A stretch of 64,000 bases of DNA from a virus, in the IMG/VR virus record IMGVR_UViG_3300046463_000520, positions 34,470-98,469 of that record; one strand, given 5' to 3'. The position numbers and the translations under genes are program-made. The notes beneath the pieces were generated by a model that was not told the origin of the DNA, did not search any database, and saw only the letters and a list, made by a program, of their open reading frames with translations. Positions 1 through 64,000 of the stretch are shown piece by piece (position 1 is the first letter of the stretch; each line of letters begins with the position of its first letter).

Positions 1-1
1 C

Positions 2-55
2 AACGAGCCGCGCCCGCACAACGTTTCCATCGGCGCGTTCCTGCGCGTCATCTAA
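2..55 (+). CDS. 3' end of tail fibre gene (partial)
   Basis: Reads NEPRPHNVSIGAFLRVI*, like the ExRPxN C-terminus of tail-collar fibres; followed by a fibre chaperone gene. Confidence 0.6.
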   Translation, partial: NEPRPHNVSIGAFLRVI

Positions 56-66
56 GGACTTCCACC

Positions 67-822
67 ATGTACGTTCATAACTACGACGCTCGCACTGGCG
101 AATACACGACGAGCCAACTCGCCTCGCCCGACCCGCTCGACGCGAACAACTGGCTGATTCCCGCCTTCGCGACGAACGTCACGCCGCCCGAACGCCCGCG
201 CGGTCAGTGGCCCTTCTTCGACCCCGCCATCGGTGCGTGGACGCTGCGTGCCGACTGGCGTTCCATCGTGCTCTATCGCACGGACAACGGCGAACTGACG
301 GAAATTTTCGCGGTCGGCGTGACGCCTGAAGAAGTCGGACTGACGACGGACCCGCGCCCGACGGAAGACCACGTATTCAAAGACGGCGCATGGCAACTGG
401 ACGATGCCAAGGTGCTCGCGCGCCGCCGCGCCGGTTTCATGGAACAGGTCGATATCCGCATGAAACGCGCGCAGCAAGAGAACTACGGCAAGGGCGACGC
501 GCTCACGCTCGGACTGCTCACGCCGCTCGAAGCCGCCATGTACCGCGCGTGGAGCGAGTATCAGATGGCGCTCGTGCGCCTGACGCAAAACGCCGACTTC
601 ACGCGCGAGATTCAATGGCCTGACCTGCCGGACGCGGACGCCGTGCGCGCCGCCGTGGACGCCGAAGAAGCCGACAAGCAACGCCTGAAGGACGAGGAAG
701 CCGCGCGCGCCGCCGCGCTCGCCGCGCAGGAAGAAGAACGCGCCGCTGCCATCGCGCGCAATGACGCGCTTGTGGCCGAACAGGAAGCGGCGAAGGCCGC
801 AGAACAGGCCGCGAAGGAATAA
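67..822 (+). CDS. Tail fibre assembly chaperone (Tfa-like)
   Basis: N-terminal YNYD..TGEY...LIPAFAT..PP and C-terminal W..Y..AL....IQWPDLP are typical of Tfa; Ala/Glu-rich tail. Confidence 0.8.
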   Translation: MYVHNYDARTGEYTTSQLASPDPLDANNWLIPAFATNVTPPERPRGQWPFFDPAIGAWTLRADWRSIVLYRTDNGELTEIFAVGVTPEEVGLTTDPRPTEDHVFKDGAWQLDDAKVLARRRAGFMEQVDIRMKRAQQENYGKGDALTLGLLTPLEAAMYRAWSEYQMALVRLTQNADFTREIQWPDLPDADAVRAAVDAEEADKQRLKDEEAARAAALAAQEEERAAAIARNDALVAEQEAAKAAEQAAKE

Positions 823-825
823 GCG

Positions 826-1143
826 ATGCCCGCCGAAACCGCAACCGCCGCATTCGTGCGGGCTATCCGCAAGTTCGCCGTTCAGACGCCCGTATGGGCG
901 GATGCGATTCGCTATTACACGAAGCCCGACGAGCTACTTGATTTAACGCTCGTCGCGTTCCGGGTCTATGGCGACCGCACGCTGTCTATCGTGCCGTTCG
1001 CGGCGGCGGGACTCGACACGTTCGAACAGGCGCTTCCGGCGCAACTGCTCGTCATGCCGACGACCGCGCAACTGGCGGACCTGAAGAAGCAAACCGGCTA
1101 TCTCACTGACGCGGAAAAAGCCGCGTATGGGTCACTCGACTAA
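826..1143 (+). CDS. Baseplate/tail protein (LysM/tail-X-like, P1 gp26-like)
   Basis: YYTKPDE..DLTLVAFRVYG pattern; position ahead of the gp25/gp7-like genes. Confidence 0.55.
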   Translation: MPAETATAAFVRAIRKFAVQTPVWADAIRYYTKPDELLDLTLVAFRVYGDRTLSIVPFAAAGLDTFEQALPAQLLVMPTTAQLADLKKQTGYLTDAEKAAYGSLD

Positions 1144-2255
1144 TGGCAACGTCACACGAGCGGGTCAAGCTCGCGCAGGATATCGTCAAGCGCACGACGC
1201 AGCGCTTGAGCGGCGCGCGCAAGGAAGCGGAACACCGCGCGCAGGCGGACCTAGACCGCCGCAAGGCCGCGACCACGATCCTCAACCCCGACGAAGTATC
1301 GGGGCTGTATGACGCGGGGCGACTGCTTACGACGTCGCTGCGTGGCGACGTGCGCGCGATCACGCAGGCGGACCTGCGCGCGTTCCAGCAAAACGTCTCG
1401 AACTTCAAAAAGCTGCATCAGACGAAAAAGCGCGGCAAGCCCGCGCAGTTCGTCGGCGGCATCACCGCGCAGCATGTCATCGACTTGGCGCTGTGGATTG
1501 ATAAGAAGCGCGCCAACGAGGAAATCCGCACGTCGGTCCCGGTCGGCGTGAAGGCGAACGTGCTTCACTTCGTCACCAATGCCGGGCCGGACTCGGACAA
1601 GATGCGTCACCATGTCCACGTCGAATTCATCGACTTCGAACAGGCGGTCGGCGCGTCATCGCTCGATGCGCGCAAGACGGGCAAGCAAATCGCCAATGGG
1701 CGGCTGAAGTTCGATTGCGACTGCGGGCGGCATACCTTCTGGTATCGCTACATGGCGACCATCGGCGAATACAACTACGGGCGGTCTGAAACCGGCTTTC
1801 CGAAGCTGAAAAATCCGAAGCTCGTCGGCGTCGCGTGCAAGCATGTTCTGCGCACGATGCACAACATTCAGAAGGACGCCGCGATCCACAAGCGGCTCTA
1901 TCAGCAAGTTCTGAAGCAACGCGAAACGCTCGACCGCAACGCCGCGAAGTATGAGAAGGTCAAGGTCGCGGAAGTGCGCGCGCACGGCGAGAAGCAAGCC
2001 GCTCGCGGGCGCTCGGCAAACCTTCGCATGGGTCAGTCGAAAGAGTACGCGGCGGCGCAACTGAAGAAGGCCGCGCAGACGATGGCGCGGCGCGCGGCAG
2101 ACAAGGCCCGGCGCGACCTGTCGCCCGACCAACGCCGCGCGCAGGCGGACGCGCGCAAGGCGCTCGCGGGCTTGCAACAGGCTTTGAAATTCGGCGGTAT
2201 CACGCAGGCGCAATATGACGCGCTCGCCGCCAACCTTGGAGTAAAGACGAAATGA
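1143..2255 (+). CDS. Tail morphogenesis protein with SWIM-like Zn finger (P1 gp25-like)
   Basis: CDCGRH...ACKH motif; translationally coupled to neighbours. Confidence 0.6.
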   Translation: MATSHERVKLAQDIVKRTTQRLSGARKEAEHRAQADLDRRKAATTILNPDEVSGLYDAGRLLTTSLRGDVRAITQADLRAFQQNVSNFKKLHQTKKRGKPAQFVGGITAQHVIDLALWIDKKRANEEIRTSVPVGVKANVLHFVTNAGPDSDKMRHHVHVEFIDFEQAVGASSLDARKTGKQIANGRLKFDCDCGRHTFWYRYMATIGEYNYGRSETGFPKLKNPKLVGVACKHVLRTMHNIQKDAAIHKRLYQQVLKQRETLDRNAAKYEKVKVAEVRAHGEKQAARGRSANLRMGQSKEYAAAQLKKAAQTMARRAADKARRDLSPDQRRAQADARKALAGLQQALKFGGITQAQYDALAANLGVKTK

Positions 2256-2737
2256 CGGTTCCCGATATCGCCCGGCGCATCAACGAAGCGGCGAACGCTG
2301 TGACGCTCAAGCATCCGTTCGCGCTCGATTGCACGATCTATCGCAAGGTCGTGAAGCGCGCCGCCGACGGCACAATGGGCGGTGCGCCCACGCTTGGCGG
2401 CTTGGGCGTGCTTTCGCCTGACGACGAAGACCAATTCGAGTATGAGGAAGTCGGGGAAGCGAAGCTGCTGATTACGGACCGCTTCGAAGGCGACATTGAT
2501 ACGACGGACCGGGAAGACGGCTATGTGCCGCCCGCGATGCAACAGGCCAATATCGTCGCGACGTCGCTCCCGGCCTTCGTGATTGAGAAATACGACGTCG
2601 CGGCGGCGATGCCGGGCGGCGGGGTCGTCATCGCATTTGAAATCCTGCGCCTGCCGACGACGACGAGCATCTATCCCTACACGACGAAGTTTGTCATCGC
2701 ACCGCGCGACGACCTGCACACGCTCATTCCGGCGTGA
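2252..2737 (+). CDS. Putative head-tail connector (P1 gp7-like)
   Basis: ATGA overlap, last gene of structural operon; synteny with P1 26-25-7. Confidence 0.45.
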   Translation: MTVPDIARRINEAANAVTLKHPFALDCTIYRKVVKRAADGTMGGAPTLGGLGVLSPDDEDQFEYEEVGEAKLLITDRFEGDIDTTDREDGYVPPAMQQANIVATSLPAFVIEKYDVAAAMPGGGVVIAFEILRLPTTTSIYPYTTKFVIAPRDDLHTLIPA

Positions 2738-3038
2738 CTGCCGCGCTGCCTGTCGGGTTCCGCAGCAAGCCGAAGTCGGCACCCTTGCGAATGACCTGCG
2801 GGCGAAAGCGCGGCGGCACGTCGCGCAGGTCGAAGGCTTCCGGCACGACGAGCACGCTGCCCGCCTCCAAGTCGCAACCGTGGGCGACGGCGAACGCCTG
2901 AAACTGCGCCTCCCAATCGACCATCATCTTATTGACCTGCGCGATGGACTTCTGAAACTGTTCGATGGTCGGCGTCTTCACGTTCTCGTGTGCGCCGACG
3001 GTCGCGGTTGCGCCCGCGAAGGTGTTATGCCGCAGCAT
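2724..3038 (-). CDS. Hypothetical small early protein
   Basis: Overlaps the 3025 gene; last gene of the leftward early cluster. Confidence 0.6.
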   Translation of the reverse strand: MLRHNTFAGATATVGAHENVKTPTIEQFQKSIAQVNKMMVDWEAQFQAFAVAHGCDLEAGSVLVVPEAFDLRDVPPRFRPQVIRKGADFGLLRNPTGSAAVTPE

Positions 3039-3318
3039 TCTGTTCCTCCAAAATCGCTTTCTTCAACATGCCGTGTTTGCGCTCGCTCATGCCCTGCGCC
3101 TGCGCGACCCATACGAGTGCCTCGCTCACAATCGCGGCGACGTCGGCGCGCTCGCCTGCTTTTTCCTGCTGTTCGAGCATGAACCGCAGGGCCGCGTTCG
3201 CCTCGGGCGAAAGCCATGCGGTCAGGCGCGATTCGCCGCGCGCCTTGCGGTCGGCATCGCTTTTCTGCCGCCGCTGTAGCGGCGTCATCGCTTCGTCGTA
3301 AATTCTCTGTCGCGACAT
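3025..3318 (-). CDS. Ribbon-helix-helix DNA-binding protein (Aca10-like architecture)
   Basis: Basic helix, then RLTAWLSPEANAALRFML...VAAIVSEAL, an RHH pattern. Confidence 0.55.
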   Translation of the reverse strand: MSRQRIYDEAMTPLQRRQKSDADRKARGESRLTAWLSPEANAALRFMLEQQEKAGERADVAAIVSEALVWVAQAQGMSERKHGMLKKAILEEQNAAA

Positions 3319-3327
3319 GATCGTTCC

Positions 3328-3681
3328 TTAGAGCGGGGACGGCGAAAGGTCCGTCTCCCGATATTCTGCCGCCTGAAATACGACATTCACCACGGCGTTA
3401 TTCTGCGCGTCGTAATAACCGAAGTACGCGAGATAACCCTCCTTCGTGCGCACCTTGTCGCCGTTCTCGAAGCGGCGCGCAACCGGCTCGACGCCATCGG
3501 GCGCGGGCGCTTCCTCGCTCGGCTTGAACTGCCCGCCGAACTGCGCGAACTTGGTGGCGAAGTGCGCCTGCTCGACCTTCTGAAGCAGGCGTTCCAGCTT
3601 GTATTCGAGCGCGGCGAAATCCGTCGCGCCGTCGCACGCCGCCTGTAGTTCGCGCTCGATGGTGTCGAAATGTTGCTGCAT
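3328..3681 (-). CDS. Hypothetical protein with C-terminal KOW/SH3-like segment
   Basis: FENGDKVRTKEG motif; start at 3681 abuts the upstream stop (start uncertain). Confidence 0.55.
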   Translation of the reverse strand: MQQHFDTIERELQAACDGATDFAALEYKLERLLQKVEQAHFATKFAQFGGQFKPSEEAPAPDGVEPVARRFENGDKVRTKEGYLAYFGYYDAQNNAVVNVVFQAAEYRETDLSPSPL

Positions 3682-3682
3682 G

Positions 3683-4027
3683 TCAGTTCGGTCCGTCGTC
3701 GTAGTCATCGGGATACATGCCGCCACGCGCGGGCGTATTCTCGTCCGGCAGGTGCGACACGCTGTTATGCGCGCTGCGATGGTTCGTGTCGCCGCCGATT
3801 TCCGGCCATATCTCGCGCGCTTCTTCTTCCGAGTCGAAGCCGTCGATGTACTGTTTCATCGTCTGCCCGGCGAGCACGCTCGATTCCGGGTATTCGCCCC
3901 AACCGTACACGGCATAGTGGCGCTCGCCCTTGCACTCGATGGTGAAGCCGCCCGTATAGCGCGTCGCGGCTTGTGCGCGGTGACGGGCGGCGCGTTCGCG
4001 GGCTTCCAGCTTTTGCTGTTCGTTCAT
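3683..4027 (-). CDS. Acidic hypothetical protein
   Basis: RBS AAGGGAGAG; D/E-rich; YPESSVLAGQ core. Confidence 0.65.
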   Translation of the reverse strand: MNEQQKLEARERAARHRAQAATRYTGGFTIECKGERHYAVYGWGEYPESSVLAGQTMKQYIDGFDSEEEAREIWPEIGGDTNHRSAHNSVSHLPDENTPARGGMYPDDYDDGPN

Positions 4028-4200
4028 TTCGTCTCTCCCTTCGGCCAGTTTGCATTGGGCGCGAGCACGGTGCGGAATTTCGGCTCGAATGCTGCGCGCG
4101 GGGTTACGGTCACGGTACTTTTGGCGGAAGTCTTCGCTGCCGCGAGCATTGTCTTGTGGCGCTTCACAATCGAAAGCGATTCAGTCTTACGGGGCAATGC

Positions 4201-4581
4201 TTATCTCCAAGCTATGAGGGTGTCAGGGGCGAACAGACCAAGCCCGCGATGCAGGTCAAGCCCGACGTGCCGCTGCTCGTCGTTCCACTTCCCGGCCTTG
4301 TTCAACGCCCGCCGGTCAATCATCACGTCATGCACGGCGACGAACGGTTCCATACCCATTTCGAGCGCGTCGAGCGCGATCAGGTGCGGCTCGCGCCCGG
4401 CGTCGATATGTGCGCCCGCTTCGGTGTCGCCGCCCACGCCCGCGCCGACGGCGTGATACTGCACGGCGCTCGTCAGGCGAATGTTCGGATACGTGGCGAG
4501 AACCTTCGCTCGGTCCGCTTCGCGCGCGGCGCGCACCTTCGCGGCGAGACTGCGCGCGGCATTGATCTGTTCGAAATTCAT
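4201..4581 (-). CDS. Hypothetical protein, paralog of 4591-4857
   Basis: RBS AAGGAG; shares GRxPxL and DTLxAWR with its neighbour. Confidence 0.65.
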   Translation of the reverse strand: MNFEQINAARSLAAKVRAAREADRAKVLATYPNIRLTSAVQYHAVGAGVGGDTEAGAHIDAGREPHLIALDALEMGMEPFVAVHDVMIDRRALNKAGKWNDEQRHVGLDLHRGLGLFAPDTLIAWR

Positions 4582-4590
4582 GTCGGCTCC

Positions 4591-4857
4591 TTAGCGCCAA
4601 GCAACGAGGGTATCAGCGGCGAGTGTGTCGATGGACTCGGGCAACGAATGGAACGGCCATACGCCTTCGCGAATCGATTCGAGCGACACGAGATACGGCG
4701 CGCGACCGGCGACCACGTAGGCGCGCACCGTCGGGCCGTTCTTACGCAGGTCGGCGACCGTCGTCAGGTGCAGATTGCCGTACACCGACAGGACTTCGGC
4801 GCGGCCTGCTTCGCGTGCGACTTCGACGTTCAGTTCGTTGTTCGTTTGCAGTTCCAT
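4591..4857 (-). CDS. Hypothetical protein, paralog of 4201-4581
   Basis: Ends DTLVAWR; shares GRAPYLVSL. Confidence 0.65.
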   Translation of the reverse strand: MELQTNNELNVEVAREAGRAEVLSVYGNLHLTTVADLRKNGPTVRAYVVAGRAPYLVSLESIREGVWPFHSLPESIDTLAADTLVAWR

Positions 4858-4878
4858 GATTGACCCCGGATGGTTGAG

Positions 4879-5100
4879 TTATTTGCGTTTTGCGGCGTGC
4901 TGGTCGCGCCTGTCTTGCCATTCTTGAATCCAGCGTTCGAGCGTCAATTCGTTGAGCGTGTACACATACACGCTGTCGAAATCCCATTCGTCCGCTTCAC
5001 CTTCGGCGAAGTAGAAATACCCTTCGCCTTTGATAAGCTGCGCGGAACCGCCCCGCGCCGCTATCTCTTTGTTGACCCGCTTGAGCGTCAGGCGCGTCAT
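4879..5100 (-). CDS. Small hypothetical protein (73 aa)
   Basis: MTRLTLKRV...GEGYFYF; start 2 nt after the upstream stop. Confidence 0.6.
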   Translation of the reverse strand: MTRLTLKRVNKEIAARGGSAQLIKGEGYFYFAEGEADEWDFDSVYVYTLNELTLERWIQEWQDRRDQHAAKRK

Positions 5101-5102
5101 GG

Positions 5103-5666
5103 TCAGAATCCGAAGCGTTCGGCGCAAATCGGGCCGATGTTGTTCGCGATGCTCACCGGGTCCGTCAACTCGCGACCGCAGCAAGAGCAACGGCCCGTTT
5201 CCTGACCGTAGGCTTCAGCGGCCTTCTTCGGGTCTGTGCAGACTTCGATAATCGCGGCCTTCTGTTCGTCCGTGCATTCGCGCGTCGCGATGAACTTGCC
5301 GTCGGCGATTTTGCCAAGGTACTCGCCTTCTTCGGTCACGTAGATTGCGCCTGCGTTACGACCGCCTTCCGGCGCGAGTTTGAACACGAAATCGCCAAGG
5401 TACATTTTCGGGCGCTTCAGGCCGCTCGCCACGGCGCGCGAGAAGGCTTCAACGACGTGCGACACGCCCGACACATCCGCCGCCGCGACCGTGCGCGCCA
5501 CGCGCTCCGCGTCGCGTGCAATCGCCTTCTGAACGCCCGCAAACATGTTCTCCGTGAGCACGCCCGACTTCAGAAGCATCCGGTCGCACGACAGGGCGAA
5601 ATCGTTGCCCTTCGCCACGTTCGCGAGAATCCACTTGACTTCAGGTGCGTTCGAACGAAGTTTCAT
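5103..5666 (-). CDS. DUF6011-like Zn-finger protein
   Basis: C-terminal GRCSCCGRELTDPVSIANNIGPIC; RBS GGAG. Confidence 0.7.
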   Translation of the reverse strand: MKLRSNAPEVKWILANVAKGNDFALSCDRMLLKSGVLTENMFAGVQKAIARDAERVARTVAAADVSGVSHVVEAFSRAVASGLKRPKMYLGDFVFKLAPEGGRNAGAIYVTEEGEYLGKIADGKFIATRECTDEQKAAIIEVCTDPKKAAEAYGQETGRCSCCGRELTDPVSIANNIGPICAERFGF

Positions 5667-5701
5667 GTCGTGCTCCGTGGTGGTTCGTGTGTGTGAGCCT
5701 C

Positions 5702-5733
5702 AATAGTATGCGCTCACGAATGAAACCGCAAGC
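5702..5733 (-). promoter_or_regulatory. Early promoter/operator box, copy A
   Basis: TTGCGG-TTTCATTCGTGAGCGCA(17)-TACTAT; one of four near-identical copies. Confidence 0.85.
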
Positions 5734-5751
5734 ATTCGTTTGTGCGGTTGA

Positions 5752-6033
5752 TTACGCTCCCGGCAGCGTGGCCCGGATACCCCATGCGGCGGGCGTGTTG
5801 TCGCCGGTCGTCCAACCCTGTTCGGCCAAGTGGCGCGCGGTGAGCCGGTTCGCGTAGCAGGCGTACCAGAAGTACGACAGGCCGCACGTCGGGAAGTACA
5901 GAAGGACGAACAGAAGGACATGCTTCCAAAGGCCGCGAGCGATCAGCGGCAAACCGCCGAAAAAGAACATCGTCCACGAAAACCCGATTTTGACTTCGCG
6001 CGTAATGCTGTTCTTCTGAAAACGTACATTCAT
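5752..6033 (-). CDS. HrgC/DUF2628-like small membrane protein
   Basis: KIGFSWTMFFFGGLP...L..QGW signature, with hydrophobic segments. Confidence 0.65.
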   Translation of the reverse strand: MNVRFQKNSITREVKIGFSWTMFFFGGLPLIARGLWKHVLLFVLLYFPTCGLSYFWYACYANRLTARHLAEQGWTTGDNTPAAWGIRATLPGA

Positions 6034-6095
6034 GGTCAACCCCGTTAGGTAGTGGTGATACTGCTGATAGTGCCCGGCTCCCGCCGTGCGGATTC

Positions 6096-6332
6096 TTATT
6101 CCCAATCTTTCATCATTTGTTCGGCGTGCTCGATGGCATCCGCCCACGTCCGAATGACGGTGAGCGGCCATGTCGCCCGCTGAAAGTCGCCGCTCGTCTG
6201 CCCGTTGTAGCCTTGCGCGAAAAAGAACGTGCGCTTCTTCGAGTCGCGGATGATCTTTACCCAAAAGCGACGACCGCGAACGTAGTCCGTCGTCTGGTAT
6301 CCCTGCGTGGTCCGTTCCGGTCGCTTCGCCAT
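6096..6332 (-). CDS. Hypothetical protein (78 aa)
   Basis: Open frame in the early cluster, RBS AGGGG. Confidence 0.5.
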   Translation of the reverse strand: MAKRPERTTQGYQTTDYVRGRRFWVKIIRDSKKRTFFFAQGYNGQTSGDFQRATWPLTVIRTWADAIEHAEQMMKDWE

Positions 6333-6352
6333 GCTTCGCCCCTGCGCGCTGG

Positions 6353-6445
6353 TTAAAACAGGTTGAACCACTCCGCGACGAAGTACCCGATGCCCGCCGC
6401 GATGGAAACAGAAAGCCACGCCAAGCCGATCATTTTGTTGCTCAT
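6353..6445 (-). CDS. 30-aa membrane peptide (not in ORF track)
   Basis: MSNKMIGLAWLSVSIAAGIGYFVAEWFNLF*, RBS GGAG. Confidence 0.45.
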   Translation of the reverse strand: MSNKMIGLAWLSVSIAAGIGYFVAEWFNLF

Positions 6446-6488
6446 TTTTGACTCCGGTAGTTGGCCCGGCTTGCGCCGGGCGGGTTCC

Positions 6489-6695
6489 TTACTGCTTTTT
6501 GATGAAATCGAGCACTTCGGCGAACGTCATGCGCTGACGCGACGCCAGAATTTGATCCGAGCCGGGATTGTGCTTCGTCACGTTGAACGAGTCACCGCGC
6601 AGGCGGCGCACGCAGAACACGAACGCGCCGTGCTTGACCGACGTTTCGTTGCCAGTGATTTCCTTCGCGTTCAGGGTTTCGAGCGTTTTGTACAT
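6489..6695 (-). CDS. Hypothetical protein, first gene after early promoter B
   Basis: RBS AAGGAG; followed by a GCCCGGC hairpin. Confidence 0.65.
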   Translation of the reverse strand: MYKTLETLNAKEITGNETSVKHGAFVFCVRRLRGDSFNVTKHNPGSDQILASRQRMTFAEVLDFIKKQ

Positions 6696-6728
6696 CGCGT
6701 TTCTCCTTGGAAGTGATTCGTTACCGTG

Positions 6729-6761
6729 AATAGTATGCGCTCACGAATGAAAGCGCAAGCA
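6729..6761 (-). promoter_or_regulatory. Early promoter/operator box, copy B
   Basis: TTGCGC-TTTCATTCGTGAGCGCA-TACTAT. Confidence 0.85.
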
Positions 6762-6770
6762 CGGATTGCA

Positions 6771-6813
6771 TAGGAAAACGCACGCCGCCGCACACAAGGC
6801 CGGGCCTGACAAT
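6771..6813 (+). promoter_or_regulatory. Late promoter L1 (darA operon)
   Basis: TAGGAAAACG-N27-GACAAT; ATG lies 7 nt downstream (possibly leaderless). Confidence 0.75.
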
Positions 6814-6820
6814 CGAAGGC

Positions 6821-9538
6821 ATGGACTACTTCGCCTCCCTCTTTCGCGCCGCGCACGCGGGCGCTTACGGCATGAACGCGCTGCCGGAACCGACGCGCGC
6901 GCAGAAAGACGCGGGCGACTACGCGAAGGGCCGCATTGACTGGCGCGGCCTGACCATCGCCATCGAGAACCCGCGCGGCTCGCTGCGCCGCTGGCACGCC
7001 GACGACGGCACGAGCGGCGAGAACCTTCAATTGGCGCACTACGGCTATTTCGAAGGCATCGACGGCGCGGACGGCGACGAAATGGATTGCTACGTCGGAC
7101 CCTACCCGGAAGGCGACCGGGTTTTCGTCGTGAATCAGTTCGTGCGCGGCGCGTTTGACGAACACAAGGTCATGGTCGGATTCGTGGACGAGCGCACCGC
7201 GCGCGCCGCGTATCTCTCGAACTTCAAACCGGGCTGGCCCGGCCTGCAAAGCATCGTGGCCTGCACTGCCGGGCAATTTATCGAATGGGCGCGCAACGGC
7301 GATCACACTGCGCCGCTCACGCCGGAACAACTCTCCAACGGGAAAGACATGGAAAAGGTACTTTGGGATAGCGCGGAACTGCCGCAACCGCGCGGCGCGA
7401 GCCTCGCGCAAGTGCTGTATGCGATTCGCGCGCACGACGGCGCGGACGGGCTGTGTTTCGACCCGCTGACCGCCGCCGACATTCTCGAAGACTCCGACGG
7501 CGTTTTGGCGATGGACGCGCTTGTCACGGTCTATCGCAAGCTCGAATTTCAAATGAACGTGCTGCGCAAGCTGCTCGACCGTGTGGGCGGCGCGCTCACC
7601 GTGTCGGCGCTTCAGATTACCGACCCGTTCAAGCGGTCCGGCACGACGAACGTCGCGGCGATTTTCGAATTGAGCGACGGTCAAACCGTGTCGATTTTCT
7701 TCCACAATCCCGACGTCACGCCGCAGAAAATCATGCCGGGCGACGAACTCGTGTCGTGGAAATGGGTGCTCAACAAGAAAGACATTACGCTCGTCGTCGC
7801 ACCGGAACGCGGTCGCGATCTGAACGTGCGCAATGTCGCCGCGCGCGTCATGCAACTGGCATCGAAGAATTCCGCCCGTTTCCAGACGGCGAACGGCAAG
7901 CGCGCCGCAACGATGGAAGCGATTGCCTCGCTGAAGACCGAATTCGAGACGAAGACCGAAACACTCAATGGCCTTCTGACCGAAATCACGGAACTGGAAG
8001 CGAAGGTCGCGGCCCTGCCGCCGAAGGTCGAGCCGGTCATCGAGCCTGTCATCGACCCCGCGCCTGTCGAGCCGGTTGAGCCGGTCGTGGAACCCGTTGT
8101 CGAGCCGGTCATCGAGCCGCTTCCGACCGCCGAAGACCCGGATACCTTCGACCCGACCACGGCGGACAACTACGCCAAAATCGCGGGCGACATGGCGAAG
8201 CTGGAGTTTTATCAGGACACGCTCGACGCGATGTTCCAAAGCCGCGTCATCGACATTCGCAACGCCCTGCGCGAACTCGGATGGGAAGGCGAGAAGTATC
8301 AAGCGCTGTCGAAAAACGGCTACACGGCCTTCTTCAAGTTCGAGCGTGTCGGCGCGGGCGCGAACGTCATCGGCCTCGCCATCGGTCTGGAAGGCTTGCG
8401 CATGACCCCGATTCAAGACGACCTGACGCGCACGCCGCTCGAACTCGCTGCCGCCGTCGATGCGCTCGCGCCCGCGCCGGTCGTGGAACCTGTTGTCGAG
8501 CCGGTCATCGAGCCGGTTGCGCCGCACAAGTCAACGCTGATTCTCGCCGCGCTCGTCGCTCAATTCGGCTGGCGCGAAACGGAAAGCCCGCTGTTTCTGC
8601 AAAAGGACGTCGGCGGCGGCGAGCAAGGCGAAACGAACCCGGAAGGCGCGCGGATTGTGAATGCGCGCTTTGATGACACGTCGCGCTACATCGAACTGCA
8701 ATCGGGCTTTGCAACCGTGTTCGATATGGACACGCGCGACGGCGGCGATGCGCAAGCTGTTGCGGCGACGTTCAATGCGCGCGTCGCGGCATGGGCCGAT
8801 AGCACGGCCATTGCGCCGACGCCGATCCCGGAACCGACCCCGGAACCGGTCGCGCCGCAAGTGCCGGACAACGTTCGCAAGCGCGTACAGATTGCGCTCG
8901 ATACGCTGAAGGACATTCGCGAGTCGCTCGACAACGCCGTGACGCTCGAAGCGAAGGTCGGCGAGTCGGGCCGCTATCAGGCGGATACGCTCAACAATCG
9001 CCGGGCGGAAATCGACCGCTCGCAGGCGACGCTGGCGACGTTCCGCGAGACGGCGGCAAAGCTCGGCATCGACGCCGATGCGTTCATTGCATCGCTTGGC
9101 GGTGAGCCGGACCTGACGCCTAGCGCGCAAGCCGCCGACTGGCTTGCGGGCGAAGCTGAACGCACGCGCATCGCCGCCGAAGCGGAAGCCGCACGCCTCG
9201 AAGCGGAACGTGTCGCCGCCGAACAAGCCGCGAACGAAGCCGCCGCGCGCATCGCCGAAGCGGAAGAAGCCGCCCGCCGCGAAGCCGAAGAAAAGACCGC
9301 GCGCGAAGCTGCCGAAGCGGAAGCTGCCGCCGCTGCGTCGCGCGTCGCCGACGAACTCGCCTTCGTTGCGCGCGCCGCTGCCGGGCAGGAAGACTTTATG
9401 GTTAAGGACGTGACCGACCGCCTCGCAGAAATCGCGAAGACCGCTGAAGCCGGTACGGAACTCGCTGGCCTGCTCGCGCAAGCGAAGACCGCCGCGAAGA
9501 ACGCATTCATTGCGGCATTCAAGGCGAAGGTGGGCTAA
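6821..9538 (+). CDS. darA: DarA-like head/anti-restriction protein with N-terminal inorganic-pyrophosphatase-like domain
   Basis: IENPRGS..HYGY..G.DGD..DCYVG..FDEHK (polyvalent-protein InPase domain); FELSDGQTVSIFFHNPD..SWKW.LNKKDIT (DarA N domain); QDTLDAMFQSRV..RNALRELGW (DarA C domain). Confidence 0.8.
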   Translation: MDYFASLFRAAHAGAYGMNALPEPTRAQKDAGDYAKGRIDWRGLTIAIENPRGSLRRWHADDGTSGENLQLAHYGYFEGIDGADGDEMDCYVGPYPEGDRVFVVNQFVRGAFDEHKVMVGFVDERTARAAYLSNFKPGWPGLQSIVACTAGQFIEWARNGDHTAPLTPEQLSNGKDMEKVLWDSAELPQPRGASLAQVLYAIRAHDGADGLCFDPLTAADILEDSDGVLAMDALVTVYRKLEFQMNVLRKLLDRVGGALTVSALQITDPFKRSGTTNVAAIFELSDGQTVSIFFHNPDVTPQKIMPGDELVSWKWVLNKKDITLVVAPERGRDLNVRNVAARVMQLASKNSARFQTANGKRAATMEAIASLKTEFETKTETLNGLLTEITELEAKVAALPPKVEPVIEPVIDPAPVEPVEPVVEPVVEPVIEPLPTAEDPDTFDPTTADNYAKIAGDMAKLEFYQDTLDAMFQSRVIDIRNALRELGWEGEKYQALSKNGYTAFFKFERVGAGANVIGLAIGLEGLRMTPIQDDLTRTPLELAAAVDALAPAPVVEPVVEPVIEPVAPHKSTLILAALVAQFGWRETESPLFLQKDVGGGEQGETNPEGARIVNARFDDTSRYIELQSGFATVFDMDTRDGGDAQAVAATFNARVAAWADSTAIAPTPIPEPTPEPVAPQVPDNVRKRVQIALDTLKDIRESLDNAVTLEAKVGESGRYQADTLNNRRAEIDRSQATLATFRETAAKLGIDADAFIASLGGEPDLTPSAQAADWLAGEAERTRIAAEAEAARLEAERVAAEQAANEAAARIAEAEEAARREAEEKTAREAAEAEAAAAASRVADELAFVARAAAGQEDFMVKDVTDRLAEIAKTAEAGTELAGLLAQAKTAAKNAFIAAFKAKVG
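8081..8515 (+). repeat. Two 39-bp direct repeats (8081-8119, 8477-8515) encoding PVVEPVVEPVIEP linkers
   Basis: CCGGTCGTGGAACCYGTTGTCGAGCCGGTCATCGAGCCG, one mismatch between copies. Confidence 0.85.
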
Positions 9539-11418
9539 TGCAACTCGCCGACGATGTATTTGCGATCATCGGCGAAGGCGCGGCGCTTCTGGCCGCGCTG
9601 GACGAAAACTCCGAATCGTTCTTCGATAGCCTCACGCGCCTGCGTGAAATCCTCGCGATGCTTGGCGAAAGTGCGCCCGCCGCCGCGCCCGCTGCGCCCG
9701 CGCTGACCTTCTCGCTCGCGGACAAGGCCGGTTCCGCGAAGTCGCTCGCCGCCTACTTCGATGCCGGGTTCGATATGCCCGAAATCGAACAGGTATATGA
9801 GGCACAAACGGTCGCGGACTTGGCGCGACTCGCGGACGACGAAGCCCTGCGCATCAAGGCGCGCAATTGGGATGAAATCTCGCGCTCGAAGTACCGCGCC
9901 AACGACGACGGGACGAAGCAAGCCGCCTATGAACACCTGAAGGCGCGCGGCATTTCCGGCAAGCTCGATATCCCGGTCATGCGCTCGAAGGTGAGCGACG
10001 GCGAAAAGATTCTCGCCGAAAGCATCGCGCAGAACCCGGAATACCTCGCGGTCAAAGCGCAGATTCAGAAGGAATACGACGAGCGCGGCACGCGCCTGCG
10101 CGAACTCCTTCACATTGCTGACGGCAGGACTGGCGCGAGCGAAGCCGAAATGCAAGCCGCCGCCGCCGAATATCACGCGCTTCAGAAGGACGGTCTGGTT
10201 GACCGCATGAACAAGCTGAACACGGATACGTGGAACAAGGTCATCGCCGACCGCGCCGAACGCCACGCCGCCCTGTTCCGCGCCGACGGCGAACAGATTG
10301 TCTCGACGCTGCTCGATTCATCGAGCGTGAGCAACGAAAGCGCGCTCGCGTGGGCGAAATCGCAGGTCGTGGACGATGACGCCAAGGCGAAGCTCAAGCG
10401 GCAGAAATACCCGCTCGACAAGTTCTATCAGGACATGGCGGACTTCTACCGGCTGACGGGCGGCAAGGCTTCGGCAATCCGCTTTATGGCGGGCGGCAAG
10501 CGCGCGAACGCGGGCGGCATCGAAACCGTGACCGGCGAGAAGTACATCAATCTCGACACGAGTTTCACGAAAGAAACGCTGTGGCATGAACTTGCGCACC
10601 ATCTGGAAAACGACCCGCTCGCGAAAGCGGCGGCGAACGGGTTCCTGCTCAAGCGGCGCGAAAGCGACAAGGCGTATTCGCTGCGTTCGCTCACCGGCAG
10701 CAAGTTCTACGGTCCGACGGAAATCGCGTGGAAGGACTCTTTCACGAACCCTTACGTCGGGCGCATCTATCGGGACGGCGCGACCGAAGTCTTCTCGATG
10801 GGCCTGCAATACCTGTCGGACCCGGCGAAGGCCGCATGGTTTGCCGGGAAAGACCCGGAAATGTTCGACCTTGTAACGGGCTATGTCGGCAATCCGCTGT
10901 CGCCCGCCATGCGCGCGAAGCTCACCATGCACTCAGGCGTCGTTGACGAGAAGGTGGGCGCGCAGCAAGCCGCCGCGAACGAGTACCCGACCGCGCTCGC
11001 TTGGTTCGCGAACCGCGCCGAACTCACCGCCGACGACTGGTTCGATACGCTCGACCGCGAAAGCGAGCTATACGACAAGCTGCGGCGGCTTTTCTCCTAT
11101 GAAGCAAAGGGGCAGACGCTTACCTATGTCGGCGCGGCAAATCCGTACCGCGTCTTCACCGGCACGATGGCAAAGACCGGCAGCAAGCGACTCGTCAAAA
11201 ATGGCTATCTGATTGTCGATATCACGGACGACAGGCGCTTCTACAACCTGACGCACGCGCAAACGCACGCGGGACTTGAAACGGCCCGCGCCATCGTCGG
11301 ACTCGCGCGCCTGACGAGCGAGACGCCATCGAAGGTCATCGCGCACTTCTTCACCGACTCGCGCAGTCAGACCGCAGAACAGAAAGTCGTTAGCTACTGG
11401 AAGGCACTCAACGAATGA
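9538..11418 (+). CDS. Virion internal protein with zincin metallopeptidase motif (DdrB-like)
   Basis: TLWHELAHHLE plus downstream TEVFSMG; located in the darA operon. Confidence 0.6.
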   Translation: MQLADDVFAIIGEGAALLAALDENSESFFDSLTRLREILAMLGESAPAAAPAAPALTFSLADKAGSAKSLAAYFDAGFDMPEIEQVYEAQTVADLARLADDEALRIKARNWDEISRSKYRANDDGTKQAAYEHLKARGISGKLDIPVMRSKVSDGEKILAESIAQNPEYLAVKAQIQKEYDERGTRLRELLHIADGRTGASEAEMQAAAAEYHALQKDGLVDRMNKLNTDTWNKVIADRAERHAALFRADGEQIVSTLLDSSSVSNESALAWAKSQVVDDDAKAKLKRQKYPLDKFYQDMADFYRLTGGKASAIRFMAGGKRANAGGIETVTGEKYINLDTSFTKETLWHELAHHLENDPLAKAAANGFLLKRRESDKAYSLRSLTGSKFYGPTEIAWKDSFTNPYVGRIYRDGATEVFSMGLQYLSDPAKAAWFAGKDPEMFDLVTGYVGNPLSPAMRAKLTMHSGVVDEKVGAQQAAANEYPTALAWFANRAELTADDWFDTLDRESELYDKLRRLFSYEAKGQTLTYVGAANPYRVFTGTMAKTGSKRLVKNGYLIVDITDDRRFYNLTHAQTHAGLETARAIVGLARLTSETPSKVIAHFFTDSRSQTAEQKVVSYWKALNE

Positions 11419-12938
11419 TTGCAACGACCTACACCATCGGCACGCCTGCGGGCGTGTTTCAAGCCAATTGGGACGACGACGAAGATATCGCCGTCACCTA
11501 TACCGGCGACGAAGCCGCCATCCGGTTTTTCCGGGCGTATCTCGACCTTGCCGCGCCGACCGCGCGCGGCGGCGCGCTCGTTCGTTTCGATGCGCTCGAA
11601 CCGGAAGACTTGGGATTCATCGCAGTGGAAAACGCGCCCGTCTTCGTGGTCGATCCGCTGGAACAATTGGAACCCGACGAAGACCCCGAAGACACTGAGG
11701 AACCCATGTCGCTACTGCTCGATTCCGCCGACGCCGACACGTTCGCCCTGATTGGCGAAGGTGCTCAACTGCTCGCGGGCCTGAATGAAGACGCCGAATC
11801 GTTCTTCGATGACCTGTCGCGCCTGCGCGAAATCATCGCGGCGCTTGGCGCGGACGCCGCGCCGGTCGCGCCCGCCGTGGACGTCGGCGGCAAGGTGTTC
11901 GCCAACGAGCCGCAGCATTACGCCGACAACGAAATGGGCACGCGCCGCTATCGCGTCATGGGCGGCAAGCTCACGCCGAACACGCCCGCCGCGCGCCGCT
12001 ATCTCGAATATCCGGTCGTCGGCTCGAACGCTGACTATGTGGCGCAGAATGCCCGGCTCGAACGCAAGGGCGACACGTTCCAACTCACTTACGACCTAGA
12101 CAGGCCGTTCCCGACGACCGTCGAAGTCGAAGGCGACCCGACGCCCGAATCGCTCGACTATCAAGCTGGTTTCAATGCGGGCATGTCCGCAGCAAAGCCG
12201 AAGCTCACGGACGCGCTGATTCGAAAGAACACGGACCAATGGGTCGAAGGCTACCGCGCCGCCGTGCGCGACCTGAGCGAATTCCCCGAAATGGCCGCGC
12301 GCGACCGCGAAGAAATCCTGTCGTATCTCGCATCGCTCGCGCATGTCATCGAGCCGGAACCCGTCATCGAACCCGCGCCGGTCGAGCCTGTCATTGAACC
12401 CGCGCCGCCCGCCCCTACCCCGGAACCTACCCCTGTGAAAGTGGCCTTCGCTGAATACCTGTTGCCGTCGCAACGGACCATCAAGACCCTGCGCGAAATC
12501 GACATTTACCGCGTGCTCGTCGCCGCGCCCGAAGAACACCGCGCCGCCTTCGCGCAGTGGATCATCGAAGCCCGCCCCGACTTGGCGGACGAAGTGCAGC
12601 ATGTCATGCGCGCGGAATGGCCCGACGACGCGCCGGGCGACCCCGCCCTGCCGACGGAAGACCGCACCGCGACCGTCACTGACCCGCTGCCGGAAGACGG
12701 CGCAGCGGTCCCGCCTGCGCTTGGCGAAGTGACCGAATCGACGCCGGAACGCGACGCGGATATGGCTTTCCTGCGCGCGGTGACGGCGGGCGAAATCGAC
12801 ATGTGGGAGAACGACCCCGCCGACCGCATCGAAGCGATTGTCGGCGCGTATGAGACGGACGAAGCGGTGCTCGCGCTCTCGCGCGAAGCCATCGACGCCT
12901 ATACGAATTTCATGTCGAAAGCGCTGCAAAACGCCTAA
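11415..12938 (+). CDS. Putative virion internal protein; possible internal start at 11706
   Basis: Shares an N-terminal-type helix with the 9538 product and a C-terminal domain with DarA; GAGGA RBS before ATG 11706. Confidence 0.65.
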   Translation: MIATTYTIGTPAGVFQANWDDDEDIAVTYTGDEAAIRFFRAYLDLAAPTARGGALVRFDALEPEDLGFIAVENAPVFVVDPLEQLEPDEDPEDTEEPMSLLLDSADADTFALIGEGAQLLAGLNEDAESFFDDLSRLREIIAALGADAAPVAPAVDVGGKVFANEPQHYADNEMGTRRYRVMGGKLTPNTPAARRYLEYPVVGSNADYVAQNARLERKGDTFQLTYDLDRPFPTTVEVEGDPTPESLDYQAGFNAGMSAAKPKLTDALIRKNTDQWVEGYRAAVRDLSEFPEMAARDREEILSYLASLAHVIEPEPVIEPAPVEPVIEPAPPAPTPEPTPVKVAFAEYLLPSQRTIKTLREIDIYRVLVAAPEEHRAAFAQWIIEARPDLADEVQHVMRAEWPDDAPGDPALPTEDRTATVTDPLPEDGAAVPPALGEVTESTPERDADMAFLRAVTAGEIDMWENDPADRIEAIVGAYETDEAVLALSREAIDAYTNFMSKALQNA

Positions 12939-12967
12939 GCGGACGGGGCAAAAGGCCCCGCCAAGCA

Positions 12968-13010
12968 TAGGAAAACGCCGGGCGGATTGAGCAAAACCGC
13001 ACTCGACAAT
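12968..13010 (+). promoter_or_regulatory. Late promoter L2 (darB)
   Basis: TAGGAAAACG-N27-GACAAT. Confidence 0.8.
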
Positions 13011-13043
13011 CAGAGTGCGGCTAACTCAACCTCCCGGCGATAA

Positions 13044-16000
13044 ATGACCACTCTTATTCTCGATGACGCCTCCAATGGAATGGCGTCAGACCTTGCGCGG
13101 CTGAAGCTCGCACGCGAAGGCAAGACGCTCCTTCAAGAGCGCGAATCCCTCACCGCGAGCGCGGCGGACACGATCCGCAAGCTGAAAATCGGCAAGCGCA
13201 TTCGCGAGATTGTCGAAGCCTTGGGCCTGCGCCCTGCCGCGAAGAAGCCGGACGCCGCGCCTGTCGCGGTGCGCACGGAACCGACCGGCGAGTTTTACCC
13301 CGACGAGGGTAAGCGCACGACCGGACAACGCCAGAAGGCGAACGACGCCGCTATCGCGCTCATGCGCGAGATTCAGGCATCGGGCCGCGCCGTGACCGAC
13401 GAAGACCGCGCGATCCTCGCGAAGTATTCCGGCAACGGCGGCGGGCTTGTGGGCGCGGACGGCAAGACCGGAAGCCCGCACGAATACTACACGCCGAAGG
13501 AAGTCGCGGGCGCGATGTGGAACCTGCTGGCCGAACTCGGCTTCAATGGCGGCTCCGTGCTCGATCCGTCGTCGGGCACCGGTATTTTCACTTCGATGCG
13601 CCCGAAATCGGCAGTCATGTCGCAAGTGGAACTCGATCAGACGTCGGGCACCATCAACGGACTCGTCAACAACGGCCCGACGGTCACGACCGCCGTATCG
13701 CCCTTCGAAGCGTTCGCCAACGACACGCCCGACGAGATTTATGACGCGGTTATCACCAACGTTCCGTTCGGCGACCGCACCAAGCGCGGCGGCAATGAAA
13801 AGCTCGACTCGCGCTTTCAGGATGAATCGCTCGAAGGCTACTTCGTGCAGCGCGCGCTTCAGAAGGTCAAGCCGAACGGCTTGGCGGCGTTCATCGTGCC
13901 GAAGGCGGTCGTGTCCGGCTTGGGTTCCCGCGACGTCAAGCTGCGCACGAACTGTTCGCTCATGGCCGAATTCGTCGGCGCGTACCGCCTGCCGAATTCC
14001 ATCTTTACGACCGCCGCCGCCGACGTGACGACGGACCTGATTGTGTTCCGCAAGTTCTCGCGCGAGACGCGCCGCAAGGTCGAAGAACTCGAAGCGCAAA
14101 GCCCGGCCACGCTGAAGGACGCCAACATTCTGTGGGAGCCGTTCGTGTCCGGCGCGTTCTTCAAGACCGTGGGCCGCAAGTACATTCTCGGCGAAGAAGG
14201 CACGACCAAGGGCAAATACGGCGAAGTCGCCGCCGTCATCAATACCGATTCGATCAGCAACATCGTCAAGCTGATTAAGCGCTTCCCTGACTCCCATATC
14301 AATTGGGAACTGCTCGACATGGTTCCGACCGCGCCGATCACGTACACGGACGGCGACACGATCAATAAGGACGGCGCGACGCTCGAAATGCGCGACGGCG
14401 AATGGGTCGTGCTCGACTCCGCGCAGGCCGCAAGCAAGACGGTGCTCGACTTGGCAGACAAGCTCTCGCGCCCGCTCGCGGCGGTCAATTCGCGCGTCAC
14501 GTTCGCGCAGGCAGGCGAATACGTCGATGCGATGCAGAACGCCGGGCGCTTTTGGGACGTCGGCGCATGGCTGACGGGCACGGTTAAGACCGTGGCGACG
14601 CTCGCAGAGTCGGAGCGTGAAACGTGGTGGCAAGCGATCACCGCAGGCATGGCCGTGCAGGAATTGCTGTCGGAAGCCGATTCCGTCGAGCCGCAGAACT
14701 ACGTCACCGCATACCCGGAACTGGCCGCGCAACTCGCGAAGGTCGAGCGCTACGCCACGCGCACCGTCGGCAAGGCCGCAAAGCTCGTGAAGGACGGCCT
14801 GCTGTCGATTCAGAACGCACGGCGCAAGGGCGAATTCACCGCGCTCTGGAAGGGCGAAATCCTCGCCAACGTGCAGGACCGGATTCTGTCGCCGACGCAG
14901 ATTTATGAGAAGGCGCGCTATGAGAACGAAGACGAAACCGGCTTCGTGTCTGTCTCGAAGCTGCGCGAAGCCATGTCGGACTTCGACCCGCTCGAAGACG
15001 ACGACTGGTGTATGGGCGCGGACGGCGAAACCGTCATGCACGCGAACGACTATTACACCGGCTCGTATGGCCGCTTCCTGAAGCAAGCGGAAGCCGACCT
15101 TGCCGCCGCGACGGACCCGCGCGTGCGCGCGAAAATCGCCCGGCAAATGGACCGTGCGAAGGAACGTATCAGCGTGGTGGACGTCGCCGACATGACGTTC
15201 AATCTGTTCACGCCGCACGTCACGATGGCGCAAAAGCTCGAATTCCTGAAGACCTATGTGTCGGTTGATATTTTCATCAACGACAAGGGCGAATTCGATA
15301 TCAAGCAGTCGAATCCGGGTAAGTACGCCAGTGCCGAAGAAATGGCCGCGTACAAAGCCATGCAGCGCTTCGTGAAGTCGTATCTGAAGAACCAGACGAT
15401 TACGACGATGACGAAGCAAGCGGACGCCGAAGCGAACCCCGCTGCGGAAGCCGCTTTGATGCGCCGGATTAAGGACATTACGGACCGCGCGAAGGCACAG
15501 TTCGATTCGTGGGCGCGCGCCAACGACGAGATTCAGGCGTCGCTGCATCAAAAGCTGAACGACCCGGAAAACCTGAAGTTCATCGAAGTGCCGGACGGCA
15601 CGCCCTTGGACATTCCGAATCTGAACGTCGAAGACTTCGAGCCGCACGCCTACCAGTACGCCGCCTGCCGCCGCTACGCCCGTCATTTCGGCGGCGTGCT
15701 CGGCTTCGATGTGGGCCTCGGCAAGACGTTGACGGCGCTCGCCGCGACGCAGTACGCGCAGTCTATCGGCGTGAAGAAGAAGACCATTTTCGTGGTCCCG
15801 AATGCCACGCTCACGAACTGGCAGAAGGAAGCGGGCAAGGCGTATCTGAACACGGACGACTGTCTGTTCGTCGGCGTCATCACGGACAAAAAGGGCAAAA
15901 AGAAGGTCGATAACAACCAAGTCAAAATCGACTTGAACACGATCCGCGAAAACCGTCATGCGAAGATTTTCATGACGATTGAAGCATTCAAGCAGATTCC

Positions 16001-19000
16001 CCTGCGCGAAGAAACGCTCGACGCCTATGTCGAATACCTCGCGCACCATGACGACGCCTATTCGGTCGAGAACGACAAGAGCAAGACGGAAAGCATCAAG
16101 CAGGACTCCCTGCTCGCGGAAGCGAAAGACTTGGGTTCGAAATCGGGCGCGCTGCCCTACTTCGAAGACTTGGGCGTGGATTCGCTCGTGCTGGACGAAG
16201 CGCACAACTACAAAAACTCGAAAGTCACGAGCGCGGAATTTACCGGCGCGAAATACCTGTCGGACCCGCAGAAGTCGCAACGCGGCATGGACATGCAGGC
16301 GAAGGCGTGGTTTGTCCGTGGTCTGTCGGACCGTGGCGATGGCGTGGTTTCGCTGACCGCGACGCCCGTCACGAACTCGCCGCTCGAAGTCTATTCGATG
16401 CTCACGCTCGCGCTTGGCGAAGAAGAAGTCAACAACATGTACGGCGTGACCGGCGCGGACACGTTCATGGCGGCGGCGTGCGATATCGAAGAACGCGAAG
16501 AAGAAAACATCGTCGGCAAATTCACCGCGACGCGCACCTTTACCGGCTTGCAGAACGCGGGCCTGCTGCGCCGCCTGCTCCAGACGTCGTGCCTGATTAA
16601 GACGGCGGAAGACGTGAAGGCGGACGGCGTGGATATCCGCGTGCCGCAGGCCGAAGAAATCTCGACGGCGGTCGATATCGGGCCGGACAACTTCGCGACG
16701 CTCATCGCCTACAAAAACGAGTACATGGAAGCGGTCAAGCTCGTGAAGGCGGGCGGCGGCGGACCGGACGACAAGCTCACGGCGTCACCGTTCAACCTGA
16801 TTCGAAAGATGACGAAGGTCATCAACGACCCGGAAATGGACAAGGGCGTGTTCGTCTTCAAGTTCTCGGACGACGAGAAAGAAGGCGCGCTCAAGGCCCT
16901 GCTCGCGTTCAACAAGAAGAAGGTCAAGGAAATCCGCGACACGCTCGACCCGATGCTCGGCAAGGAATTCGTCACGGAAAAGAGTGTGCGTGACACGGTA
17001 ACGGGCGATTTCGTCGTCCAATACAACACGACCATTCAGGCGTTCGCCGCGACCGATGCGAACGGCGACAACGAAATCCGCCTGCCGTCCACGGAATACG
17101 AGACGCAGGAAGCGCTTATCAAGCTGCTCGAAGCCGAAGGCGTGAAGCCGCGCGTGAAAATCTCGCCGAAGCTCGCCGCCGTCATCGCGAACGTGAAGAA
17201 AGAAGCCGCGTACCCGCGTCATATGGGCCACGCCAAGCAAATCATTTTCTGCGACGAACTCGGCCTGCATCCGAAAATCCGGCTCGCGCTCGCGCAGGAA
17301 GTGGGCGTTCCGCTGTCGAAAATCAAGATCGTCAATGCGGTCGCGGTTGACGTCGCGGGTATGCAGGACGTGCAGGACGGTTTCAACGCCGACGGCGAAG
17401 AAAACCGCTACGAATACGTCATCGCCAACAAAAAGGCCGAAGTCGGTATCAACCTGCAAAAAGGCTGTCAGGCTATCCACCATATGACGATTGGCTGGAC
17501 GCCGGACTCGACGCACCAACGCAACGGGCGCGGCGTGCGGCAGGGCAACACGGTCGAGAAGGTCATGGTGTATCACTACGATGCGAACGGCACGTTCGAC
17601 GCCTACAAGCGCAAAATCGTGGATATCAAAGCCGACTGGATTGGCGCGCTCATGTCGGGCGACTCGCAGAAAATCAAGATCGAAGGCGACATGTCCGCCG
17701 CCGATTACGAACTGCTCGCGAACGCCGTGGGCGACGCTGAAGCGATGGAAACGGCAAACAGGGCCATCGCCGACCGCGCCAAGCGCGAAAAGATTCAGGC
17801 CGCGCGCGTGCAGCAAATCCAGTATGTGCGCACCATCGAAGGCGCGAACGTATGGCTCAACAAGTTCGGCGTGACCGGCGAAGACGAGACGAGCGGCTTC
17901 AATGCTTGGGTCAACTCGAAAATCGCGAGCATCCGCGCGCAGGTTTCCATCATCGCCGATATCAAGACGCGGCAGGATGAAACCGAAAGCGACTTGATGC
18001 GCGCGCGGCTGGCGAAGAAGTACGCCGAAGAACGCCCGAAGCTCGACGCGGCCCTGCTCGTCATCGGCGGACTCGCAACGCCGGGCAAAATCCCCGCCGA
18101 ACGCACGTATCGCTCCACGCTCACGGACGAAGACCGCGCATCCGCCGCCTATGCGAACTGGAAGAAGGAACTGACGTTGCGCACGAACATGCGCGACGAC
18201 TCGCGCCGCGCCTTCCTTCAGCGCTCGGAAGACGGCTATACGGTCGATTCGCTCGACGCGCACGCGCGCGGCGAAGCGGCGGTCGTCATGGGTACGCTGG
18301 TTCGTATCGGCTCGTTTGTCGAGAACGGCGACGCGCTGCTGGTTGTGCGCAGCGGCAAGAATCGTCAGGCGGGCAACCTGTACGGTTACAACCCGGCTGA
18401 CCAAAGCGAAATCGAACTGCTGAAAATCGCCAAGCCGGTATTCACGGACAAGGGTTCCGCGCGCTGGCGCTCGCTGGTTGAACAGGCCGTGCGCATGGAC
18501 GAAGCGACCATTGCCGATAGCGATTTCGGCGGCGCGTATGGTGCGAGCGATCCGCGCCTGTACATGTCGATGGTCGAAGACGTGCGCGACGCGATCAGCG
18601 TGCCGGTTCCGTCGGCCCCGCTCTCGAAGTCGTCGTTCTCGTTCAAGCGCCCGTACTTCCCTATCGTGCTCGATGACTTGACCGGCGAAAGCGGCGGCGC
18701 GCTGGCGAAGCGCATCCGTGCGGAACAAATCGACCTGCTCGACTTGGCGAAGGGCAACAAGTGGAACGTCGTGCCGCGCGACACGCGCACCATCGGGCCG
18801 TCGCTCGATATCAACGTGCGCACGCAATCCGAAGCGATCCGCGAGTATGCGGTGGCGCACAATCTGCGCGCGACCGAAGACGACCTGTACGCGATCAATA
18901 GCGGGCTTGGCACGCGCAACGTGGTCGATCAGCTTGGACTGCGCGCGCTGTTCTTCAAGTCGCTGCCCGAAGGCGTCGCGGCAAGCAAGACGCCGGACGA

Positions 19001-19880
19001 ACTCGACGTGTGGGCGCTCGCGTGGTTCCGCGCGCAACTCGACTGGCTCGAAGTGTCGGACCTTTCGACGGTGCTTGGCGGGTACATGTCGCAATACCTG
19101 CGCACGCAGGCAAAGATTGACGACGGCACGGAACGATGGGTCAAGCTGATTGAACCGCCGACCTACACTGTGAAGGACGCGGCGCTGGCGGCGCTCGAAA
19201 CGGCGATCAAGGGCGGTTTTCTGGTCGATGAAATCATCGGCGAGAACGGCGGCAACGCCTACCCGATGCCGTATCTGCCGGGCGGTTTCCTGTCGAGCGG
19301 CGCGGGCCGGAAAGTCGCCGAACTGCTGTGCGAACAGGTCGGCGAATATATCGAACTGAAGGTCGGCGCGGACAAGGTGCGCTCGCTCAACGGGTACGGC
19401 TCGAACATTCGCCTGTATTACGACAATTGGGGCGATGCCGTGACGCTGGTTGCAAGCGTGTTCTCGGACCGCTGGAAATCGCTGGTTCAGTGGGCGCAGT
19501 CGGTTGAGAAGGTGCGCGCAGCGGACAAGGCAGGCACGGACGTGCCGGGCATTCTCGCCGCCCTGCGCCGGATGCCGGGCGTGCTGTCGGCGGACGTCGG
19601 CACGGTCGAAGCGCGCGAGAAGCGTTACGGCTCGAAGGGGTTCTATACCTACGTGCCGGGCACGTATATCCTGCTCGGCATTTCGCGCGGCTCGTCGCTG
19701 CACGATAAGGTCGCGACGAAGGGCGACGCGGGCTTGCATGGCCGCACGTTCGACCGCGAAACGAACTGCTTCCGCATCACCATCGCCGACGGCGAGAAGT
19801 GGAGCGACGGCGTAGCGGTCGCATCGGTCGATAGTCTGTTCGCGCACATCGGGCAAAACATCGCCGACTATAAGCTGTAA
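13044..19880 (+). CDS. darB: DarB-like N6-adenine methyltransferase / SNF2 helicase anti-restriction protein
   Basis: EYYTP, VLDPSSGTG, NVPF (MTase); VGLGKT, DEAH, TATP, GINLQ, QRNGRGVRQGN (SF2 helicase); 2278 aa. Confidence 0.9.
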   Translation: MTTLILDDASNGMASDLARLKLAREGKTLLQERESLTASAADTIRKLKIGKRIREIVEALGLRPAAKKPDAAPVAVRTEPTGEFYPDEGKRTTGQRQKANDAAIALMREIQASGRAVTDEDRAILAKYSGNGGGLVGADGKTGSPHEYYTPKEVAGAMWNLLAELGFNGGSVLDPSSGTGIFTSMRPKSAVMSQVELDQTSGTINGLVNNGPTVTTAVSPFEAFANDTPDEIYDAVITNVPFGDRTKRGGNEKLDSRFQDESLEGYFVQRALQKVKPNGLAAFIVPKAVVSGLGSRDVKLRTNCSLMAEFVGAYRLPNSIFTTAAADVTTDLIVFRKFSRETRRKVEELEAQSPATLKDANILWEPFVSGAFFKTVGRKYILGEEGTTKGKYGEVAAVINTDSISNIVKLIKRFPDSHINWELLDMVPTAPITYTDGDTINKDGATLEMRDGEWVVLDSAQAASKTVLDLADKLSRPLAAVNSRVTFAQAGEYVDAMQNAGRFWDVGAWLTGTVKTVATLAESERETWWQAITAGMAVQELLSEADSVEPQNYVTAYPELAAQLAKVERYATRTVGKAAKLVKDGLLSIQNARRKGEFTALWKGEILANVQDRILSPTQIYEKARYENEDETGFVSVSKLREAMSDFDPLEDDDWCMGADGETVMHANDYYTGSYGRFLKQAEADLAAATDPRVRAKIARQMDRAKERISVVDVADMTFNLFTPHVTMAQKLEFLKTYVSVDIFINDKGEFDIKQSNPGKYASAEEMAAYKAMQRFVKSYLKNQTITTMTKQADAEANPAAEAALMRRIKDITDRAKAQFDSWARANDEIQASLHQKLNDPENLKFIEVPDGTPLDIPNLNVEDFEPHAYQYAACRRYARHFGGVLGFDVGLGKTLTALAATQYAQSIGVKKKTIFVVPNATLTNWQKEAGKAYLNTDDCLFVGVITDKKGKKKVDNNQVKIDLNTIRENRHAKIFMTIEAFKQIPLREETLDAYVEYLAHHDDAYSVENDKSKTESIKQDSLLAEAKDLGSKSGALPYFEDLGVDSLVLDEAHNYKNSKVTSAEFTGAKYLSDPQKSQRGMDMQAKAWFVRGLSDRGDGVVSLTATPVTNSPLEVYSMLTLALGEEEVNNMYGVTGADTFMAAACDIEEREEENIVGKFTATRTFTGLQNAGLLRRLLQTSCLIKTAEDVKADGVDIRVPQAEEISTAVDIGPDNFATLIAYKNEYMEAVKLVKAGGGGPDDKLTASPFNLIRKMTKVINDPEMDKGVFVFKFSDDEKEGALKALLAFNKKKVKEIRDTLDPMLGKEFVTEKSVRDTVTGDFVVQYNTTIQAFAATDANGDNEIRLPSTEYETQEALIKLLEAEGVKPRVKISPKLAAVIANVKKEAAYPRHMGHAKQIIFCDELGLHPKIRLALAQEVGVPLSKIKIVNAVAVDVAGMQDVQDGFNADGEENRYEYVIANKKAEVGINLQKGCQAIHHMTIGWTPDSTHQRNGRGVRQGNTVEKVMVYHYDANGTFDAYKRKIVDIKADWIGALMSGDSQKIKIEGDMSAADYELLANAVGDAEAMETANRAIADRAKREKIQAARVQQIQYVRTIEGANVWLNKFGVTGEDETSGFNAWVNSKIASIRAQVSIIADIKTRQDETESDLMRARLAKKYAEERPKLDAALLVIGGLATPGKIPAERTYRSTLTDEDRASAAYANWKKELTLRTNMRDDSRRAFLQRSEDGYTVDSLDAHARGEAAVVMGTLVRIGSFVENGDALLVVRSGKNRQAGNLYGYNPADQSEIELLKIAKPVFTDKGSARWRSLVEQAVRMDEATIADSDFGGAYGASDPRLYMSMVEDVRDAISVPVPSAPLSKSSFSFKRPYFPIVLDDLTGESGGALAKRIRAEQIDLLDLAKGNKWNVVPRDTRTIGPSLDINVRTQSEAIREYAVAHNLRATEDDLYAINSGLGTRNVVDQLGLRALFFKSLPEGVAASKTPDELDVWALAWFRAQLDWLEVSDLSTVLGGYMSQYLRTQAKIDDGTERWVKLIEPPTYTVKDAALAALETAIKGGFLVDEIIGENGGNAYPMPYLPGGFLSSGAGRKVAELLCEQVGEYIELKVGADKVRSLNGYGSNIRLYYDNWGDAVTLVASVFSDRWKSLVQWAQSVEKVRAADKAGTDVPGILAALRRMPGVLSADVGTVEAREKRYGSKGFYTYVPGTYILLGISRGSSLHDKVATKGDAGLHGRTFDRETNCFRITIADGEKWSDGVAVASVDSLFAHIGQNIADYKL

Positions 19881-19928
19881 GACACACGCCGCCGCCCACG
19901 CCGGGCGGCGGCATAACCAGAACCAACC

Positions 19929-20336
19929 ATGACCCTACTCGCTTTCAAAATGGACCCGGCTTGGCTCGCGCAGAAGCGCGACGAGTACGCCGGGCAAATC
20001 AAGGCCGAACGCGGCGCGGACGCGGACGTGCGCGCGGTATTCATCGAGCAAACCCGCAAGGTCATCAGCGGCGCGAATCGCACGAGCTATCTGCGCTTCG
20101 GGCCGTATTGGTGGGCTGTGAAGCGCATCCTGATTGCCGCCGATATCGGCGTCGGGACGCACGTCGAAACCATGTGGGCGGATGAATACGCCTGCGCGGA
20201 TGACGAACTGACGCTCGTCGCGTCGTGGGCGTTTGCCGAAGACGCAACGGGGCGCTTTGGCGTGCTCACGCGGGAATACGATTTGGACGGCATCACGTTC
20301 GTGCTCTACGACGAAGAAATGGAAGCTCCGCGCTGA
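19929..20336 (+). CDS. ulx: Ulx-like protein (aids DarB incorporation in P1)
   Basis: YLRFGPYWWAVKRIL...LTLVAS resembles P1 Ulx as I recall it; directly after darB as in P1. Confidence 0.7.
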   Translation: MTLLAFKMDPAWLAQKRDEYAGQIKAERGADADVRAVFIEQTRKVISGANRTSYLRFGPYWWAVKRILIAADIGVGTHVETMWADEYACADDELTLVASWAFAEDATGRFGVLTREYDLDGITFVLYDEEMEAPR

Positions 20337-20409
20337 ATTGCAACACGAAAGGGGGTGGTCCCTATCTCGAACCCCTGAAGGGGTGGATATAAAGAACGCC
20401 TCAACCTTT

Positions 20410-20434
20410 GCCCGGCCTTGCGCCGGGCTTTTTA
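20410..20434 (+). terminator. Rho-independent terminator
   Basis: GCCCGGC-CTTGC-GCCGGGC followed by a T-tract. Confidence 0.8.
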
Positions 20435-20438
20435 TTGC

Positions 20439-20774
20439 TCACGAGACGATTCCATAAAAGACGGCCATCGCGCGATTGACCGCAAGCATGGTTTCGTCAT
20501 CGAGACGCCCGACGACCTGCCCGATGTTCTCGCGCGGCACGGCCTGAATCTTATCGACCATGACTTGCGAAGGCTTGTCCAATCCATTCCCCGCGCTCGG
20601 CTCGACCGTGATTCGATACAGCGGCATATCGCGAAGCTCGCTCGTGATAAGCACGATGACGATAGAGGCATGTTCGGCGAACAGGTCCGACTGCACGACA
20701 AGCGCGGGGCGCGGCTTGCCGGTATAGGCCCCTTTCGCGGCGACCGTCACCACGTCACCGCGCATCATTCCCAA
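20439..20774 (-). CDS. mazF: PemK/MazF-family toxin
   Basis: RGDVV..GKPRPALVVQSD..ITSE..NGL.KPSQVMVDKI. Confidence 0.9.
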   Translation of the reverse strand: MGMMRGDVVTVAAKGAYTGKPRPALVVQSDLFAEHASIVIVLITSELRDMPLYRITVEPSAGNGLDKPSQVMVDKIQAVPRENIGQVVGRLDDETMLAVNRAMAVFYGIVS

Positions 20775-20977
20775 CCCTCCCGGTCCGCGACGGACTCGAT
20801 GAAATCCATGATTTCCCGCTCGTGCGGGTCATCGCGCGTGAGAAGCGACTGACGGCGGCATTCCTCCGCGAAGCCCGGCGCGCTCGTGTCGGGAACCCAT
20901 ATCTGCACCGGGCGCAGACCCGCGCGGCGCATGGCGTCGCGGCGCTTCGCGACCCGCTCTGAAACTGTCATTCCCAT
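20765..20977 (-). CDS. DUF3018 / MazE-like antitoxin
   Basis: GLRPVQIWVPD..FAEECRRQS signature; overlaps the toxin start. Confidence 0.85.
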   Translation of the reverse strand: MGMTVSERVAKRRDAMRRAGLRPVQIWVPDTSAPGFAEECRRQSLLTRDDPHEREIMDFIESVADREGWE

Positions 20978-20990
20978 ATATCCCCCGTCG

Positions 20991-21002
20991 GTTACATGTA
21001 AC
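20991..21002. promoter_or_regulatory. TA operator palindrome
   Basis: Perfect GTTACATGTAAC between the antitoxin start and a TACTAT -10 (21005-21010, minus strand). Confidence 0.6.
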
Positions 21003-21060
21003 GGATAGTATAGGGCAGATTTCCGACCGTCGTATAGGAGAATCTTTTGTGCGTTAGACC

Positions 21061-21092
21061 GCTTGCGCTTTCATTCGTGAGCGCATACTATT
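21061..21092 (+). promoter_or_regulatory. Early promoter/operator box, copy C
   Basis: TTGCGC-TTTCATTCGTGAGCGCA-TACTAT. Confidence 0.85.
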
Positions 21093-21123
21093 GAGTCTAG
21101 TCCACCACGAAGGGAGCACGAAC

Positions 21124-21363
21124 ATGGCCGTCAACTGGAAGCACGTCGCTGATACGCTCGCCCTGCAAGGCATCGACCTCAATACGCAATTCGATTCGCT
21201 GACCGGCGATCAAGTCAAGATGGTCGAAGACCAAGCGAAGAAAAGCGGCTACCGTGCTCCGAAGAATTCGAGCGCGTCGCCCGCTGACATGTTCTTCTCG
21301 GCGGTGCAGCGCAAGGCGGGGACGCGCCGCCATGCTTCGATCAACTCCCGCAAGGCCATCTAA
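21124..21363 (+). CDS. Small early protein
   Basis: RBS AAGGGAG; GYR.PKNSS.S motif. Confidence 0.65.
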   Translation: MAVNWKHVADTLALQGIDLNTQFDSLTGDQVKMVEDQAKKSGYRAPKNSSASPADMFFSAVQRKAGTRRHASINSRKAI

Positions 21364-21411
21364 CGCCCTGCCCGGCTCACACCGGGCGAAATCCACCACA
21401 AGGGAGCACAC

Positions 21412-21681
21412 ATGGAAGTCACTAAGATGCAGTGGGAAGCGATGGAAGCCTCGCTCGCGAACGACGAGTCGAGCACGGACGAAGAACTGGAAGACCACTT
21501 CGTTAAGGAAGTGGGCGTCACCATCGAAATCGCGCAGTTTGCGATCATCTACCGCGACGACTTCCTGACGGCGGACCCGAATGCGCCGGTTCAGCCGTCG
21601 CTCGCGGACCTGTGGGGCAGCGGCAGCATCGCGGGAGAAGCGCGCGCCGAACGCTGCCTCTCGCCCGGCTACGGTTCCTGA
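21412..21681 (+). CDS. Highly acidic small protein
   Basis: NDESSTDEELEDHF; RBS AAGGGAG. Confidence 0.7.
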   Translation: MEVTKMQWEAMEASLANDESSTDEELEDHFVKEVGVTIEIAQFAIIYRDDFLTADPNAPVQPSLADLWGSGSIAGEARAERCLSPGYGS

Positions 21682-21691
21682 AGGGGCGCAC

Positions 21692-21988
21692 ATGGCAACG
21701 AACAAACCCGTCGTGAAATACTGCAAGCCCGCTCCCGCCACGCTGCGACGCTGGATCGACGCTCACCCTGAGAAAGTCGCGGAATTCGACTGCGGCGGCG
21801 GCTATTGCTTCGGCGATGGTCGCGGATTCGGGTACGACATTCTGTTGGCTCCCGGCTGGCGCATGTCCGATGACTGCGTGCATACGTTGATCGAGCCGAC
21901 CGTTAAAGAAATGCTCGCGCAACTGCGAAGCGTCGTCCCGTGCGACTGCGACGAGTGCAAGGAAATGCTCGAACAGAGCGCGAAATAA
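21692..21988 (+). CDS. Small Cys-containing protein
   Basis: RBS AAGGGG; PCDCDEC. Confidence 0.6.
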   Translation: MATNKPVVKYCKPAPATLRRWIDAHPEKVAEFDCGGGYCFGDGRGFGYDILLAPGWRMSDDCVHTLIEPTVKEMLAQLRSVVPCDCDECKEMLEQSAK

Positions 21989-22032
21989 CAACCACGCCCG
22001 GCCTGCGCGCCGGGCATCACGAGCACACAACA

Positions 22033-22227
22033 ATGGCACTCGACCTATCAAAAATCCCGGCTCACGTTCTCTCTGACGTGCGCGAGCGCGGTCACTCTGA
22101 CGAAGCGATGGCCGCGATGACGCCGCGCGAATTCTTCTCGGAATACTGCAACTGGAACGGCCTCATTCGGTGGGGTGACACGCTGTTTTCCGCTGTCGAA
22201 GCCTGTCAGAAAGCGGGCAAGCCATGA
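22033..22227 (+). CDS. Small hypothetical protein (64 aa)
   Basis: MALDLSKIP...YCNWNGLI; ATGA overlap with the next gene. Confidence 0.6.
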   Translation: MALDLSKIPAHVLSDVRERGHSDEAMAAMTPREFFSEYCNWNGLIRWGDTLFSAVEACQKAGKP

Positions 22228-22469
22228 AAATTGACGAGAAATTCAACAAGCGCGGCGCGAACCTGATTGAAGTGCAAACGCCGTCGGTTCGCGGCGGGCC
22301 GCAATACGCGCTCGGCTTGGTCGCGGAATTTTTCAGGCTTCCGGGCGACGCCGATCACAGCACGATCAAGCTGCACATGACGCCGGGCGAAGCCCTGCAC
22401 TTCGCCGAAGAACTGATAAAGGCGGCGCGCTTTGAACTGCGGGACGTTCTCAAGGGAGACAAAGCATGA
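22224..22469 (+). CDS. Hypothetical protein
   Basis: Translationally coupled on both sides. Confidence 0.6.
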   Translation: MKIDEKFNKRGANLIEVQTPSVRGGPQYALGLVAEFFRLPGDADHSTIKLHMTPGEALHFAEELIKAARFELRDVLKGDKA

Positions 22470-22978
22470 CGAAAATTGACCTTCACGTTTTTGCGCCCGG
22501 CGATCCTGCCGTCGGCATTGCGCACACGCACTGGACTATCGAGAACGTCGGGCCGCTCGACGCCTATCCGAATCAGCGGGACATGGTGCGTCGTCAGTTC
22601 GAACTCGCGTTTCAGTCGCTTGCCGACGGCAAGCTGCGCCTGTTTTTCAGTGACGAGCCGGGCGCGGCGGACCCGGAACCGCAAACGCCGCAGGAACCGG
22701 GCGAATGGGACGTGCCGGGCGTCGAAGGCGGCATTGCCATCGTAAAGCGGACCCGATGGGGCAGCGCGTCGATGGAACTCTACGGCGAAGACGGCGAGCC
22801 GTTCTATGGGAGTCTGCCGGTCGATACGCCGCTGCCGGTCATCAATCAGGCGATGCACCTGATTCAGCGTGCAGAGAAGCGCGGCGAAGAATGGGGTAAG
22901 CGCAGCAAGCAATTCGAAGTTCTCAAGGTGCTCGGCATCGAGAAGCCCTTCGAACTCATGCCGAAGGTGGAAGACTGA
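22466..22978 (+). CDS. Hypothetical protein
   Basis: RBS AAGGGAG; last gene of the cluster. Confidence 0.6.
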   Translation: MTKIDLHVFAPGDPAVGIAHTHWTIENVGPLDAYPNQRDMVRRQFELAFQSLADGKLRLFFSDEPGAADPEPQTPQEPGEWDVPGVEGGIAIVKRTRWGSASMELYGEDGEPFYGSLPVDTPLPVINQAMHLIQRAEKRGEEWGKRSKQFEVLKVLGIEKPFELMPKVED

Positions 22979-23077
22979 CATGACACGCCGACCGTCATCC
23001 TGCTATCGTATGACCGTCGATTCTGCGCGGTTTCTGTGGTGGTGCTGCCCGACTCGATGACGTCCTAGGCCCTGATT

Positions 23078-23103
23078 GCCCCGCTCGCGCGGGGCTTTTT
23101 TTT
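23078..23103 (+). terminator. Rho-independent terminator
   Basis: GCCCCGC-TCGC-GCGGGGC followed by T8. Confidence 0.85.
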
Positions 23104-23115
23104 GGCCGCACGGCA

Positions 23116-23158
23116 TAGGAAAACGCGCGGGCGTCTTGCGGCGCGCGGCGGCGACACT
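23116..23158 (+). promoter_or_regulatory. Late promoter L3 (portal)
   Basis: TAGGAAAACG-N27-GACACT. Confidence 0.8.
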
Positions 23159-23186
23159 GGACGCTGTTCTCATATCGTCCAACGCC

Positions 23187-24860
23187 ATGCCGACTCCGAC
23201 CGATAGCAAGCCATCGGGCTTCGCCAAAATCAAAGCCCTGTTCGCCTCCAAGGGCGTCAACGCCGCTGAGATTGGCGACGCCGAACAACAAGACGCGCTC
23301 ACCGACGGCCTGACTATCTCGATGCTGCTTGGCGCGGGCCGCTCGACCGCGCGCAACCGGCTTCAGATTTATCAGAAGCGCATCGAAATGATTGGCGACC
23401 CGATTATCTCGACCGCGCTGCGCCTGCACGTCACCGCTGCCTTGGGCGGGCACGAGACGAGCGGCGACACGGTATTCATCGAAGCGACCGGCGACGCGAA
23501 GAAGGACAAAAACAAAAAGCGCATCGCCGAAGAAATCTCGAAAGACTTGGCTCCGATTTTCAACCGCATCGCCTACACCGTGGCCTTCAACGGCGCGGGC
23601 TTCGGCGACGCCTACGGGCGCGTCTATACGGCGGGCAAGCTCGGGGTCGTGGACGTCTACTGTGACGAGCTAGTGCATCCGTCGATGATTACCGCCTACG
23701 AGCGCGGCAACACGACGATGGGCTTCGTCGCGGCGAGCGGCCCGAAATCGACGGTCAAGCTGAATCTGTTCCAGATGGCGCGTTTGAAAATGCCGCGCAT
23801 GATTTACGTGCCGCAGGTCCGCGCAATGGAGAAGGCCATTCGGACCGCGCTCGATACCGACGATATCAACGAACTGCCGTTCATGCCGTCCCTTGTCGGC
23901 GGCTCGTTTCTCGATGCCGCAGAAGGCCCGTATGACGCCCTTCAAGCGGCGATGGTCGGTCTAGTCGGGCAGCGCGTGCTTGATTCGATTGACGAGTCGA
24001 TGATGACGGTCAACATGGACGGCATGACCAAAGAGCAACGCGGCTCGTTCATGGCGAACATGAAGTCGATTCTGTCGGCGTCCAAGCAACGCGCGGAACA
24101 GGCGATCAAGCAGGGCCGTCCGGTACTCGAACGCATCTATCACCTGATTCCGACTTGGGGCGACAAGCAAATGACCGCCCTGAATGGCTCGCTCGCGACG
24201 GGCGGCGGGCGCGGGCAGTCGGGCACTTTGTCTATCGAAGACGTCTTGTTCTACGCGAAGCTGCTCTCTGGCGCGCTTGGCGTGGACTTGTCGATGCTCG
24301 GCTTCTCCGAACTGCTGTCGGGCGGCTTGGGGGATGGCGGGTTCTTCCGCACGAGCGCGCAGGCGGCGGAACGCTCGCGCCTGATTCGCGTGGGCCTGTC
24401 GGAGTTTTTCAATCACATCATCGACGTCCATACGCAATTCAAGTATGGGCTTGTGTTCCCGCCTGACGAACGTCCGTGGGAAGTCAACTTCTACGGCACG
24501 ATTTCCGCGCTCGAAAGCGAGAAGCAGAAGACCCGCACGGAAGCGCAGAACACGGGCGCGCTGCTGCTGCAATCGCTCGAAAGCATCAAAAACTTGGGAA
24601 TGAAAGACCCGAAGGCCATCGAAGAAATCCTCGCGAAAATCATGCTGCTGGACGAAGACCAAGCCGCGCTGATTACGAAGGCGATCATCGAAGCGATCAA
24701 GTCGGGCGAAGAACAGGACGCGGAAGGCGGCGGCGGGTTTGGCGGCGGCGGTGACATGGGCGGCGGGCCGGTCGGCAACGCGGGCGGCACGCCTGCGCCT
24801 GCCCTGCCGAAAGCCAAGCCTAAGAAGAAGGAAGCCGCCGCAGACGAGGAAACCGCCTAA
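23187..24860 (+). CDS. Portal protein (P1 Prt-like)
   Basis: M..DPIISTALRLHVTAALG, FGDAYGRVY, GGSFL..AE, GGLGDGGFFRTS motifs; 557 aa. Confidence 0.8.
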   Translation: MPTPTDSKPSGFAKIKALFASKGVNAAEIGDAEQQDALTDGLTISMLLGAGRSTARNRLQIYQKRIEMIGDPIISTALRLHVTAALGGHETSGDTVFIEATGDAKKDKNKKRIAEEISKDLAPIFNRIAYTVAFNGAGFGDAYGRVYTAGKLGVVDVYCDELVHPSMITAYERGNTTMGFVAASGPKSTVKLNLFQMARLKMPRMIYVPQVRAMEKAIRTALDTDDINELPFMPSLVGGSFLDAAEGPYDALQAAMVGLVGQRVLDSIDESMMTVNMDGMTKEQRGSFMANMKSILSASKQRAEQAIKQGRPVLERIYHLIPTWGDKQMTALNGSLATGGGRGQSGTLSIEDVLFYAKLLSGALGVDLSMLGFSELLSGGLGDGGFFRTSAQAAERSRLIRVGLSEFFNHIIDVHTQFKYGLVFPPDERPWEVNFYGTISALESEKQKTRTEAQNTGALLLQSLESIKNLGMKDPKAIEEILAKIMLLDEDQAALITKAIIEAIKSGEEQDAEGGGGFGGGGDMGGGPVGNAGGTPAPALPKAKPKKKEAAADEETA

Positions 24861-25705
24861 TGTCCATCTTTGACGAAGTGGAAAACCGGGTCGTCCAATC
24901 GACCACTTCGAGCCTGTCGCAACTGAAGGGCACGATTGCGGGCTTCTCGCCCTTGGGCGCGGGCACGGCGGTGCTCAAGCAAGCCGTCGGCAAGCTCGCG
25001 CCGTCGGCATCGGGCGTGCTCGACAAGGCCCTGCGCGGCGACTTTACGGGCGCGGCATTCGATGCCGTCAACAAGGTCGCGGGCAACGCCATCACGAAGC
25101 TGCTCGCGGGCGGCACGAGCGGCGACATTCTGTTCAACGGCCTGCCGAATCCGCTGCTTGGCGGCATCACGCCGTTTCAGGCCGCGCAAATGGTGACGGA
25201 AATCGCGAGCACGAACTACGCGAAGAAGAACCTGTATTTCATCGAAATCACCGACTACGCAAGCCCGCTTGACGACCAAAACGCATCGGGCCTGTTCAAC
25301 ATGTTCTGCACGAGCGTGTCCATTGGCGGCGGCAACATCATGGGCGAAGCGCACGGCATCGGCTCGGCACAGATGGACATTGTGAATGGCGGCGAGCGCG
25401 ACGAAATCCGTGTGACGACGTATGACGACGCCTACGGGCAAATCAAGCGCTGGTTCAACAAGCGGCGAAGCCTCGCGATCCACGCCGACGGCACGTTCGG
25501 TTTGCCTGCGGACTACCTGTTGCGCCTGCGCATCCTGCACGCCGCCGTGAATGACGAAGTTATGGCGCTGTTCGGCGGGTACGAAGAATCGTACATCGTG
25601 CGCCCGGTCGGTCTGGAAACCGAACTCTCGCGCACGGAAGACGGCCTGCAAGAAATCCAACTGTCGTTCTCGCAGTTCGATACGTTCATGTTCAATCAAG
25701 GGTAG
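24860..25705 (+). CDS. Tail/baseplate morphogenesis protein
   Basis: Coupled to portal, precedes tape measure; tube-like C-terminal pattern. Confidence 0.5.
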   Translation: MSIFDEVENRVVQSTTSSLSQLKGTIAGFSPLGAGTAVLKQAVGKLAPSASGVLDKALRGDFTGAAFDAVNKVAGNAITKLLAGGTSGDILFNGLPNPLLGGITPFQAAQMVTEIASTNYAKKNLYFIEITDYASPLDDQNASGLFNMFCTSVSIGGGNIMGEAHGIGSAQMDIVNGGERDEIRVTTYDDAYGQIKRWFNKRRSLAIHADGTFGLPADYLLRLRILHAAVNDEVMALFGGYEESYIVRPVGLETELSRTEDGLQEIQLSFSQFDTFMFNQG

Positions 25706-25708
25706 TAA

Positions 25709-28330
25709 ATGAAGGCTGACGCTAACGGGTTCCTGATTGCCGACCGCGCGATTTCGGTCGAGTCGCTTGCGGGCGCAATGAAGGGCGTGAAGGGCGACAC
25801 GGCGGCGATTCTCGCGCTGCTGAAGGTCGGCGCACGCGCAACGATCACGCAACGCGCGCGCGTGCTCAATTCGGGCGCGAGTCGCGGCCCGTCGGCGGGC
25901 TTGATGGGCGAACGCCTGCCGCCGCCGTCGGTCGCGCGCGATGAAACCGGCAAGTCGCTGGCGCGCGTCGCGGCGGCAATGGCGCGCGAGCGCGACGAGC
26001 GCGGGCGCTTCAAGCCCTACCCGACCGCCGAACTGACCGAAGTCGCGAAGGCGGTGAAGGACATGACGCGCCGCCAAGCTGCCGAACACGCGGAAGAAAA
26101 GCGCGAGCGCGCGAAACGGTCGAGCAAGGGCGCGGATAGCGCGCAGGGCGGGCCGGATAGCTCCGCGCAGTCGTCGGGCGCGGGCAACGGCGGCAAGCCG
26201 CCACGCGGCCCGCAAAGCGGCAGCGCTACGCCCCTGCAAGCGGGCGCGAACAATGGCAACGCGGATGCGACGCGCGACGCGCGCGGGCGCTTCGTCGGCA
26301 AGGGCGGCGGCGCGGGCAGTGACGGCGAAGGGTCGAGCAACGCGGGCGGGGGGCGCGCGAAGCGTGAGCGCGACGGCGACGGCGTGTTCTCGAAAATGAA
26401 GGACTGGTTCAAGGGCTTCGGCGGCATGAAAGGGCCGCAAATGCCCGGCATGGAAGGTTATGAGAAGGTCGATCCGACCGTCGAAGCGAGCAAGGAACTC
26501 GGCAGCATGATTAAGGCCCCGCTCGCGGCGGTCGGCACCGTCGGCAAGGCGGTCGTCGGGCGCGGCTTCAGCGCGGCATCCAAGCTGCCTGCCGCGCCGT
26601 GGTATCGGCGCATCCTGCGCGAACTGCACCTGTTCCGTGACGAGTCGAGCGCATTCGGCAACGCGGAAACGCGCGTGCTGAAGGAAATCGAGCGCAAGAC
26701 GGGCGGCGGGCCGGGCGCGCAGGGCGGCGGCGGCATCATGGGCGCGCTTGGCGGGATGCTCGGCAAGGGCGGCGGCGGGCTTATGTCGCTGCTTGGCGGC
26801 GGGCTGAAGCTCGGCAAGGGAATGCTCAAGCGCCTGCCGCTTTTGGGCGCGCTGTTCGCGGGCGGCTCCGCGCTCGCGTCGATTTTCGGCGGCGACGACC
26901 CGAATAAGTCGCCGGAAGAAAACCGTAAATCGCGCTTCGAAGGCGCGGGGTCCGGCATCGGCGCGATCATCGGCGGCGGGCTTGGCATGTTCCTCGGACC
27001 TGTGGGCGCGATGATTGGCGGCGTCATCGGCGATAAGGTCGGCGAACTCGTCGGCGCATGGCTTGCGACCGTCGATTGGAGCAAGGTCGGCGACACGATC
27101 ACGAGCGCATGGGATGGCGCGGTTGCGACCGTCAAAGATACGTGGAAGACCGTCACCGACGAACTCGGCAAGGTCACGAAGACCGTTTCTGACGCGTGGA
27201 ATGGCGTCATCGACGGCGCGAAGGCATGGCTGAAAGACAAGCTCGGCATCGACGTCGATGCAGGCGTCGCTAAAGCCAAGGAAATGGCGGGCGCAGCGGC
27301 GGACTACGTGAAAGAGAAGGCCGCGCCGGTCGTGGATGCCGTCACAACCGCCGCGAAGCCGGTTGTCGAAGCCGTGAAGGGCGGCGCGCAGGCGGCGGTC
27401 GATTACGGCAAGGAACGCGTCGAAAAGATGGCCGCGCCGATTGCGACCGCAACGGCGAACGCGCTCGACTACGGCAAGGGGCTATTCGGCGGCGGCTCGA
27501 AGGGCAACAAGGCCGCAGTCATGGCCGAAGCGCAAAAGATCACGGACCCGAATGAACGCGCGATGTTTCTCGCGCAGGTCGATCACGAATCGGGCGGGTT
27601 CCGCTCGACCGTCGAGAACACGAACTACAAGGCGAAGGGCTTTCTCGCCAACTTCGGCGCGCGCAATCACATCACGACCGAAGCGCAGGCGCAGGCGATT
27701 CTGGACAAGGGCGACGATGCCAAGCTCGAAGCCATGTACGGCGGCGCATGGGGCAAGAAGAACCTCGGCAACACGGAAGCGGGCGACGCGGCGAAGTTCA
27801 AGGGGCGCGGGGTCATGCAGCTTACCGGTCGCTCGAACTACACGGCGGCAGGTAAGGCGCTCGGCCTCGACTTGGTGAATCACCCTGAACTGCTCGAAGA
27901 CCCGGCAGTGTCGGCAAAGGCCGCGCTCTGGTATTGGAACTCTCGCAAGGGTCTGTCTGCCGCAGGCAAGGCGGGCGACGTGAGCGCGGCGACCGCCGCC
28001 ATCAACGGCGGGCACATCGGGGAAGCGGACCGAAAGGCGAAGTACGGCACCTATCTCGCCGCGATCAAGGCGGGCGACGCGTCGGTTGCGGCTCCCTCGA
28101 TGCCCGCGCCGACGGCGACGGTTGCCGCCGCCGCGCCGCCGCCCGCGCCGCCTGTGCCGCCCTCACCGGTCGCGCCCGCTACCGCGCCGCCGACGGTTTC
28201 CGCCGACATTCCGCAACCGCTCAACTCGCCCGGCCCTATCGACGTCCGAGTATCGCAAGACTCGACTGTGGGACAAGACCTATCAGACCGCCGATTGGCG
28301 CAAATCGCAACGGGCGGGATTTCCGCGTAA
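25709..28330 (+). CDS. Tape-measure / injection protein with GH19 muramidase domain (Sit analogue)
   Basis: Gly/Ala-rich with W repeats; FLAQVDHESG..FKGRGVMQLTGRSNY..INGG. Confidence 0.8.
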   Translation: MKADANGFLIADRAISVESLAGAMKGVKGDTAAILALLKVGARATITQRARVLNSGASRGPSAGLMGERLPPPSVARDETGKSLARVAAAMARERDERGRFKPYPTAELTEVAKAVKDMTRRQAAEHAEEKRERAKRSSKGADSAQGGPDSSAQSSGAGNGGKPPRGPQSGSATPLQAGANNGNADATRDARGRFVGKGGGAGSDGEGSSNAGGGRAKRERDGDGVFSKMKDWFKGFGGMKGPQMPGMEGYEKVDPTVEASKELGSMIKAPLAAVGTVGKAVVGRGFSAASKLPAAPWYRRILRELHLFRDESSAFGNAETRVLKEIERKTGGGPGAQGGGGIMGALGGMLGKGGGGLMSLLGGGLKLGKGMLKRLPLLGALFAGGSALASIFGGDDPNKSPEENRKSRFEGAGSGIGAIIGGGLGMFLGPVGAMIGGVIGDKVGELVGAWLATVDWSKVGDTITSAWDGAVATVKDTWKTVTDELGKVTKTVSDAWNGVIDGAKAWLKDKLGIDVDAGVAKAKEMAGAAADYVKEKAAPVVDAVTTAAKPVVEAVKGGAQAAVDYGKERVEKMAAPIATATANALDYGKGLFGGGSKGNKAAVMAEAQKITDPNERAMFLAQVDHESGGFRSTVENTNYKAKGFLANFGARNHITTEAQAQAILDKGDDAKLEAMYGGAWGKKNLGNTEAGDAAKFKGRGVMQLTGRSNYTAAGKALGLDLVNHPELLEDPAVSAKAALWYWNSRKGLSAAGKAGDVSAATAAINGGHIGEADRKAKYGTYLAAIKAGDASVAAPSMPAPTATVAAAAPPPAPPVPPSPVAPATAPPTVSADIPQPLNSPGPIDVRVSQDSTVGQDLSDRRLAQIATGGISA

Positions 28331-28453
28331 AAACAATGACCTGCGGGGCCTGTGTGTGGCGGCGCACATAGGCCCTAAAAAATCCGTTAGGAAATATCGC
28401 ATCGTCTTGTCAATATTCTGCTCACACTTCGTTACATAGGGTCTGACGCCGTT

Positions 28454-28894
28454 ATGAAGCCGCCTAAGAGCATTCTCGCCGCCGTCGTCATCAGTTCGCT
28501 CGCGTGTTTGGGGGCCGTGCAAACGGCGCGTGCGGACCAAAACAACATCGACGCGGCGATGAAACAGGCTGTGACGGATTACAAGGCGGGCGGGGCAAAC
28601 GCCATGTCGGACCGCGCGAAGTTTTGCTATGACGCTGTGGACTATCGTCGTGGCAACGAGGGAGCGGCAAAGGCTGTCGAATACTGCATGTCGTATGAGT
28701 TTGCCGCTGTGTCTATCCTGTCCACGCTCAAAAAATACGACCCCTACGCCGGGTATTTCAACGGCTTGGACGTGATTTTTCGGGCGGCGCGGTACACAGA
28801 AAAGGCTCGCGTAGTTGTGCTGCCGGAACAGTTTGATCCGTTCTGGAAGCCGCGTAGCGAGTACATACACAAGGCCATACCGGGGATGCTGTAA
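28454..28894 (+). CDS. Secreted/periplasmic moron protein
   Basis: Signal-peptide-like N-terminus ending ARA, two Cys in the mature part, lower GC, own terminator. Confidence 0.7.
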   Translation: MKPPKSILAAVVISSLACLGAVQTARADQNNIDAAMKQAVTDYKAGGANAMSDRAKFCYDAVDYRRGNEGAAKAVEYCMSYEFAAVSILSTLKKYDPYAGYFNGLDVIFRAARYTEKARVVVLPEQFDPFWKPRSEYIHKAIPGML

Positions 28895-28926
28895 CAGACC
28901 GCGCGAGACGGTCCACCGCCACTTTG

Positions 28927-28952
28927 AAGCCCGCCTAGCAAGCGGGCTTTTT
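28927..28952 (+). terminator. Rho-independent terminator
   Basis: AAGCCCGC-CTAGCAA-GCGGGCTT followed by a T-tract. Confidence 0.8.
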
Positions 28953-28976
28953 CCATTGGCGCGCGCTTTTTTGAGC

Positions 28977-29019
28977 TAGGAAAACGCAAAGGGGTCATCG
29001 CAAAAACGCCTTCGAGAAT
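28977..29019 (+). promoter_or_regulatory. Late promoter L4 (tail tube operon)
   Basis: TAGGAAAACG-N27-GAGAAT. Confidence 0.8.
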
Positions 29020-29053
29020 GGGTTTGCAAACTTCCATTCATTCGGGCGAAAAG

Positions 29054-29557
29054 ATGACTCTCAATACCGATACCTACCTCGGTCAAGCTCTGAACCAATT
29101 GCAGACCTTCGGCGACAAGTCGATTTCGTCCGACGCGACGATGGTCATTGACGGGTTCGAGCAATACCGCTTCCTGTTCAAGCAGTTCCCGCAACCGACC
29201 CTTTCGAGCGCAGGCGAAATCGAAATCGCCGGTCCGATGGGCATTGCGACCTTCCAACCGCAGCAAGCGAAGATCAATCAGCAAGGTCAAGTCTCGATGT
29301 ATGAGACGGTGGACGGCGACGCTGAAAAGCTCCAACGCGCAATCATGGCGAAGGGCGGACGCTTCGACGCGACGATTTACGAAGGCACGCTCGAAAAGCA
29401 CACGCGCGGCTGGCGCATCTACAAGTGCTTCGTGCAACTCGACAACCCGGACCGCGATTGGGAAAACCGTGGTCAGGTCACGATGCTGTCGGGCACGATG
29501 TTCTTCCACTACACCGGCGAAACGCTGCCCGGCAACGTGGCGACCCTCGCGGGCTAA
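29054..29557 (+). CDS. Tail tube protein (P1 BplB-like)
   Basis: 167 aa, beta-rich, first gene after a late promoter. Confidence 0.6.
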   Translation: MTLNTDTYLGQALNQLQTFGDKSISSDATMVIDGFEQYRFLFKQFPQPTLSSAGEIEIAGPMGIATFQPQQAKINQQGQVSMYETVDGDAEKLQRAIMAKGGRFDATIYEGTLEKHTRGWRIYKCFVQLDNPDRDWENRGQVTMLSGTMFFHYTGETLPGNVATLAG

Positions 29558-29560
29558 ACG

Positions 29561-30106
29561 ATGGCGTACCTCACGCTTTCTGAACTCGCGCTGTCGGTCG
29601 CGTACCCGTTCGGCATGGTGCTGGACGACGCCGATCAGGAAGCGCAGGCGATCAATGCGGCCCGGTTCTATCTCGGACATGGCCGCATTGAATCGCTCGA
29701 TGCGCCTATCGCCTACGACAACCCGACGGACGCGCTTTTTACCGCCTATCGCCTGCCCTACCTTGGGCCGTCGGACGGTACGGGCGTGATTTCGTCGGGC
29801 ATCGACTTCGGTCCCGGCACGCGCATGGGCGACTCCGACACGCCGCCCGCGCCGACCGTGCCTGCGCCGCCCACGCCTGCGGTGCTCGACGCGCAGACGC
29901 AAATCACGCCGTCTGAATGGTCGATCATCAAGCCGCTCTACATGCTCTATGTCGAGCGCGAGAACGCGCGCGTGCTCGAAACCTCGCGGCAGCAAGGCGT
30001 CGAAGTCTTCGGGCGCGACGTGTCGAGCGTGCAGGCCGATATCGAGCGACAGGAAACCGAAGTCATGCCGCGCCTCGCGTTCTTCCAGCCGGTCGAGACT
30101 ATCTAA
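29561..30106 (+). CDS. Putative head-tail adaptor/structural protein
   Basis: SEWSIIKPLYMLYVERENA...G...FGRDVS; operon context. Confidence 0.5.
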   Translation: MAYLTLSELALSVAYPFGMVLDDADQEAQAINAARFYLGHGRIESLDAPIAYDNPTDALFTAYRLPYLGPSDGTGVISSGIDFGPGTRMGDSDTPPAPTVPAPPTPAVLDAQTQITPSEWSIIKPLYMLYVERENARVLETSRQQGVEVFGRDVSSVQADIERQETEVMPRLAFFQPVETI

Positions 30107-30984
30107 TGATCGTCGTGAAAGACGTGCGCGGCGACATGATGCTGAAGGCAACCCTTCGGCATGACCTAGCGCCTATCCCGCTCACCTTCGAAGGCGTGTT
30201 CCGCACGACGACACAGACCGCCGCGCAGTTTAAGGACGGCGCGGTGCTCGTCGTGAATGACGTGCCTATGCGCATCGTGAAGGCCGTTCCGCAGCATATG
30301 GCGGACGGCGGCGTGCAGGGTAAAGAGCCGTTTTCGGGCACGCATGTCACGGCGTTCCCTGACGGCCTGCAAGCGCTCGCGCTGCCGCGCACGGCGGCGG
30401 CGATTTTCACCAACGGGTCACTGGCGGGCGCATATCGCGGGTGCGGCGGCACGGTCCCTGTGCAGGGCGATTTCCAGCTTGACCTGTTCTCGTGTCACGT
30501 CGGCGAGATTCCGACCTTCGCCATCGCGCGCGCTTTGCAGGAAATGGGCGGCGTGGTTATGTGGCGCGGCAAGTCGCTGAAGGTCATGCCGTTTCGCGAC
30601 CTGTTCGCCCAGACGCCGGTCACGTCGCTCACGGTCGATTCAAGCGAATCGGTCAACTCCGCGCATCTCGTCGCGGACCAAATACCCGTTTTCTATTCCA
30701 TCGGCCCCGACGGGCAGGTTATCAGCGCGACCCGTAAGGACGCCGCGCAAAAGCTCGCATTCACGCCGCGCAAGACGCTCGCGCAACTCAACGCAATGGG
30801 CCGCGTGCTCGTGAATCGCCGGGCCGTGACGACCACGCTCAATCCCTCACTGCGTGCGGGCGACATGCTCAACGTGCAGGGCACGCCAATGGTTTTGATG
30901 ACGGTCGCTCACCACTTGGATAACGGCTCGGACGGCGGCGGCGGTTCTCAATACACGCGCGTTTGGCTTGGAGTGCTCTCGTGA
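30106..30984 (+). CDS. Baseplate hub protein (P1 gp6-like)
   Basis: LRHDLAPIPLTFE; precedes the spike gene. Confidence 0.6.
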   Translation: MIVVKDVRGDMMLKATLRHDLAPIPLTFEGVFRTTTQTAAQFKDGAVLVVNDVPMRIVKAVPQHMADGGVQGKEPFSGTHVTAFPDGLQALALPRTAAAIFTNGSLAGAYRGCGGTVPVQGDFQLDLFSCHVGEIPTFAIARALQEMGGVVMWRGKSLKVMPFRDLFAQTPVTSLTVDSSESVNSAHLVADQIPVFYSIGPDGQVISATRKDAAQKLAFTPRKTLAQLNAMGRVLVNRRAVTTTLNPSLRAGDMLNVQGTPMVLMTVAHHLDNGSDGGGGSQYTRVWLGVLS

Positions 30985-31583
30985 TTGGACTCATGCCCGG
31001 TTTCATCGACACGGTAAGCACGGACGACCGGGGCGCGCGCATGTACCGCGTGCGCATTCCCGGCTTGACCGATGGCGCAAGCGAGCAACCGCGCGCCGAA
31101 CTGCTCAACCCTATCGGCGACAAGTCGGAACACACGGAAATCCGTATCAAGCCGGGCGACCGGATATGGCTCGCGTTTCAGGGCGGCGATACGCGGCATC
31201 CGGTCATCGTCGGATACCGCCCGCGCAATCAGGAAAACGCAATGGATTGGCGGCGATTCGAGCACGCAAACTTTGAATTCAACGCGGACAACGTTTTTCA
31301 GGTCATCGCCGGGACGCAGGTTCATATCAAGACGCCGCTCGCTTACGTCGAAGCTCCGAACTCGCACATTACGGGCGACGTTCAGATTGACGGCAGCGCG
31401 ACCGTGAATGGCTTGCTGACCTACAAGGGCGGCATGAAGGGCAGCGGCGGCAGCGGTGCATCCGCGCAGATTGACGGCGGCATTGAAGCGACGGGCGATA
31501 TCAAGGCCGGAAACATCAGTCTCGAAGGCCACGCACACATGGAACAAGGCGACGGCAACCGGGTCGGCCCGCCGATCCCGTAA
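30981..31583 (+). CDS. Baseplate spike (gpV/gp5-like)
   Basis: RVRIPGLT..GDRIW..F.GGD..PVIVG OB fold; C-terminal HAH (HxH) tip. Confidence 0.85.
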   Translation: MIGLMPGFIDTVSTDDRGARMYRVRIPGLTDGASEQPRAELLNPIGDKSEHTEIRIKPGDRIWLAFQGGDTRHPVIVGYRPRNQENAMDWRRFEHANFEFNADNVFQVIAGTQVHIKTPLAYVEAPNSHITGDVQIDGSATVNGLLTYKGGMKGSGGSGASAQIDGGIEATGDIKAGNISLEGHAHMEQGDGNRVGPPIP

Positions 31584-31594
31584 AGGACAACGAA

Positions 31595-32077
31595 ATGCAA
31601 AACCTGATTTTCGACATTTACAACCTGTCGCACAAAGACAAGGCCATTGCGGACGCGAAGAAGGCGTTCAAAAAGGCGGGCGCAACGGTCGTGTCCGTGG
31701 ACGTCGATGCGAAGACCAAAAAGGCGCTCGGCATCGAGTACCGCGAAGTGCAGTTCGGCTTTGCCGACTCGCAAACGGTGCGCTTTGGCGTCAATGCGTC
31801 GGGCGACGTCGCGCAGGTCCGCATCAACGGTAAGGCGGTCCCGCTGAAGAACCCCGACGACCACGCCGAAGCCATCAAAGAGATTGCGGCGGCGATGGAC
31901 AAGGGGCGCACCAAGTTTCAAGCGGCGCTCGCGAAGACGAAGACGCCGCTGCCGCCGACGGTGCGCACTGCTATGCCGAAGGTGCTCGACGCCATGAAAG
32001 CGAAGGTATCCGCACTGGACGAAGCGATTAGCGAAGCGACCGTCACGCGCGATGGTTTGCTCGCGCAACTCCAATAA
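31595..32077 (+). CDS. hdf: Hdf-like protein (DarA N-terminal-fold homologue)
   Basis: F.DSQTV.F.VNASGDVAQVRINGKAVPLKN followed by a coiled coil. Confidence 0.6.
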   Translation: MQNLIFDIYNLSHKDKAIADAKKAFKKAGATVVSVDVDAKTKKALGIEYREVQFGFADSQTVRFGVNASGDVAQVRINGKAVPLKNPDDHAEAIKEIAAAMDKGRTKFQAALAKTKTPLPPTVRTAMPKVLDAMKAKVSALDEAISEATVTRDGLLAQLQ

Positions 32078-32105
32078 CGGCGGGCGAAAGCGGCATTTTC
32101 GCAAC

Positions 32106-32183
32106 TAGGAAAACGCAACGGCGCGCATTGAAAAGTGCCGCTGAAAATGAAGGCTCAAAGATAAGTACGGGGTTCCGTGCTTT
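32106..32183 (+). promoter_or_regulatory. Late promoter L5 plus 5' hairpin (major capsid operon)
   Basis: TAGGAAAACG-N27-GAAAAT; AAGTACGG-GGTT-CCGTGCTT hairpin. Confidence 0.8.
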
Positions 32184-32216
32184 GTTTTGAAAACCAACTC
32201 AATTGATAGGTAAAAC

Positions 32217-33860
32217 ATGAACGGAACTCAAAACCGTAAGTACACGCTGTCCGATCAGCGCGAAGTCGAAAACTTCGTGCATGGCGTGGCGAACGCCGAA
32301 GGCAAGCCGGGCATGTTGCTCGACTCCGCCGCCGCCGCTGACGCGGGCATGGCCGCTGCGAAAGAATCGGGCAACCTGCCGACCGCGCTGAACGAACTGC
32401 TTGGCGTGACGAGCGTCGAAGAACAGAAGATCGTCAAGGCGATTTTCGACGGCGTGAATGTGTTCCAGCGCGAGCACGGTTTCATGCCGTCGGGCGACTT
32501 GCTGCTGACCGCCATCGACCAAGCCAAGTCGATTTACGACTCGGCAACGAACAACCATCACGATCAGATTTCGCTCACGCCGAACGCGCCTATCGTCGCG
32601 ATTCTTGGCGCGCTCGCTGAAGCCTGCCCGTTCGCCGGTTATTTGGCTGCGGACAGGGGTTCGAACGAAGCACGCCTAATCATCGTGTCGCACCAAGCCG
32701 GTTCGAACTGGGGCGGCTACAAGCAAGGCAACTTGATGGACGGTATCGCGCAAGGCGAATCGTTCATGGGTTCCTCGCGCACGAAATCGCTGTCGGCACC
32801 GAACGACACGGCGAACTACAAGGTCACGTTCTACGACGGCGAAGACGGCAGCGGCGAAGTGCTGACGATGCTGCGCGGTCGCACCATCGTGTACGTCAAC
32901 GGCATGATTGCCGTGCAGGAAATCCAGAACGGTTCGAGCACGGCAGCAAGCGTGCCGCTCATGGGCGGATGCACCATCGGCGGCGTCGATTACGCGCTCA
33001 CCGGCACGGTCAAGCCCGCGTCGGGCGAAGTGGTCGTCACGCCGGGTTCCGCCCTGCCCGCTGGCACGGTCGTGACCATCGAAGTGGCCGTGGACTACGA
33101 AACGCGCCCGGAAAAGACGCCGAAGATGCAGGTTCAAGCGCAGGTGTTCCAACTGTTCGCGAACCCGTTCCGCGTCACGTACCAAGTCACGCCGGAAGCT
33201 CGTTCGCAGTTCTCGAACGAAGTCGGCGTCGATGCAGGCGCAGAAGCGATGATGGCCGTTCGTGGTCAGTATTCGATGGAACGTCATTACGACGCGCTGA
33301 AGAAGGCGAAGATGATTGGCGCATTCCAAGGCAAGTGGGAATACGACTTCGACTACGACAACCAGATTCAGCAAAAGACCCGCGCGCAAATCCTTCAGGA
33401 TTTCGCATCGGTGCTCGGCATGGCGTCGCAAGCGATGGCCGAAGCGACGGCTGACCACGGCATCACGCACATGTACGTCGGCAAGTTCGTGGCCGCACTG
33501 TTCCGCTCGCTCGACGCGACGCTGTTCCAGTCGTCGGGCCTCACGGACCGTCCGGGCATTTTCCGTGTCGGCAAGCTGTTCGGCGTGTACGAAGTCTATT
33601 ACTCGCCGAAGGTCGTCAACGAAGCCGCCGACGGTTCGACATCGGAAATCATCTGCGTGGGTCGTTCCACGCAGACGGCGCGCTGCCCGATCATCATGGG
33701 CGACGCCTCGGCTCCGATGTTCGAGCCGCTCGGCACGACGGAAACCCTCAAGACCGGCTACGGCTTCAACGCCCGTTCGTTCAACCGCGTCAACCCGCAC
33801 GCAATGTCGGCTGTCGGTTGCACGGTTATCACGGTGAAGAACCTGCAAAAAGCGGCGTAA
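32217..33860 (+). CDS. Major capsid protein (P1 gp23-like)
   Basis: 547 aa, strong codon bias, precedes sheath; propeptide-like N-terminus. Confidence 0.8.
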   Translation: MNGTQNRKYTLSDQREVENFVHGVANAEGKPGMLLDSAAAADAGMAAAKESGNLPTALNELLGVTSVEEQKIVKAIFDGVNVFQREHGFMPSGDLLLTAIDQAKSIYDSATNNHHDQISLTPNAPIVAILGALAEACPFAGYLAADRGSNEARLIIVSHQAGSNWGGYKQGNLMDGIAQGESFMGSSRTKSLSAPNDTANYKVTFYDGEDGSGEVLTMLRGRTIVYVNGMIAVQEIQNGSSTAASVPLMGGCTIGGVDYALTGTVKPASGEVVVTPGSALPAGTVVTIEVAVDYETRPEKTPKMQVQAQVFQLFANPFRVTYQVTPEARSQFSNEVGVDAGAEAMMAVRGQYSMERHYDALKKAKMIGAFQGKWEYDFDYDNQIQQKTRAQILQDFASVLGMASQAMAEATADHGITHMYVGKFVAALFRSLDATLFQSSGLTDRPGIFRVGKLFGVYEVYYSPKVVNEAADGSTSEIICVGRSTQTARCPIIMGDASAPMFEPLGTTETLKTGYGFNARSFNRVNPHAMSAVGCTVITVKNLQKAA

Positions 33861-33955
33861 GCCGTGCGCGGCGCGAGTCGCGTAAGTAGCTGACGCGGCG
33901 GCATGGGCGTGAATCCCATGCCGCCGTTTTCAAAACCGGATACAGGGAACCCGCC

Positions 33956-34438
33956 GTGGCAACCACAAAGACGAGCAAGACCAAAGCGACGCAGGAAGGC
34001 GTCAATTCGGGCGCGCAGGACGACGCAACGAGCGCGCCGACCGAAGCTGAACTCGCGGCGCAGAAGGCCGCTCAGGACGCCGCTGACGCGCAGGCGAAAG
34101 CCGATGCCGAAGCTGCTGCTGCCGCTGAAGCGAAAGCCCGCGACGAAGCCGCCGCGAAAGCTGCGCTCGAAGCCGAAGCCGATGCCGCCGCCGCCGCTGC
34201 CGCGCTCACCTTTCCGCGTCAAATGCGCGTGGTGAATGACACGGCACAACCTTGGGTCGTTCGCAAATTCATACCGCCTTCGACGCGCGACACGGTTATC
34301 GACGTCGCACACGAAGACGACCTGCACAACCTGCGTTCCAACTGCCTCGCGGTGCTGTCGATTTCGGACCATTACCGGCCCGAAGAAGGCAAACCGGATG
34401 CCCTGCGCATCGTGGAACTGGACGACGAGCAAGCCTAA
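33956..34438 (+). CDS. Ala-rich structural/accessory protein
   Basis: Between capsid and sheath; GTG start with GGGA RBS. Confidence 0.6.
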   Translation: MATTKTSKTKATQEGVNSGAQDDATSAPTEAELAAQKAAQDAADAQAKADAEAAAAAEAKARDEAAAKAALEAEADAAAAAAALTFPRQMRVVNDTAQPWVVRKFIPPSTRDTVIDVAHEDDLHNLRSNCLAVLSISDHYRPEEGKPDALRIVELDDEQA

Positions 34439-34471
34439 TCACCGACCGGGTTCTAAGGAACAGGAACAAAA

Positions 34472-36106
34472 ATGTCTTTCTATCCGCATACTCGTGCCCT
34501 TGGCGCGCAGTCGGGCGTGCAACTGAATCCGGTCCGTGACAACACGGATGGGTTCGTGACGCAGGCGACCGATCAAACCGTTGCATTCGCTGGCCGCTTC
34601 TCGCGCGGGCGAATCGACGCACCTTTCAAAATCAACCGCGCGAATATCAAGCGCAAGCTCGGCGCTCCGCAGTCGATCCGCGTGTCGGCACTCAACGAGT
34701 GCTATGTGCAGGTCTATGAAGCCGTGAATAACGGCGCGCGCGAAGCGGTCATTTCCCGTCTGTCGGTTGCGGGCGCGACGAACAAGTTCGCCGTGTTCAA
34801 TATCGACGTATCGGGCATCGGCTCCTTTACCGCCGCCGATACCGCGCCGACGGGAAGCTATGTCTTCTATCTGAAGGACATGGAATGCTTCAACGACGGC
34901 GTTCTGTTCGAAGTCAACGCGCTGAAGAACCTCGACGCGACCAACACGGCTATCGCGACCAAGCGCATCACCCTGCGCATCAAGGAACCGGACGGCACGC
35001 TTCGCTACGAAGTCACCGGCTCGCTCGATGACGGCGCGAAGGACGAATACGGTCAGGACGATTCGCTCGTCGCACGTTTGGCCGCTATCGCCCAATCGAA
35101 CATCAGCATTGTCTGCGCACAGACCGTGAGCATTGCGACGTCGGCTGAGTGCTACGGCAAGGCATCGGACGGCACGACGAAGCTCTCGAAGAACGCCGCC
35201 GCGCTCGTGCTGTTCTCCGAAGGTGGCACGGCGTACACGTCGGACGACTATGACCGCGCATTGGCCGCGCTCGAAAAGAGCACGCTCGATTACGGCTATG
35301 CGTCGTCGGGCGGCTCGCAATCGATCCCGCTGATTTCGAAGCTGGCGACGCTGAACATGCGCGCAAACCGCAACATGGCGATTGACGTGCCGGGCGACCT
35401 GTCGCCTGCCGCCGCCGCTACGTGGGTCGCGCAACTCGGCATTACCGGCGCGAACGCGCACCTGATTTCGTTCTATTGGGCACCGCTGCGCACGGACGAC
35501 CCGCTGAACGGCGGTCGCGCGGTCATCGGCACGTCGGGCCTGCAATTGGGCTTCCGCTGCGGTCGCAACGCACAGACGAACTCGTATGGCTTGTCGCCGA
35601 AGAACTTCCCGATTGCCGGGAAAGATTGGGCTATCAACCGGACCGGCATCGAACAACTGTCCAACCCCGACGAATTCCAACTGTCGGACTTGGCTGAAGC
35701 GCAAATCAACCCGGTCATTTTCCAGACCTATAACGGCGGCTCCGGCTTCGTGTTCTTCGACTCGCTCACGGCGGCGAAGACCAATGGCTATCGCAAGCTG
35801 ATTTCGGTCGCGGAAATGTCTTCGTCGCTGGACGACATGATTGCCAAGCAAGCCAAGGCAAACATGCAACTGCCGATGGACATTTCGATTTCGCGCACGG
35901 AAAAGTGGATCAAGGCATTGCTTGGCGGCGCGCGCTCGTCGGGCTGGCTGGTTGCATCGAACGATCCGGCGCTTGGCGAACAAGGCTGGGTCGTGAGCGT
36001 CACGCGCAACGCACAGCGCCCGTCGGACCGTATGGATATCGCCTACGGCGCGCATTACGACGGCGTGAATCGCGCGACGTACATCCAACAAACCATTTCG
36101 GCATAA
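34472..36106 (+). CDS. Tail sheath protein (P1 gp22-like)
   Basis: GRFSRGRIDAPF N-terminus, INPV, YDGVNR C-terminus; 544 aa. Confidence 0.8.
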   Translation: MSFYPHTRALGAQSGVQLNPVRDNTDGFVTQATDQTVAFAGRFSRGRIDAPFKINRANIKRKLGAPQSIRVSALNECYVQVYEAVNNGAREAVISRLSVAGATNKFAVFNIDVSGIGSFTAADTAPTGSYVFYLKDMECFNDGVLFEVNALKNLDATNTAIATKRITLRIKEPDGTLRYEVTGSLDDGAKDEYGQDDSLVARLAAIAQSNISIVCAQTVSIATSAECYGKASDGTTKLSKNAAALVLFSEGGTAYTSDDYDRALAALEKSTLDYGYASSGGSQSIPLISKLATLNMRANRNMAIDVPGDLSPAAAATWVAQLGITGANAHLISFYWAPLRTDDPLNGGRAVIGTSGLQLGFRCGRNAQTNSYGLSPKNFPIAGKDWAINRTGIEQLSNPDEFQLSDLAEAQINPVIFQTYNGGSGFVFFDSLTAAKTNGYRKLISVAEMSSSLDDMIAKQAKANMQLPMDISISRTEKWIKALLGGARSSGWLVASNDPALGEQGWVVSVTRNAQRPSDRMDIAYGAHYDGVNRATYIQQTISA

Positions 36107-36115
36107 GGAACAGTC

Positions 36116-36844
36116 ATGTTCAAAGACACTCATTCCGCCGCTGACTTGATGCGCGGCCTGCTCACGCCTGCCCCGAAGGAAGTAAAGGGCAAGTACATCA
36201 TGGACGACGCGGACGACGGCGAAGAAGCCGGTCCCGCGTCGGACTATGCCGGGCAGCAAATGCGCGTGACGGCGGCAAGCATCGCGCAGCAATTCGCGGC
36301 AACGGACGACTTGGGCGACGATGAATCGCTCGCCGACCGCCTCATGATGCTCGTGGTCGGCGCGGTCGATGCCGATATCGACGGCGAACTGTCGGAAGAC
36401 GAAAGCGCGGTCGCGGAAATCCTGCTGAATTACCTGTGGGATTACCTCTCGCTCAAGGGCGTGTCGGACGACGACGCGAGCGCGCTGCTCAACGATTGGG
36501 ACGCGGACGCGGCGGGTCGTGTGAAAGACCTGCTCGCTGAAGAACTGCCCGGCGATGACGAAGCCGCTGCTGAAGACATCGACTCGTTCGCGTTCGATGA
36601 CGAAAGCTCGTCGGCGATTTTCGATTCCGCCAATGGCGAATTCTTGTATGACGCGGTGTACAAGAAGAAGGTCGTCATCAAAAACGGCCGGAAGACGAAG
36701 ATCAACAAGCGCATTTCGGGCAACGTGCGTCTGAACGCAAAGCAGAAAATCGCCGTGCGTAAGATGCAGCGCAAGTCGCATACCGCGACCGCGACCATCA
36801 AGCGCATCAAGTCGATGCGCAAACGCGCGCAGGCGGGCCTGTAA
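36116..36844 (+). CDS. Prohead core/scaffold-like protein
   Basis: Very acidic N-terminal part and very basic C-terminus ending KSMRKR..GL, reminiscent of T4 core proteins gp67/gp68. Confidence 0.55.
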   Translation: MFKDTHSAADLMRGLLTPAPKEVKGKYIMDDADDGEEAGPASDYAGQQMRVTAASIAQQFAATDDLGDDESLADRLMMLVVGAVDADIDGELSEDESAVAEILLNYLWDYLSLKGVSDDDASALLNDWDADAAGRVKDLLAEELPGDDEAAAEDIDSFAFDDESSSAIFDSANGEFLYDAVYKKKVVIKNGRKTKINKRISGNVRLNAKQKIAVRKMQRKSHTATATIKRIKSMRKRAQAGL

Positions 36845-37677
36845 TGCCGTCGGCAGACCGCCTTTCCGGGGCGTCTTCGTCCCGCATCCTGTCTTCGGAT
36901 TGGGGCGGTCTGTCTCGCGCCCTAATCGCCGTTTTTTATCCAATGAAGTTCGTCAAGGGTAGCGACGGCTGGACGCAAAGCCGCGACGTGCGCTCGCTCG
37001 TCGCGGACGACTCGTATCAGGTCGATGACGGCTACGAAGTGCATTGTCCGATCACGGACGGCAGCTTCGAAATGTCGATGAACTGGACGTCGCCCTTCGA
37101 AGGCGCGGGCGCTGAATCGAAGGCCCCGACCCTTTCGGCGATGCTGCAATCCGGTCAACTCACGAAGACCGTACAGGCATTCATCGACACGGTAGGCGCG
37201 GGCGACAACGCGACCGCACAATCGGCGCTCTCGACCATCGCCCAATCGACCGGGCGCACCGGCATGACGAAGCTGAACTCGACGCAGACCTTCACCGGTA
37301 TGCCGCCTGCGAAGCTGAACGCGACGCTGCATTTTCGTGCGGTGAAAGACCCGCTCGCGGAAGTGCGCGACCCGATTTCGATGCTCGAACAGTGGTCGGT
37401 TCCGCAACTGCTCGCGAGTGAATCCGTGCTCGGCAATGCCGCATCCACAAAGGGCAGCAATGGCCTTGTGCAAACCATCTATCCGTCGGTCGTGCCGCAG
37501 ATTCTAGGGATGCGATACGGCGACATGGTGCTAGGCCCTGTCGTCATTGAATCCATCGGACGCCCTGTAACCAACCCGCGCACGGTCGAAGGGCTGTTGA
37601 CGACGTGCAGCGTGCAAGTGTCGATTTCGACCCTTGCCGCGCTCGACCGGCGCGACATTCGAGCAATGTACCTATGA
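36844..37677 (+). CDS. Baseplate tube initiator-like protein
   Basis: NWTSPFE..LNSTQTF.G.PP; structural operon. Confidence 0.5.
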   Translation: MPSADRLSGASSSRILSSDWGGLSRALIAVFYPMKFVKGSDGWTQSRDVRSLVADDSYQVDDGYEVHCPITDGSFEMSMNWTSPFEGAGAESKAPTLSAMLQSGQLTKTVQAFIDTVGAGDNATAQSALSTIAQSTGRTGMTKLNSTQTFTGMPPAKLNATLHFRAVKDPLAEVRDPISMLEQWSVPQLLASESVLGNAASTKGSNGLVQTIYPSVVPQILGMRYGDMVLGPVVIESIGRPVTNPRTVEGLLTTCSVQVSISTLAALDRRDIRAMYL

Positions 37678-38432
37678 CCCCTATCGACGTTTTGCGCACG
37701 GCGCGGCTCGAAGTGCGCATGTCCGAACTGCCTATCGGCGACGAAATCGAACTGTGCTACATGCCGGACGGTTCGCACGAGAAGGCCCTATCCGAATTCC
37801 TGCGGCGCGTCGTCACGGACGCCGAACAGAAGTCTGAACGGCACGTCACGGACCCGCGCGCGTGGACGCTTGGCGAGCGCTACCTTGCGCTTGCGCACTA
37901 TAACCGCGCGGTACGCGAAGACGGTCCGAACTATCAGGTCACGGAAAGCACGAAGCTGTCCGATTACCTGATTCGCGAGCGTGACATGCAAGCGCCTGTC
38001 ACGTTTGAAGCGAACGGGGATACCTGGACTTTTTCGCCCGCGACGGGCGCGGCGCTCGAAGCGCTCGAAGAACTGCGCTTCTCGGTTGCCCGGCCCGGCC
38101 TGCCGCTGTGGATTTTCGGGCTTATGGCGATCCAGCTTACGCGCGCCGCCGACGTCGAGCGGCCCGACCCGATTGCCGCAGGCGAAGACTACGCGACATG
38201 GCTTGAGACGCGCATCGCGACGATGCAGGCCCTACCCGCTTCTGTCGCTGAAAACCTGTACCGCGAACACGCCGCCGCGCAGGAACAAGCCTCTCAATTT
38301 TTCCGCGTGTGGTGCGATGCTGAAGGCGTGATTGTCATGCCAAAGGAAGCGGGCGGCGGTTTGCCGCCTGCGCGATTTCGCATTTACGCAGGCTTCAGTC
38401 AAATGGCGCTCGCAATCACTGGAAAGTCTTAA
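37674..38432 (+). CDS. Baseplate/tail assembly chaperone-like protein
   Basis: ATGA overlap; DPRAWT..ER. Confidence 0.45.
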   Translation: MTPIDVLRTARLEVRMSELPIGDEIELCYMPDGSHEKALSEFLRRVVTDAEQKSERHVTDPRAWTLGERYLALAHYNRAVREDGPNYQVTESTKLSDYLIRERDMQAPVTFEANGDTWTFSPATGAALEALEELRFSVARPGLPLWIFGLMAIQLTRAADVERPDPIAAGEDYATWLETRIATMQALPASVAENLYREHAAAQEQASQFFRVWCDAEGVIVMPKEAGGGLPPARFRIYAGFSQMALAITGKS

Positions 38433-38661
38433 AGAGTGCGCGGCAAATCTGTTCTTAAACTTCGGTATCGACTTTGACAAAGCACTGCGGATGAATCGCT
38501 CGGATATTCGGGCGGTGTTCGAATCGAAACAGTTCAAGGAATGGAAGCGCGGGCGTGAAGCGGAAAACCGCATGACGAGCGCGCAGATTGAACGGCTCGA
38601 CAACATCGTTCGAAGCATCGGCAGTCTCGGCAAAGTCTTGGCACAACGGCGCATTTTCTAG
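38419..38661 (+). CDS. Small tail assembly protein (start uncertain)
   Basis: +1 frame ORF overlapping the previous stop; first in-frame ATG after the overlap is at 38491. Confidence 0.45.
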   Translation: MESLKECAANLFLNFGIDFDKALRMNRSDIRAVFESKQFKEWKRGREAENRMTSAQIERLDNIVRSIGSLGKVLAQRRIF

Positions 38662-38698
38662 CCGCCGTTGTTTCACTGACCTTAGAACAGGGCTTCAC

Positions 38699-39139
38699 AT
38701 GACTTCGCGCCAAGGCTGTATCGCTACTTCCGTGCTGCGCTTCTATATCTGCGGCCTTGCGGTGTTTGCGTGGTTCATGGCGTTTCACGAATCGCGCTCC
38801 ATGAACTTCCTCGCCGCGACCTTCCCTGAAGGCGCGGCGGTCTACTGGATGATGTTTGTGTGCGGCATGATCGGCATTGCTGACGTCATCGTGAATGACC
38901 TCTCGAACAAAACCCGCTGGCTGACCCTGCAACACAACCGGCACTTCGGTTTTCTGGCGCTCGCATTCTCCTACGCCTATCTCTCGTTTATCGCCGTACT
39001 CAAAGTCGCTTCCCCGCCGCTGGCCTTTTACAGTTTGTGGAACACGGTTTTCATTATCGGCTTCGCCTTGCTGGACGCTCACCAACGTTCAGCGCTACAC
39101 ATGAAGGAAGCCGCTCATGCACGCCGCAAGCCAGCTTAA
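38699..39139 (+). CDS. Multi-pass membrane protein (holin/antiholin candidate)
   Basis: About four hydrophobic segments; start of lysis cassette. Confidence 0.55.
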   Translation: MTSRQGCIATSVLRFYICGLAVFAWFMAFHESRSMNFLAATFPEGAAVYWMMFVCGMIGIADVIVNDLSNKTRWLTLQHNRHFGFLALAFSYAYLSFIAVLKVASPPLAFYSLWNTVFIIGFALLDAHQRSALHMKEAAHARRKPA

Positions 39140-39566
39140 AAATTCCATTTCCGCGTTCCTGCTGCTGTTCTGGTCGTGCGCGGCCTATGCAGCGCAGGCG
39201 ACCTTTGTCGGCGACCTGCGCGAGATTCCGCCCGCTGCGGTCGCAATCTCGTTGCTGCTGTCACTGATTGGCGGTGCGGCTTATACCGCTTCGAAAATCG
39301 CGTCGCCGACGGTCACGATTAAGAGCGTGCCTGCGGAAGTGATTAAGGACGTGCTCACGTCCATCGTGGTGGGCTTTATCACCTTCTGTCTTGGCTCCTA
39401 CATGGAATGGCCTGCGGTCATTCAGGCGGGGCTTATCACGCTTGCGGGCTATGGCGGCTCGCGCGTGCTCGAACCAATGCTCGCATGGGCGATGGCGAAG
39501 GGCGCAAAGCTGTTTGGCACGGACGCGCCGCCCGCGCTCCCCTCACCTACTGACGACACGAAATGA
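39117..39566 (+). CDS. Holin-like membrane protein
   Basis: Hydrophobic segments, AGYGGSRVL; overlaps the endolysin start. Confidence 0.65.
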   Translation: MHAASQLKNSISAFLLLFWSCAAYAAQATFVGDLREIPPAAVAISLLLSLIGGAAYTASKIASPTVTIKSVPAEVIKDVLTSIVVGFITFCLGSYMEWPAVIQAGLITLAGYGGSRVLEPMLAWAMAKGAKLFGTDAPPALPSPTDDTK

Positions 39567-40198
39567 ATGTAACGCTCGCGCAACTGCGAAAGCTCGCGCC
39601 CACGTCATCGGCCCCGCTCGCGGATTGGGTCGCGCCGCTCAATGCGGCGATGGCCGAATTCGGCATCACGACCGAACAACGCATCGAAATGTTCCTCGCG
39701 CAGATTCTTCACGAGTCGCGGGGCCTCTCTGCGCTCGTTGAAAACCTCAACTACAGCGCGGAAGGTTTGGCGCGGACATGGGACCGCTACAGCGCGAGCG
39801 GCAAGCGCGGCGGTGCGCCCAATACGCTCGCACAGAAGCTCGCGCGCCGCCCGGAAGCCATCGCCAACAACGTGTATGCGAATCGGCTTGGCAACGGCTC
39901 GGAAGCGGGCGGCGAAGGGTTCATGTATCGCGGGCGCGGTCCGATCATGACGACCGGCAAGGCGAACTATCAGGTCATCGAAAACCGCCTGTCGATTCGC
40001 TGCGTGGCGAATCCCGACCTGCTCACGCATCCGCTCGAAGGCTCGCGCGCGGCGGCGTTCTTCTGGAAGTCGCACGGCCTGAATGAAGTCGCCGATACCG
40101 GCGCGTTCAAGGCGACGACGAAGGTCATCAACGGCGGCGACATTGGCGGCGCGGAACGTATCGGCTTGTGGGAACTCGCGAAGGTGGTCATCGCATGA
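39563..40198 (+). CDS. Endolysin, glycoside hydrolase family 19
   Basis: MFLAQILHES..ENLNYS..YRGRG..TGKANY..INGG. Confidence 0.9.
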   Translation: MNVTLAQLRKLAPTSSAPLADWVAPLNAAMAEFGITTEQRIEMFLAQILHESRGLSALVENLNYSAEGLARTWDRYSASGKRGGAPNTLAQKLARRPEAIANNVYANRLGNGSEAGGEGFMYRGRGPIMTTGKANYQVIENRLSIRCVANPDLLTHPLEGSRAAAFFWKSHGLNEVADTGAFKATTKVINGGDIGGAERIGLWELAKVVIA

Positions 40199-40773
40199 AC
40201 GACATTACGAAAGGGCACGCGCTGCACGACACGATGACTGTGGACGTCAATGTGCCGGAACACGAAAAGCGCGAGACGACGGCACTGTTTCGCCGCACGC
40301 GCGAACTGCTGATTGCGCGCGAGCATGGCCGCTGCTTTGTCTCGCGCAGGACCGCCGCGCAACTTGGTCATCCGCTCGAAGCGCATCACCATCCCATCGA
40401 ACGCTCGATGGCGGAAATGATTGATTGGGACCGCTTTTCACTCGACGCGAAGAAAGGCATGTACGGCCCGCACGCCGCCGCGTTCGATTGGGAAGGCTTC
40501 TTCGAAGGCGCGACGATGCAGCGCGTCGAAGTGCCTGCGACCGACGACGAAGAAGCCTACACGGTCACGATGCGCATTCCGCGCGACCCGTATCTGTTCG
40601 TGGATGACATGACCGTCAACGGCCTGTTGCTCGGGAAGGACTATCACACCGGCAACGACGAAGGCATTCACCGACTTCCCTATCCGCTTTGGCTTGCGCG
40701 CGTGTACGGGCGGGAAGGCTACGTTTTTTCGAGCGTAGAGACGATTCACAACGCGCGCTTTCAACCTGAATGA
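40195..40773 (+). CDS. His-rich HNH-like hypothetical protein
   Basis: LEAHH..IE, N..LL...H...GIH.LPYP.W; Zn ligands partly degenerate. Confidence 0.45.
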   Translation: MNDITKGHALHDTMTVDVNVPEHEKRETTALFRRTRELLIAREHGRCFVSRRTAAQLGHPLEAHHHPIERSMAEMIDWDRFSLDAKKGMYGPHAAAFDWEGFFEGATMQRVEVPATDDEEAYTVTMRIPRDPYLFVDDMTVNGLLLGKDYHTGNDEGIHRLPYPLWLARVYGREGYVFSSVETIHNARFQPE

Positions 40774-40781
40774 GAAAAACC

Positions 40782-41312
40782 ATGAAACCTCTGCATCACA
40801 TTCTGCTGTTCGTGGCGCTCGTCATCGGCGGCGCGCTTCTCACTCTGTCCGGCTGTGCTGCGCCCGTCACGCCGTCCGCGCTCGTCGCCGCTGCGCCGGT
40901 ATCGGCGAGTGCCGCCGCGCCCGCTGTAGCGCCCGCCACGCCCGCCGCCAGTGCGAAAGTGCAGGCGCTTGCCGCGACCATCGACCGCCAATGTCGTATC
41001 GGCCTGCCGTTCATGCAATCGCTGCTCGCGCTGCAAACCGATCCGGGCGCGGTCGCGCTCGTGACGAAGACGCAAGCCGATGCCGTGAAAGTCTGCGCGG
41101 TTGCCGCGACACTGGCCGCGCCGCCCTTCGGCGTATCCACACTGCCAACACTCGACCTAGCCGCGATCAATGCCTTTGCCGCGCAGCGTGTGCCCGACCT
41201 ACTTGTGCTCGTGAAGAACTCGAACCTGTCAGACACACAGAAGACCGCCGCGACCCTCTCGATTACCGGCGCGCAACTCGTGCTACTGACGGCCACGGCG
41301 GGCGGGCTGTAA
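40782..41312 (+). CDS. Lipoprotein (spanin-like candidate)
   Basis: Lipobox LSGC; in lysis cassette. Confidence 0.55.
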   Translation: MKPLHHILLFVALVIGGALLTLSGCAAPVTPSALVAAAPVSASAAAPAVAPATPAASAKVQALAATIDRQCRIGLPFMQSLLALQTDPGAVALVTKTQADAVKVCAVAATLAAPPFGVSTLPTLDLAAINAFAAQRVPDLLVLVKNSNLSDTQKTAATLSITGAQLVLLTATAGGL

Positions 41313-41752
41313 TGGGCCGCTTCGTCACGCTGCTGAAGGTCGAGCCTGCATCGGCTTTTGACGGGCAGGAATGGCGGCTTCTCGACAAGCTCGTGTTCGT
41401 GTCGGACGTCGCCGGGCGCATCGTCGTGCCTGCCGGGTTCGTGACGAATTTCGCGAGCGTGCCGCGCGTGCCGGTCATCTATGAACTGACCGGCAACACG
41501 TCGAGCATGGCCGCGACCGTGCATGACTACCTGTACACCACGCACGCCGTTTCGCGAGACGTCGCGGACGCGGTGCTGCGCGAAGCATCGGAAGCAACGA
41601 AGGTTCCGGGCTGGCGTCGCTGGATCATGTGGGCGGGCGTGAGAGTCTTCGGCGGCTCGCATTGGGGCACTGCCGCGACCGACAACAGTCCGGCCCGCGA
41701 GAAGGCCGCACACGCGCCCGACGAAACGCAGGTCATCTACGCGCGACCGTAG
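41312..41752 (+). CDS. DUF1353 family protein
   Basis: VPAGFVTNFASVPR..AATVHDYLY..ADAVL..W.GVR.FG. Confidence 0.85.
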   Translation: MGRFVTLLKVEPASAFDGQEWRLLDKLVFVSDVAGRIVVPAGFVTNFASVPRVPVIYELTGNTSSMAATVHDYLYTTHAVSRDVADAVLREASEATKVPGWRRWIMWAGVRVFGGSHWGTAATDNSPAREKAAHAPDETQVIYARP

Positions 41753-41820
41753 GAAAACGCAAACGCGCCTTTCGAAAAGTGCCGCTGAGACTGAACGCCG
41801 AAGTACGGGGAACCGTGCTT
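41750..41820 (+). promoter_or_regulatory. Late promoter L6 plus 5' hairpin
   Basis: TAGGAAAACG-N27-GAGACT; AAGTACGG-GGAA-CCGTGCTT hairpin. Confidence 0.8.
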
Positions 41821-41856
41821 CGGCGTTCTTCTTTCCAACAACTCGAAAGGTGTTAA

Positions 41857-42777
41857 ATGGATTGGCAACTGGATACGGATTTCGGCACGATTGACGGCTT
41901 CGGCGTCGATAACCGGCAGGCACTGCAAGACGCAATCAACTCGACCGCTGCGGCGGGCCGGGGTCTTTTCATCACCGGGCGCTACGGCGTTCAGTTCGAT
42001 AGCTCGCACGCGGAAATCGTCGTGCCGTCGAATGCTCACATCGCATTTCTGCCGGGTTCGGCGCTCAAGCTGCTGCCGCACAACCTGACGGCATACAACT
42101 TCTTCCTTATCGATGGCGCGTCGAACGTCGTCATCGAAAAGCCGGTTCTCGACGGCTCGAAGGAACTGAACGCGATGCCTCCGGGCGGTAACGACAACGA
42201 GTACGGCATGGGCATCGGCATGTACGATGCGACCAACGTCACGATCATCGACCCGGATATCCGCAATACGTGGGGCGATGGTATCTACATCGGCGGCGGC
42301 GCGAAGTGTCAGAACATCAACATTCACACGCCGGTCATCGGCGGCTGTCGTCGCAACGGCATTTCGGTCGTGACCGTGGATGGCCTGAAGGTCTGGAACC
42401 CGCTTATCAAGCGCATCAACGACACGAACCCGAAGGCCGGTATCGACTTCGAGCCGAACAACAACGACTGCGAACTGAAGAACATTTTCATCTATTCGCC
42501 GCGCACGGTGAACTGCAATCTCGGCATCGAGTTTTACATGGACAACTTTCCGGGTCCGAAGCCGAAGGTCGTGTCGATCAGCGTGCTCGATTTCAAGTCG
42601 ATCAATGACGGCGATACGTCGCTGTTCTTCGGCGACTTGCAAAAGGGTTCGTACAGCGTGTCGGGCACGATCAACGTGCATAACGTGCGCTACGTGAAGC
42701 CGAACATCGCCAAGGGCATCCAGAATTGGGACAACTCGATTGTCATGTCCGTGACCGGCGAATCGACCATCAGCTAA
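41857..42777 (+). CDS. Right-handed parallel beta-helix protein (depolymerase-like)
   Basis: DNRQALQDAIN, GDGIYI, RRNGISV, GIDFEPN; Asn/Ile-rich. Confidence 0.8.
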   Translation: MDWQLDTDFGTIDGFGVDNRQALQDAINSTAAAGRGLFITGRYGVQFDSSHAEIVVPSNAHIAFLPGSALKLLPHNLTAYNFFLIDGASNVVIEKPVLDGSKELNAMPPGGNDNEYGMGIGMYDATNVTIIDPDIRNTWGDGIYIGGGAKCQNINIHTPVIGGCRRNGISVVTVDGLKVWNPLIKRINDTNPKAGIDFEPNNNDCELKNIFIYSPRTVNCNLGIEFYMDNFPGPKPKVVSISVLDFKSINDGDTSLFFGDLQKGSYSVSGTINVHNVRYVKPNIAKGIQNWDNSIVMSVTGESTIS

Positions 42778-42814
42778 TCGCGGCGCAGATTTCCCGGCAA
42801 AGCGGCATTAAACG

Positions 42815-42844
42815 CTTGTCTGCTAATAGCGATTAGCAGACAAG
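42815..42844. repeat. Perfect 13-bp inverted repeat
   Basis: CTTGTCTGCTAAT-AGCG-ATTAGCAGACAAG. Confidence 0.85.
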
Positions 42845-42942
42845 GGCCTGCGGCTGATAAACTGGCCGCTGGTCGCCTGTTCTCACACGGTCGCACCGCA
42901 ATATGTCCCCGCCATCTGCAAAACATCGCATGGCGGGGATTT

Positions 42943-43410
42943 CTATTTCCCCGTCAGATACGCGCGCAACTCGCCGACATTCCAACGAGTCGAGCCGCCG
43001 ATTTTTCGCGGTTGAGGAAACCCGTCGTGCTTGGCCTTGGTCCATACGGTCGAAACATTGCAGTCGATCAGCGCGGCCACGACCTTAACATCGACCATCG
43101 CGGCATTCGGCAGGCTATCGAACCCGGATATGTCGAGCGACCGGACCGCTTTCTTTGAGTGCCGCGACGTGCCTTCTGGCAGTGTGGGCGGCTCGTATTT
43201 GGTCTTCCCGACCTTGTAGAACGTCGCCACGGCGCGGCCATAGTGCTCGCCCTCGCCCGCGTCGTTGAAGCCTTCAAACGACTCTATCGCCCCTTTCTCG
43301 CGTAGCATTTTCAATTGCGGGATGGACGCGAAGCCTGCCGCCTTAATTTGCCGGATGGTTGCCGGGCCGTTCGTCTCAAGCCATGCCATAAAACTTGCTG
43401 TCTTCGTCAT
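42943..43410 (-). CDS. wHTH plus AlpA/excisionase-like protein
   Basis: C-terminal STVW...DGFPQPRKIGGSTRW. Confidence 0.7.
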   Translation of the reverse strand: MTKTASFMAWLETNGPATIRQIKAAGFASIPQLKMLREKGAIESFEGFNDAGEGEHYGRAVATFYKVGKTKYEPPTLPEGTSRHSKKAVRSLDISGFDSLPNAAMVDVKVVAALIDCNVSTVWTKAKHDGFPQPRKIGGSTRWNVGELRAYLTGK

Positions 43411-43474
43411 AGTTATTCCCCGGTGTTCGTGATTCGCGAATAGCGAATGGGCCGCTCTGAGTCGGCCCGGATTG

Positions 43475-44692
43475 TCAAGCTCGTTTAGCGATGACGTCGG
43501 CGGCGCGCGAGCGCGTGAAGTCGCGATACTTACGCGTCGTCACCATGTCGCCCACCTTGTCTTTCGCGGGGTCATACAGCGTGCCGGGCGCGCTGCTCGC
43601 GATGAATTCGGCGGCAAGCGCGGCGCGCTCGTCGGGCGTCAGGCTCGTGACGGCGGATTGTGTTGCGCGGGCGCGCTGGTCGGCGTCGCTGTCGTCGGCA
43701 AGCATCGGGGCCTGCGGCTTCGGCTTCGCCGACTCTGAATAGGACACGTCGATGGCCTCGCCCTTCTCCCATATCGCCATCGTGTACCCGGCGCGCGACG
43801 ACTTGATGCTGCCCTTCGCTACCCTGTCGGTCACATAGCGCGCCGTCGCTTCTGCGCGTTCCGGGTCGGTCTGAATCCAATTCACGGCAAGGCGGTCTGA
43901 TATGCCGTGCTCGCGCAGACTCGCGAAAAGCGCGCTCTCGCGGATGCGCGCTTCGTCGTCGTCTTCCTCGATGTTCAACTGCGGATTCTCGGCAACGTCG
44001 AAGCGAATCGTCGTCACCTTGCGCGCGCGGCGCGTGTAGTGCGGCGTTATGAGAATGTTCGAGTGCCGGTTGATTTCGGCCACGCTCTTTTTGATGACGA
44101 AGGCATTGAAATGCCGGAACTCGTCGTACATGTCGGCGGTCGCGCCAAGTAGCTCGCGCCATGTCTCGACGGGAATATCGCCGGTCGATTTCACGCCTTT
44201 GAACCGCAGGCAGTTTTCGTACAGGGCAAGGCCATAGGCGCTCGTAAATTTGCGCTGGATGCCCATATTGATAATCGCGTACACGTCTGGATTCGCAAGG
44301 TTCTCCGCGAGCACGTCGGAATAGGCATAGATGCACATTCCATCGACAAGCGTCGCCTCGCCTAGCAACTGCGTCGCCGTCCACGCGCGGCGCGGCTTAC
44401 CAGTGTTCTTCAGGCGGTCGAATGTGACGCCGGTCGTGGTGAGCCTTTGCAGGGCTTCCTTCACTTGGGCGTCGTTATGGCTGTCGCGCCATACAATCGC
44501 GCTCAAAAAGCTGACGGGTATCTCGTGCTTTTTCTTCGAGCGCAGGCTGTCGTAAGCGTTCATCAAGAGCACATTCACTAGCTTGCGCTCAACCAGTGTC
44601 AGATTTCCGGTTATGTGGATAGTCGCGGCGTGCTTGCGCACCTCCCGCGTCCCTGCATCCGTGTCCGTGATTTTCATGGCGTCCCCGTCCAT
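43475..44692 (-). CDS. repA: Plasmid replication initiator, Rep_3 family
   Basis: LTLVERKL..L, S.YGLALYE, WRELLG..Y..F..FVIKK.V.EIN; iterons upstream. Confidence 0.85.
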   Translation of the reverse strand: MDGDAMKITDTDAGTREVRKHAATIHITGNLTLVERKLVNVLLMNAYDSLRSKKKHEIPVSFLSAIVWRDSHNDAQVKEALQRLTTTGVTFDRLKNTGKPRRAWTATQLLGEATLVDGMCIYAYSDVLAENLANPDVYAIINMGIQRKFTSAYGLALYENCLRFKGVKSTGDIPVETWRELLGATADMYDEFRHFNAFVIKKSVAEINRHSNILITPHYTRRARKVTTIRFDVAENPQLNIEEDDDEARIRESALFASLREHGISDRLAVNWIQTDPERAEATARYVTDRVAKGSIKSSRAGYTMAIWEKGEAIDVSYSESAKPKPQAPMLADDSDADQRARATQSAVTSLTPDERAALAAEFIASSAPGTLYDPAKDKVGDMVTTRKYRDFTRSRAADVIAKRA

Positions 44693-44720
44693 TCAGTAGG
44701 AAAACCATTGTGACGGCAAA

Positions 44721-45090
44721 TAGCATGTTTTGCAATCAGGCAAACATGCTAAGACGGGGTTCCCCCTAAACTATGCTGTTTCGCGCGACCTCCCCCTAAA
44801 CTATGCTGTTTCACTGTGGATAACATTCGAAATAGGGAGCCTAATCTCGTTGCAAAACAATGAGTTAAGACCGTTTTCGCGCGTTATAAATGGGTCTAGG
44901 GCCGGTTCCCCCTAAACTATGCTGTTTCCCCCAAAACTATGCTCTTTCGAGTGCTCGGCTCCCCAAATGTTATGCCTTTTCATCCCAAAAACTATGCTGT
45001 TTGCGCCCGCAAACCCTTACTGGATAAGGCTTCGCGCCGCCTAAAGGTTTTAAAGGTGTTGTCTTTCTAAAAAACAACAACAACCTCTGT
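44721..45090. repeat. Plasmid origin: iterons, DnaA box, rep operator
   Basis: TCCCCCTAAACTATGCTGTTTC at 44761, 44791, 44907, plus degenerate copies near 44928, 44961, 44984; TGTGGATAA at 44815; inverted repeat TAGCATGTTT..AAACATGCTA at 44721-44751; AT-rich tract near 45040-45090. Confidence 0.9.
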
Positions 45091-45155
45091 TGTCGTCTTT
45101 CAGAAAGATTTCCCGACCCGAAAACCGAAAAACCGCCGCTGTTGTGCTCACGCCA

Positions 45156-45183
45156 TTGCGCGATAGGCTTTCTTATGTCATAT
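45156..45183 (+). other. dif-like XerCD recombination site
   Basis: TTGCGCGATAG-GCTTTC-TTATGTCATAT (11-6-11); right arm is close to the XerD consensus TTATGTYAAAT. Confidence 0.5.
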
Positions 45184-45290
45184 GGCATTACGATATTCGT
45201 AACCGAATGTTTCTGTTCGCTGACACACGGCGAGCGCGCTGCCGCGCCGGGAGAATTGGACTATGCTCAACACACAAGGGGAACGCGGCA

Positions 45291-45530
45291 ATGTCTGACC
45301 TGACGGAAGAACGTATGCAAGCCGAAGTGGACCGATATTTGGCAGAGCGCGAGAAGTTCATCGCAGAGCGCATCAAGCTCTCGGAAGAAGCCATTAAACT
45401 TCGCTTCGAAGGCTTGAAGCTCGACCGCGAGCGCAAGTCATATCCGTTCGTGCTGTTCTTCTCGGGCATGGGCGCGGCGACGGCGTTCATCGGCGCGGCG
45501 GTCGCGGTCATCAAGTATCTGCTCTACTGA
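45291..45530 (+). CDS. Small coiled-coil protein with C-terminal TM helix
   Basis: 79 aa; RBS AAGGGG; bidirectional terminator downstream. Confidence 0.65.
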   Translation: MSDLTEERMQAEVDRYLAEREKFIAERIKLSEEAIKLRFEGLKLDRERKSYPFVLFFSGMGAATAFIGAAVAVIKYLLY

Positions 45531-45549
45531 CCTGCGGCCCGAAAAGAAC

Positions 45550-45574
45550 AAAGCCCGGCATCGCCGGGCTTTTT
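45550..45574. terminator. Bidirectional terminator
   Basis: AAAGCCCGGC-ATC-GCCGGGCTTT. Confidence 0.8.
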
Positions 45575-45575
45575 C

Positions 45576-45935
45576 TTATGCTGCGCGCCGTTCGTCGGCG
45601 CGCTCGATTAGGAACTCGTCGCGGTTGTCCGCCTCGGCAAGCCATTTCGGGGCCTTGCCGCGCCCGCTCCACGTCGCGCCGCTTTCCGGGTCACGGTAGA
45701 GCGGCGTCGCGGCGGCGCGCGGCGTCTTCGTGACGAACGTCTTGTCGGCCTTGCCGACCTTCTTCGGCGGCACCTGTTGCGTCTTCACGAACCCGACGTC
45801 TTGCGGCGACAGGTCGTAAAGCGCGATCAACTCGCGGCAGGTCTTCGCGGCGTCGGCGGCTTCTTCCACGCGCGCGGCTTCGATTTCGGCGGCAAGCTCG
45901 GCTTGCTTGGCGAGTAGTTCGCGGTACTTGGACAT
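45576..45935 (-). CDS. hns: H-NS family nucleoid protein
   Basis: YRDPESGATWSGRGKAPKWL; N-terminal Y.ELL....L coiled coil. Confidence 0.9.
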   Translation of the reverse strand: MSKYRELLAKQAELAAEIEAARVEEAADAAKTCRELIALYDLSPQDVGFVKTQQVPPKKVGKADKTFVTKTPRAAATPLYRDPESGATWSGRGKAPKWLAEADNRDEFLIERADERRAA

Positions 45936-45961
45936 GCGGTGAGGCTCCTTCTGGTGGTGGT

Positions 45962-46309
45962 TCAGTCTTTGTCGTATTGCTTCAGCAATTCCTCAACGCG
46001 GTCGGCGATGGCTTTGAGCGCAAGCTGTTGCATCGAGCGCGCGCCCGGCACGATTTCCGCGCAGTGCTTCAGTTTTTTGTGTAGCTCGTCGGATAGCCGC
46101 ATGTTGAACGGCTGTTGCAGCTTGGGGTGCGCATCCGCCCACGGCTTAGGCTTCTTCGGTTGCAGGTCGAGCACGCCTTGCACGTCGGCGGGGTGTTTCA
46201 GGACCATGACGCCCGACGGCGGCTTGCCCTGCGCGGGCGGGTCTTCGAGCATTACGACGTCTTCGGCGCGCAGAACCGCGCCTTGCTTGAGCATGTAGCG
46301 GGTGGTCAT
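45962..46309 (-). CDS. RHH partition adaptor 2
   Basis: PW...PFNMRLSDELHKKL...SMQQLAL.AI. Confidence 0.65.
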   Translation of the reverse strand: MTTRYMLKQGAVLRAEDVVMLEDPPAQGKPPSGVMVLKHPADVQGVLDLQPKKPKPWADAHPKLQQPFNMRLSDELHKKLKHCAEIVPGARSMQQLALKAIADRVEELLKQYDKD

Positions 46310-46740
46310 TTTTGTAGCTCCCTGAGTTTCTTTTCGACCCATTCGGACAAGGCTTCTTTAACCATCTTTTGCTTGGACTTGCCGCCCGGCATGTTCTGCC
46401 CGATCCAGACCATTTTCGCGTCGAGCACGGTCGAATAGACCATCGAGAACTTCGCCGTATCGACGTCGGGCAGTTCGTCCCACGGCATCGGTTTGGGCGG
46501 CGGGGCGGTTTTCCGGGCCGCTGGCGGCTTGGCGACGCGCGCGACGGGCGCTGAGTCATCCGCAGGGGCGGCAGGCGCTTCTAGGCCCCTTTCCGTAATT
46601 TCCTCAATCTGAGGGTTTAGCGCGGCGGCGGGCGGCGGCGTGGGCTTGTCGCCGGGCACCGGGGCGGGCTGAGTGCCCTTCGCGAGATAGGCTTCGAGCG
46701 CTGCCTTTTCCTGTTCGCGCTTGGTCTGTTGCTCGCTCAC
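46306..46740 (-). CDS. RHH partition adaptor 1
   Basis: Disordered N-terminus then PW...FSMVYS..L..K...SKQKMV.EAL; coupled to parA. Confidence 0.65.
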   Translation of the reverse strand: MSEQQTKREQEKAALEAYLAKGTQPAPVPGDKPTPPPAAALNPQIEEITERGLEAPAAPADDSAPVARVAKPPAARKTAPPPKPMPWDELPDVDTAKFSMVYSTVLDAKMVWIGQNMPGGKSKQKMVKEALSEWVEKKLRELQK

Positions 46741-47447
46741 TGCACCGCCTCCGCATAGATTTCGCGCACTTCGTCTTGCGCCGGGCGCGTGTCACGGTTT
46801 GCGCGCTTTTCGAGCACGCCTTCACCGTCGAACGCCCAATGCTTATAGGGGTCGCGGTCGCGCATGACGGCGAACATCGGGGCGAACTCGTGATAGCCGA
46901 AGTGCTTGAAAATGTCGTCGTAGAAATCGAGCACGTCTTTCTTCTTCGCGTGCGTGGACGCCTGCGCCGGGAAGATCAGCGCGCTCAGGTCGGCATTGAT
47001 GCCCTTCGCCTCCTTCACCGCGTCATGCAGCGCGGCGAGCCGCACCGTGTCATTGCGGCTCGTGCGGCACGGCACGATGACGCGGCGCGCGGCGAGTAGC
47101 GCAAGCCGCGTGTCCGTGCTCGCCTGCCCTTCGCCGCCGACGTCCACGATAATCAGGTCGTAATGCGGCTCGCGCGCCTTCAGCTTGTGCAGCAAGTCGG
47201 GGCCGTGCATCACGTCCGAGTCGATAAACGGCAGGTCGTCGCGAAAGCCCGCGTCGCCGGGCCTGCGCTCGCGCTCCCGCTCGCCGCGCTCGTGCCGCAC
47301 GATCATGGCCGCGCGCAGGGAATGGCCGCTGTCGGCATCGACTAGCAGAACCTTCTTCCCTTCCAGCGTGGCGGCGACGCCTAGATTCAGGGCCGTGGTG
47401 GTCTTCGATACCCCGCCCTTCGTGCTCGCGACGACAACAATTGTCAT
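46737..47447 (-). CDS. parA: ParA Walker-type partition ATPase (type Ib)
   Basis: KGGVSKTT, VLLVDAD, IIVDVG; no N-terminal HTH. Confidence 0.9.
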   Translation of the reverse strand: MTIVVVASTKGGVSKTTTALNLGVAATLEGKKVLLVDADSGHSLRAAMIVRHERGERERERRPGDAGFRDDLPFIDSDVMHGPDLLHKLKAREPHYDLIIVDVGGEGQASTDTRLALLAARRVIVPCRTSRNDTVRLAALHDAVKEAKGINADLSALIFPAQASTHAKKKDVLDFYDDIFKHFGYHEFAPMFAVMRDRDPYKHWAFDGEGVLEKRANRDTRPAQDEVREIYAEAVQ

Positions 47448-47499
47448 GTCCTTACCCCATATGTTTTTGTCGGTATGGTCGCGAGATTATCAGAACTTC

Positions 47500-48020
47500 A
47501 ATATACGGTCGAGTTAAAGTAGGTTCATACCAGAACGGTAAACGCCCGGCCCTGATAGTCATGGACCGGCCTTAACAGTCTGGTACTTACCGGTATTAGC
47601 TGGTATCACTCGCGCGGCCCTTCGACCGGCCCGGCCCTGACAGTCAAAACCAAGCCAAAACCTTTCTTTTCAAAACCCGACCCTTTCTATTGAAGACTGT
47701 TCGATGGTTTTAAATTAAAAACGGTCCGGTCTTTATTTTTTTTATTCAGTTCAGTTCAGTTTTTGACTTGAATCCATTATTCAGTCGAGATTTATTCAGA
47801 ACAGAACAGGAAAAGACGAGACAGAACAGAGAAAGACCGGAAAAGACGGTCGAGAATAGTCTAAGAGGGTCGAGAACGGGACAAAACAGGGCGGGACAGT
47901 CGAGAATTCGACCGTTCGGGCGGGTCCGGGCCGGGCCTTAACTTGACTGTCTGGTATTAGCTGGTATAAGACTGTACAGTTAAAGCCCGGTAAGTCGGGG
48001 CAAAGCCTTGTCAGGTAAGG
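47500..48020. repeat. Centromere-like tract of degenerate 5/10-bp repeats
   Basis: ACAGA/ACAGG/CGAGA runs, TTCAG x3, GGTATTAGCTGGTAT x2, CGGCCCTGA x2; upstream of parA. Confidence 0.6.
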
Positions 48021-48021
48021 C

Positions 48022-48189
48022 TTAGATGGGTCTGAACTGGCTTCGACCGCACTTCACAAAGGCGTCCGTGCGGTGCTTGCACGCGGCTCCAATCGGCATA
48101 TCGGGACCGTTGTCGTCCGTGCAGGATTGCATCACGAGCACGGCGAACACGAGCACGGCGGCGAGTAGGTAATCGGCGGCTTTCGTCAC
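48022..48189 (-). CDS. Small membrane/lipoprotein-like protein
   Basis: Hydrophobic stretch followed by QSC. Confidence 0.4.
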   Translation of the reverse strand: MTKAADYLLAAVLVFAVLVMQSCTDDNGPDMPIGAACKHRTDAFVKCGRSQFRPI

Positions 48190-48608
48190 GGCTTCGGCTC
48201 CATATGGCGGCATCCGGCGCATTTAGAATCAGTCGCGCGTTTATCGTAGCGACAGTCTTCGCTCATTATGTGCGGCACTTCGACGTATTTCGCGGCCTTT
48301 CCCCATTGTCCGAATCCATCTACGCACGGCTCGAAATAACCATCCTGCGCGAGATAAGTCGGCGATTTATCGGCGCGATTATGGCAACCGTATTGCGCAG
48401 GCGGCGCACCGCGCACTGGCGGCGAAATGACGTCGGGGCGCTGCGCGTGCTTGATGGCCGCGAGCGCGGTCGGGCGAATCTCGCACTCGTCGCCGCACAG
48501 CACGCAATGCAAGTGCTCCCCGAAAAGCCGCTTGGGCGTGCCGGGGCCGTGCTCGGGGCATTGCCACGCGTCGCGGTCTTCGACCGTCGGCATCAGGACG
48601 TCTGACAT
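48186..48608 (-). CDS. Cys-rich hypothetical protein
   Basis: CPEH, CVLC, YGCHNR, C.YD...C.GC. Confidence 0.6.
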   Translation of the reverse strand: MSDVLMPTVEDRDAWQCPEHGPGTPKRLFGEHLHCVLCGDECEIRPTALAAIKHAQRPDVISPPVRGAPPAQYGCHNRADKSPTYLAQDGYFEPCVDGFGQWGKAAKYVEVPHIMSEDCRYDKRATDSKCAGCRHMEPKP

Positions 48609-48955
48609 TGCGCGGCCTCCCGGTATGCCTTCGCGCGCTTCACGCCCACGCGAAAGACGGTCATCAGGTTGTGGGCGAACGGCACTTTCAGCACGTTGTC
48701 GTAAAACTCGCCTTTGCCGGTCACGAATCCGACGTCGCACTTGCTGCGCTTGCGGGCGAACTCGTCATAGGCGAATTCGCTGCCCCAATATTCCTGCTCG
48801 CGCTTGTTCAACTCGTGCCACTTGACCGTGTACGAATCGCTGTCGGGAATGTCGCAAATGCGCATCCACGCCGGGTTCTTCCGGCAGAACTCGACCGCGT
48901 GCGCGGATGCCTGCTCCGGGGTGAAATACTCGCCAGTGTTCTCGCGCCCGTTCAC
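48593..48955 (-). CDS. Hypothetical protein
   Basis: GTG start with GGAGG RBS; W.RICDI. Confidence 0.6.
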   Translation of the reverse strand: MNGRENTGEYFTPEQASAHAVEFCRKNPAWMRICDIPDSDSYTVKWHELNKREQEYWGSEFAYDEFARKRSKCDVGFVTGKGEFYDNVLKVPFAHNLMTVFRVGVKRAKAYREAAQCQTS

Positions 48956-49809
48956 GCGGCCTCCTTCAGCGCGGCGGCTTCGTGCGCTTCGAGAAGGGCG
49001 CGCATGAGTCCGACGGGCACGTAGAGTAATTCGTCGTCTAGCGACTCGCGGATACACATGGCGTAATCGACCGGGCTATCCGGGCTGAAAAACGCGCCCA
49101 CGGCATCCGTCATGCGGCGCACGACCTTGGGCGGCGGGGCTTTCGACACGCTCGAACCCGTCAGTTTTCCACCCTTCGCGCCCGCCAGTTTCGCCGCGAG
49201 CACGGCACCGGCCTGCTCGCCGTGCTTGCGCAGGGCGTCGAGCGCGACCTTGGCGGAAATCTTGTCGGCTTCCAGAAGCGCCTGAACGTCGGCGTTCGCG
49301 TTCGCGAGCATCAAATTCTGCTCGACGTAGCTTGGCGACATGCGCGCGCGCTCGGCAATGCGCGCGACCGACCAACCGTAGGCGGCGCGGCGCTTGTAGA
49401 TGCGGCCCTGTTCGAGCCGCGTCAGGTGCAACTGGCTCGAACTGTTGAGCACTTCAAAGTCGCGGTCTTCGTCGTTGCCGTTGAACTGCTCGCACTTCAC
49501 GAGCGCGATTTCCTCGCCTTCGGCGATCAGTTCCTTGTAGGCCGTCAGGCGGCAATGGCCTTCGACCACGTAGATTTTGTCCGCCACGCGCACGCGCAGC
49601 GGCGGCATGATGACGCCCGCGCGAATCGCTTCTTTCATGCGGTCGATGTGCGAGCGCGTGCGGGGCGACAGGTTTTCCATGTCGCGCCCGTTGAAACCCG
49701 GCTCAATCTCGATGTTGCGCGGGTCAAGCAGGTAGTCCGTCACCTTCTTGATGCCGATTTCCGTCTGCGCCTTGTCTTCGGCGATTTTCTTCAGACTGAC
49801 GAGATTCAT
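48952..49809 (-). CDS. ParB/Srx-like N-terminal domain protein with HTH
   Basis: EPGFN.R..PPL.V...VEGHCR. Confidence 0.8.
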   Translation of the reverse strand: MNLVSLKKIAEDKAQTEIGIKKVTDYLLDPRNIEIEPGFNGRDMENLSPRTRSHIDRMKEAIRAGVIMPPLRVRVADKIYVVEGHCRLTAYKELIAEGEEIALVKCEQFNGNDEDRDFEVLNSSSQLHLTRLEQGRIYKRRAAYGWSVARIAERARMSPSYVEQNLMLANANADVQALLEADKISAKVALDALRKHGEQAGAVLAAKLAGAKGGKLTGSSVSKAPPPKVVRRMTDAVGAFFSPDSPVDYAMCIRESLDDELLYVPVGLMRALLEAHEAAALKEAA

Positions 49810-50732
49810 GCTGCGTCTCCCTGCGCGAACATGTCATCGAAGGGCAGATAGCCGTCCATCAGTTCCGCGACCGCCGCAATCAGTTCGCCATACTCGCCCG
49901 CCATCAGAAGCATGTCGGCGTCGTGCGCGGTCGGGTCGAGCGCTTCTTTCTTCGATGGCTTCAGCACGTCGCAGGGCGTCACGCGCTTGATTGCGCCCGC
50001 GCCGGTCAGGACGAAGCTCACGCGGTCGTCATAGGTCATCGCGAGCGTGACGACGTTGCGGCCCGACTCGATTAGGCGGGTGGTGTCTTCGGCGTTCAGC
50101 GTGATATTCGAATACTTGACGCTCGCGCCCGCGTCTTCGCTCGCGGCGAACACGGTCGAGTCGGCGTCGATAGAGAAGCCGTCGGGCGCTTCGTGTTCGG
50201 CCATCCACTGCGTCATCACCGCGACCGGTTGCGAGACATAGCGGACCGATTTCAGCGCAAAGGGCGTCTGAACCGCGCGCAGCAAGCCGCCCAATACCAT
50301 GTCGGCGACGCTCGCCGATGCCGTGTCGATGGCGATCAACCCGCGCTTCGGCGAAATCCAGACCCGGATATCGCGCGAGACTTCGAACGCCTTCACGATC
50401 AGTTCCGCGTGGGCGAACTCCTTCAATTCCTTCCGTTGCTTGCGGCCCGGCTTGAAGCCCTGCTGCTTTTCCAGTTCCGCCGCGAGTCGGTCGGTTTCGG
50501 CCTGCACGACCTTCGCCGGAAGAACCTTCTTCGAGACACGGAACACGGCGAAGTGTTCGCCTTCCACGGACCATACGAAGCGCTCGTCACGGATATGCGC
50601 GAAGCCGCCCGACGACTCCATAGACGGCGTGCAGGGCATATGCGCGAAGGTCGCGAGCGCAGCGGCGATGCCGTCGGAGTCGAGCGGGAAGGCGGGCGCG
50701 CGGTACAGCGTGAGATTTTTGAACCAAGACAT
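49806..50732 (-). CDS. rdgC: Recombination-associated protein RdgC
   Basis: MSWFKNLTLYR; KKVLPAKVV; G..V..LA....DRVSFVL. Confidence 0.9.
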   Translation of the reverse strand: MSWFKNLTLYRAPAFPLDSDGIAAALATFAHMPCTPSMESSGGFAHIRDERFVWSVEGEHFAVFRVSKKVLPAKVVQAETDRLAAELEKQQGFKPGRKQRKELKEFAHAELIVKAFEVSRDIRVWISPKRGLIAIDTASASVADMVLGGLLRAVQTPFALKSVRYVSQPVAVMTQWMAEHEAPDGFSIDADSTVFAASEDAGASVKYSNITLNAEDTTRLIESGRNVVTLAMTYDDRVSFVLTGAGAIKRVTPCDVLKPSKKEALDPTAHDADMLLMAGEYGELIAAVAELMDGYLPFDDMFAQGDAA

Positions 50733-50845
50733 GGCGTTAGATAGTTTTCGTTATACGTTGTATTACCGGAATGCCCGCCGCGCGGCGGCGGCGAGCACTA
50801 CGAAGGCGGCGACGAGAAAAACGATGTTCGGAAGCGGCAGCGGCA

Positions 50846-51538
50846 TCAGTGGTATTGGTCGATAGGAACGTCTCGCGACGTCGGGACGAAACCGCGCTTG
50901 CGACCGAATTCAAGCAGGCGTTCCGTGTAGTTGTTGACGACGTTGTTGAAGTCGGCAAGCTCGTAGGCCATCTGTTCGATGTAGTTATCGTCGCGCTCGA
51001 CACGCTGGCGATACCAGTCCGCGCCGATGGTCGCGAACTGCGGGCAGTACACGCAGAAGTCCCACCACTTGCGACCGGACAACCACAAATTGCCCTGCAC
51101 TTGATCCATGTAGAACGAAATGTCTTCGTTCAAGTAGATTTCGCGCACGCTAGTGGCACCAATCAGGCACTTGTATTCCGCGCCGCCGTCGGCTCCGATC
51201 CAACCGTCGGCGCTCGCGCCGAAGGCCCGGTCGTCGGTCAGAACCATGCCGACCGGCTTCACGCGCAGGCCGATATCAGCCATGTGCCGGACGCGCGCCA
51301 TTGGTTCGAGCCGTTGCCCGCGTTTCATCGCCCACGTTTCATACGTGCGGTCTTCGGACATAAGGCCGGTCGCGCGCTCACCGGCAAGGTGAAACGCATA
51401 GGCGGCGGCAGTGTCGGTCAATTCGCGCGTATTGGTGCGCGCGCGCTGACGTGCGAGCCGGAAGTTACTCGCGGTCACAACGCCAGCACGCGCAGCAAGC
51501 CAAGTGTCGGTTCCCTGTTCGCACTCGACAATCAGCAT
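50846..51538 (-). CDS. Lambda-exonuclease/YqaJ family
   Basis: QGT..W...R.G..TAS, GASADG, EYKC, QVQG.LW. Confidence 0.9.
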   Translation of the reverse strand: MLIVECEQGTDTWLAARAGVVTASNFRLARQRARTNTRELTDTAAAYAFHLAGERATGLMSEDRTYETWAMKRGQRLEPMARVRHMADIGLRVKPVGMVLTDDRAFGASADGWIGADGGAEYKCLIGATSVREIYLNEDISFYMDQVQGNLWLSGRKWWDFCVYCPQFATIGADWYRQRVERDDNYIEQMAYELADFNNVVNNYTERLLEFGRKRGFVPTSRDVPIDQYH

Positions 51539-51540
51539 GG

Positions 51541-52260
51541 TCAGAAGCCCTTGCTGTCTTCAGGCGGCGTCAGTTCTTCGAGCCGGGCATCGTAGTGCGC
51601 TTGGAACTTCGCGCGCTTGTCTTCTTTAATCGCGCCGAATGCCTTGTTGAGTTGCGCAAGGTTTGTCGCCTTCGCCAGTTCCGGGTGCTCGGCAGGATTG
51701 AACGGCGCGCTCGTCGGCGGCGGTGCGCCGATGCGCGGGGCGTCGCTGCCGCCGCTTTCGCCTTCACCTTCGCCGCCGCCGTGCGAGCTATCCAAGTCGG
51801 CATCCGCCGCGACGTTGAGCATCGCGGAAATCTGATAGCGGCGCAGGTACGTGATATAGCCGCCGAAGTCCTTCACGTTGTCCTTCTCGCCGCCCATGCC
51901 GGGCAGCGCGAGCACGGATTCAATGCGCGCGCCCGACTTGTGGCAAAGCATCGTGCGCAGAATGTGCCCGCCGCGCTGCGCGTCGCGCACCGTCGGCAGG
52001 GCGATCACCGCGATGCCGTTCTTCGACAGGGCAGGCGTGGTCTTCGCGCGAATCTCGCCCATGTCGGCGTAATCGAAGGTGTAAAGCAACGTGCCGTTTT
52101 TGACGATGCGCGCGGTCTTGTTCTGCTCGATAGGCTCGAACTCGCCCTGTGCTTTGGCAAGGTCGGCGAACAGTTCGCCGATATCGCCTGCGGCGTTCGG
52201 TATCAGGTTGAAATCGACGGGCGGCAGTGCCGCCCCGTTCAGTTCGTGCGGGGCGTTCAT
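51541..52260 (-). CDS. ERF-family ssDNA annealing protein
   Basis: Y.YAD, H.SG, GG.ITYLRRY..A...D.D. Confidence 0.85.
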   Translation of the reverse strand: MNAPHELNGAALPPVDFNLIPNAAGDIGELFADLAKAQGEFEPIEQNKTARIVKNGTLLYTFDYADMGEIRAKTTPALSKNGIAVIALPTVRDAQRGGHILRTMLCHKSGARIESVLALPGMGGEKDNVKDFGGYITYLRRYQISAMLNVAADADLDSSHGGGEGEGESGGSDAPRIGAPPPTSAPFNPAEHPELAKATNLAQLNKAFGAIKEDKRAKFQAHYDARLEELTPPEDSKGF

Positions 52261-52262
52261 GC

Positions 52263-53585
52263 TTAGGCTCCTTCGATGTGCTTGGTGAGCGCGTCAATTT
52301 GCGCAATCAGGCCGTCATTCGTCACGTAGGCGCGCGCTGCGGTGAGAAGCGCAAGCAGTTCGTCGGCGTGGTCTTCCATGCGCAGGCGGCGCGCGGACAG
52401 TTCGCGGGCACGCGCTTGGTCCGCCTCGCGCTGCTTTCGGTCCTCGGCTTCTGCCGCTTCGCGCGCCTCGCGAGCAATGCGGTCGATTTCCGCTTGCTTG
52501 GCGCGCGCTGCCGCCGTCTCTGCCGCTTGTGCGTCGGCGACGCGCTTGGCTTCCTCGGCTTGCAGGCGGTCTAGCTCTGCTTGCTTGGCTTCCGCCGCTT
52601 GCGCCTGCGCGAGCATCATTTCGACCATCGTGCGGGCCTGCGTGAGCGCGGCAGTCGCTTCGGCGGCGCGTTCGCCGAAGGTGGCGACATCCGTCTTATT
52701 CAGGCGGTTGAGCAACTGCTGAATGTCTTCGGCAGGCTTGTTGAAAACCGACATGGGCGCGGTCGTGATAGCCGTAATGCGCTGCGTGACTTCGGCATCG
52801 GCGGCGCGCTTGGCGTCTTCGGCGGCGCGTGCGGCGCGCTCGACGTCGAGCGCTTCGCGGGCCTGCGCGTTCGTCAGGTGCGTCTTGAGCGTATCGACGG
52901 CGGCGACCTGAAGCCCGCGCGCTTGGTCGGCGTATTCATCCCATGCGCGGAAGTTCAGATAGTCGAGTGCCGACACTTCAGCAATCGCCGCGTCGATGGT
53001 CGCAACCGATGCCGTGAGGAACGAGCCGGGCAGGGCTTCCAGTTCGGCAATCGCCTTCGTGTGAGCGGCAACCCGCGCGGACTCGGCGGCGGCGCGCTTG
53101 GCTTCGGCGGCTTCCTCGGCACGCTTGACCGCATCGAGCGCTTCGACAATCGGTTTTTTCAGCATGTCGAGCGCTTCGCCGACCTTTTCCTTCTGGACGC
53201 GGGCGTGCTTGGTCATCGCCATAATCCCGCTGTTCCAGCTTTTATAGGCGTCTTCCATGCCCCTCGCGATTTTGCTCATTTCGCTCACGGCATCCTTCGC
53301 GGCCTTGCGGCCGTCCGGCTTGCTCACGTCGAAGGTGACGCCTGCGAACTTCTTATGCAGCGCGGCGAGCGTCGCGCCCGTCACGTCATACTGAAGCGGC
53401 GAGATAGTCGCGATGGCCGTCTCGCCATCCTTCGCCTTCGCGTCGAGCACTTCCGTGATTTCGAGCACGTTCTTCACGACCGGCACGACGGCGGTGACAG
53501 GGGCTTTCGTTTCTACTGCATCGACGTCGGTCACGTCGAACGGGGTGTCGATGGCGGACAGTTCGGCTTCGGTGCGTGCGTTCAT
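52263..53585 (-). CDS. Coiled-coil protein (DUF1351/Gam-like position)
   Basis: Ala/Glu coiled coil upstream of erf/exo. Confidence 0.6.
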   Translation of the reverse strand: MNARTEAELSAIDTPFDVTDVDAVETKAPVTAVVPVVKNVLEITEVLDAKAKDGETAIATISPLQYDVTGATLAALHKKFAGVTFDVSKPDGRKAAKDAVSEMSKIARGMEDAYKSWNSGIMAMTKHARVQKEKVGEALDMLKKPIVEALDAVKRAEEAAEAKRAAAESARVAAHTKAIAELEALPGSFLTASVATIDAAIAEVSALDYLNFRAWDEYADQARGLQVAAVDTLKTHLTNAQAREALDVERAARAAEDAKRAADAEVTQRITAITTAPMSVFNKPAEDIQQLLNRLNKTDVATFGERAAEATAALTQARTMVEMMLAQAQAAEAKQAELDRLQAEEAKRVADAQAAETAAARAKQAEIDRIAREAREAAEAEDRKQREADQARARELSARRLRMEDHADELLALLTAARAYVTNDGLIAQIDALTKHIEGA

Positions 53586-53667
53586 GGTCTAAGGCTCCTG
53601 TTAGTCCTACTAATCAGGCCCGCGTGTGTGCGGGCGTCTTGTTGTGTTTGCGTGGTGGATTCAGGTC

Positions 53668-53832
53668 TTAGGCGGCGAGCGGCGCGGCTTTCGCCGTGAC
53701 CTTGCACATGCCGAAGGTGGCGAGCGCGGCATCGAGCGCGTCGAAGCTGGTTTGCGCCATCGCGGAATAGGTGACATGCGAGCCGTCAATCAGGGTGACG
53801 GCGATTACGAAATGTTTCAGATTTCCGGGCAT
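53668..53832 (-). CDS. 54-aa first gene of leftward operon (not in ORF track)
   Basis: MPGNLKHFVIAV...; RBS GAGGGAG. Confidence 0.6.
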   Translation of the reverse strand: MPGNLKHFVIAVTLIDGSHVTYSAMAQTSFDALDAALATFGMCKVTAKAAPLAA

Positions 53833-53909
53833 TCTGACTCCCTCTACCTAGTTTGTGGCCGGTCGCGAAACCGGGTTCCCGATCCATCCATCAGGAAACG
53901 GGTAGAGAG

Positions 53910-53961
53910 AGTATAGGGCGACTGATATCGGCGGTCAATCAAGATCGATCAGATTTCTGAT
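53910..53961 (-). promoter_or_regulatory. PL promoter with operators
   Basis: TTGACC-N17-TATACT on the minus strand; operators ATAGGGCGACTGAT (53913) and ATCAGATTTCTGAT (53948). Confidence 0.75.
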
Positions 53962-54395
53962 TGGTAGCGTACCCGGTCCGAATCATGAAAACTGGACAGG
54001 GTTTGTCCTAATTCATTAGAACTTTCCCGCATGTTGCGCCGTTGATACGGGAACACTTACCGGTGATTGTTTCAATGCTTGCGTGGCGTGGCAGTTTCGA
54101 ACGATGGTTCGAACGACGAAAGATGAACAGTGCTGTTAAGGGCGCATTTATATGAACTTTCGGGAAAGCCTTGCGCTGTAAGGTCGCCGCCGATTTGCAC
54201 GTTTGCTAGTTACACTTAGAAACATGTGCTTACAGTATTTCTTAGTGGTTGAATGCTGAGTGAGTGGACGAGATACGTCCTTGTAACGTAGACGGGTAAA
54301 GGGTCCGGCTTGTTACAAAGTCAAAAAAAAAGCCCGCGCGGGCGGGCCAATGTATGAGATATTACGAAACACTTTGGAAGCAGCGCTGTAAGGTC

Positions 54396-55106
54396 TTACC
54401 GGCGAAGTAGGAAGAAGCGTCCGATCACTTTGACGTCTTCTGGTGCAAGGTCTTCGTCGGGGTAGCGCTGCTTATCGGGATTGTCGGAAGTCAGGACGAT
54501 ACGGCCATTGGAGCGCAGCAAGACCCGCTTGATAAGCAAGCCGGTCGGCGTCTCAAAGGCATAGATATTGTTTGTGAGTAGTCGCGTGTTGCTGGTGTCA
54601 AAGAGAACTAGGTCGCCATGTACCAAAAAGTTAGCCATGCCGTTTCCATCGGCGATAGCCGCTTTAATAGCCGTGTGGTCTGTGACGCCCTTTTCCTGCA
54701 AGTCGCTCGACAGGACGAACGCTCGCTTCGTCGCTGCAATCTCGTCAACGTCCCGCTGGTCCGTGCTGCCGCCGCCGCACGACCCGCGCGAGTCCAATAT
54801 CTCCACCTCAAAAGGCATTGGCAGGTTCTCTATCGCATACAGAGAACGCTCAAGTGTCGCGGCCTCTCGCGTACCCGTCATCGCCTCAGTAGGTTCGCCT
54901 TCCCCTGTCTGAAGCCATAGAGCACTGACGCCAAGGGCTTGGGCTATCAGAGCTAGGCTCCGACTGTTGGAAGCGATGTTTTGTTCAAGACTGGATATGG
55001 TCGGTTGCGCTAAACCCGCCCGTATCGCCAGTTCTCGCTGGCTTATGCCTATTGCTGTGCGTCGTGCCTTGATACGGTCGCCAACAGTGGTGGTGGTGGT
55101 GTCCAT
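54396..55106 (-). CDS. cI: CI-like repressor (XRE HTH plus S24 domain)
   Basis: SQRELA..AGL.QPTISSLE; CG site; LLIKR; the expected catalytic Ser region reads GNGM. Confidence 0.85.
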   Translation of the reverse strand: MDTTTTTVGDRIKARRTAIGISQRELAIRAGLAQPTISSLEQNIASNSRSLALIAQALGVSALWLQTGEGEPTEAMTGTREAATLERSLYAIENLPMPFEVEILDSRGSCGGGSTDQRDVDEIAATKRAFVLSSDLQEKGVTDHTAIKAAIADGNGMANFLVHGDLVLFDTSNTRLLTNNIYAFETPTGLLIKRVLLRSNGRIVLTSDNPDKQRYPDEDLAPEDVKVIGRFFLLRR

Positions 55107-55156
55107 AGGTTCCGTGAGTGAGTCTTTCTTCTTATAAGTGTGGTCTGAAACAGCGT

Positions 55157-55324
55157 ATCGAAATACCTATATTTCTTGTTATCGGCCCGAATCTACCACA
55201 GCTTTGGTGATTTCTTAACAGATTCCCAATCCTTGTGTGAAATTGGGTACGAATCATCATTTGATAGGAATTCCGATGTTTCGCGCAGGTAACGTTTGCC
55301 TTTCGTAATCAGAATTGCTATATT
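55157..55324 (+). promoter_or_regulatory. OR region / PR promoter
   Basis: TTGCCT-N17-TATATT (55296-55324); operators at 55157, 55264, 55308. Confidence 0.7.
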
Positions 55325-55372
55325 TCGTCCACGCAGTAGATATGAACTTATTTACAAGTGAACGGGTAAAAA

Positions 55373-55606
55373 ATGCAGGTTACAAACGACCGCCCGCTGC
55401 ACGAACGGCTGGCAGACCTTCAGGCCATCGGCCTGACGCAGAAGGAAATCGCTGAGTACCTTGGGGTGCGGCAACCGACAGTAAGCAACCTGCTGAAGCC
55501 GCTTGCTCCGGGGATGAAATCCCGCCGTTATTCGGCGGGCGTAATGGCAGGCGCGGCGCGCGCCGAAGCGGTGCATTCGGTGCTGCTCGCGCGGCTGGCA
55601 GCATAA
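55373..55606 (+). CDS. cro: Cro-like HTH protein
   Basis: GLTQKEIAEYLGVRQPTVSNL; divergent from cI. Confidence 0.8.
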   Translation: MQVTNDRPLHERLADLQAIGLTQKEIAEYLGVRQPTVSNLLKPLAPGMKSRRYSAGVMAGAARAEAVHSVLLARLAA

Positions 55607-55621
55607 GGTTAGGGACAGGCG

Positions 55622-56167
55622 ATGAAAGGTGTAACGCAGAAGGTCAAGCCGAAGAAGGCGAAGAAGCAATATGTGCGCAAGCCGAAGAACGGCATGGCCG
55701 CGCTCGATACCCTTGGTCGCCTGTCGTTCAATGCGGGCCTTGTCGAAGCGATGACGGCGGCGCTGCCCGACGAACACCGCGACAAGGTTGAGATTGGTTA
55801 CGGGATCAATCTCGACCGGCTCGTGAAGGGCAAGGCGAGCATGGATGACATTGAGGAACTCGGGTTCCTCGCGAACGTGACGGTCATCCTGTGCGAGACG
55901 CGCTTCGGCGGTTTCGGAAGCGAGCACGAGCAACTTGCGATTGCCGGGCAACTGGCGGTCGTCAATGCGTTCCGGCGTGGACTGAAGGGCGGAAACTTCG
56001 GCCTGTCCGGTCCGGAAATTCAGGCGGTGCGCGGCGTGTACGAACTGCACGTCGAACAAATGAGGGTATGCAGTCAAGCGCACCTGATTGCGGCAACAAC
56101 TGAAGTCGAGCGTCGCCAGAACATCGGCGAAGTCATCCGGCTTGTGCCGGTGAAGCAAGCGGCGTAG
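55622..56167 (+). CDS. Hypothetical phage protein
   Basis: Open frame after cro. Confidence 0.65.
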   Translation: MKGVTQKVKPKKAKKQYVRKPKNGMAALDTLGRLSFNAGLVEAMTAALPDEHRDKVEIGYGINLDRLVKGKASMDDIEELGFLANVTVILCETRFGGFGSEHEQLAIAGQLAVVNAFRRGLKGGNFGLSGPEIQAVRGVYELHVEQMRVCSQAHLIAATTEVERRQNIGEVIRLVPVKQAA

Positions 56168-56268
56168 TGCATCGCGCCGCCCTGTAATTGAATGAAGCGC
56201 GCCGGGACTGGCGGCGCGCTGCGGTTGAAAAAAACTGAATAACACAAGACCTGTTTGCAGGGGATTCA

Positions 56269-56574
56269 ATGCCTAACGATGCTCAAATGGAACAAAGTTC
56301 CGAAAAACAAGTAGCCGGTCACGCACAAGTGGTGGACGTTACGGGGTGTCTGCCGCTCGATTACTGCGCGCGTGCGTGTGGTGTCGCAAATGCCGTGCCG
56401 TTCCTCACGTCAGAAGGCGTGCTCGCCGATGACGGTTTGCCCTTCAAAAACTTTCTCGATTGGGAATACTTCGCGCTCGTGCAAGGCGCGGACGGTCACA
56501 CGGAAACCCTTCTCACGCCGCTCGGACAGGTCTGGTTCGGCAAGCGGTTCCACAAGGCGCGCGTCGCGCACTAA
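56269..56574 (+). CDS. Antirepressor KilAC-like domain protein
   Basis: FL...G.L....P........YF..TLLTPLGQVW. Confidence 0.55.
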   Translation: MPNDAQMEQSSEKQVAGHAQVVDVTGCLPLDYCARACGVANAVPFLTSEGVLADDGLPFKNFLDWEYFALVQGADGHTETLLTPLGQVWFGKRFHKARVAH

Positions 56575-56647
56575 GCAGGCAGGGCGGCGAAAGCCGCCTG
56601 CATCGGCGAAAGCCGCTTAGTTCTACTAACTCCACTAGGAAAACGCG

Positions 56648-57226
56648 GTGAGCAAAATTACTGATTCTGCTCGCGGGGAAGCGTGCGCCTTGCGTTTGCC
56701 GGGCGTGTGCAACCGTGACCCGGAAACGACCGTATGGGCGCATCACAACAAGCTCGCGGGCGGCAAGGCGAAGGGTAAGAAGCTCGCGCGCTTCGACCAT
56801 ATCGGCGCATACGCCTGCTATGCGTGTCACATGGTCTTGGACGGGCAGGCAAAGCGCCCGGCTCACCTGTCCCTCGGCACGGTCGAACTGACGATGGCGC
56901 GCGCTGTACGCGAGTCGGAAGGGCGTCTGAAGGCGAAGGGACTTTGGCCGACGGATGAATTCCTAGCCGCCAAGCCGGTGCGCGTGCAGCGCATCGTGAA
57001 GAAGGTGGTCGCGCTCGAAGACCGCGCCACAAAGAAAAACCGCGAGCCTGTTCGCGCAGGACTCGCGGCATTGCCGTCTTCGAAGAAGAACGGTTTCCAC
57101 AACGTAGGTAGAGCGCGAATTGTAGCAGGAACCGGTAAGGAAAACGCAACGCCGTCGCGCTTCCCGAAGGGGCGAAAGTTGCAGTCCGCCAACAAGCTGC
57201 AATCGCGGCCTTTCGGAGTCAAGTAG
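56648..57226 (+). CDS. DUF1364/YbcO-like nuclease-fold protein
   Basis: SARGE.C.LR.PGVC...ETTV.AH..GAYAC..CH. Confidence 0.8.
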   Translation: MSKITDSARGEACALRLPGVCNRDPETTVWAHHNKLAGGKAKGKKLARFDHIGAYACYACHMVLDGQAKRPAHLSLGTVELTMARAVRESEGRLKAKGLWPTDEFLAAKPVRVQRIVKKVVALEDRATKKNREPVRAGLAALPSSKKNGFHNVGRARIVAGTGKENATPSRFPKGRKLQSANKLQSRPFGVK

Positions 57227-58074
57227 TGGAACACAAGTTTGATATCGAGCACGCCCGGCTGTATGGCATCGAAGAAGCCATCCTGCTGTCGAATCTCGCT
57301 TTTTGGGTCGTGCGCAACCGTGCCAACGGTGAGAACTTCCGGGAAGGCAAAACGTGGTCGTACAACTCCGTGCGGGCCTTCTCTGAACTGTTTCCGTACA
57401 TGTCGAAAGACCGCATCCGGCGCACGCTGGAAAGCCTGCTGAAGCAAGGCGTGCTCGTGTCGGGAACATACAACGAAGACCCGAAGAACCGCACGCTTTG
57501 GTACGCGTTCGCCGACGAAGACCAATTTTTGCCGGTGCTTTCCCATTTGGCAGAAACGCCAAATGCAGTTGGCAGAAAAGGGGATACCCATTTGGCAAAA
57601 ACGCCAAATGCAAGTGGCGAAACCGACAAATCCCTAATAACTACAGATGGTAAACGGACAGATGAAAAACCAGATGGTAAGGCGGCGCGTGGAACGCGCC
57701 TCTCCGAAGACTGGACCCTGACGCGCGGATGGGCGAAAGAAGCCTTCGAAGCCTGCCCGCATATGACCGACGACCAAGTGCGCCGCGAAGCGCTTCAGTT
57801 CAAAGACTACTGGACGGCCAAAAGCGGTAAGGACGCAGCGAAGCTCGACTGGCTCGCGACGTGGCGTATGTGGATTCGCAAGGCAGGCGAAGGCATCGCG
57901 ACCAACGGCAAGCCGCGCGGCGGCGTCGTCAACCGCGCCGAAGCGATGCACGAGAACAACAAGCGCGCCGCCGCTGACGGCGTGCGGATGCTCGAAGAAC
58001 GCGAAGCCCGGCGCAATGGCGGCGCGACCAACAACCCCGCCGCCGACGACGGCAACACCATCGACATGGAGTAA
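57226..58074 (+). CDS. Lytic replication initiator (wHTH plus DnaT-like C-terminus)
   Basis: W.YNS...F.ELFPY..NRTLWY; RGTRL..DW..F.DYW..DW.ATWR.W; internal repeats. Confidence 0.8.
   Translation: MEHKFDIEHARLYGIEEAILLSNLAFWVVRNRANGENFREGKTWSYNSVRAFSELFPYMSKDRIRRTLESLLKQGVLVSGTYNEDPKNRTLWYAFADEDQFLPVLSHLAETPNAVGRKGDTHLAKTPNASGETDKSLITTDGKRTDEKPDGKAARGTRLSEDWTLTRGWAKEAFEACPHMTDDQVRREALQFKDYWTAKSGKDAAKLDWLATWRMWIRKAGEGIATNGKPRGGVVNRAEAMHENNKRAAADGVRMLEEREARRNGGATNNPAADDGNTIDME
57542..57680. repeat. Lytic origin repeats inside the initiator gene
   Basis: CCCATTTGGCARAAACGCCAAATGCA at 57542 and 57587 (each self-palindromic); CAGATG x3 downstream. Confidence 0.75.
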
Positions 58075-58079
58075 CGGCT

Positions 58080-58748
58080 ATGACGCCTGCTGACGGACGC
58101 CAGTTGAGCGAAATGCTCACGCGCATCTACCTGACGTACTCGCGCGAGTTTCCCGGCGAATTGCTGCTCGTGTGGTTCGACGCGCTGCGTGAATACGAAC
58201 TCGAAGACATTTCGACGGCGCTTAACCGGCACGTCGCGGACCCGGATGCCGGGCGCTTTGTGCCGAAGCCCGCCGACGTCATCGGGCACCTGAGTGGCGG
58301 CAATAGCGTGCGCGCGATGGCGGCGTGGTCGCTGGTTGACCGCGCGGTGCGCACCATCGGCCAATGGACGTCGATCTGCTTCGATGATCCGATCATTCAT
58401 CGCGTCATTGACGACATGGGCGGATGGTCGAAGCTCGCGAGCACTGAGACGGTCGAAGACCTGAAGTTTCGCGGCATCGAATTCGCCAAGCGCTATCAGG
58501 GCTTTCTCATTACGGGCGGGGTCGGCACCGACTACGCGCCGTATCTCATCGGCATGGCGCAGGCGCACAACGCGCACGAAGGCCACGCCGACAGGATTCA
58601 CCTTCGCTTTGTCGGCGATGCGGACAAGTGCCGCGCCGTCATGGATGCCGCGCAAGGCTCCGGCACGCTGCGCGTGACCGATGCGACGGTTCCCGCTATC
58701 CGCGCGCTCGCCGCGCCCGCCCTGAAACTCGTAGGAGGCTCAAAATGA
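58080..58748 (+). CDS. Replication accessory / helicase-loader-like protein (DUF6475-like)
   Basis: F.PKPADVI; FDDPIIH.VI..MGGW. Confidence 0.7.
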   Translation: MTPADGRQLSEMLTRIYLTYSREFPGELLLVWFDALREYELEDISTALNRHVADPDAGRFVPKPADVIGHLSGGNSVRAMAAWSLVDRAVRTIGQWTSICFDDPIIHRVIDDMGGWSKLASTETVEDLKFRGIEFAKRYQGFLITGGVGTDYAPYLIGMAQAHNAHEGHADRIHLRFVGDADKCRAVMDAAQGSGTLRVTDATVPAIRALAAPALKLVGGSK

Positions 58749-59179
58749 CCCATTCCCGTATCGTCATCGCGCTCGGACTCGACGCGTGTTCCATCATCGC
58801 CGCGCACTTTGCGATTCGCGAGAACGAGCAAAGCGCCAACCCGCTGCCGGTCGTGGTGCTCGCGCCGCGCTGCATCGGCGTGGCAGCAATCGAACAGGCC
58901 ACGCGTTACCTCGGCATTCCGATCACGAGCGTGTCGATTCGTGAATTCCTGAAGTTCAACGCGCCGGGCGACGTCCACGTATGGGGTGTGCCCGCCGACG
59001 ATCAGGACGGCCACGCCGACATGCAGGGCATTTTCACGACCCGCGCGTTCGCCTCTGTGCTCGCGGACCGGGCGCTGCGTCGCGCCGACTGCGAAGAACT
59101 CGCGCGGCGCGCGGGCCTGTCGTGGTTCATGCACTTCGAGCGCGTGGGCGCAGAGCGCATCGAGCGGGCGGCGGCATGA
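58745..59179 (+). CDS. Degenerate PAPS-reductase-like fold protein
   Basis: RIVIALG..CS..AA resembles a decayed PP-loop. Confidence 0.35.
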   Translation: MTHSRIVIALGLDACSIIAAHFAIRENEQSANPLPVVVLAPRCIGVAAIEQATRYLGIPITSVSIREFLKFNAPGDVHVWGVPADDQDGHADMQGIFTTRAFASVLADRALRRADCEELARRAGLSWFMHFERVGAERIERAAA

Positions 59180-59508
59180 CGAACCCTGTCTATCAGGCAT
59201 ACCGCGCGCGCGCCGCCTACAAGCTCGCTGCGCCGCCCGTCGCCAAGCCGATCCCGCCGCAATGGAAATACCGCGAAGGTGACATGCTCACGCTAGACGC
59301 GCGCGGCGTGCAGGACGAACAGTACGCCGACCACGCCGGGCTGACGTGCCAAGTGCTCGCGCAATACGACGGGTATAAGGACGCCGACGGCACGGACCAC
59401 TACACGGCAGGCGGTTGCTACTTCGTCGGGTTCGCCTGCGGCTGTCGCATGAACGTGTTCGAGCACTGGTTGAAGCGCGACGACGGCACGCGCACGGAAG
59501 TGCAATGA
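59176..59508 (+). CDS. Hypothetical protein
   Basis: ATGA coupling. Confidence 0.55.
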   Translation: MTNPVYQAYRARAAYKLAAPPVAKPIPPQWKYREGDMLTLDARGVQDEQYADHAGLTCQVLAQYDGYKDADGTDHYTAGGCYFVGFACGCRMNVFEHWLKRDDGTRTEVQ

Positions 59509-59735
59509 AGCGCTGCGAATGGTGCGAGTCGTTCGATGGCCGCTACAACACGCGCGACCGCAAGTGCTGTCAGGTCCGCATGATGGCGCTCGCACCGCCC
59601 AAGCGCAGGCGGCAAATGCTCGACGCCATCGCGAGCAAAAGCGGGCAGCGCGTCGCCGAATACGCCGAACACTTGGCGCTCGTTGAACTCGACCGCTGGA
59701 AGGCATACCGCGCCGCTGCCGCGCAACCTGTGTAA
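59505..59735 (+). CDS. Small Cys protein
   Basis: MKRCEWC...CC; ATGA coupling. Confidence 0.55.
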   Translation: MKRCEWCESFDGRYNTRDRKCCQVRMMALAPPKRRRQMLDAIASKSGQRVAEYAEHLALVELDRWKAYRAAAAQPV

Positions 59736-59851
59736 ACGCCCTAAGTTACCGGCCTGCCGCGAAAAATTCTCCTAAATATAGGCCGAATATCAGTTCATGA
59801 TAGGGAAACTGATATAGAATTACCGTCATAGGAAAACGGATAGGCCGGGCG

Positions 59852-60331
59852 ATGCGCACATATGCACACAAGCCCCGCGCGAAGGCGCGGCGGCGCTACA
59901 TGACGGAAGCGGAATATGAGGCGCATTTGAGCCGCGTCCATCAGCACGCGGACGCCCATGCGCCGAAGACGGCGGGCGGCGCGGTGAAGCGCTCGAAGCA
60001 TGGGAACGTGAAGATCGAGCACGGCGGCATCGTGTTCGATTCGAAGCGCGAACTGAAATGCTGGCTCGTGCTCAAGACGCTGGAAGCGGCGGGCGCAATC
60101 ACAAACCTGCGCCGTCAGGTCCGCTTCGAACTGTTGCCCGCTGAAAAGCTCCACGGCGAGAAGCGCACGAAGCCGGGATGGGATTACGTCGCCGACTTCG
60201 TGTTCATCGACTCGGAAGGGCGGACGGTTGTGCAGGATTGCAAGTCGAAGCACACGCGCACGCTGCCGGAATACCGCTCGAAGAAGCACGCGATGAAATC
60301 GCTGCTGAAAATCGACGTTGAGGAAGTGTGA
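59852..60331 (+). CDS. DUF1064 family endonuclease
   Basis: FDSKRE..L..QV.F.L..YVADF..V.D.K. Confidence 0.85.
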   Translation: MRTYAHKPRAKARRRYMTEAEYEAHLSRVHQHADAHAPKTAGGAVKRSKHGNVKIEHGGIVFDSKRELKCWLVLKTLEAAGAITNLRRQVRFELLPAEKLHGEKRTKPGWDYVADFVFIDSEGRTVVQDCKSKHTRTLPEYRSKKHAMKSLLKIDVEEV

Positions 60332-60587
60332 CGTGCGCGAGACGCGGAAGTATTGCTGGCATTGCAAGCAGGTCAAGCCGCTCGAAGCGTTCGCGAAAGC
60401 CAAGCGCACGCCCGACGGCTTGCAGCAAAAGTGCCGCGAGTGCGCAAAGGAATACATGACGGCGTACCGGGCGAGCAACGCCGAACGCATCAAGGCATTG
60501 AACGCGAAGCACAACGCCAAGCGCGGGCAATCGAAGGAACTCACGCTGTTTCAGGCGATGCACAACATGGTGCGGGCGGGGCAGTAA
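60318..60587 (+). CDS. Zn-finger protein
   Basis: CWHC..DGL...CREC. Confidence 0.6.
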   Translation: MRKCDVRETRKYCWHCKQVKPLEAFAKAKRTPDGLQQKCRECAKEYMTAYRASNAERIKALNAKHNAKRGQSKELTLFQAMHNMVRAGQ

Positions 60588-61039
60588 TGGAAATCATGCT
60601 CACGAAGCTGCCGGGCGGCGCGCTGGCGGCGATGGACGAAGGTCAGGCGGACCTGCTCAAGCATTGGCCTGCCGATACGGTCGTGAAGTGCAAGCTGTCG
60701 CGGGTGCGCAACCCGAAGTTTCACCGCAAGTTTTTCGCCCTGATTACGGTCGGCTTCGAAGCCTTCGAGCCGGAACAGGAATACAAGGGCTACGTCATCG
60801 AGAAGAACTTCGATGCGTTTCGCGACGACGTAATCATCATGGCCGGGCATTACCACGCGACCATGCGGCCCGACGGCGTTATGCGCCTGCGCCCGAAGTC
60901 GATTTCGTTCGCAAAGATGGATCAGGACGCATTCGAAGACCTGTACTCAAGGGTCGCGAATGTGCTGTTGCAACGGGTTCTCACGCGCTACACGCGAGAA
61001 GACTTGGACACGGTAGTCAACCGCATCGCGGGGTTCTAA
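60587..61039 (+). CDS. DUF1367 family protein
   Basis: RNPKFHRKFFAL..F.AFR..AGHY..SISFAKMD. Confidence 0.85.
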   Translation: MEIMLTKLPGGALAAMDEGQADLLKHWPADTVVKCKLSRVRNPKFHRKFFALITVGFEAFEPEQEYKGYVIEKNFDAFRDDVIIMAGHYHATMRPDGVMRLRPKSISFAKMDQDAFEDLYSRVANVLLQRVLTRYTREDLDTVVNRIAGF

Positions 61040-61044
61040 GAACA

Positions 61045-61836
61045 ATGGTCAAGACGGCACGCAAGGTCCGCAAACTGTCCGCACAGTACCGCACGACGGG
61101 GCGTTCGAAGGTCGCAATCACGCCCGCCGAACTGCGCGAAAGCATGACCGAAACGCAGGTCGAATCGACGGTCAAGCAAGCGCTCACGCGCTTCAAGCGC
61201 AATCACAGCGCGCCCGCCGAACTCGAAGCGCTGCGTTACAAGCTCGTTCAAGCGCGCGTCATGCAGGGCATGATGGCCGTGGAAGCGGCGGAAAAGTTCG
61301 GCTACGCGAACTCGTCGCAGATTTCGCAGATTGAATCCGGCGAGCGCAAGACGCCGAACGACTGGAAGTTCCTGCGCCGCGCCGCCGAAGTGTATTCCGT
61401 GTCCGTGGACTGGCTTCTCGGCCTGTCGCCGAACATGGAACACGACGCGCGCGCCGCGCATCACTTCGCGCTGCTGCGCGGGACCGAAGACGTGATTCAG
61501 CGCATGTCGCTCGCGATCACGACCGCGATGGTGCATACCGCGCAGGAAACGCAACCGCTCATGGACGAAGTGCAGCGCGTGCTGTCCGCCGTGGACGAAC
61601 TGAACGTGCGCTTTGATAAATTCGCCGCCCGCCCTGAGTTTGACGACTATCCGGGCGCGGCTCCCGTCGATGCCGCCGTGAAAGCGCTGTACGAAGCGAC
61701 GCAACCGATGCGCTTCAAGCTGAAGAAGTATCGCGGCATCGAAAGCTACATGTCTGAAGTCACGCGCGGCACCTTGCCGCCGATTGAATACCTCACCGAA
61801 CGCTACGCCCAAGGCGAACTAGGACTCGACGCATGA
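61045..61836 (+). CDS. XRE-HTH transcriptional regulator (candidate late activator)
   Basis: AAEKFGYANSSQISQIESG..VSVDWLLG. Confidence 0.75.
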   Translation: MVKTARKVRKLSAQYRTTGRSKVAITPAELRESMTETQVESTVKQALTRFKRNHSAPAELEALRYKLVQARVMQGMMAVEAAEKFGYANSSQISQIESGERKTPNDWKFLRRAAEVYSVSVDWLLGLSPNMEHDARAAHHFALLRGTEDVIQRMSLAITTAMVHTAQETQPLMDEVQRVLSAVDELNVRFDKFAARPEFDDYPGAAPVDAAVKALYEATQPMRFKLKKYRGIESYMSEVTRGTLPPIEYLTERYAQGELGLDA

Positions 61837-62278
61837 CCCGCATCAACGCTCTTTTCTCCCGCGCCTATGAATGGCTTGCCGAAGACCCGTTCAATTCCAT
61901 CCTCGTGCTCACAAGCGGCACGGGCGTGGTCGGCGGCATCATCGGCGGCGTGGTCGGCGTGATTCTCTGCAAGGCCGTGTAATGGCCGGGCTTTGCTCGT
62001 TCTTCGGTATTTCGCTGGCTGTCGTGTGCATGGCTATGCCCGCGCACGTCAAGCCGCGACTGTGGGCCGCGCTCGCGCTGCTCGCCGTACTTCTCACCCT
62101 CGCTGGTATCCCTGCTATCCCTCAATAGGAGAATCACCATGAAACGTTCCGCTAACCGCTGGTCGATGAAGCATTCCGTCGTTCGCTGGTCTATCTGCAT
62201 GGCTTTCCTCATGGCGTTCGCCGCGCAGGGCGTCATTGCGACGTTCTCGCAGGAAGCGCAGGCAAGCGTCGCGAGCAA

Positions 62279-62620
62279 GTGACCATGCCGGGCATCGACA
62301 ATTCGCGCGGTACGGGTCGCACGACACGGATGCTGTTCCGCGCAATGTGTGCCGTCGCGAGCGGCAAGCAGGTCATTCTCGTGTCGCCGCACGCGTCGAT
62401 GACGCACTACATGCAAAAGGTGCTGCGCGATGCCGGGCTTGAACCGACGGACAAAGTGAAATTCGTGACGCTGCCCGTCGCGCGCGCCTTCGCAGACAGG
62501 CCGATCCCGCGTGACGTGCGGTTCTTCTACGATCACGTCGCGCTAGACGCTATCGAAATCGGCGGCGCGGATTGGGCGGCGCGCTCGCTCCTGCAAGACA
62601 GGGGAGTGCTCGCGGAGTGA
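62279..62620 (+). CDS. Small P-loop-like protein
   Basis: RGTGRTTRM. Confidence 0.5.
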   Translation: MTMPGIDNSRGTGRTTRMLFRAMCAVASGKQVILVSPHASMTHYMQKVLRDAGLEPTDKVKFVTLPVARAFADRPIPRDVRFFYDHVALDAIEIGGADWAARSLLQDRGVLAE

Positions 62621-62883
62621 GAATCCATATCAGCTATGGCCCGGCGCGTAAGAAGCCGCGCGTCGGCGACCGCCGCACCACGAAAAAGCACGGCGAACAG
62701 ATTCGCGTGTTCCGCATGGCGCGCTGGAACGGGCGAGTCATCGGATACGACTGCACGAACGGACGGCAGCAATACGATTGGGTTCCGCTCGCGGATGCAC
62801 ACAAACACGGCATGTCGCACCACTGGACGCCGGAAGAACGCGAGCGGTTTGCGCCGCCCGCACCAACGACCATCCCTGATTAG
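62617..62883 (+). CDS. Basic hypothetical protein
   Basis: GTGA coupling. Confidence 0.5.
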   Translation: MRIHISYGPARKKPRVGDRRTTKKHGEQIRVFRMARWNGRVIGYDCTNGRQQYDWVPLADAHKHGMSHHWTPEERERFAPPAPTTIPD

Positions 62884-62891
62884 GAAAAGAA

Positions 62892-63275
62892 ATGAAGAAA
62901 CTGCTTTTGCTCGCCGCGTGCTCTGCCGCTGCACTGCTGTCCGGTTGTGACAATGACGCGCGGGTAGCGTCGCGCAACCTGTCCGAAGCGGCGGACAACT
63001 TTCAGATTGCGCGCCGTGTCGTGTTCTACAACGGCATTACCGGCGAGTACATTCTGAGCGTGGAAGGGCTGTGTTCGATTGATAACGACGCGGCGGCGCG
63101 CAAGGTGGCAATAACCTGCAAGACCGCGCCGGGCGTGTTCAAAAAGCATTTCCTCGGCCTGTCGGACAACGTGACGTACTTCGCCGAACAGATGGACGCC
63201 GCGAGCGTGAGCACGGCGCGCTACAAGGTGACGTTCAAGCCGTCCGTGATTGTGCCGGACGTGCAACTGCGATAA
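62892..63275 (+). CDS. Phage lipoprotein
   Basis: Lipobox LSGC; ASRNLS.AADNF...RRVVFYNGIT. Confidence 0.8.
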   Translation: MKKLLLLAACSAAALLSGCDNDARVASRNLSEAADNFQIARRVVFYNGITGEYILSVEGLCSIDNDAAARKVAITCKTAPGVFKKHFLGLSDNVTYFAEQMDAASVSTARYKVTFKPSVIVPDVQLR

Positions 63276-63297
63276 GGCCCCGCTCTGCATCAACGCC

Positions 63298-63321
63298 AAG
63301 CCCGCCGTGTGTGGGCTTTTT
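63298..63321 (+). terminator. Rho-independent terminator
   Basis: AAGCCCGC..GTGGGCTT followed by a T-tract. Confidence 0.75.
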
Positions 63322-63333
63322 CACATTCGACCC

Positions 63334-63364
63334 CTTGCAATGTCATTCGTGAGCGCATACGATT
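63334..63364 (+). promoter_or_regulatory. Early promoter/operator box, copy D
   Basis: TTGCAA-TGTCATTCGTGAGCGCA-TACGAT. Confidence 0.8.
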
Positions 63365-63399
63365 CAACTTAACGAATCACTTCCCCCGGAGAACGCACC

Positions 63400-63582
63400 A
63401 TGAACGCACCGAAAATCGTCATCAAGAATCAACCGCGTGCTTGGCAATCCCTGCGCAACTTCGCATGGAGCGATAGCCGCCCGTTCGTCGTGTACGTCGA
63501 TGGCAGGGTCGCGCTCGACAAGCAAGGCCGTGAGCGTCGCTTCGAGTCGGAAGCGGGCGCGCGCAAGGCGTTCGCGAAGTGA
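63400..63582 (+). CDS. Small early protein
   Basis: RBS GGAG; first gene after box D. Confidence 0.65.
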   Translation: MNAPKIVIKNQPRAWQSLRNFAWSDSRPFVVYVDGRVALDKQGRERRFESEAGARKAFAK

Positions 63583-63707
63583 GCGGGACATTCAGACCGA
63601 AAAAGACGCACGCCTGCGAGAAATGCGGGTGGCGTGGACAACGCGCCCGCGTGCGCGCGTGTCCGCGCTGCGGGTTCTGGCATCCTAAGCCGGTCCCGAC
63701 CGCCTAA
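63579..63707 (+). CDS. 42-aa Zn-ribbon peptide (not in ORF track)
   Basis: CEKCGW...CPRCG; GTGA overlap. Confidence 0.55.
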   Translation: MSGTFRPKKTHACEKCGWRGQRARVRACPRCGFWHPKPVPTA

Positions 63708-63729
63708 CACCACAAGGGAGCACACAAGC

Positions 63730-64000
63730 ATGGAACATTGGATTGTCGATGACGTACAGGACGGCGGGCGCTGGCTTCTGTACAACGAAAAAGGAAGCGA
63801 CACGGAAGTTATCCACGTCAAAGGCACGCGCGAACTCGCGCAGCGCGTCGTGGATGGATTGAACGGCGGCGCGCAGGCGAGCATCGCCGACACAGCGGGG
63901 GCGAAGCTGGAAGGTGGCGAGTGGCGCGCGATCTTCAATTCCGCCCGAAGTCCTGATGCGACGTTCGAACAATTCTGTGGTTGGATGCGCGAAGAAATCG
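63730..64000 (+). CDS. Hypothetical protein (partial)
   Basis: RBS AAGGGAG; MEHWIVDD..., open to the window end. Confidence 0.55.
   Translation, partial: MEHWIVDDVQDGGRWLLYNEKGSDTEVIHVKGTRELAQRVVDGLNGGAQASIADTAGAKLEGGEWRAIFNSARSPDATFEQFCGWMREEI

Follow-up and report, generated by a model that had tools for sequence, protein, structure and literature searches.

Promoter-operators of one class head operons of small, variable genes around a P1-like phage-plasmid genome and may be read by an RHH-like protein

Arc and Mnt, encoded in immI of phage P22, are RHH repressors of Pant; the operator overlaps a sigma70 promoter, and the repressor, which does not depend on the main c2/CI immunity repressor in its action, is encoded in the operon that it shuts off. 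In phage P1, the C1 repressor controls operators scattered over the genome. CopB and RepB-RCR_reg (PF10723) are small RHH repressors of a promoter, with a basic N-terminus, that serve in plasmid copy-number control. Among anti-CRISPR-associated repressors, the RHH type is represented by Aca14, a small protein encoded at the end of a phage operon of small genes, whose inverted repeat, described as AT-rich, overlaps the -10 and also fronts neighbouring operons, such that one protein serves several operons (Nucleic Acids Res 2026, PMC13551039). Aca10, which a sequence-only reading of the present DNA had cited as RHH, is instead a predicted HTH protein; it is an autorepressor of a small-gene operon and has the published minimal site ATACGCTCATTGAGCGTAT (PMC9410881).

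The system described here resembles that of Aca14 in having an RHH-like gene near an operon end, a repeat overlapping the -10, several operons and a proposed burst and shut-off of expression. In contrast, its operator is GC-centred rather than AT-rich, none of the cargo genes matched a known Acr or anti-defence gene in Pfam or PHROGs, and its five to seven operons do not lie side by side but are spread round genomes of 85-98 kb. P22 Arc acts at a single locus on one pair of promoters, but the promoters here are five and dispersed, and the cargo genes include no recognised antirepressor. The likeness to C1 lies in a P1-like phage-plasmid with one operator type in promoters dispersed among structural operons, but the main repressor here is a lambda-type CI (HTH_3 plus Peptidase_S24) whose own region is without the motif. 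The Aca10 site contains a half-site, TGAGCGTAT, that resembles the core found here, TGAGCGCATAC, which may be chance; Aca10 is a predicted HTH protein, whereas the present regulon yielded no HTH protein. Finally, the CopB and RepB-RCR_reg clusters are nearest to the RHH-like protein by language-model features (0.94), but there was no HMM match to PF10723 or RHH_1, and the gene belongs to a phage accessory operon, not to a replication gene.

The window, a stretch of 64,000 nucleotides analysed as a whole, comes from a circular virus record of 98,469 bp (98.5 kb), which is a temperate P1-like phage-plasmid. The record encodes a Rep3 initiator with iterons, ParA, a PemK/MazE pair, CI with an S24 domain, DarB-like head proteins, and a distant P1 gp23-like capsid. 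The comparison set comprised 12 related records, with nine complete genomes: this one (G000) and eight other complete phage-plasmids, which are syntenic with G000 and have protein identities of 40-80%. The hosts of named relatives are Burkholderia and Paraburkholderia.

Four exact copies of an 18-mer, TCATTCGTGAGCGCATAC, are present in the window, against 0.08 expected by chance (Table 1). These are the four promoters that the sequence-only reading had singled out, and the frame that it gave, TTGCNN-N17-TAC(T/G)AT, was found around each. Scanning the window with up to three mismatches gave no additional match; a fifth copy (P5), with one mismatch, lies outside the window in the same circular record. 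In all five copies, an RBS-preceded start codon follows 36-38 nt downstream of the -10. The promoters had been called near-consensus, which was not borne out: TTGCGC with TACTAT matches the consensus at 7/12 positions, and a consensus promoter scan does not flag the G000 copies, whereas TTGACG-N17/18-TACAAT in the relatives reaches 10/12. The regulon is dispersed, as had been suggested, but comprises five operons and about 30 genes in G000 rather than at least four islands with about 20 genes. G005 has positional orthologues of P1, P2, P3, and P5, yet different downstream genes. A late-type promoter motif directed rightward lies back to back with P2.

Table 1. Promoter-operators and downstream genes (window positions unless marked as record positions)
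Feature	Position	Strand	Description
P1 promoter-operator	5703-5731	-	TTGCGG-N17-TACTAT, core GTGAGCGCATAC; 18-mer at 5706-5723; heads the DUF6011-to-RHH operon
P2 promoter-operator	6730-6758	-	TTGCGC-N17-TACTAT; 18-mer at 6733-6750; orthologous position in G005
P3 promoter-operator	21063-21091	+	TTGCGC-N17-TACTAT; 18-mer at 21071-21088; orthologous position in G005
P4 promoter-operator	63335-63363	+	TTGCAA-N17-TACGAT; 18-mer at 63343-63360; operon spans the junction of the circular assembly
P5 copy	record 16462-16479	-	18-mer with one mismatch
P1 operon, first gene	5103-5666	-	187 aa, C-terminal DUF6011 Cys motif
P1 operon, middle	3328-5100	-	4879-5100 (73 aa, phrog_9154), 4591-4857, 4201-4581, 4024-4197, 3683-4027, 3328-3681
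Candidate regulator	3025-3318	-	97-aa CopB/RHH-like protein, penultimate in P1 operon
P1 operon, last gene	2724-3038	-	104 aa; converges on a rightward structural gene ending at 2737
P2 operon	5752-6695	-	Four small ORFs; no homologue of any in G005
P2 operon ORF	6489-6695	-	68 aa
P2 operon ORF	6353-6445	-	30 aa, hydrophobic
P2 operon ORF	6096-6332	-	78 aa
P2 operon ORF	5752-6033	-	93 aa, hydrophobic stretches, weak DUF2628 match
P3 operon	21124-22978	+	Six small ORFs (21124-21363, 21412-21681, 21689-21988, 22033-22227, 22224-22469, 22466-22978); no match in Pfam or PHROG
P4 operon	63400-64000	+	63400-63582 (60 aa); 63579-63707 (42-aa CxxC...CxxC zinc ribbon); ORF from 63731, which leaves the window and stops at record position 362, followed by a 50-aa ORF and then terminase genes

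Across the 12 related records, 57 sites of this class were found (four to seven per genome in the nine complete genomes), and they always precede small, highly variable genes. The class can be written TTGMNN-N17/18-TAnnnT, with the block TGAGCGCATAC nearly invariant from -19 to -10 against a variable -35 region and variable flanks and leaders. Each of the 57 sites begins its -35 with TTG or TTT and has a TAnnnT -10, with a spacer of 17 bp in 31 and 18 bp in 26, and the -10 varies across genomes only within TAnnnT. In their hexamers, spacing, and same-strand downstream gene, the sites are sigma70-type promoters. They are also operator-like, in that a block is conserved beyond what polymerase needs and forms a dyad that overlaps the -10 hexamer, although the symmetry is imperfect. 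The dyad, GTGAGC|GCATAC, is centred between -16 and -15, where the paired fraction is 0.51; shifting the centre lowers it to 0.24-0.35. Pairing at offsets 10-12 is more frequent than when the arms are permuted, and permutation within genomes gives p=0.018. Its arms co-vary, and the outer arms are weakly symmetrical in G013 and G015. Conservation over these sites and records indicates that the site is under selection, and a candidate protein-binding site extends from about -27 to -4. Because a protein bound at a dyad overlapping the -10 would block RNA polymerase, the site may act as a repressor operator.

Within a given genome, the copies share one core variant (GCG, CAA, or an A-to-G change before the -10), which points to a sequence-specific factor acting in trans. 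For instance, GTGACAAC is present in all copies of G008, G009, and Paraburkholderia sp. C35; an ATGAGC variant is found in G011 and G012; and in G014 GAGCGCGTAC is present in six of seven sites. In the 9.7-Mb genome of Paraburkholderia sp. C35, the 12-mer occurs six times on a 93-kb phage-plasmid contig and once elsewhere. Since six of these seven matches are confined to the phage-plasmid, the factor is likely to be phage-encoded and not host-encoded. The comparative pattern thus shows, if indirectly, a phage-encoded, sequence-specific reader of the site.

The most likely common repressor is the RHH-like protein, because its gene is universal among the relatives, is encoded inside the regulon, and shows one co-change with the operator. 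An orthologue is present in every relative with a readable region, where it is last or close to last in the operon of the DUF6011-gene site. It is the only regulator-like gene recognised inside the regulon. The ORF and its penultimate position were also as first described; the RHH fold assigned to it found no backing from Pfam, PHROG, or Foldseek. A strand (GESRLTAW) followed by two helices is predicted, the orthologue pattern GExRhxxWh-xEA-xxAL...(S/E)RGAhxxAh fits the RHH family, and the ESM neighbours are the CopB/RepB-RCR_reg and RHH_1 clusters (score 0.93-0.94). Pfam searches with 13 orthologues at E up to 10 gave no RHH family match, PF10723 and RHH_1 included; the ORF had no PHROG match; a PDB sequence search found no relative; and homologues in a set of 5.8 billion proteins are all named 'hypothetical protein', with no Pfam domain. 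The AF2 monomer (pLDDT 76, pTM 0.34) has helices at 38-54 and 60-96 after an unstructured segment at 27-37 and is without the strand, and Foldseek and VIA-align returned generic helical matches only, with no RHH match. The RHH label, drawn from sequence pattern and language-model neighbours only, is not confirmed.

At strand position 4, which is predicted to read DNA, each of the 10 records with GAGCGC-type cores has Arg, over about 8 different strand sequences, and each of the three GACAAC records has Leu or His; the Arg is lost only in CAA genomes. Within the GACAAC group, the strands differ (RLLHTW versus RHLNMW) and the operator is identical. This co-change amounts to one evolutionary event, and lineage-specific substitutions, at 2/13 invariant positions of the RHH-like protein, are not unusual among the conserved proteins of these phages.

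An unlikely alternative is that the sites are operators of another phage-encoded protein, either the DUF6011 protein or an unrecognised small protein, with the RHH-like protein regulating, for example, its own neighbourhood only or serving as an antitoxin-like partner. The DUF6011 gene is the sole cargo gene common to all nine complete genomes, always directly follows a site (the P1 orthologue in every relative), and encodes a Cys-rich C-terminal motif; moreover, the RHH assignment is without HMM or fold support and its covariation with the operator is that single event. However, DUF6011 has no known DNA-binding role, its Cys motif is unchanged between operator groups, and a fold search with the protein model gave no informative match and none to a DNA-binding fold. 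An Xre-type HTH (record 8247-8441) is present in only 3/9 complete genomes and has the same helix in groups A and B, and the regulon proteins scanned had no regulator-like domain besides the RHH-like protein. It is very unlikely that CI binds the sites as secondary operators in the manner of C1, which would make the regulon ordinary immunity. Such a role would suit a phage that resembles P1 in its capsid, its Dar proteins, and its life as a plasmid, genome-scattered C1 operators being a textbook precedent, and the CI recognition helix (TQPTISxLE) is invariant in the nine genomes, like most of the operator core. Yet CI is an unlikely reader because no family site lies near CI (within kilobases) or cro in the nine genomes, the CI-cro spacers share a different, TATAAGCAT-type motif, and the operator changes from GCG to CAA with a constant recognition helix. 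The operator at the repressor's own gene or immunity region that typifies C1 is absent from all nine genomes, and the regulon appears independent of CI, in agreement with the earlier proposal. The single C1-sized candidate considered, the 274-aa ORF at record 25605-26429, was found to be a ParB-like nuclease-domain protein.

The remaining alternatives do without a repressor. The block could be a promoter-specificity element read by RNA polymerase, through a host sigma70 preference for the spacer or the -15 region, or through a phage-modified polymerase, and would then define a constitutive or activator-dependent promoter class. Consistent with this, the block adjoins and partly covers the -10, many sites are preceded by an A-rich UP-like tract, and the weak match of the G000 promoters to consensus fits a need for help, activator dependence being possible. 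We nevertheless regard a polymerase element as quite unlikely, given that the -16 to -14 triplet switches in concert genome-wide, which is unexpected for a contact shared by related hosts, that the host chromosome is essentially free of the motif, and that the partial dyad symmetry reaches about 12 bp on each side. A Pfam or PHROGs scan that covered the regulon genes, the candidate regulators, and a small number of larger ORFs also turned up no convincing match to a sigma factor or RNA polymerase; the sole sigma-like match was a weak HTH-type PHROG match of a Cro-like protein. Lastly, the copies could be without function, either duplicated recently or spread as a mobile promoter cassette, and held alike by gene conversion, as the identical 18-mers within one genome and a leader segment common to P2 and P4, TAACGAATCACTTCC, might suggest. 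The comparative data contradict this, leaving it close to negligible: genomes with 40-80% identical proteins retain the same 11-12 bp, both flanks differ between copies, and the sites are positionally orthologous.

We therefore favour, with belief and doubt about evenly matched, five sigma70-type promoter-operators with a phage-encoded reader, most likely the RHH-like protein, that represses all five operons. Each promoter copy would drive tightly packed small genes that are very different between related phages, and the RHH-like protein, encoded near the end of the P1-headed operon, would read the sites and repress its own operon and the four others. Upon entry of naked DNA, expression would burst from all five promoters and then be shut off, and the plasmid prophage would maintain low steady expression of the five operons, a logic that can be likened to that of P22 Arc or the Aca proteins. 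Tentatively, and with a good deal less confidence, a second, CI-independent circuit may operate throughout this P1-like Burkholderia-type clade, in which an RHH-like autorepressor gates 5-7 dispersed, entry-expressed islands with more than 140 mostly single-phage gene families, a sizeable part of them for counter-defence or host takeover, and in which specificity was re-set from GAGCGC to GACAAC with loss of the strand arginine.

The regulon is a well-supported comparative finding even if the regulator is something else. In the nine genomes, it comprises 253 genes in 142 clusters, 98 of which are singletons; in G000, the P1 operon is a tightly packed nine-gene leftward run. An anti-defence role had been proposed for the small genes, but Pfam, PHROGs, and PADLOC left almost all cargo unnamed, and the Pfam and PHROGs matches of the cargo included no named anti-defence family, a sub-threshold Lar-like zinc ribbon being the sole hint. 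Counter-defence is only one possible role of the controlled genes. If the circuit is true, all early accessory islands of this phage group are marked by the 12-bp motif, the regulon genes are a defined candidate set for host takeover or counter-defence in little-studied Burkholderia-type phage-plasmids, and the conserved promoter-operator would serve, like aca genes, as a handle in the search for new anti-defence genes. The natural GCG/CAA switch with its Arg-to-Leu/His change would be a clean specificity-swap case in a new RHH-like family, one without a Pfam model. The long opposite-strand ORFs at 4249-4863(+) and 21097-21741(-) are antisense shadows.

The exact 18-mer TCATTCGTGAGCGCATAC occurs four times in the window (P1-P4), against a chance expectation of 0.08 matches in shuffled sequence, and no further copies were found there at up to three mismatches. 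The four copies align as TTGCNN, a 17-bp spacer and TAC(T/G)AT, with identity spanning the spacer to TATT and divergence on both flanks. All four of the identical 18-mers that the sequence-only reading had placed in promoters were confirmed, and a scan of the full record added a fifth (P5), with one mismatch, beyond the window limits. In a position-weight scan these five sites score 59-71 bits, and everything else scores at most 12 bits. The description of the promoters as near-consensus did not hold, as the hexamers TTGCGC and TACTAT of this genome (G000) match the consensus at only 7 of 12 positions, and a consensus scanner leaves the promoters unreported. The hexamers in relatives, TTGACG and TACAAT, match at 10 of 12 positions, which supports the promoter reading.

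Features of the promoter-operator regulon and its surroundings (window positions unless marked "record")
Feature	Position	Strand	Remarks
P1 18-mer	5706-5723	-	
P2 18-mer	6733-6750	-	
P3 18-mer	21071-21088	+	
P4 18-mer	63343-63360	+	
P5 18-mer	record 16462-16479	-	
P1 operon	5103-5666 to 2724-3038	-	nine tightly packed ORFs
DUF6011 gene	5103-5666	-	phrog_4046; first in P1 operon
phrog_9154 ORF	4879-5100		
RHH-like gene	3025-3318	-	penultimate in P1 operon
P2 operon	6489-6695 down to 5752-6033	-	four small ORFs
P3 operon	21124-22978	+	six ORFs
P4 operon		+	four ORFs; spans assembly junction
Zinc-ribbon ORF	63579-63707	+	42 aa; in P4 operon
P5 operon			at least five ORFs; outside window
Antisense shadow ORF	4249-4863	+	
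Antisense shadow ORF	21097-21741	-	
P2 and P4 promoter-operators	6730-6758; 63335-63363		leader segment TAACGAATCACTTCC just after the -10
Motif TAGGAAAACGC	6771-6800; record 16510, 41240 etc.		
Look-alike promoter	record 26858-26886		
Xre-type HTH gene	record 8247-8441		
PemK/MazF-like toxin and MazE-like antitoxin	20439-20977	-	111 aa, PF02452, E 5e-24; 70 aa, PF11455, E 1e-29
Plasmid maintenance module	43475-47447		
Rep3-type initiator	43475-44677	-	
Iterons	~44761-44991		four direct repeats containing CCCCCTAAACTATGCTGTTTC; adjoin Rep3 initiator
ParA-like gene	46737-47447	-	

Pattern scans and protein scans recovered several fragments and eight more complete syntenic records (G005, G007, G008 and G011-G015), which are 85-94 kb long and have proteins 40-80% identical. 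Every complete genome carries four to seven sites of the same class, with a total of 57 over 12 records. As a consensus, the class reads TTGMNN and TAnnnT with 17 or 18 bp between them. The block TGAGCGCATAC, spanning -19 to -10, hardly changes between sites; the -35 half, flanks and leaders are variable. The sites of G005 occupy the orthologous positions of P1, P2, P3 and P5, and many of the genes downstream are unrelated. A scan of 396 family-level genomes recovered only Paraburkholderia sp. C35, and an additional IMG/VR scan gained no new lineage. Unrelated IMG/VR contigs gave single 17-mer matches, which are intragenic, lack promoter context and were attributed to chance. The look-alike promoter was similarly rejected as a family member, having only the hexamers in common and no operator.

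Two leader sub-types are present in G000: P2 and P4 have a common segment just 3' of the -10, and the leaders of P1, P3 and P5 share TTGAG(G/T)CT instead. The motif TAGGAAAACGC lies on the opposite strand, back to back with several promoter-operators. Additionally, TAGGAAAACGCA occurs seven times in the genome, always on the plus strand, and is found upstream of P2, P5 and several G005 sites. Many leaders of G011-G015 contain a conserved GC-rich element, GCGGCGCAC-n-G-n-GCGCGGC, located 15-35 nt past the -10 and preceded by a TTCATT-like box (for instance, at 21182 in G013, 75273 in G014 and 52903 in G011); the G000 leaders lack this element, which could represent either a hairpin in the leader or an additional binding site.

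Copies within any one genome share one core variant. The core is GTGAGCGCATAC in G000, G005, G006, G007 and G013, GTGACAACATAC at each of the seven sites in G008 and G009 and of the six on the Paraburkholderia C35 contig, GTGAGCGCGTAC at six of the seven G014 sites, and ATGAGCGCATAC in G011 and G012. The core changes in concert and the sequence around the block varies freely; therefore, some factor reads those bases. A host regulon is unlikely, because the 12-mer is almost confined to the phage-plasmid contig of C35, with six copies on that 93-kb contig and one, approximately the chance number, elsewhere in the 9.7-Mb genome. The block is a partial palindrome, GTGAGC|GCATAC, with its centre between -16 and -15. 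For this centre, the fraction of paired positions across offsets 1-16 is 0.51, versus 0.24-0.35 with the centre moved by 1-3 bp; at offsets 10, 11 and 12 individually it is 0.51, 0.44 and 0.63, versus 0.35, 0.25 and 0.30 in permuted arms. Within-genome permutation gave p=0.018 for dyad symmetry. The symmetry peaks in G014, which includes a site with 15-bp arms; in G013 and G015 it is weak. Spanning approximately -27 to -4 and lying over the -10, the dyad has the anatomy of a repressor operator, and a regulon with a phage-encoded reader is, by comparison among genomes, a well-supported prediction. Two other elements were rejected: the left arm of the inverted repeat TGCGCT-N10-AGCGCA is nothing more than the -35 found in part of the G000 and G005 copies, without conservation among relatives, and an RNA hairpin in the spacer is excluded because its left arm varies without compensation.

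The best candidate for the reader is the RHH-like protein encoded in the P1 operon, for which we judge the chances to be evenly balanced. Gene and sites co-occur: every relative with a readable region has an orthologue, and in each case it is terminal or nearly terminal in the operon whose site precedes the DUF6011 gene. The protein stands alone in G000, G005 and G008, and forms the C-terminal domain of a ~175-aa protein in the G011-G015 lineage. The fused N-terminal domain of ~95 aa (MKVYSG...AVIVAA...) was seen in loci L090, L091, L093, L094, L096 and L097, at ~6000-7600 of each. Orthologues align as RGExRhxxWh, a helix, a Gly-rich turn and (S/E)RGAhxxAhxxAh. Position 4 of the predicted strand is Arg in all ten records with the GAGCGC-type core (G000, G005, G006, G007, G011-G015 and the record behind locus L097), which have about eight distinct strand sequences, and is Leu or His in all three GACAAC records. 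The Arg is thus lost along with the central G·C pairs, as predicted for a base contact. This co-change of residue and operator is a single evolutionary event, group-specific substitutions in the protein occur at an ordinary rate (2/13), and the two GACAAC sub-lineages have differing strands; further strand variants are K/E in Burkholderia arboris and R/H in B. gladioli. The sequence-only reading had described a penultimate RHH gene; its position stands, but HMM, PDB-sequence and fold searches gave no support for the RHH fold. The putative RHH assignment rests on the sequence pattern and the ESM neighbours (CopB/RepB-RCR_reg, 0.94; RHH_1, 0.93). Folding of the protein followed by fold search was uninformative, and hhalign of the family against the MazE-like antitoxin of the window was not significant.

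CI, the lambda-type prophage repressor, is an unlikely reader, in keeping with the independence from CI that had been proposed: in nine genomes every site is kilobases away from CI, the CI-cro spacers share another motif, of the TATAAGCAT type, and the recognition helix TQPTISxLE is the same in genomes with GCG and CAA cores. The Xre-type HTH gene is carried by only three genomes and does not covary with the operator. Similarly, the C1-sized 274-aa ORF downstream of the look-alike promoter encodes a ParB-like nuclease-domain protein rather than a P1 C1-like one, and no convincing Pfam or PHROG match to a phage RNA polymerase or sigma factor was found among the proteins scanned, which represent part of the genome.

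As for known repressors, Aca10 had been taken for an RHH protein; this is wrong, since it is a predicted HTH protein, with the minimal site ATACGCTCATTGAGCGTAT (PMC9410881). That operator includes TGAGCGTAT, which resembles the core TGAGCGCATAC, a likeness that may be coincidence because the regulon yielded no HTH protein. The RHH protein Aca14 represses both the operon that encodes it and an adjacent anti-defence operon; its binding site is an inverted repeat overlapping the -10 (2026, PMC13551039). By analogy with this precedent, the proposed circuit would be of a kind already known, although it differs from Aca14 in its protein family, its GC-centred operator and its 5-7 operons spread round the genome.

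As previously claimed, P1-P4 each head a run of small ORFs. According to GC content by codon position, the genuine genes run in the same direction as the promoters, and two opposing ORFs are antisense shadows. Pfam and PHROGs searches left nearly all regulon ORFs without a named match, apart from DUF6011/phrog_4046, phrog_9154, a weak match to DUF2628 and, in the P5 run, a Lar-like zinc ribbon below threshold. The 253 genes behind sites in nine genomes fall into 142 clusters (98 of them singletons), and the DUF6011 gene is the sole universal cargo gene by automatic clustering; a fold search with an AF2 model of its product gave no informative match. In the larger or commoner cargo families, PADLOC, Pfam and PHROGs turned up a resolvase, DUF6283, a weak match of MazG type and otherwise unknowns, with no credible PADLOC match in the larger cargo. 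High turnover of small genes beside the Dar module is consistent with counter-defence or host takeover, and equally with lysogenic-conversion genes; an anti-defence role of the cargo is speculation.

The window covers positions 34470-98469 of an IMG/VR virus record of 98,469 bp, with a 105-bp terminal repeat that indicates a circular assembly. Its major capsid protein shares 41% identity with the counterpart in Xanthomonas phage Rb1 and 24% with P1 gp23, a DarB-like protein of 2278 aa combines N6-methylase and SNF2 domains, and CI has HTH_3 and Peptidase_S24 domains. Those homologues of the RHH-like protein that have a source name belong to Paraburkholderia sp. C35, Burkholderia arboris and B. 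gladioli and are encoded on 85-93-kb contigs. Together, the capsid, DarB-like and plasmid-module genes and these homologue sources place the genome among P1-like phage-plasmids of the Burkholderia group. G005 carries its own iterons at the position corresponding to the plasmid maintenance module. The overlapping toxin and antitoxin genes lie directly upstream of P3, divergent from it, and the pair is missing from G005, G007 and G008.

Megablast of window positions 2500-7000 against GenBank phages gave no match, and the promoter-operator motif was not found in Rb1, the nearest named phage. Rb1 (L034/L026/L035) has two dispersed repeated palindromes of its own: TACCCGCAGGTA, with five copies, two of them flanking its CI and cro, and TATAGCTAGATATAC, with three copies in the small-gene region ahead of its Dar-like genes. 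Therefore, its layout is similar, with different operators.

Follow-up and report, generated by a model that had tools for sequence, protein, structure and literature searches.

Putative late promoters with a fixed upstream box and no -35 element in a P1-related phage-plasmid

The late operons of a temperate phage-plasmid of 98 kb, the virion genes of which are distantly related to those of phage P1, were found to be preceded by an 11-nt conserved unit, TAGGAAAACGC, that stands exactly 26–27 bases upstream of a weak -10 element. The sequence evidence indicates that this box and the hexamer together form a functional bipartite promoter with a sigma70-type -10, no -35 and the box near -44, because box, spacing and hexamer were kept in nine relatives while the spacer diverged. 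The best explanation taken as a whole, in which these sites are late promoters, is likely to hold, both "promoter" and "late" being argued from sequence logic. An undescribed DNA-binding protein of the phage is the probable reader of the box. No publication on this promoter class was found.

The window, the whole 64-kb stretch of DNA that was analysed, comprises bases 34470–98469 of a circular contig of 98,469 bp with a 105-bp terminal overlap, and 91% of the contig is coding. The host is probably Paraburkholderia or Burkholderia. About 14 virion and packaging genes are held in common with P1; by tblastn, counterparts of pacB, bplA, pro, 25, darA, ddrB, darB, prt, tub, 5, hdf, 23, 22 and hrdC were located on the contig.

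The original prediction had listed six copies of TAGGAAAACG, each followed after 27 nt by a -10-like hexamer, and all six positions and hexamers proved exact (Table 1). The count itself was incomplete, since eight exact copies were present in the window (adding those at 56636 and 59829) and 12 in the whole contig, all on the + strand. In the window 0.04 copies were expected, and none of 100 shuffles got to eight. The motif AGGAAAAC occurred 17 times on the + strand of the contig and never on the - strand. In the window GANAMT had a background rate of only 9e-4 per position, which places six matches at exactly N27 beyond chance. When the whole contig was scanned with a profile, 12 box-plus-hexamer sites scored above 23, all on the + strand, compared with a maximum of 18.6 in 20 shuffles. 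These sites were located in intergenic gaps or at gene junctions (at the terL stop codon, the -10 falls within the next ORF), and headed the DarA-like, DarB, portal, tube, capsid, baseplate and fibre operons. Among the 12 was a variant box, AAGGAAAACC...GACAAT, preceding a 1061-aa gene. Another variant, TAGGAAAACA...TAACGT, preceded terS/terL; its score of 17.6 was inside the shuffle range, and it was therefore counted on position only.

Table 1. Coordinates of the boxes, putative promoters and neighbouring features in the window
Feature	Position	Strand	Details
Putative late promoter, 905-aa DarA-like/transglycosylase gene (ATG 6821) and two cargo genes after it	6771–6813	+	Box 6771–6781, GACAAT 6808–6813; score 34.9
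Putative late promoter, 2278-aa DarB-like gene (13044–19880)	12968–13010	+	Box 12968–12978, GACAAT 13005–13010; score 32.2
Intrinsic terminator ending the preceding operon	23078–23095	+	7 G-C pairs then T8; 20 nt 5' of portal promoter box
Putative late promoter, portal gene (ATG ~23187, end 24860), then pro-like and Sit-like genes	23116–23158	+	Box 23116–23126, GACACT 23153–23158
Putative late promoter, tail-tube gene (likely ATG 29054, end 29557)	28977–29019	+	Box 28977–28987, GAGAAT 29014–29019; score 33.6
Putative late promoter, major-capsid (P1 gp23-like, 32217–33860) and sheath (34472–36106) genes	32106–32148	+	Box 32106–32116, GAAAAT 32143–32148
Putative late promoter, 306-aa gene (41857–42777)	41750–41792	+	Box 41750–41760, GAGACT 41787–41792; score 31.3
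Box copy without a -10 at N27	56636–56646	+	AGGA 7 nt 5' of HNH gene GTG (56648)
Weak variant AAGGAAAACGC-N26-GAAAGT	57137–57179	+	Score 24.1; in HNH gene 3' end, before replication-initiator gene (57226)
Box copy TAGGAAAACGG without a -10	59829–59838	+	13 nt 5' of DUF1064 ATG (59852), after operator-like motif
Nin-like delayed-early genes	59852–61039	+	DUF1064 resolvase 59852–60331, zinc-finger protein 60318–60587, DUF1367 60587–61039
Candidate late activator, 263 aa	61045–61836	+	Cro/C1 (434-repressor-like) HTH ~58–125 and helical C-terminal domain

As had been predicted, the boxes head virion or late genes (DarA-like, DarB, portal, tube, capsid and a beta-helix gene); across the contig the sites precede darA-, darB-, prt-, tube-, 23/22-, bplA-, fibre- and pac-like genes. 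The product encoded at 6821 showed a PHROG match and similarity to P1 darA/ddrB. The darB-gene promoter site was retained at the orthologous place in the relative G001, and the spacer and leader at 41750 were paralogous to those of the capsid promoter. One box lay directly 3' of an intrinsic terminator detected by the scan, and a second followed a stem plus T-run read by eye. Three copies stood apart. With its AGGA placed so close to the HNH start codon, the copy at 56636 doubles as a ribosome-binding site; it may serve in regulatory binding or be a relic. The copy at 59829, heading the operon in which the HTH gene comes last, is possibly an autoregulatory site or else the relic of a promoter cassette. 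Neither was conserved in G001. At the place equivalent to 57137, G001 and L150 carried similar sites, but within coding sequence.

For the description of the architecture, the hexamer was numbered -12 to -7. The information content was concentrated in the box, at -49 to -39 (centre ~-44), and in the -10 positions -11, -9, -8 and -7. The core GGAAAA lay 29 nt upstream of the -10, and the flanks of the box (TAGG....CGC) were as invariant as the A's. The hexamer consensus, GAnAAT, is of the sigma70 type; A-11 and T-7 were found in 11 of 11 aligned sites and also in relatives, and G was usual at -12, in agreement with the earlier description of this position. Likewise, the absence of a common -35 was borne out: there was zero information at -35 to -30, and a generic two-hexamer scan gave no match at the box sites. 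The box was asymmetric, with dyad symmetry absent from it and its flanks. A weak second copy, AAAAcGCC, was observed 22 bp downstream of the box, at ~-23 to -16. Repressor-operator-like motifs adjoined several of the late boxes.

The upstream region of the portal gene was compared in nine relatives with portal identities of 94–67%, all of which carried box and hexamer at exactly 27 nt. The majority fraction over this footprint was 0.92 for the box, 0.76 for the hexamer, 0.63 for the spacer and 0.51 for the upstream flank, and the hexamer co-varied in register, so that the motif check on related genomes that had been suggested gave conserved box, spacing and hexamer with a diverging spacer. Box-plus-hexamer sites numbered at least 10 in G001 (all on one strand), about six in G002 and three in G003, and a reversed control pattern matched none of these three genomes. 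A metagenome-assembled (MAG) relative carried TAGGAAAAAG-N27-GACAAT. The spacing of exactly N27, as originally proposed, held at the six sites of the window, but it was not universal: the six sites of pBVIE05 (B. vietnamiensis G4) mostly had N28. The cultured Xanthomonas phage Rb1 had nine GGAAAA-N28/29-nAnnnT sites on the + strand and none on the - strand, preceding protease, capsid, internal-head, baseplate and fibre genes; the second copy AAAAcGCC was not present there. In a Pseudomonas relative the box was GCAAASC, with the spacing unchanged.

These comparisons bear on two readings in which no dedicated activator takes part. The strict strand bias, together with the overlap with ribosome-binding sequence in two copies (56636 and the terL stop/start junction), would also suit a non-promoter repeat such as a signal acting on RNA (in translation or processing), a site of recombination or packaging, or an oriented Chi-like sequence. 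This is highly doubtful, however, in view of the distances: that from box to start codon varied from 40 to ~110 nt, whereas that to the hexamer was fixed. Moreover, the sites come after terminators and before operons, the hexamer co-varied in register among the relatives, and a Chi-like or packaging signal needs neither intergenic placement nor a -10 partner. In the other reading, the A-tract of the box is a UP-element-like site for the C-terminal domain of host alpha, and late timing arises from another source, such as repressor loss, post-replication gene dosage or anti-termination. The AAAA of the box, at ~-45 to -42, falls within the proximal subsite of E. coli UP elements (-46 to -38), and the operator-like motifs beside several late boxes would fit this reading. 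But UP elements are degenerate A/T-rich sequences for which single-base spacing precision is atypical, whereas here the spacing was precise to a single base and the G, C and T of the flanks were as invariant as the A's. GCAAASC at equal spacing in the Pseudomonas relative likewise fits a co-evolving specific protein and not the conserved alpha. A UP element was thus regarded as improbable, and activator-dependent late promoters are preferred.

The contig was then considered with respect to known late regulators. No Lpa homologue was found on it (tblastn with P1 Lpa, best E 2.0), and a six-frame search gave nothing at E <=0.1 for the Mor family (PF08765) or Ogr_Delta (PF04606). The same frames gave zero matches to Sigma70_r2 (PF04542) and only sub-threshold HTH matches to Sigma70_r4_2 (PF08281), in cro-like and ParB-like genes; the large ORFs contained no RNA polymerase domain. 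These results weigh against a promoter that serves a sigma factor or RNA polymerase of the phage itself, a reading to which the highly invariant bipartite signal and the unusual G as first base of the -10 had lent some appeal. To our knowledge, a gap of 26–27 nt between elements fits no known sigma factor, and the hexamer retains the A-11 and T-7 that are critical for sigma70, so that a phage sigma factor or polymerase is very improbable.

Numbered from the hexamer, the fixed upstream box stands where a class-II-type activator would be expected to sit, class II sites being centred at about -41.5 to -43.5 relative to the transcription start. It is proposed that host RNA polymerase would be unable to use the late promoters alone, and that a phage DNA-binding protein made from the delayed-early operon would bind the box in one fixed orientation. 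From this class-II-like site, polymerase would be recruited or positioned through contact with sigma region 4 and/or alpha; as the original prediction inferred, the bound activator may compensate for the G at -12. Transcription would start ~7 nt past the hexamer, and about a dozen virion, cargo and packaging operons would be turned on together.

The most likely reader of the box, an assignment made tentatively, is the Cro/C1-type HTH protein of 61045–61836, a predicted dimer and the one DNA-binding protein of any size that the nin-like operon encodes at its end. Its family profile matched ImmR and 434 repressor (E 2e-5 to 7e-5), and by Foldseek the HTH of the predicted model fell on 434, SinR and ImmR at a probability of 1.00, with PHROG transcriptional-regulator matches as well. 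A homodimer via residues 168–232 was predicted with a score of 0.53, compared with 0.00 for the best control; scores at that mark were seen for 20 of 30 proteins that had been solved as pairs and for 1 of 23 that had been solved as single chains. Agreement between the runs extended to at least 64% of contacts, with a partner pLDDT of at least 67.

Homologues of the HTH protein were found in G001, G002, G003 and pBVIE05, and the one in Rb1 was a full-length homologue (hhalign 99%, E 1e-17). In L160, phage Rb1 and P. putida pKF715C the gene of this family precedes terS, either immediately or at a short distance, and in P. psychrotolerans pPRS08-11306 it follows DUF1064. The family stands before the terminase genes across Burkholderia, Xanthomonas and Pseudomonas relatives, which is the place of lpa in P1. 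The 434-type DNA-contact positions were assigned by manual register to 434 repressor. Contact residues N-S-S/T-Q..Q went with GGAAAAC, N-P-S-K..K with GGAAAAA and Q-C-S-Q..Q with GGAAAG, and G-V-T-Q..L went with GCAAASC, the most different box. The recognition helix thus appears to vary where the box varies, in four lineages and in parallel with overall divergence. Because the HTH family and the promoter class were inherited together in one phage lineage, their co-occurrence is not independent evidence. The support for the protein, namely its position, synteny over three genera, the predicted dimer and the helix varying with the box, is circumstantial, though with it the candidate named in the original prediction gains support.

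A rather unlikely alternative is that the late promoters are activator-dependent but the box is read by another factor, a small phage protein or a host protein, and that the HTH protein has a different job, for example in the control of lysis-lysogeny or replication. A symmetric Cro/C1-type dimer normally binds a palindrome, and the asymmetric box counts against a protein predicted to be such a dimer; the weak AAAAcGCC copy could take the second HTH. In addition, Foldseek/PDB searches matched the candidate only to generic 434/SinR-like HTH domains, a fold typical of repressors, and gave no structural match for its C-terminal domain. No homologue was detected by tblastn in Acinetobacter plasmids, and about half of the ORFs on the contig lack a family assignment, among which another reader might be encoded. 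On the other hand, no other DNA-binding domain in a suitable position was found on the contig, the remaining DNA-binding proteins being a cI-like repressor with an S24 peptidase domain, a cro-like 77-aa protein, an H-NS-like protein and partition/replication proteins. The lpa-like position kept in three genera and the recognition helix that differs where the box does also favour the HTH protein as the reader.

The late promoters of P1 (LPs, LPsit, LPdar, LPpro, LP23, LP26, LPpac and others) are activated by Lpa (gp10) together with host SspA. P1 and the present phage have related virion and packaging genes, and in both every one of the many late operons has a -35-less promoter to itself, in which a conserved box stands at a fixed spacing from a sigma70 -10. 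The boxes head counterpart operons (dar, portal, capsid, packaging and fibres, corresponding to LPdar, LPpro, LP23, LPpac and LPs), and the activator gene, proven in P1 and a candidate here, is just 5' of the terminase genes under prophage-repressor-type control. Nevertheless, the late-gene switch differs from that of P1, as had been predicted. The P1 promoters, when extracted, read AAGTGACTT-N4-TAnAAT, with 4 nt between the 9-bp box (the "-22 region") and the -10, whereas TAGGAAAACGC stands 26 nt before the -10. The -10 of P1 begins mostly with T and that of this phage with G. Lpa has no homologue here, and the proposed reader, a Cro/C1-type HTH protein, is unrelated to it (hhalign probability of the HTH family against Lpa, 0.09%).

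The predicted position of the activator resembles that in phage Mu, where Pm (activated by Mor) and the late promoters Plys, PI, PP and Pmom (activated by C) depend on sigma70 but have a -35 that is poor or missing. They are switched on by a small phage activator centred near -43.5, just upstream of and overlapping the -35 region, which is about the position predicted here. However, Mor and C are dimers on dyad-symmetric sites whereas the box is asymmetric, the Mor-family domain is absent here, and Mu has four late promoters compared with ~12 in this phage. With lambda cI, which activates at PRM from OR2 centred near -42, and with the C proteins of restriction-modification systems, which like cI act via sigma region 4, the candidate shares the DNA-binding fold and a site that abuts or overlaps the -35 region. 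Those proteins recognise palindromic operators, and their main role is to repress or autoregulate one or two promoters; here, in contrast, the site is asymmetric, about a dozen late promoters would make up the regulon, and the C-terminal domain of the candidate lacks a structural match. Finally, the AraC dimer at pBAD uses flexibly linked DNA-binding domains on a strong distal and a weak proximal half-site (I1/I2), direct repeats about two turns apart, which is reminiscent of the strong box with the weak AAAAcGCC downstream. The protein families differ, and the analogy is weak because the proximal copy of this phage lies in the -35/-10 spacer and is lacking in Rb1.

The box had originally been predicted in six copies, each with a -10-like hexamer (GANAMT) exactly 27 nt downstream. 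It was found that TAGGAAAACG is present at all six predicted positions, and that the hexamer quoted for each copy lies exactly 27 nt after it. The number six is correct for copies with a hexamer but not as the total of the window, which contains eight exact copies; those at 56636 and 59829 are without hexamer at N27. All eight are on the + strand, whereas 0.04 copies were expected, and no shuffle out of 100 approached this count. Because GANAMT has a frequency of 9e-4 per position, six matches at exactly N27 are not chance. The whole contig (98,469 bp with a 105-bp terminal overlap, 61.9% G+C; bases 34470-98469 form the window) contains 12 exact box copies, again all on the + strand, and AGGAAAAC occurs in it 17 times on the + strand and 0 times on the - strand. 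With a box-plus-hexamer profile, 12 sites of the contig scored above 23, all on the + strand, compared with a shuffle maximum of 18.6. One of these high-scoring sites has a variant box, AAGGAAAACC...GACAAT, upstream of a 1061-aa gene. The terS/terL site, TAGGAAAACA...TAACGT, scored 17.6, which is inside the shuffle range, and it was therefore counted on position only. Coding sequence makes up 91% of the contig, and the profile sites are all located in gaps or at junctions between genes. The portal-gene site is directly 3' of an intrinsic terminator; a function of the box other than in a promoter is considered highly improbable.

Eleven sites were aligned, taking the hexamer as -12 to -7. TAGGAAAACGC at -49 to -39 was invariant, as were A-11, A-9, A-8 and T-7 (n = 11). 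Conservation at -35 was nil, in agreement with the predicted lack of a common -35, and G was observed at -12 in nine of the eleven sites, as had been proposed for the first -10 base in place of the usual T. In the promoter class as a whole, G or C is common at this position. At -24 to -16, a weaker A-run with CGcC looks like a repeat of the box, AAAAcGCC, placed 22 bp further downstream. The weak copy recurs in the relative genome G001 and was not found in Xanthomonas phage Rb1, so it was rejected as a general second half-site and would be lineage-specific at most. An ECF-type reading, with GGAAAAC as -35 and the -10 16-17 nt later, was rejected since there was no conservation at that place. 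Sigma54 and sigma32 patterns, considered by eye, were also rejected.

Searches with PHROG, Pfam and tblastn assigned genes for DarB-like (2278 aa) and DarA/DdrB-like proteins, portal, Pro, a Sit-like transglycosylase, tube, sheath, capsid (gp23-like), baseplate, gp25, gp5, Hdf and PacB. A lambdoid cI/cro region, recombination genes, a Rep_3 replicon, ParA/ParB and nin-like genes are also present. The P1-type virion genes together with the cI/cro, Rep_3 and ParA/ParB content indicate that the element is, as judged from its genes, a distant P1-type myovirus living as a plasmid. Megablast of 24 kb gave no match in the phage collection and a sole match among plasmids, pBVIE05 of B. vietnamiensis G4, the nearest named relative. 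Among the early-region ORFs there is one match to the H-NS C-terminal domain (E 5e-11) and one to the LydA holin family; a MazE/MazF-like pair and a dUTPase belong to the other set of small ORFs.

Upstream of the portal gene, the box, the 27-nt spacing and the hexamer were kept in nine relatives (portal identity 94-67%), whereas the spacer and the upstream flank diverged, with majority fractions of 0.92 (box), 0.76 (hexamer), 0.63 (spacer) and 0.51 (flank). TAGGAAAAAG-N27-GACAAT was seen in a MAG relative with 61% portal identity. In G001 (94 kb), the box-plus-hexamer sites number at least 10, on a single strand, with about 6 in the relative G002 and 3 in G003, and a reversed control pattern had no matches in these three genomes. 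The exact 27-nt spacing, which holds at the six predicted sites and in the nine portal relatives, does not extend to pBVIE05, whose six sites have a looser 5' flank and mostly N28. In that lineage (L001, L002), with nnGGAAAACG, the one-base shift (mostly 28 vs 27 nt) runs over several promoters. In the cultured phage Rb1, 91 kb long with cargo of the DarA/DarB type and a cI/CII early region, GGAAAA-N28/29-nAnnnT was found nine times on the + strand and 0 times on the - strand, upstream of the genes for protease, capsid, internal-head, baseplate and fibre proteins. Pseudomonas pPRS08-11306 has TTCGGAAAG-N29, and Pseudomonas pKF715C has GCGCAAASC-N28. The sites in G001-G003, pBVIE05, Rb1 and the Pseudomonas relatives indicate that, as far as sequences tell, the geometry is conserved across genera and the box sequence is lineage-specific. 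By such comparison, the box and hexamer define a real, family-conserved late-promoter class. Outside the family, the matches of an IMG/VR pattern scan for AGGAAAACGC-N26-GANAAT were mostly single and at chance level, and the scan was not informative for unrelated box-bearing phages. Searching the literature for the motif and pBVIE05 returned nothing relevant, and no publication on the motif was found in the papers searched.

The candidate activator is encoded by the last gene of a nin-like operon with YbcO, DUF1064, zinc-finger and DUF1367 genes. Homologues of this HTH protein, labelled Paraburkholderia, Caballeronia and Cupriavidus, were found, and G001-G003 and pBVIE05 also have homologues. 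The family is immediately or nearly upstream of terS in L160, phage Rb1 and pKF715C, the place that corresponds to that of lpa, the late-activator gene, before pacA in P1; in pPRS08-11306 a family gene is 3' of DUF1064. The Rb1 homologue was aligned by hhalign (99%, E 1e-17) over the HTH and the C-domain. Foldseek gave no structural match for the C-domain. A homodimer through residues 168-232 was predicted with a score of 0.53, compared with 0.00 for the best control; of the proteins solved as pairs, 20 of 30 came up to this mark, and of those solved as single chains, 1 of 23. Contact agreement between the dimer runs was at least 64% and partner pLDDT at least 67, and the predicted homodimer is thus regarded as supported by modelling.

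Features of the late promoters and of the candidate activator (window positions unless marked as contig)
Feature	Position	Description
Candidate activator, 263-aa HTH protein	61045-61836	434-repressor-like HTH at about residues 58-125, helical C-domain
Contact residues N-S-S/T-Q..Q		GGAAAAC lineages
Contact residues N-P-S-K..K		Box GGAAAAA
Contact residues Q-C-S-Q..Q		Box GGAAAG
Contact residues G-V-T-Q..L		Box GCAAASC, most different
H-NS-like and LydA-like ORFs of the early region, and other set of small ORFs	within 42943-63972	
Operator-like motif ATAGGnnnnCTGATAT	53913-53928, 59800-59815; contig 16487, 26886 (outside window)	Four copies
Terminator-like hairpins	41793-41828, 32163-32182	Leaders of two paralogous late promoters
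Inverted repeat CCGCACTC-GACAATCA-GAGTGCGG	12997-13020	Encloses the darB -10; present in G001 too
Palindrome GTTTGCAAAC	29020-29031	Right after the tube -10
ATGGTTCCA...TGGAACCAT	contig 32240-32275 (outside window)	After the fibre -10
Box at terL stop codon	contig 3180-3222 (L016, outside window)	
CAGGAAAACGC-N27-AAACTT	31230-31272	Inside a 206-aa gene (30963-31583)

For the contact residues in the table, the family was set by hand in the 434 repressor register, and the residues that this register places at DNA contacts were taken. The helix/box comparison is consistent with the HTH protein as box reader, without proving it; it covers four lineages only, in which helix and box are inherited together, and the box is asymmetric whereas the predicted dimer is symmetric. 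No HTH homologue was detected in Acinetobacter plasmids, and 9-mer counts did not bring out a clear alternative motif in the loci of distant HTH homologues. The HTH protein may well read the box, at slightly short of an even chance, and reading by another factor is rather unlikely, although it carries real weight. The fuller proposal is made tentatively, with somewhat greater doubt: the HTH protein would represent an undescribed late-activator family, a non-homologous Lpa replacement at the same genomic position, serving widespread P1-related phage-plasmids and prophages in Burkholderiaceae, Xanthomonas and Pseudomonas. Its dimer would read the asymmetric box, with the distance to a -35-less, non-T(-12) -10 rigidly fixed at 28-29 nt, and box and recognition helix would co-evolve by lineage (GGAAAAC, GGAAAAA, GGAAAG, GCAAASC). 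In phage Rb1 (L169, 690-730), GGAAAA-N29-GATAAT is directly upstream of the HTH gene and its hexamer overlaps the annotated ATG, which hints at positive autoregulation and a downstream start codon (Met9).

As the most likely mechanism, the -10 would be recognised by the host sigma70 holoenzyme, with a phage protein required at about -44, a class-II-like position. This regulator would be produced late in the early programme, which would cause the delay. An UP-element-like box acting without activator is very unlikely; G/C flanks that are invariant and boxes that differ by lineage do not fit it well. That the phage supplies its own sigma factor or RNA polymerase is hardly to be expected: a six-frame search gave no match to Sigma70 region 2, sigma region-4-like matches were sub-threshold only and fell on HTHs in cro-like and ParB-like genes, and no RNA polymerase was found in the large unknown ORFs, which contained collagen, esterase and collar domains instead. 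Six-frame searches for Mor and Ogr_Delta also gave no match.

Several further elements were observed around the boxes. Box 56636 provides the ribosome-binding site of an HNH gene, and box 59829, 3' of ATAGGnnnnCTGATAT and 13 nt before the DUF1064 start, heads the operon ending in the HTH gene. No counterpart of either was found in G001, and both could be sites of autoregulatory binding or remnants of a duplicated cassette of operator plus box. Two copies of ATAGGnnnnCTGATAT are 7 nt upstream of late boxes, one is in the divergent early region, and the fourth, upstream of box 59829, has an inverted ATATCAG partner. The motif looks like a prophage-repressor operator that, by analogy with P1 LPmat, would exert dual control of some late promoters. 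The 16-bp stem at 41793 starts directly after the -10 hexamer, so RNA from this promoter would be without part of the 5' arm, and the complete terminator would fold in read-through transcripts. In the capsid leader, a stem of 8 bp with a T-run lies at about +15. The inverted repeats at the darB, tube and fibre -10s may be operator sites or 5' stem-loops.

At contig 3180, a box shares sequence with both the stop codon of terL (TAG) and the ribosome-binding site of a zinc-ribbon gene (141 aa), its -10-like hexamer lying inside the zinc-ribbon ORF on a conserved Ile-Ile codon pair; the arrangement is kept whole in G001, pBVIE05, L150, L151, L152 and L154. The CAGGAAAACGC site has the same coding position in G001, G002, G003 and pBVIE05, and may act as an internal promoter of the gene that follows (31595) or reflect protein-level conservation only.

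Among Proteobacteria of soil and plants, P1-related phage-plasmids are common, and to our knowledge the gene regulation of these elements is known from P1 alone. The motif makes late operons, including cargo and anti-restriction genes, annotatable from sequence in this branch. It would also offer a compact, probably tightly off, activator-dependent promoter/regulator pair for high-GC hosts, and a natural case of promoter-activator co-evolution. As phage Rb1 is cultured and B. vietnamiensis G4, with pBVIE05, is a sequenced strain, the question is directly testable.

In the annotated P1 record, eleven late promoters consist of AAGTGACTT (the '-22 region'), 4 nt and then TAnAAT. This -22 signal is absent from the present phage, no homologue of P1 Lpa was found in its contig, and a remote relationship between the HTH family and Lpa was also not found. 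The boxes head the counterparts of the LPdar, LPpro, LP23, LPpac and LPs operons of P1. On sequence grounds, the P1 operon plan is kept and the switch exchanged: the whole branch retains the layout with another late-promoter signal and, apparently, another activator. The class-II-like activator position proposed here, at about -44, compares with those of Mu Mor/C and of lambda cI at PRM.
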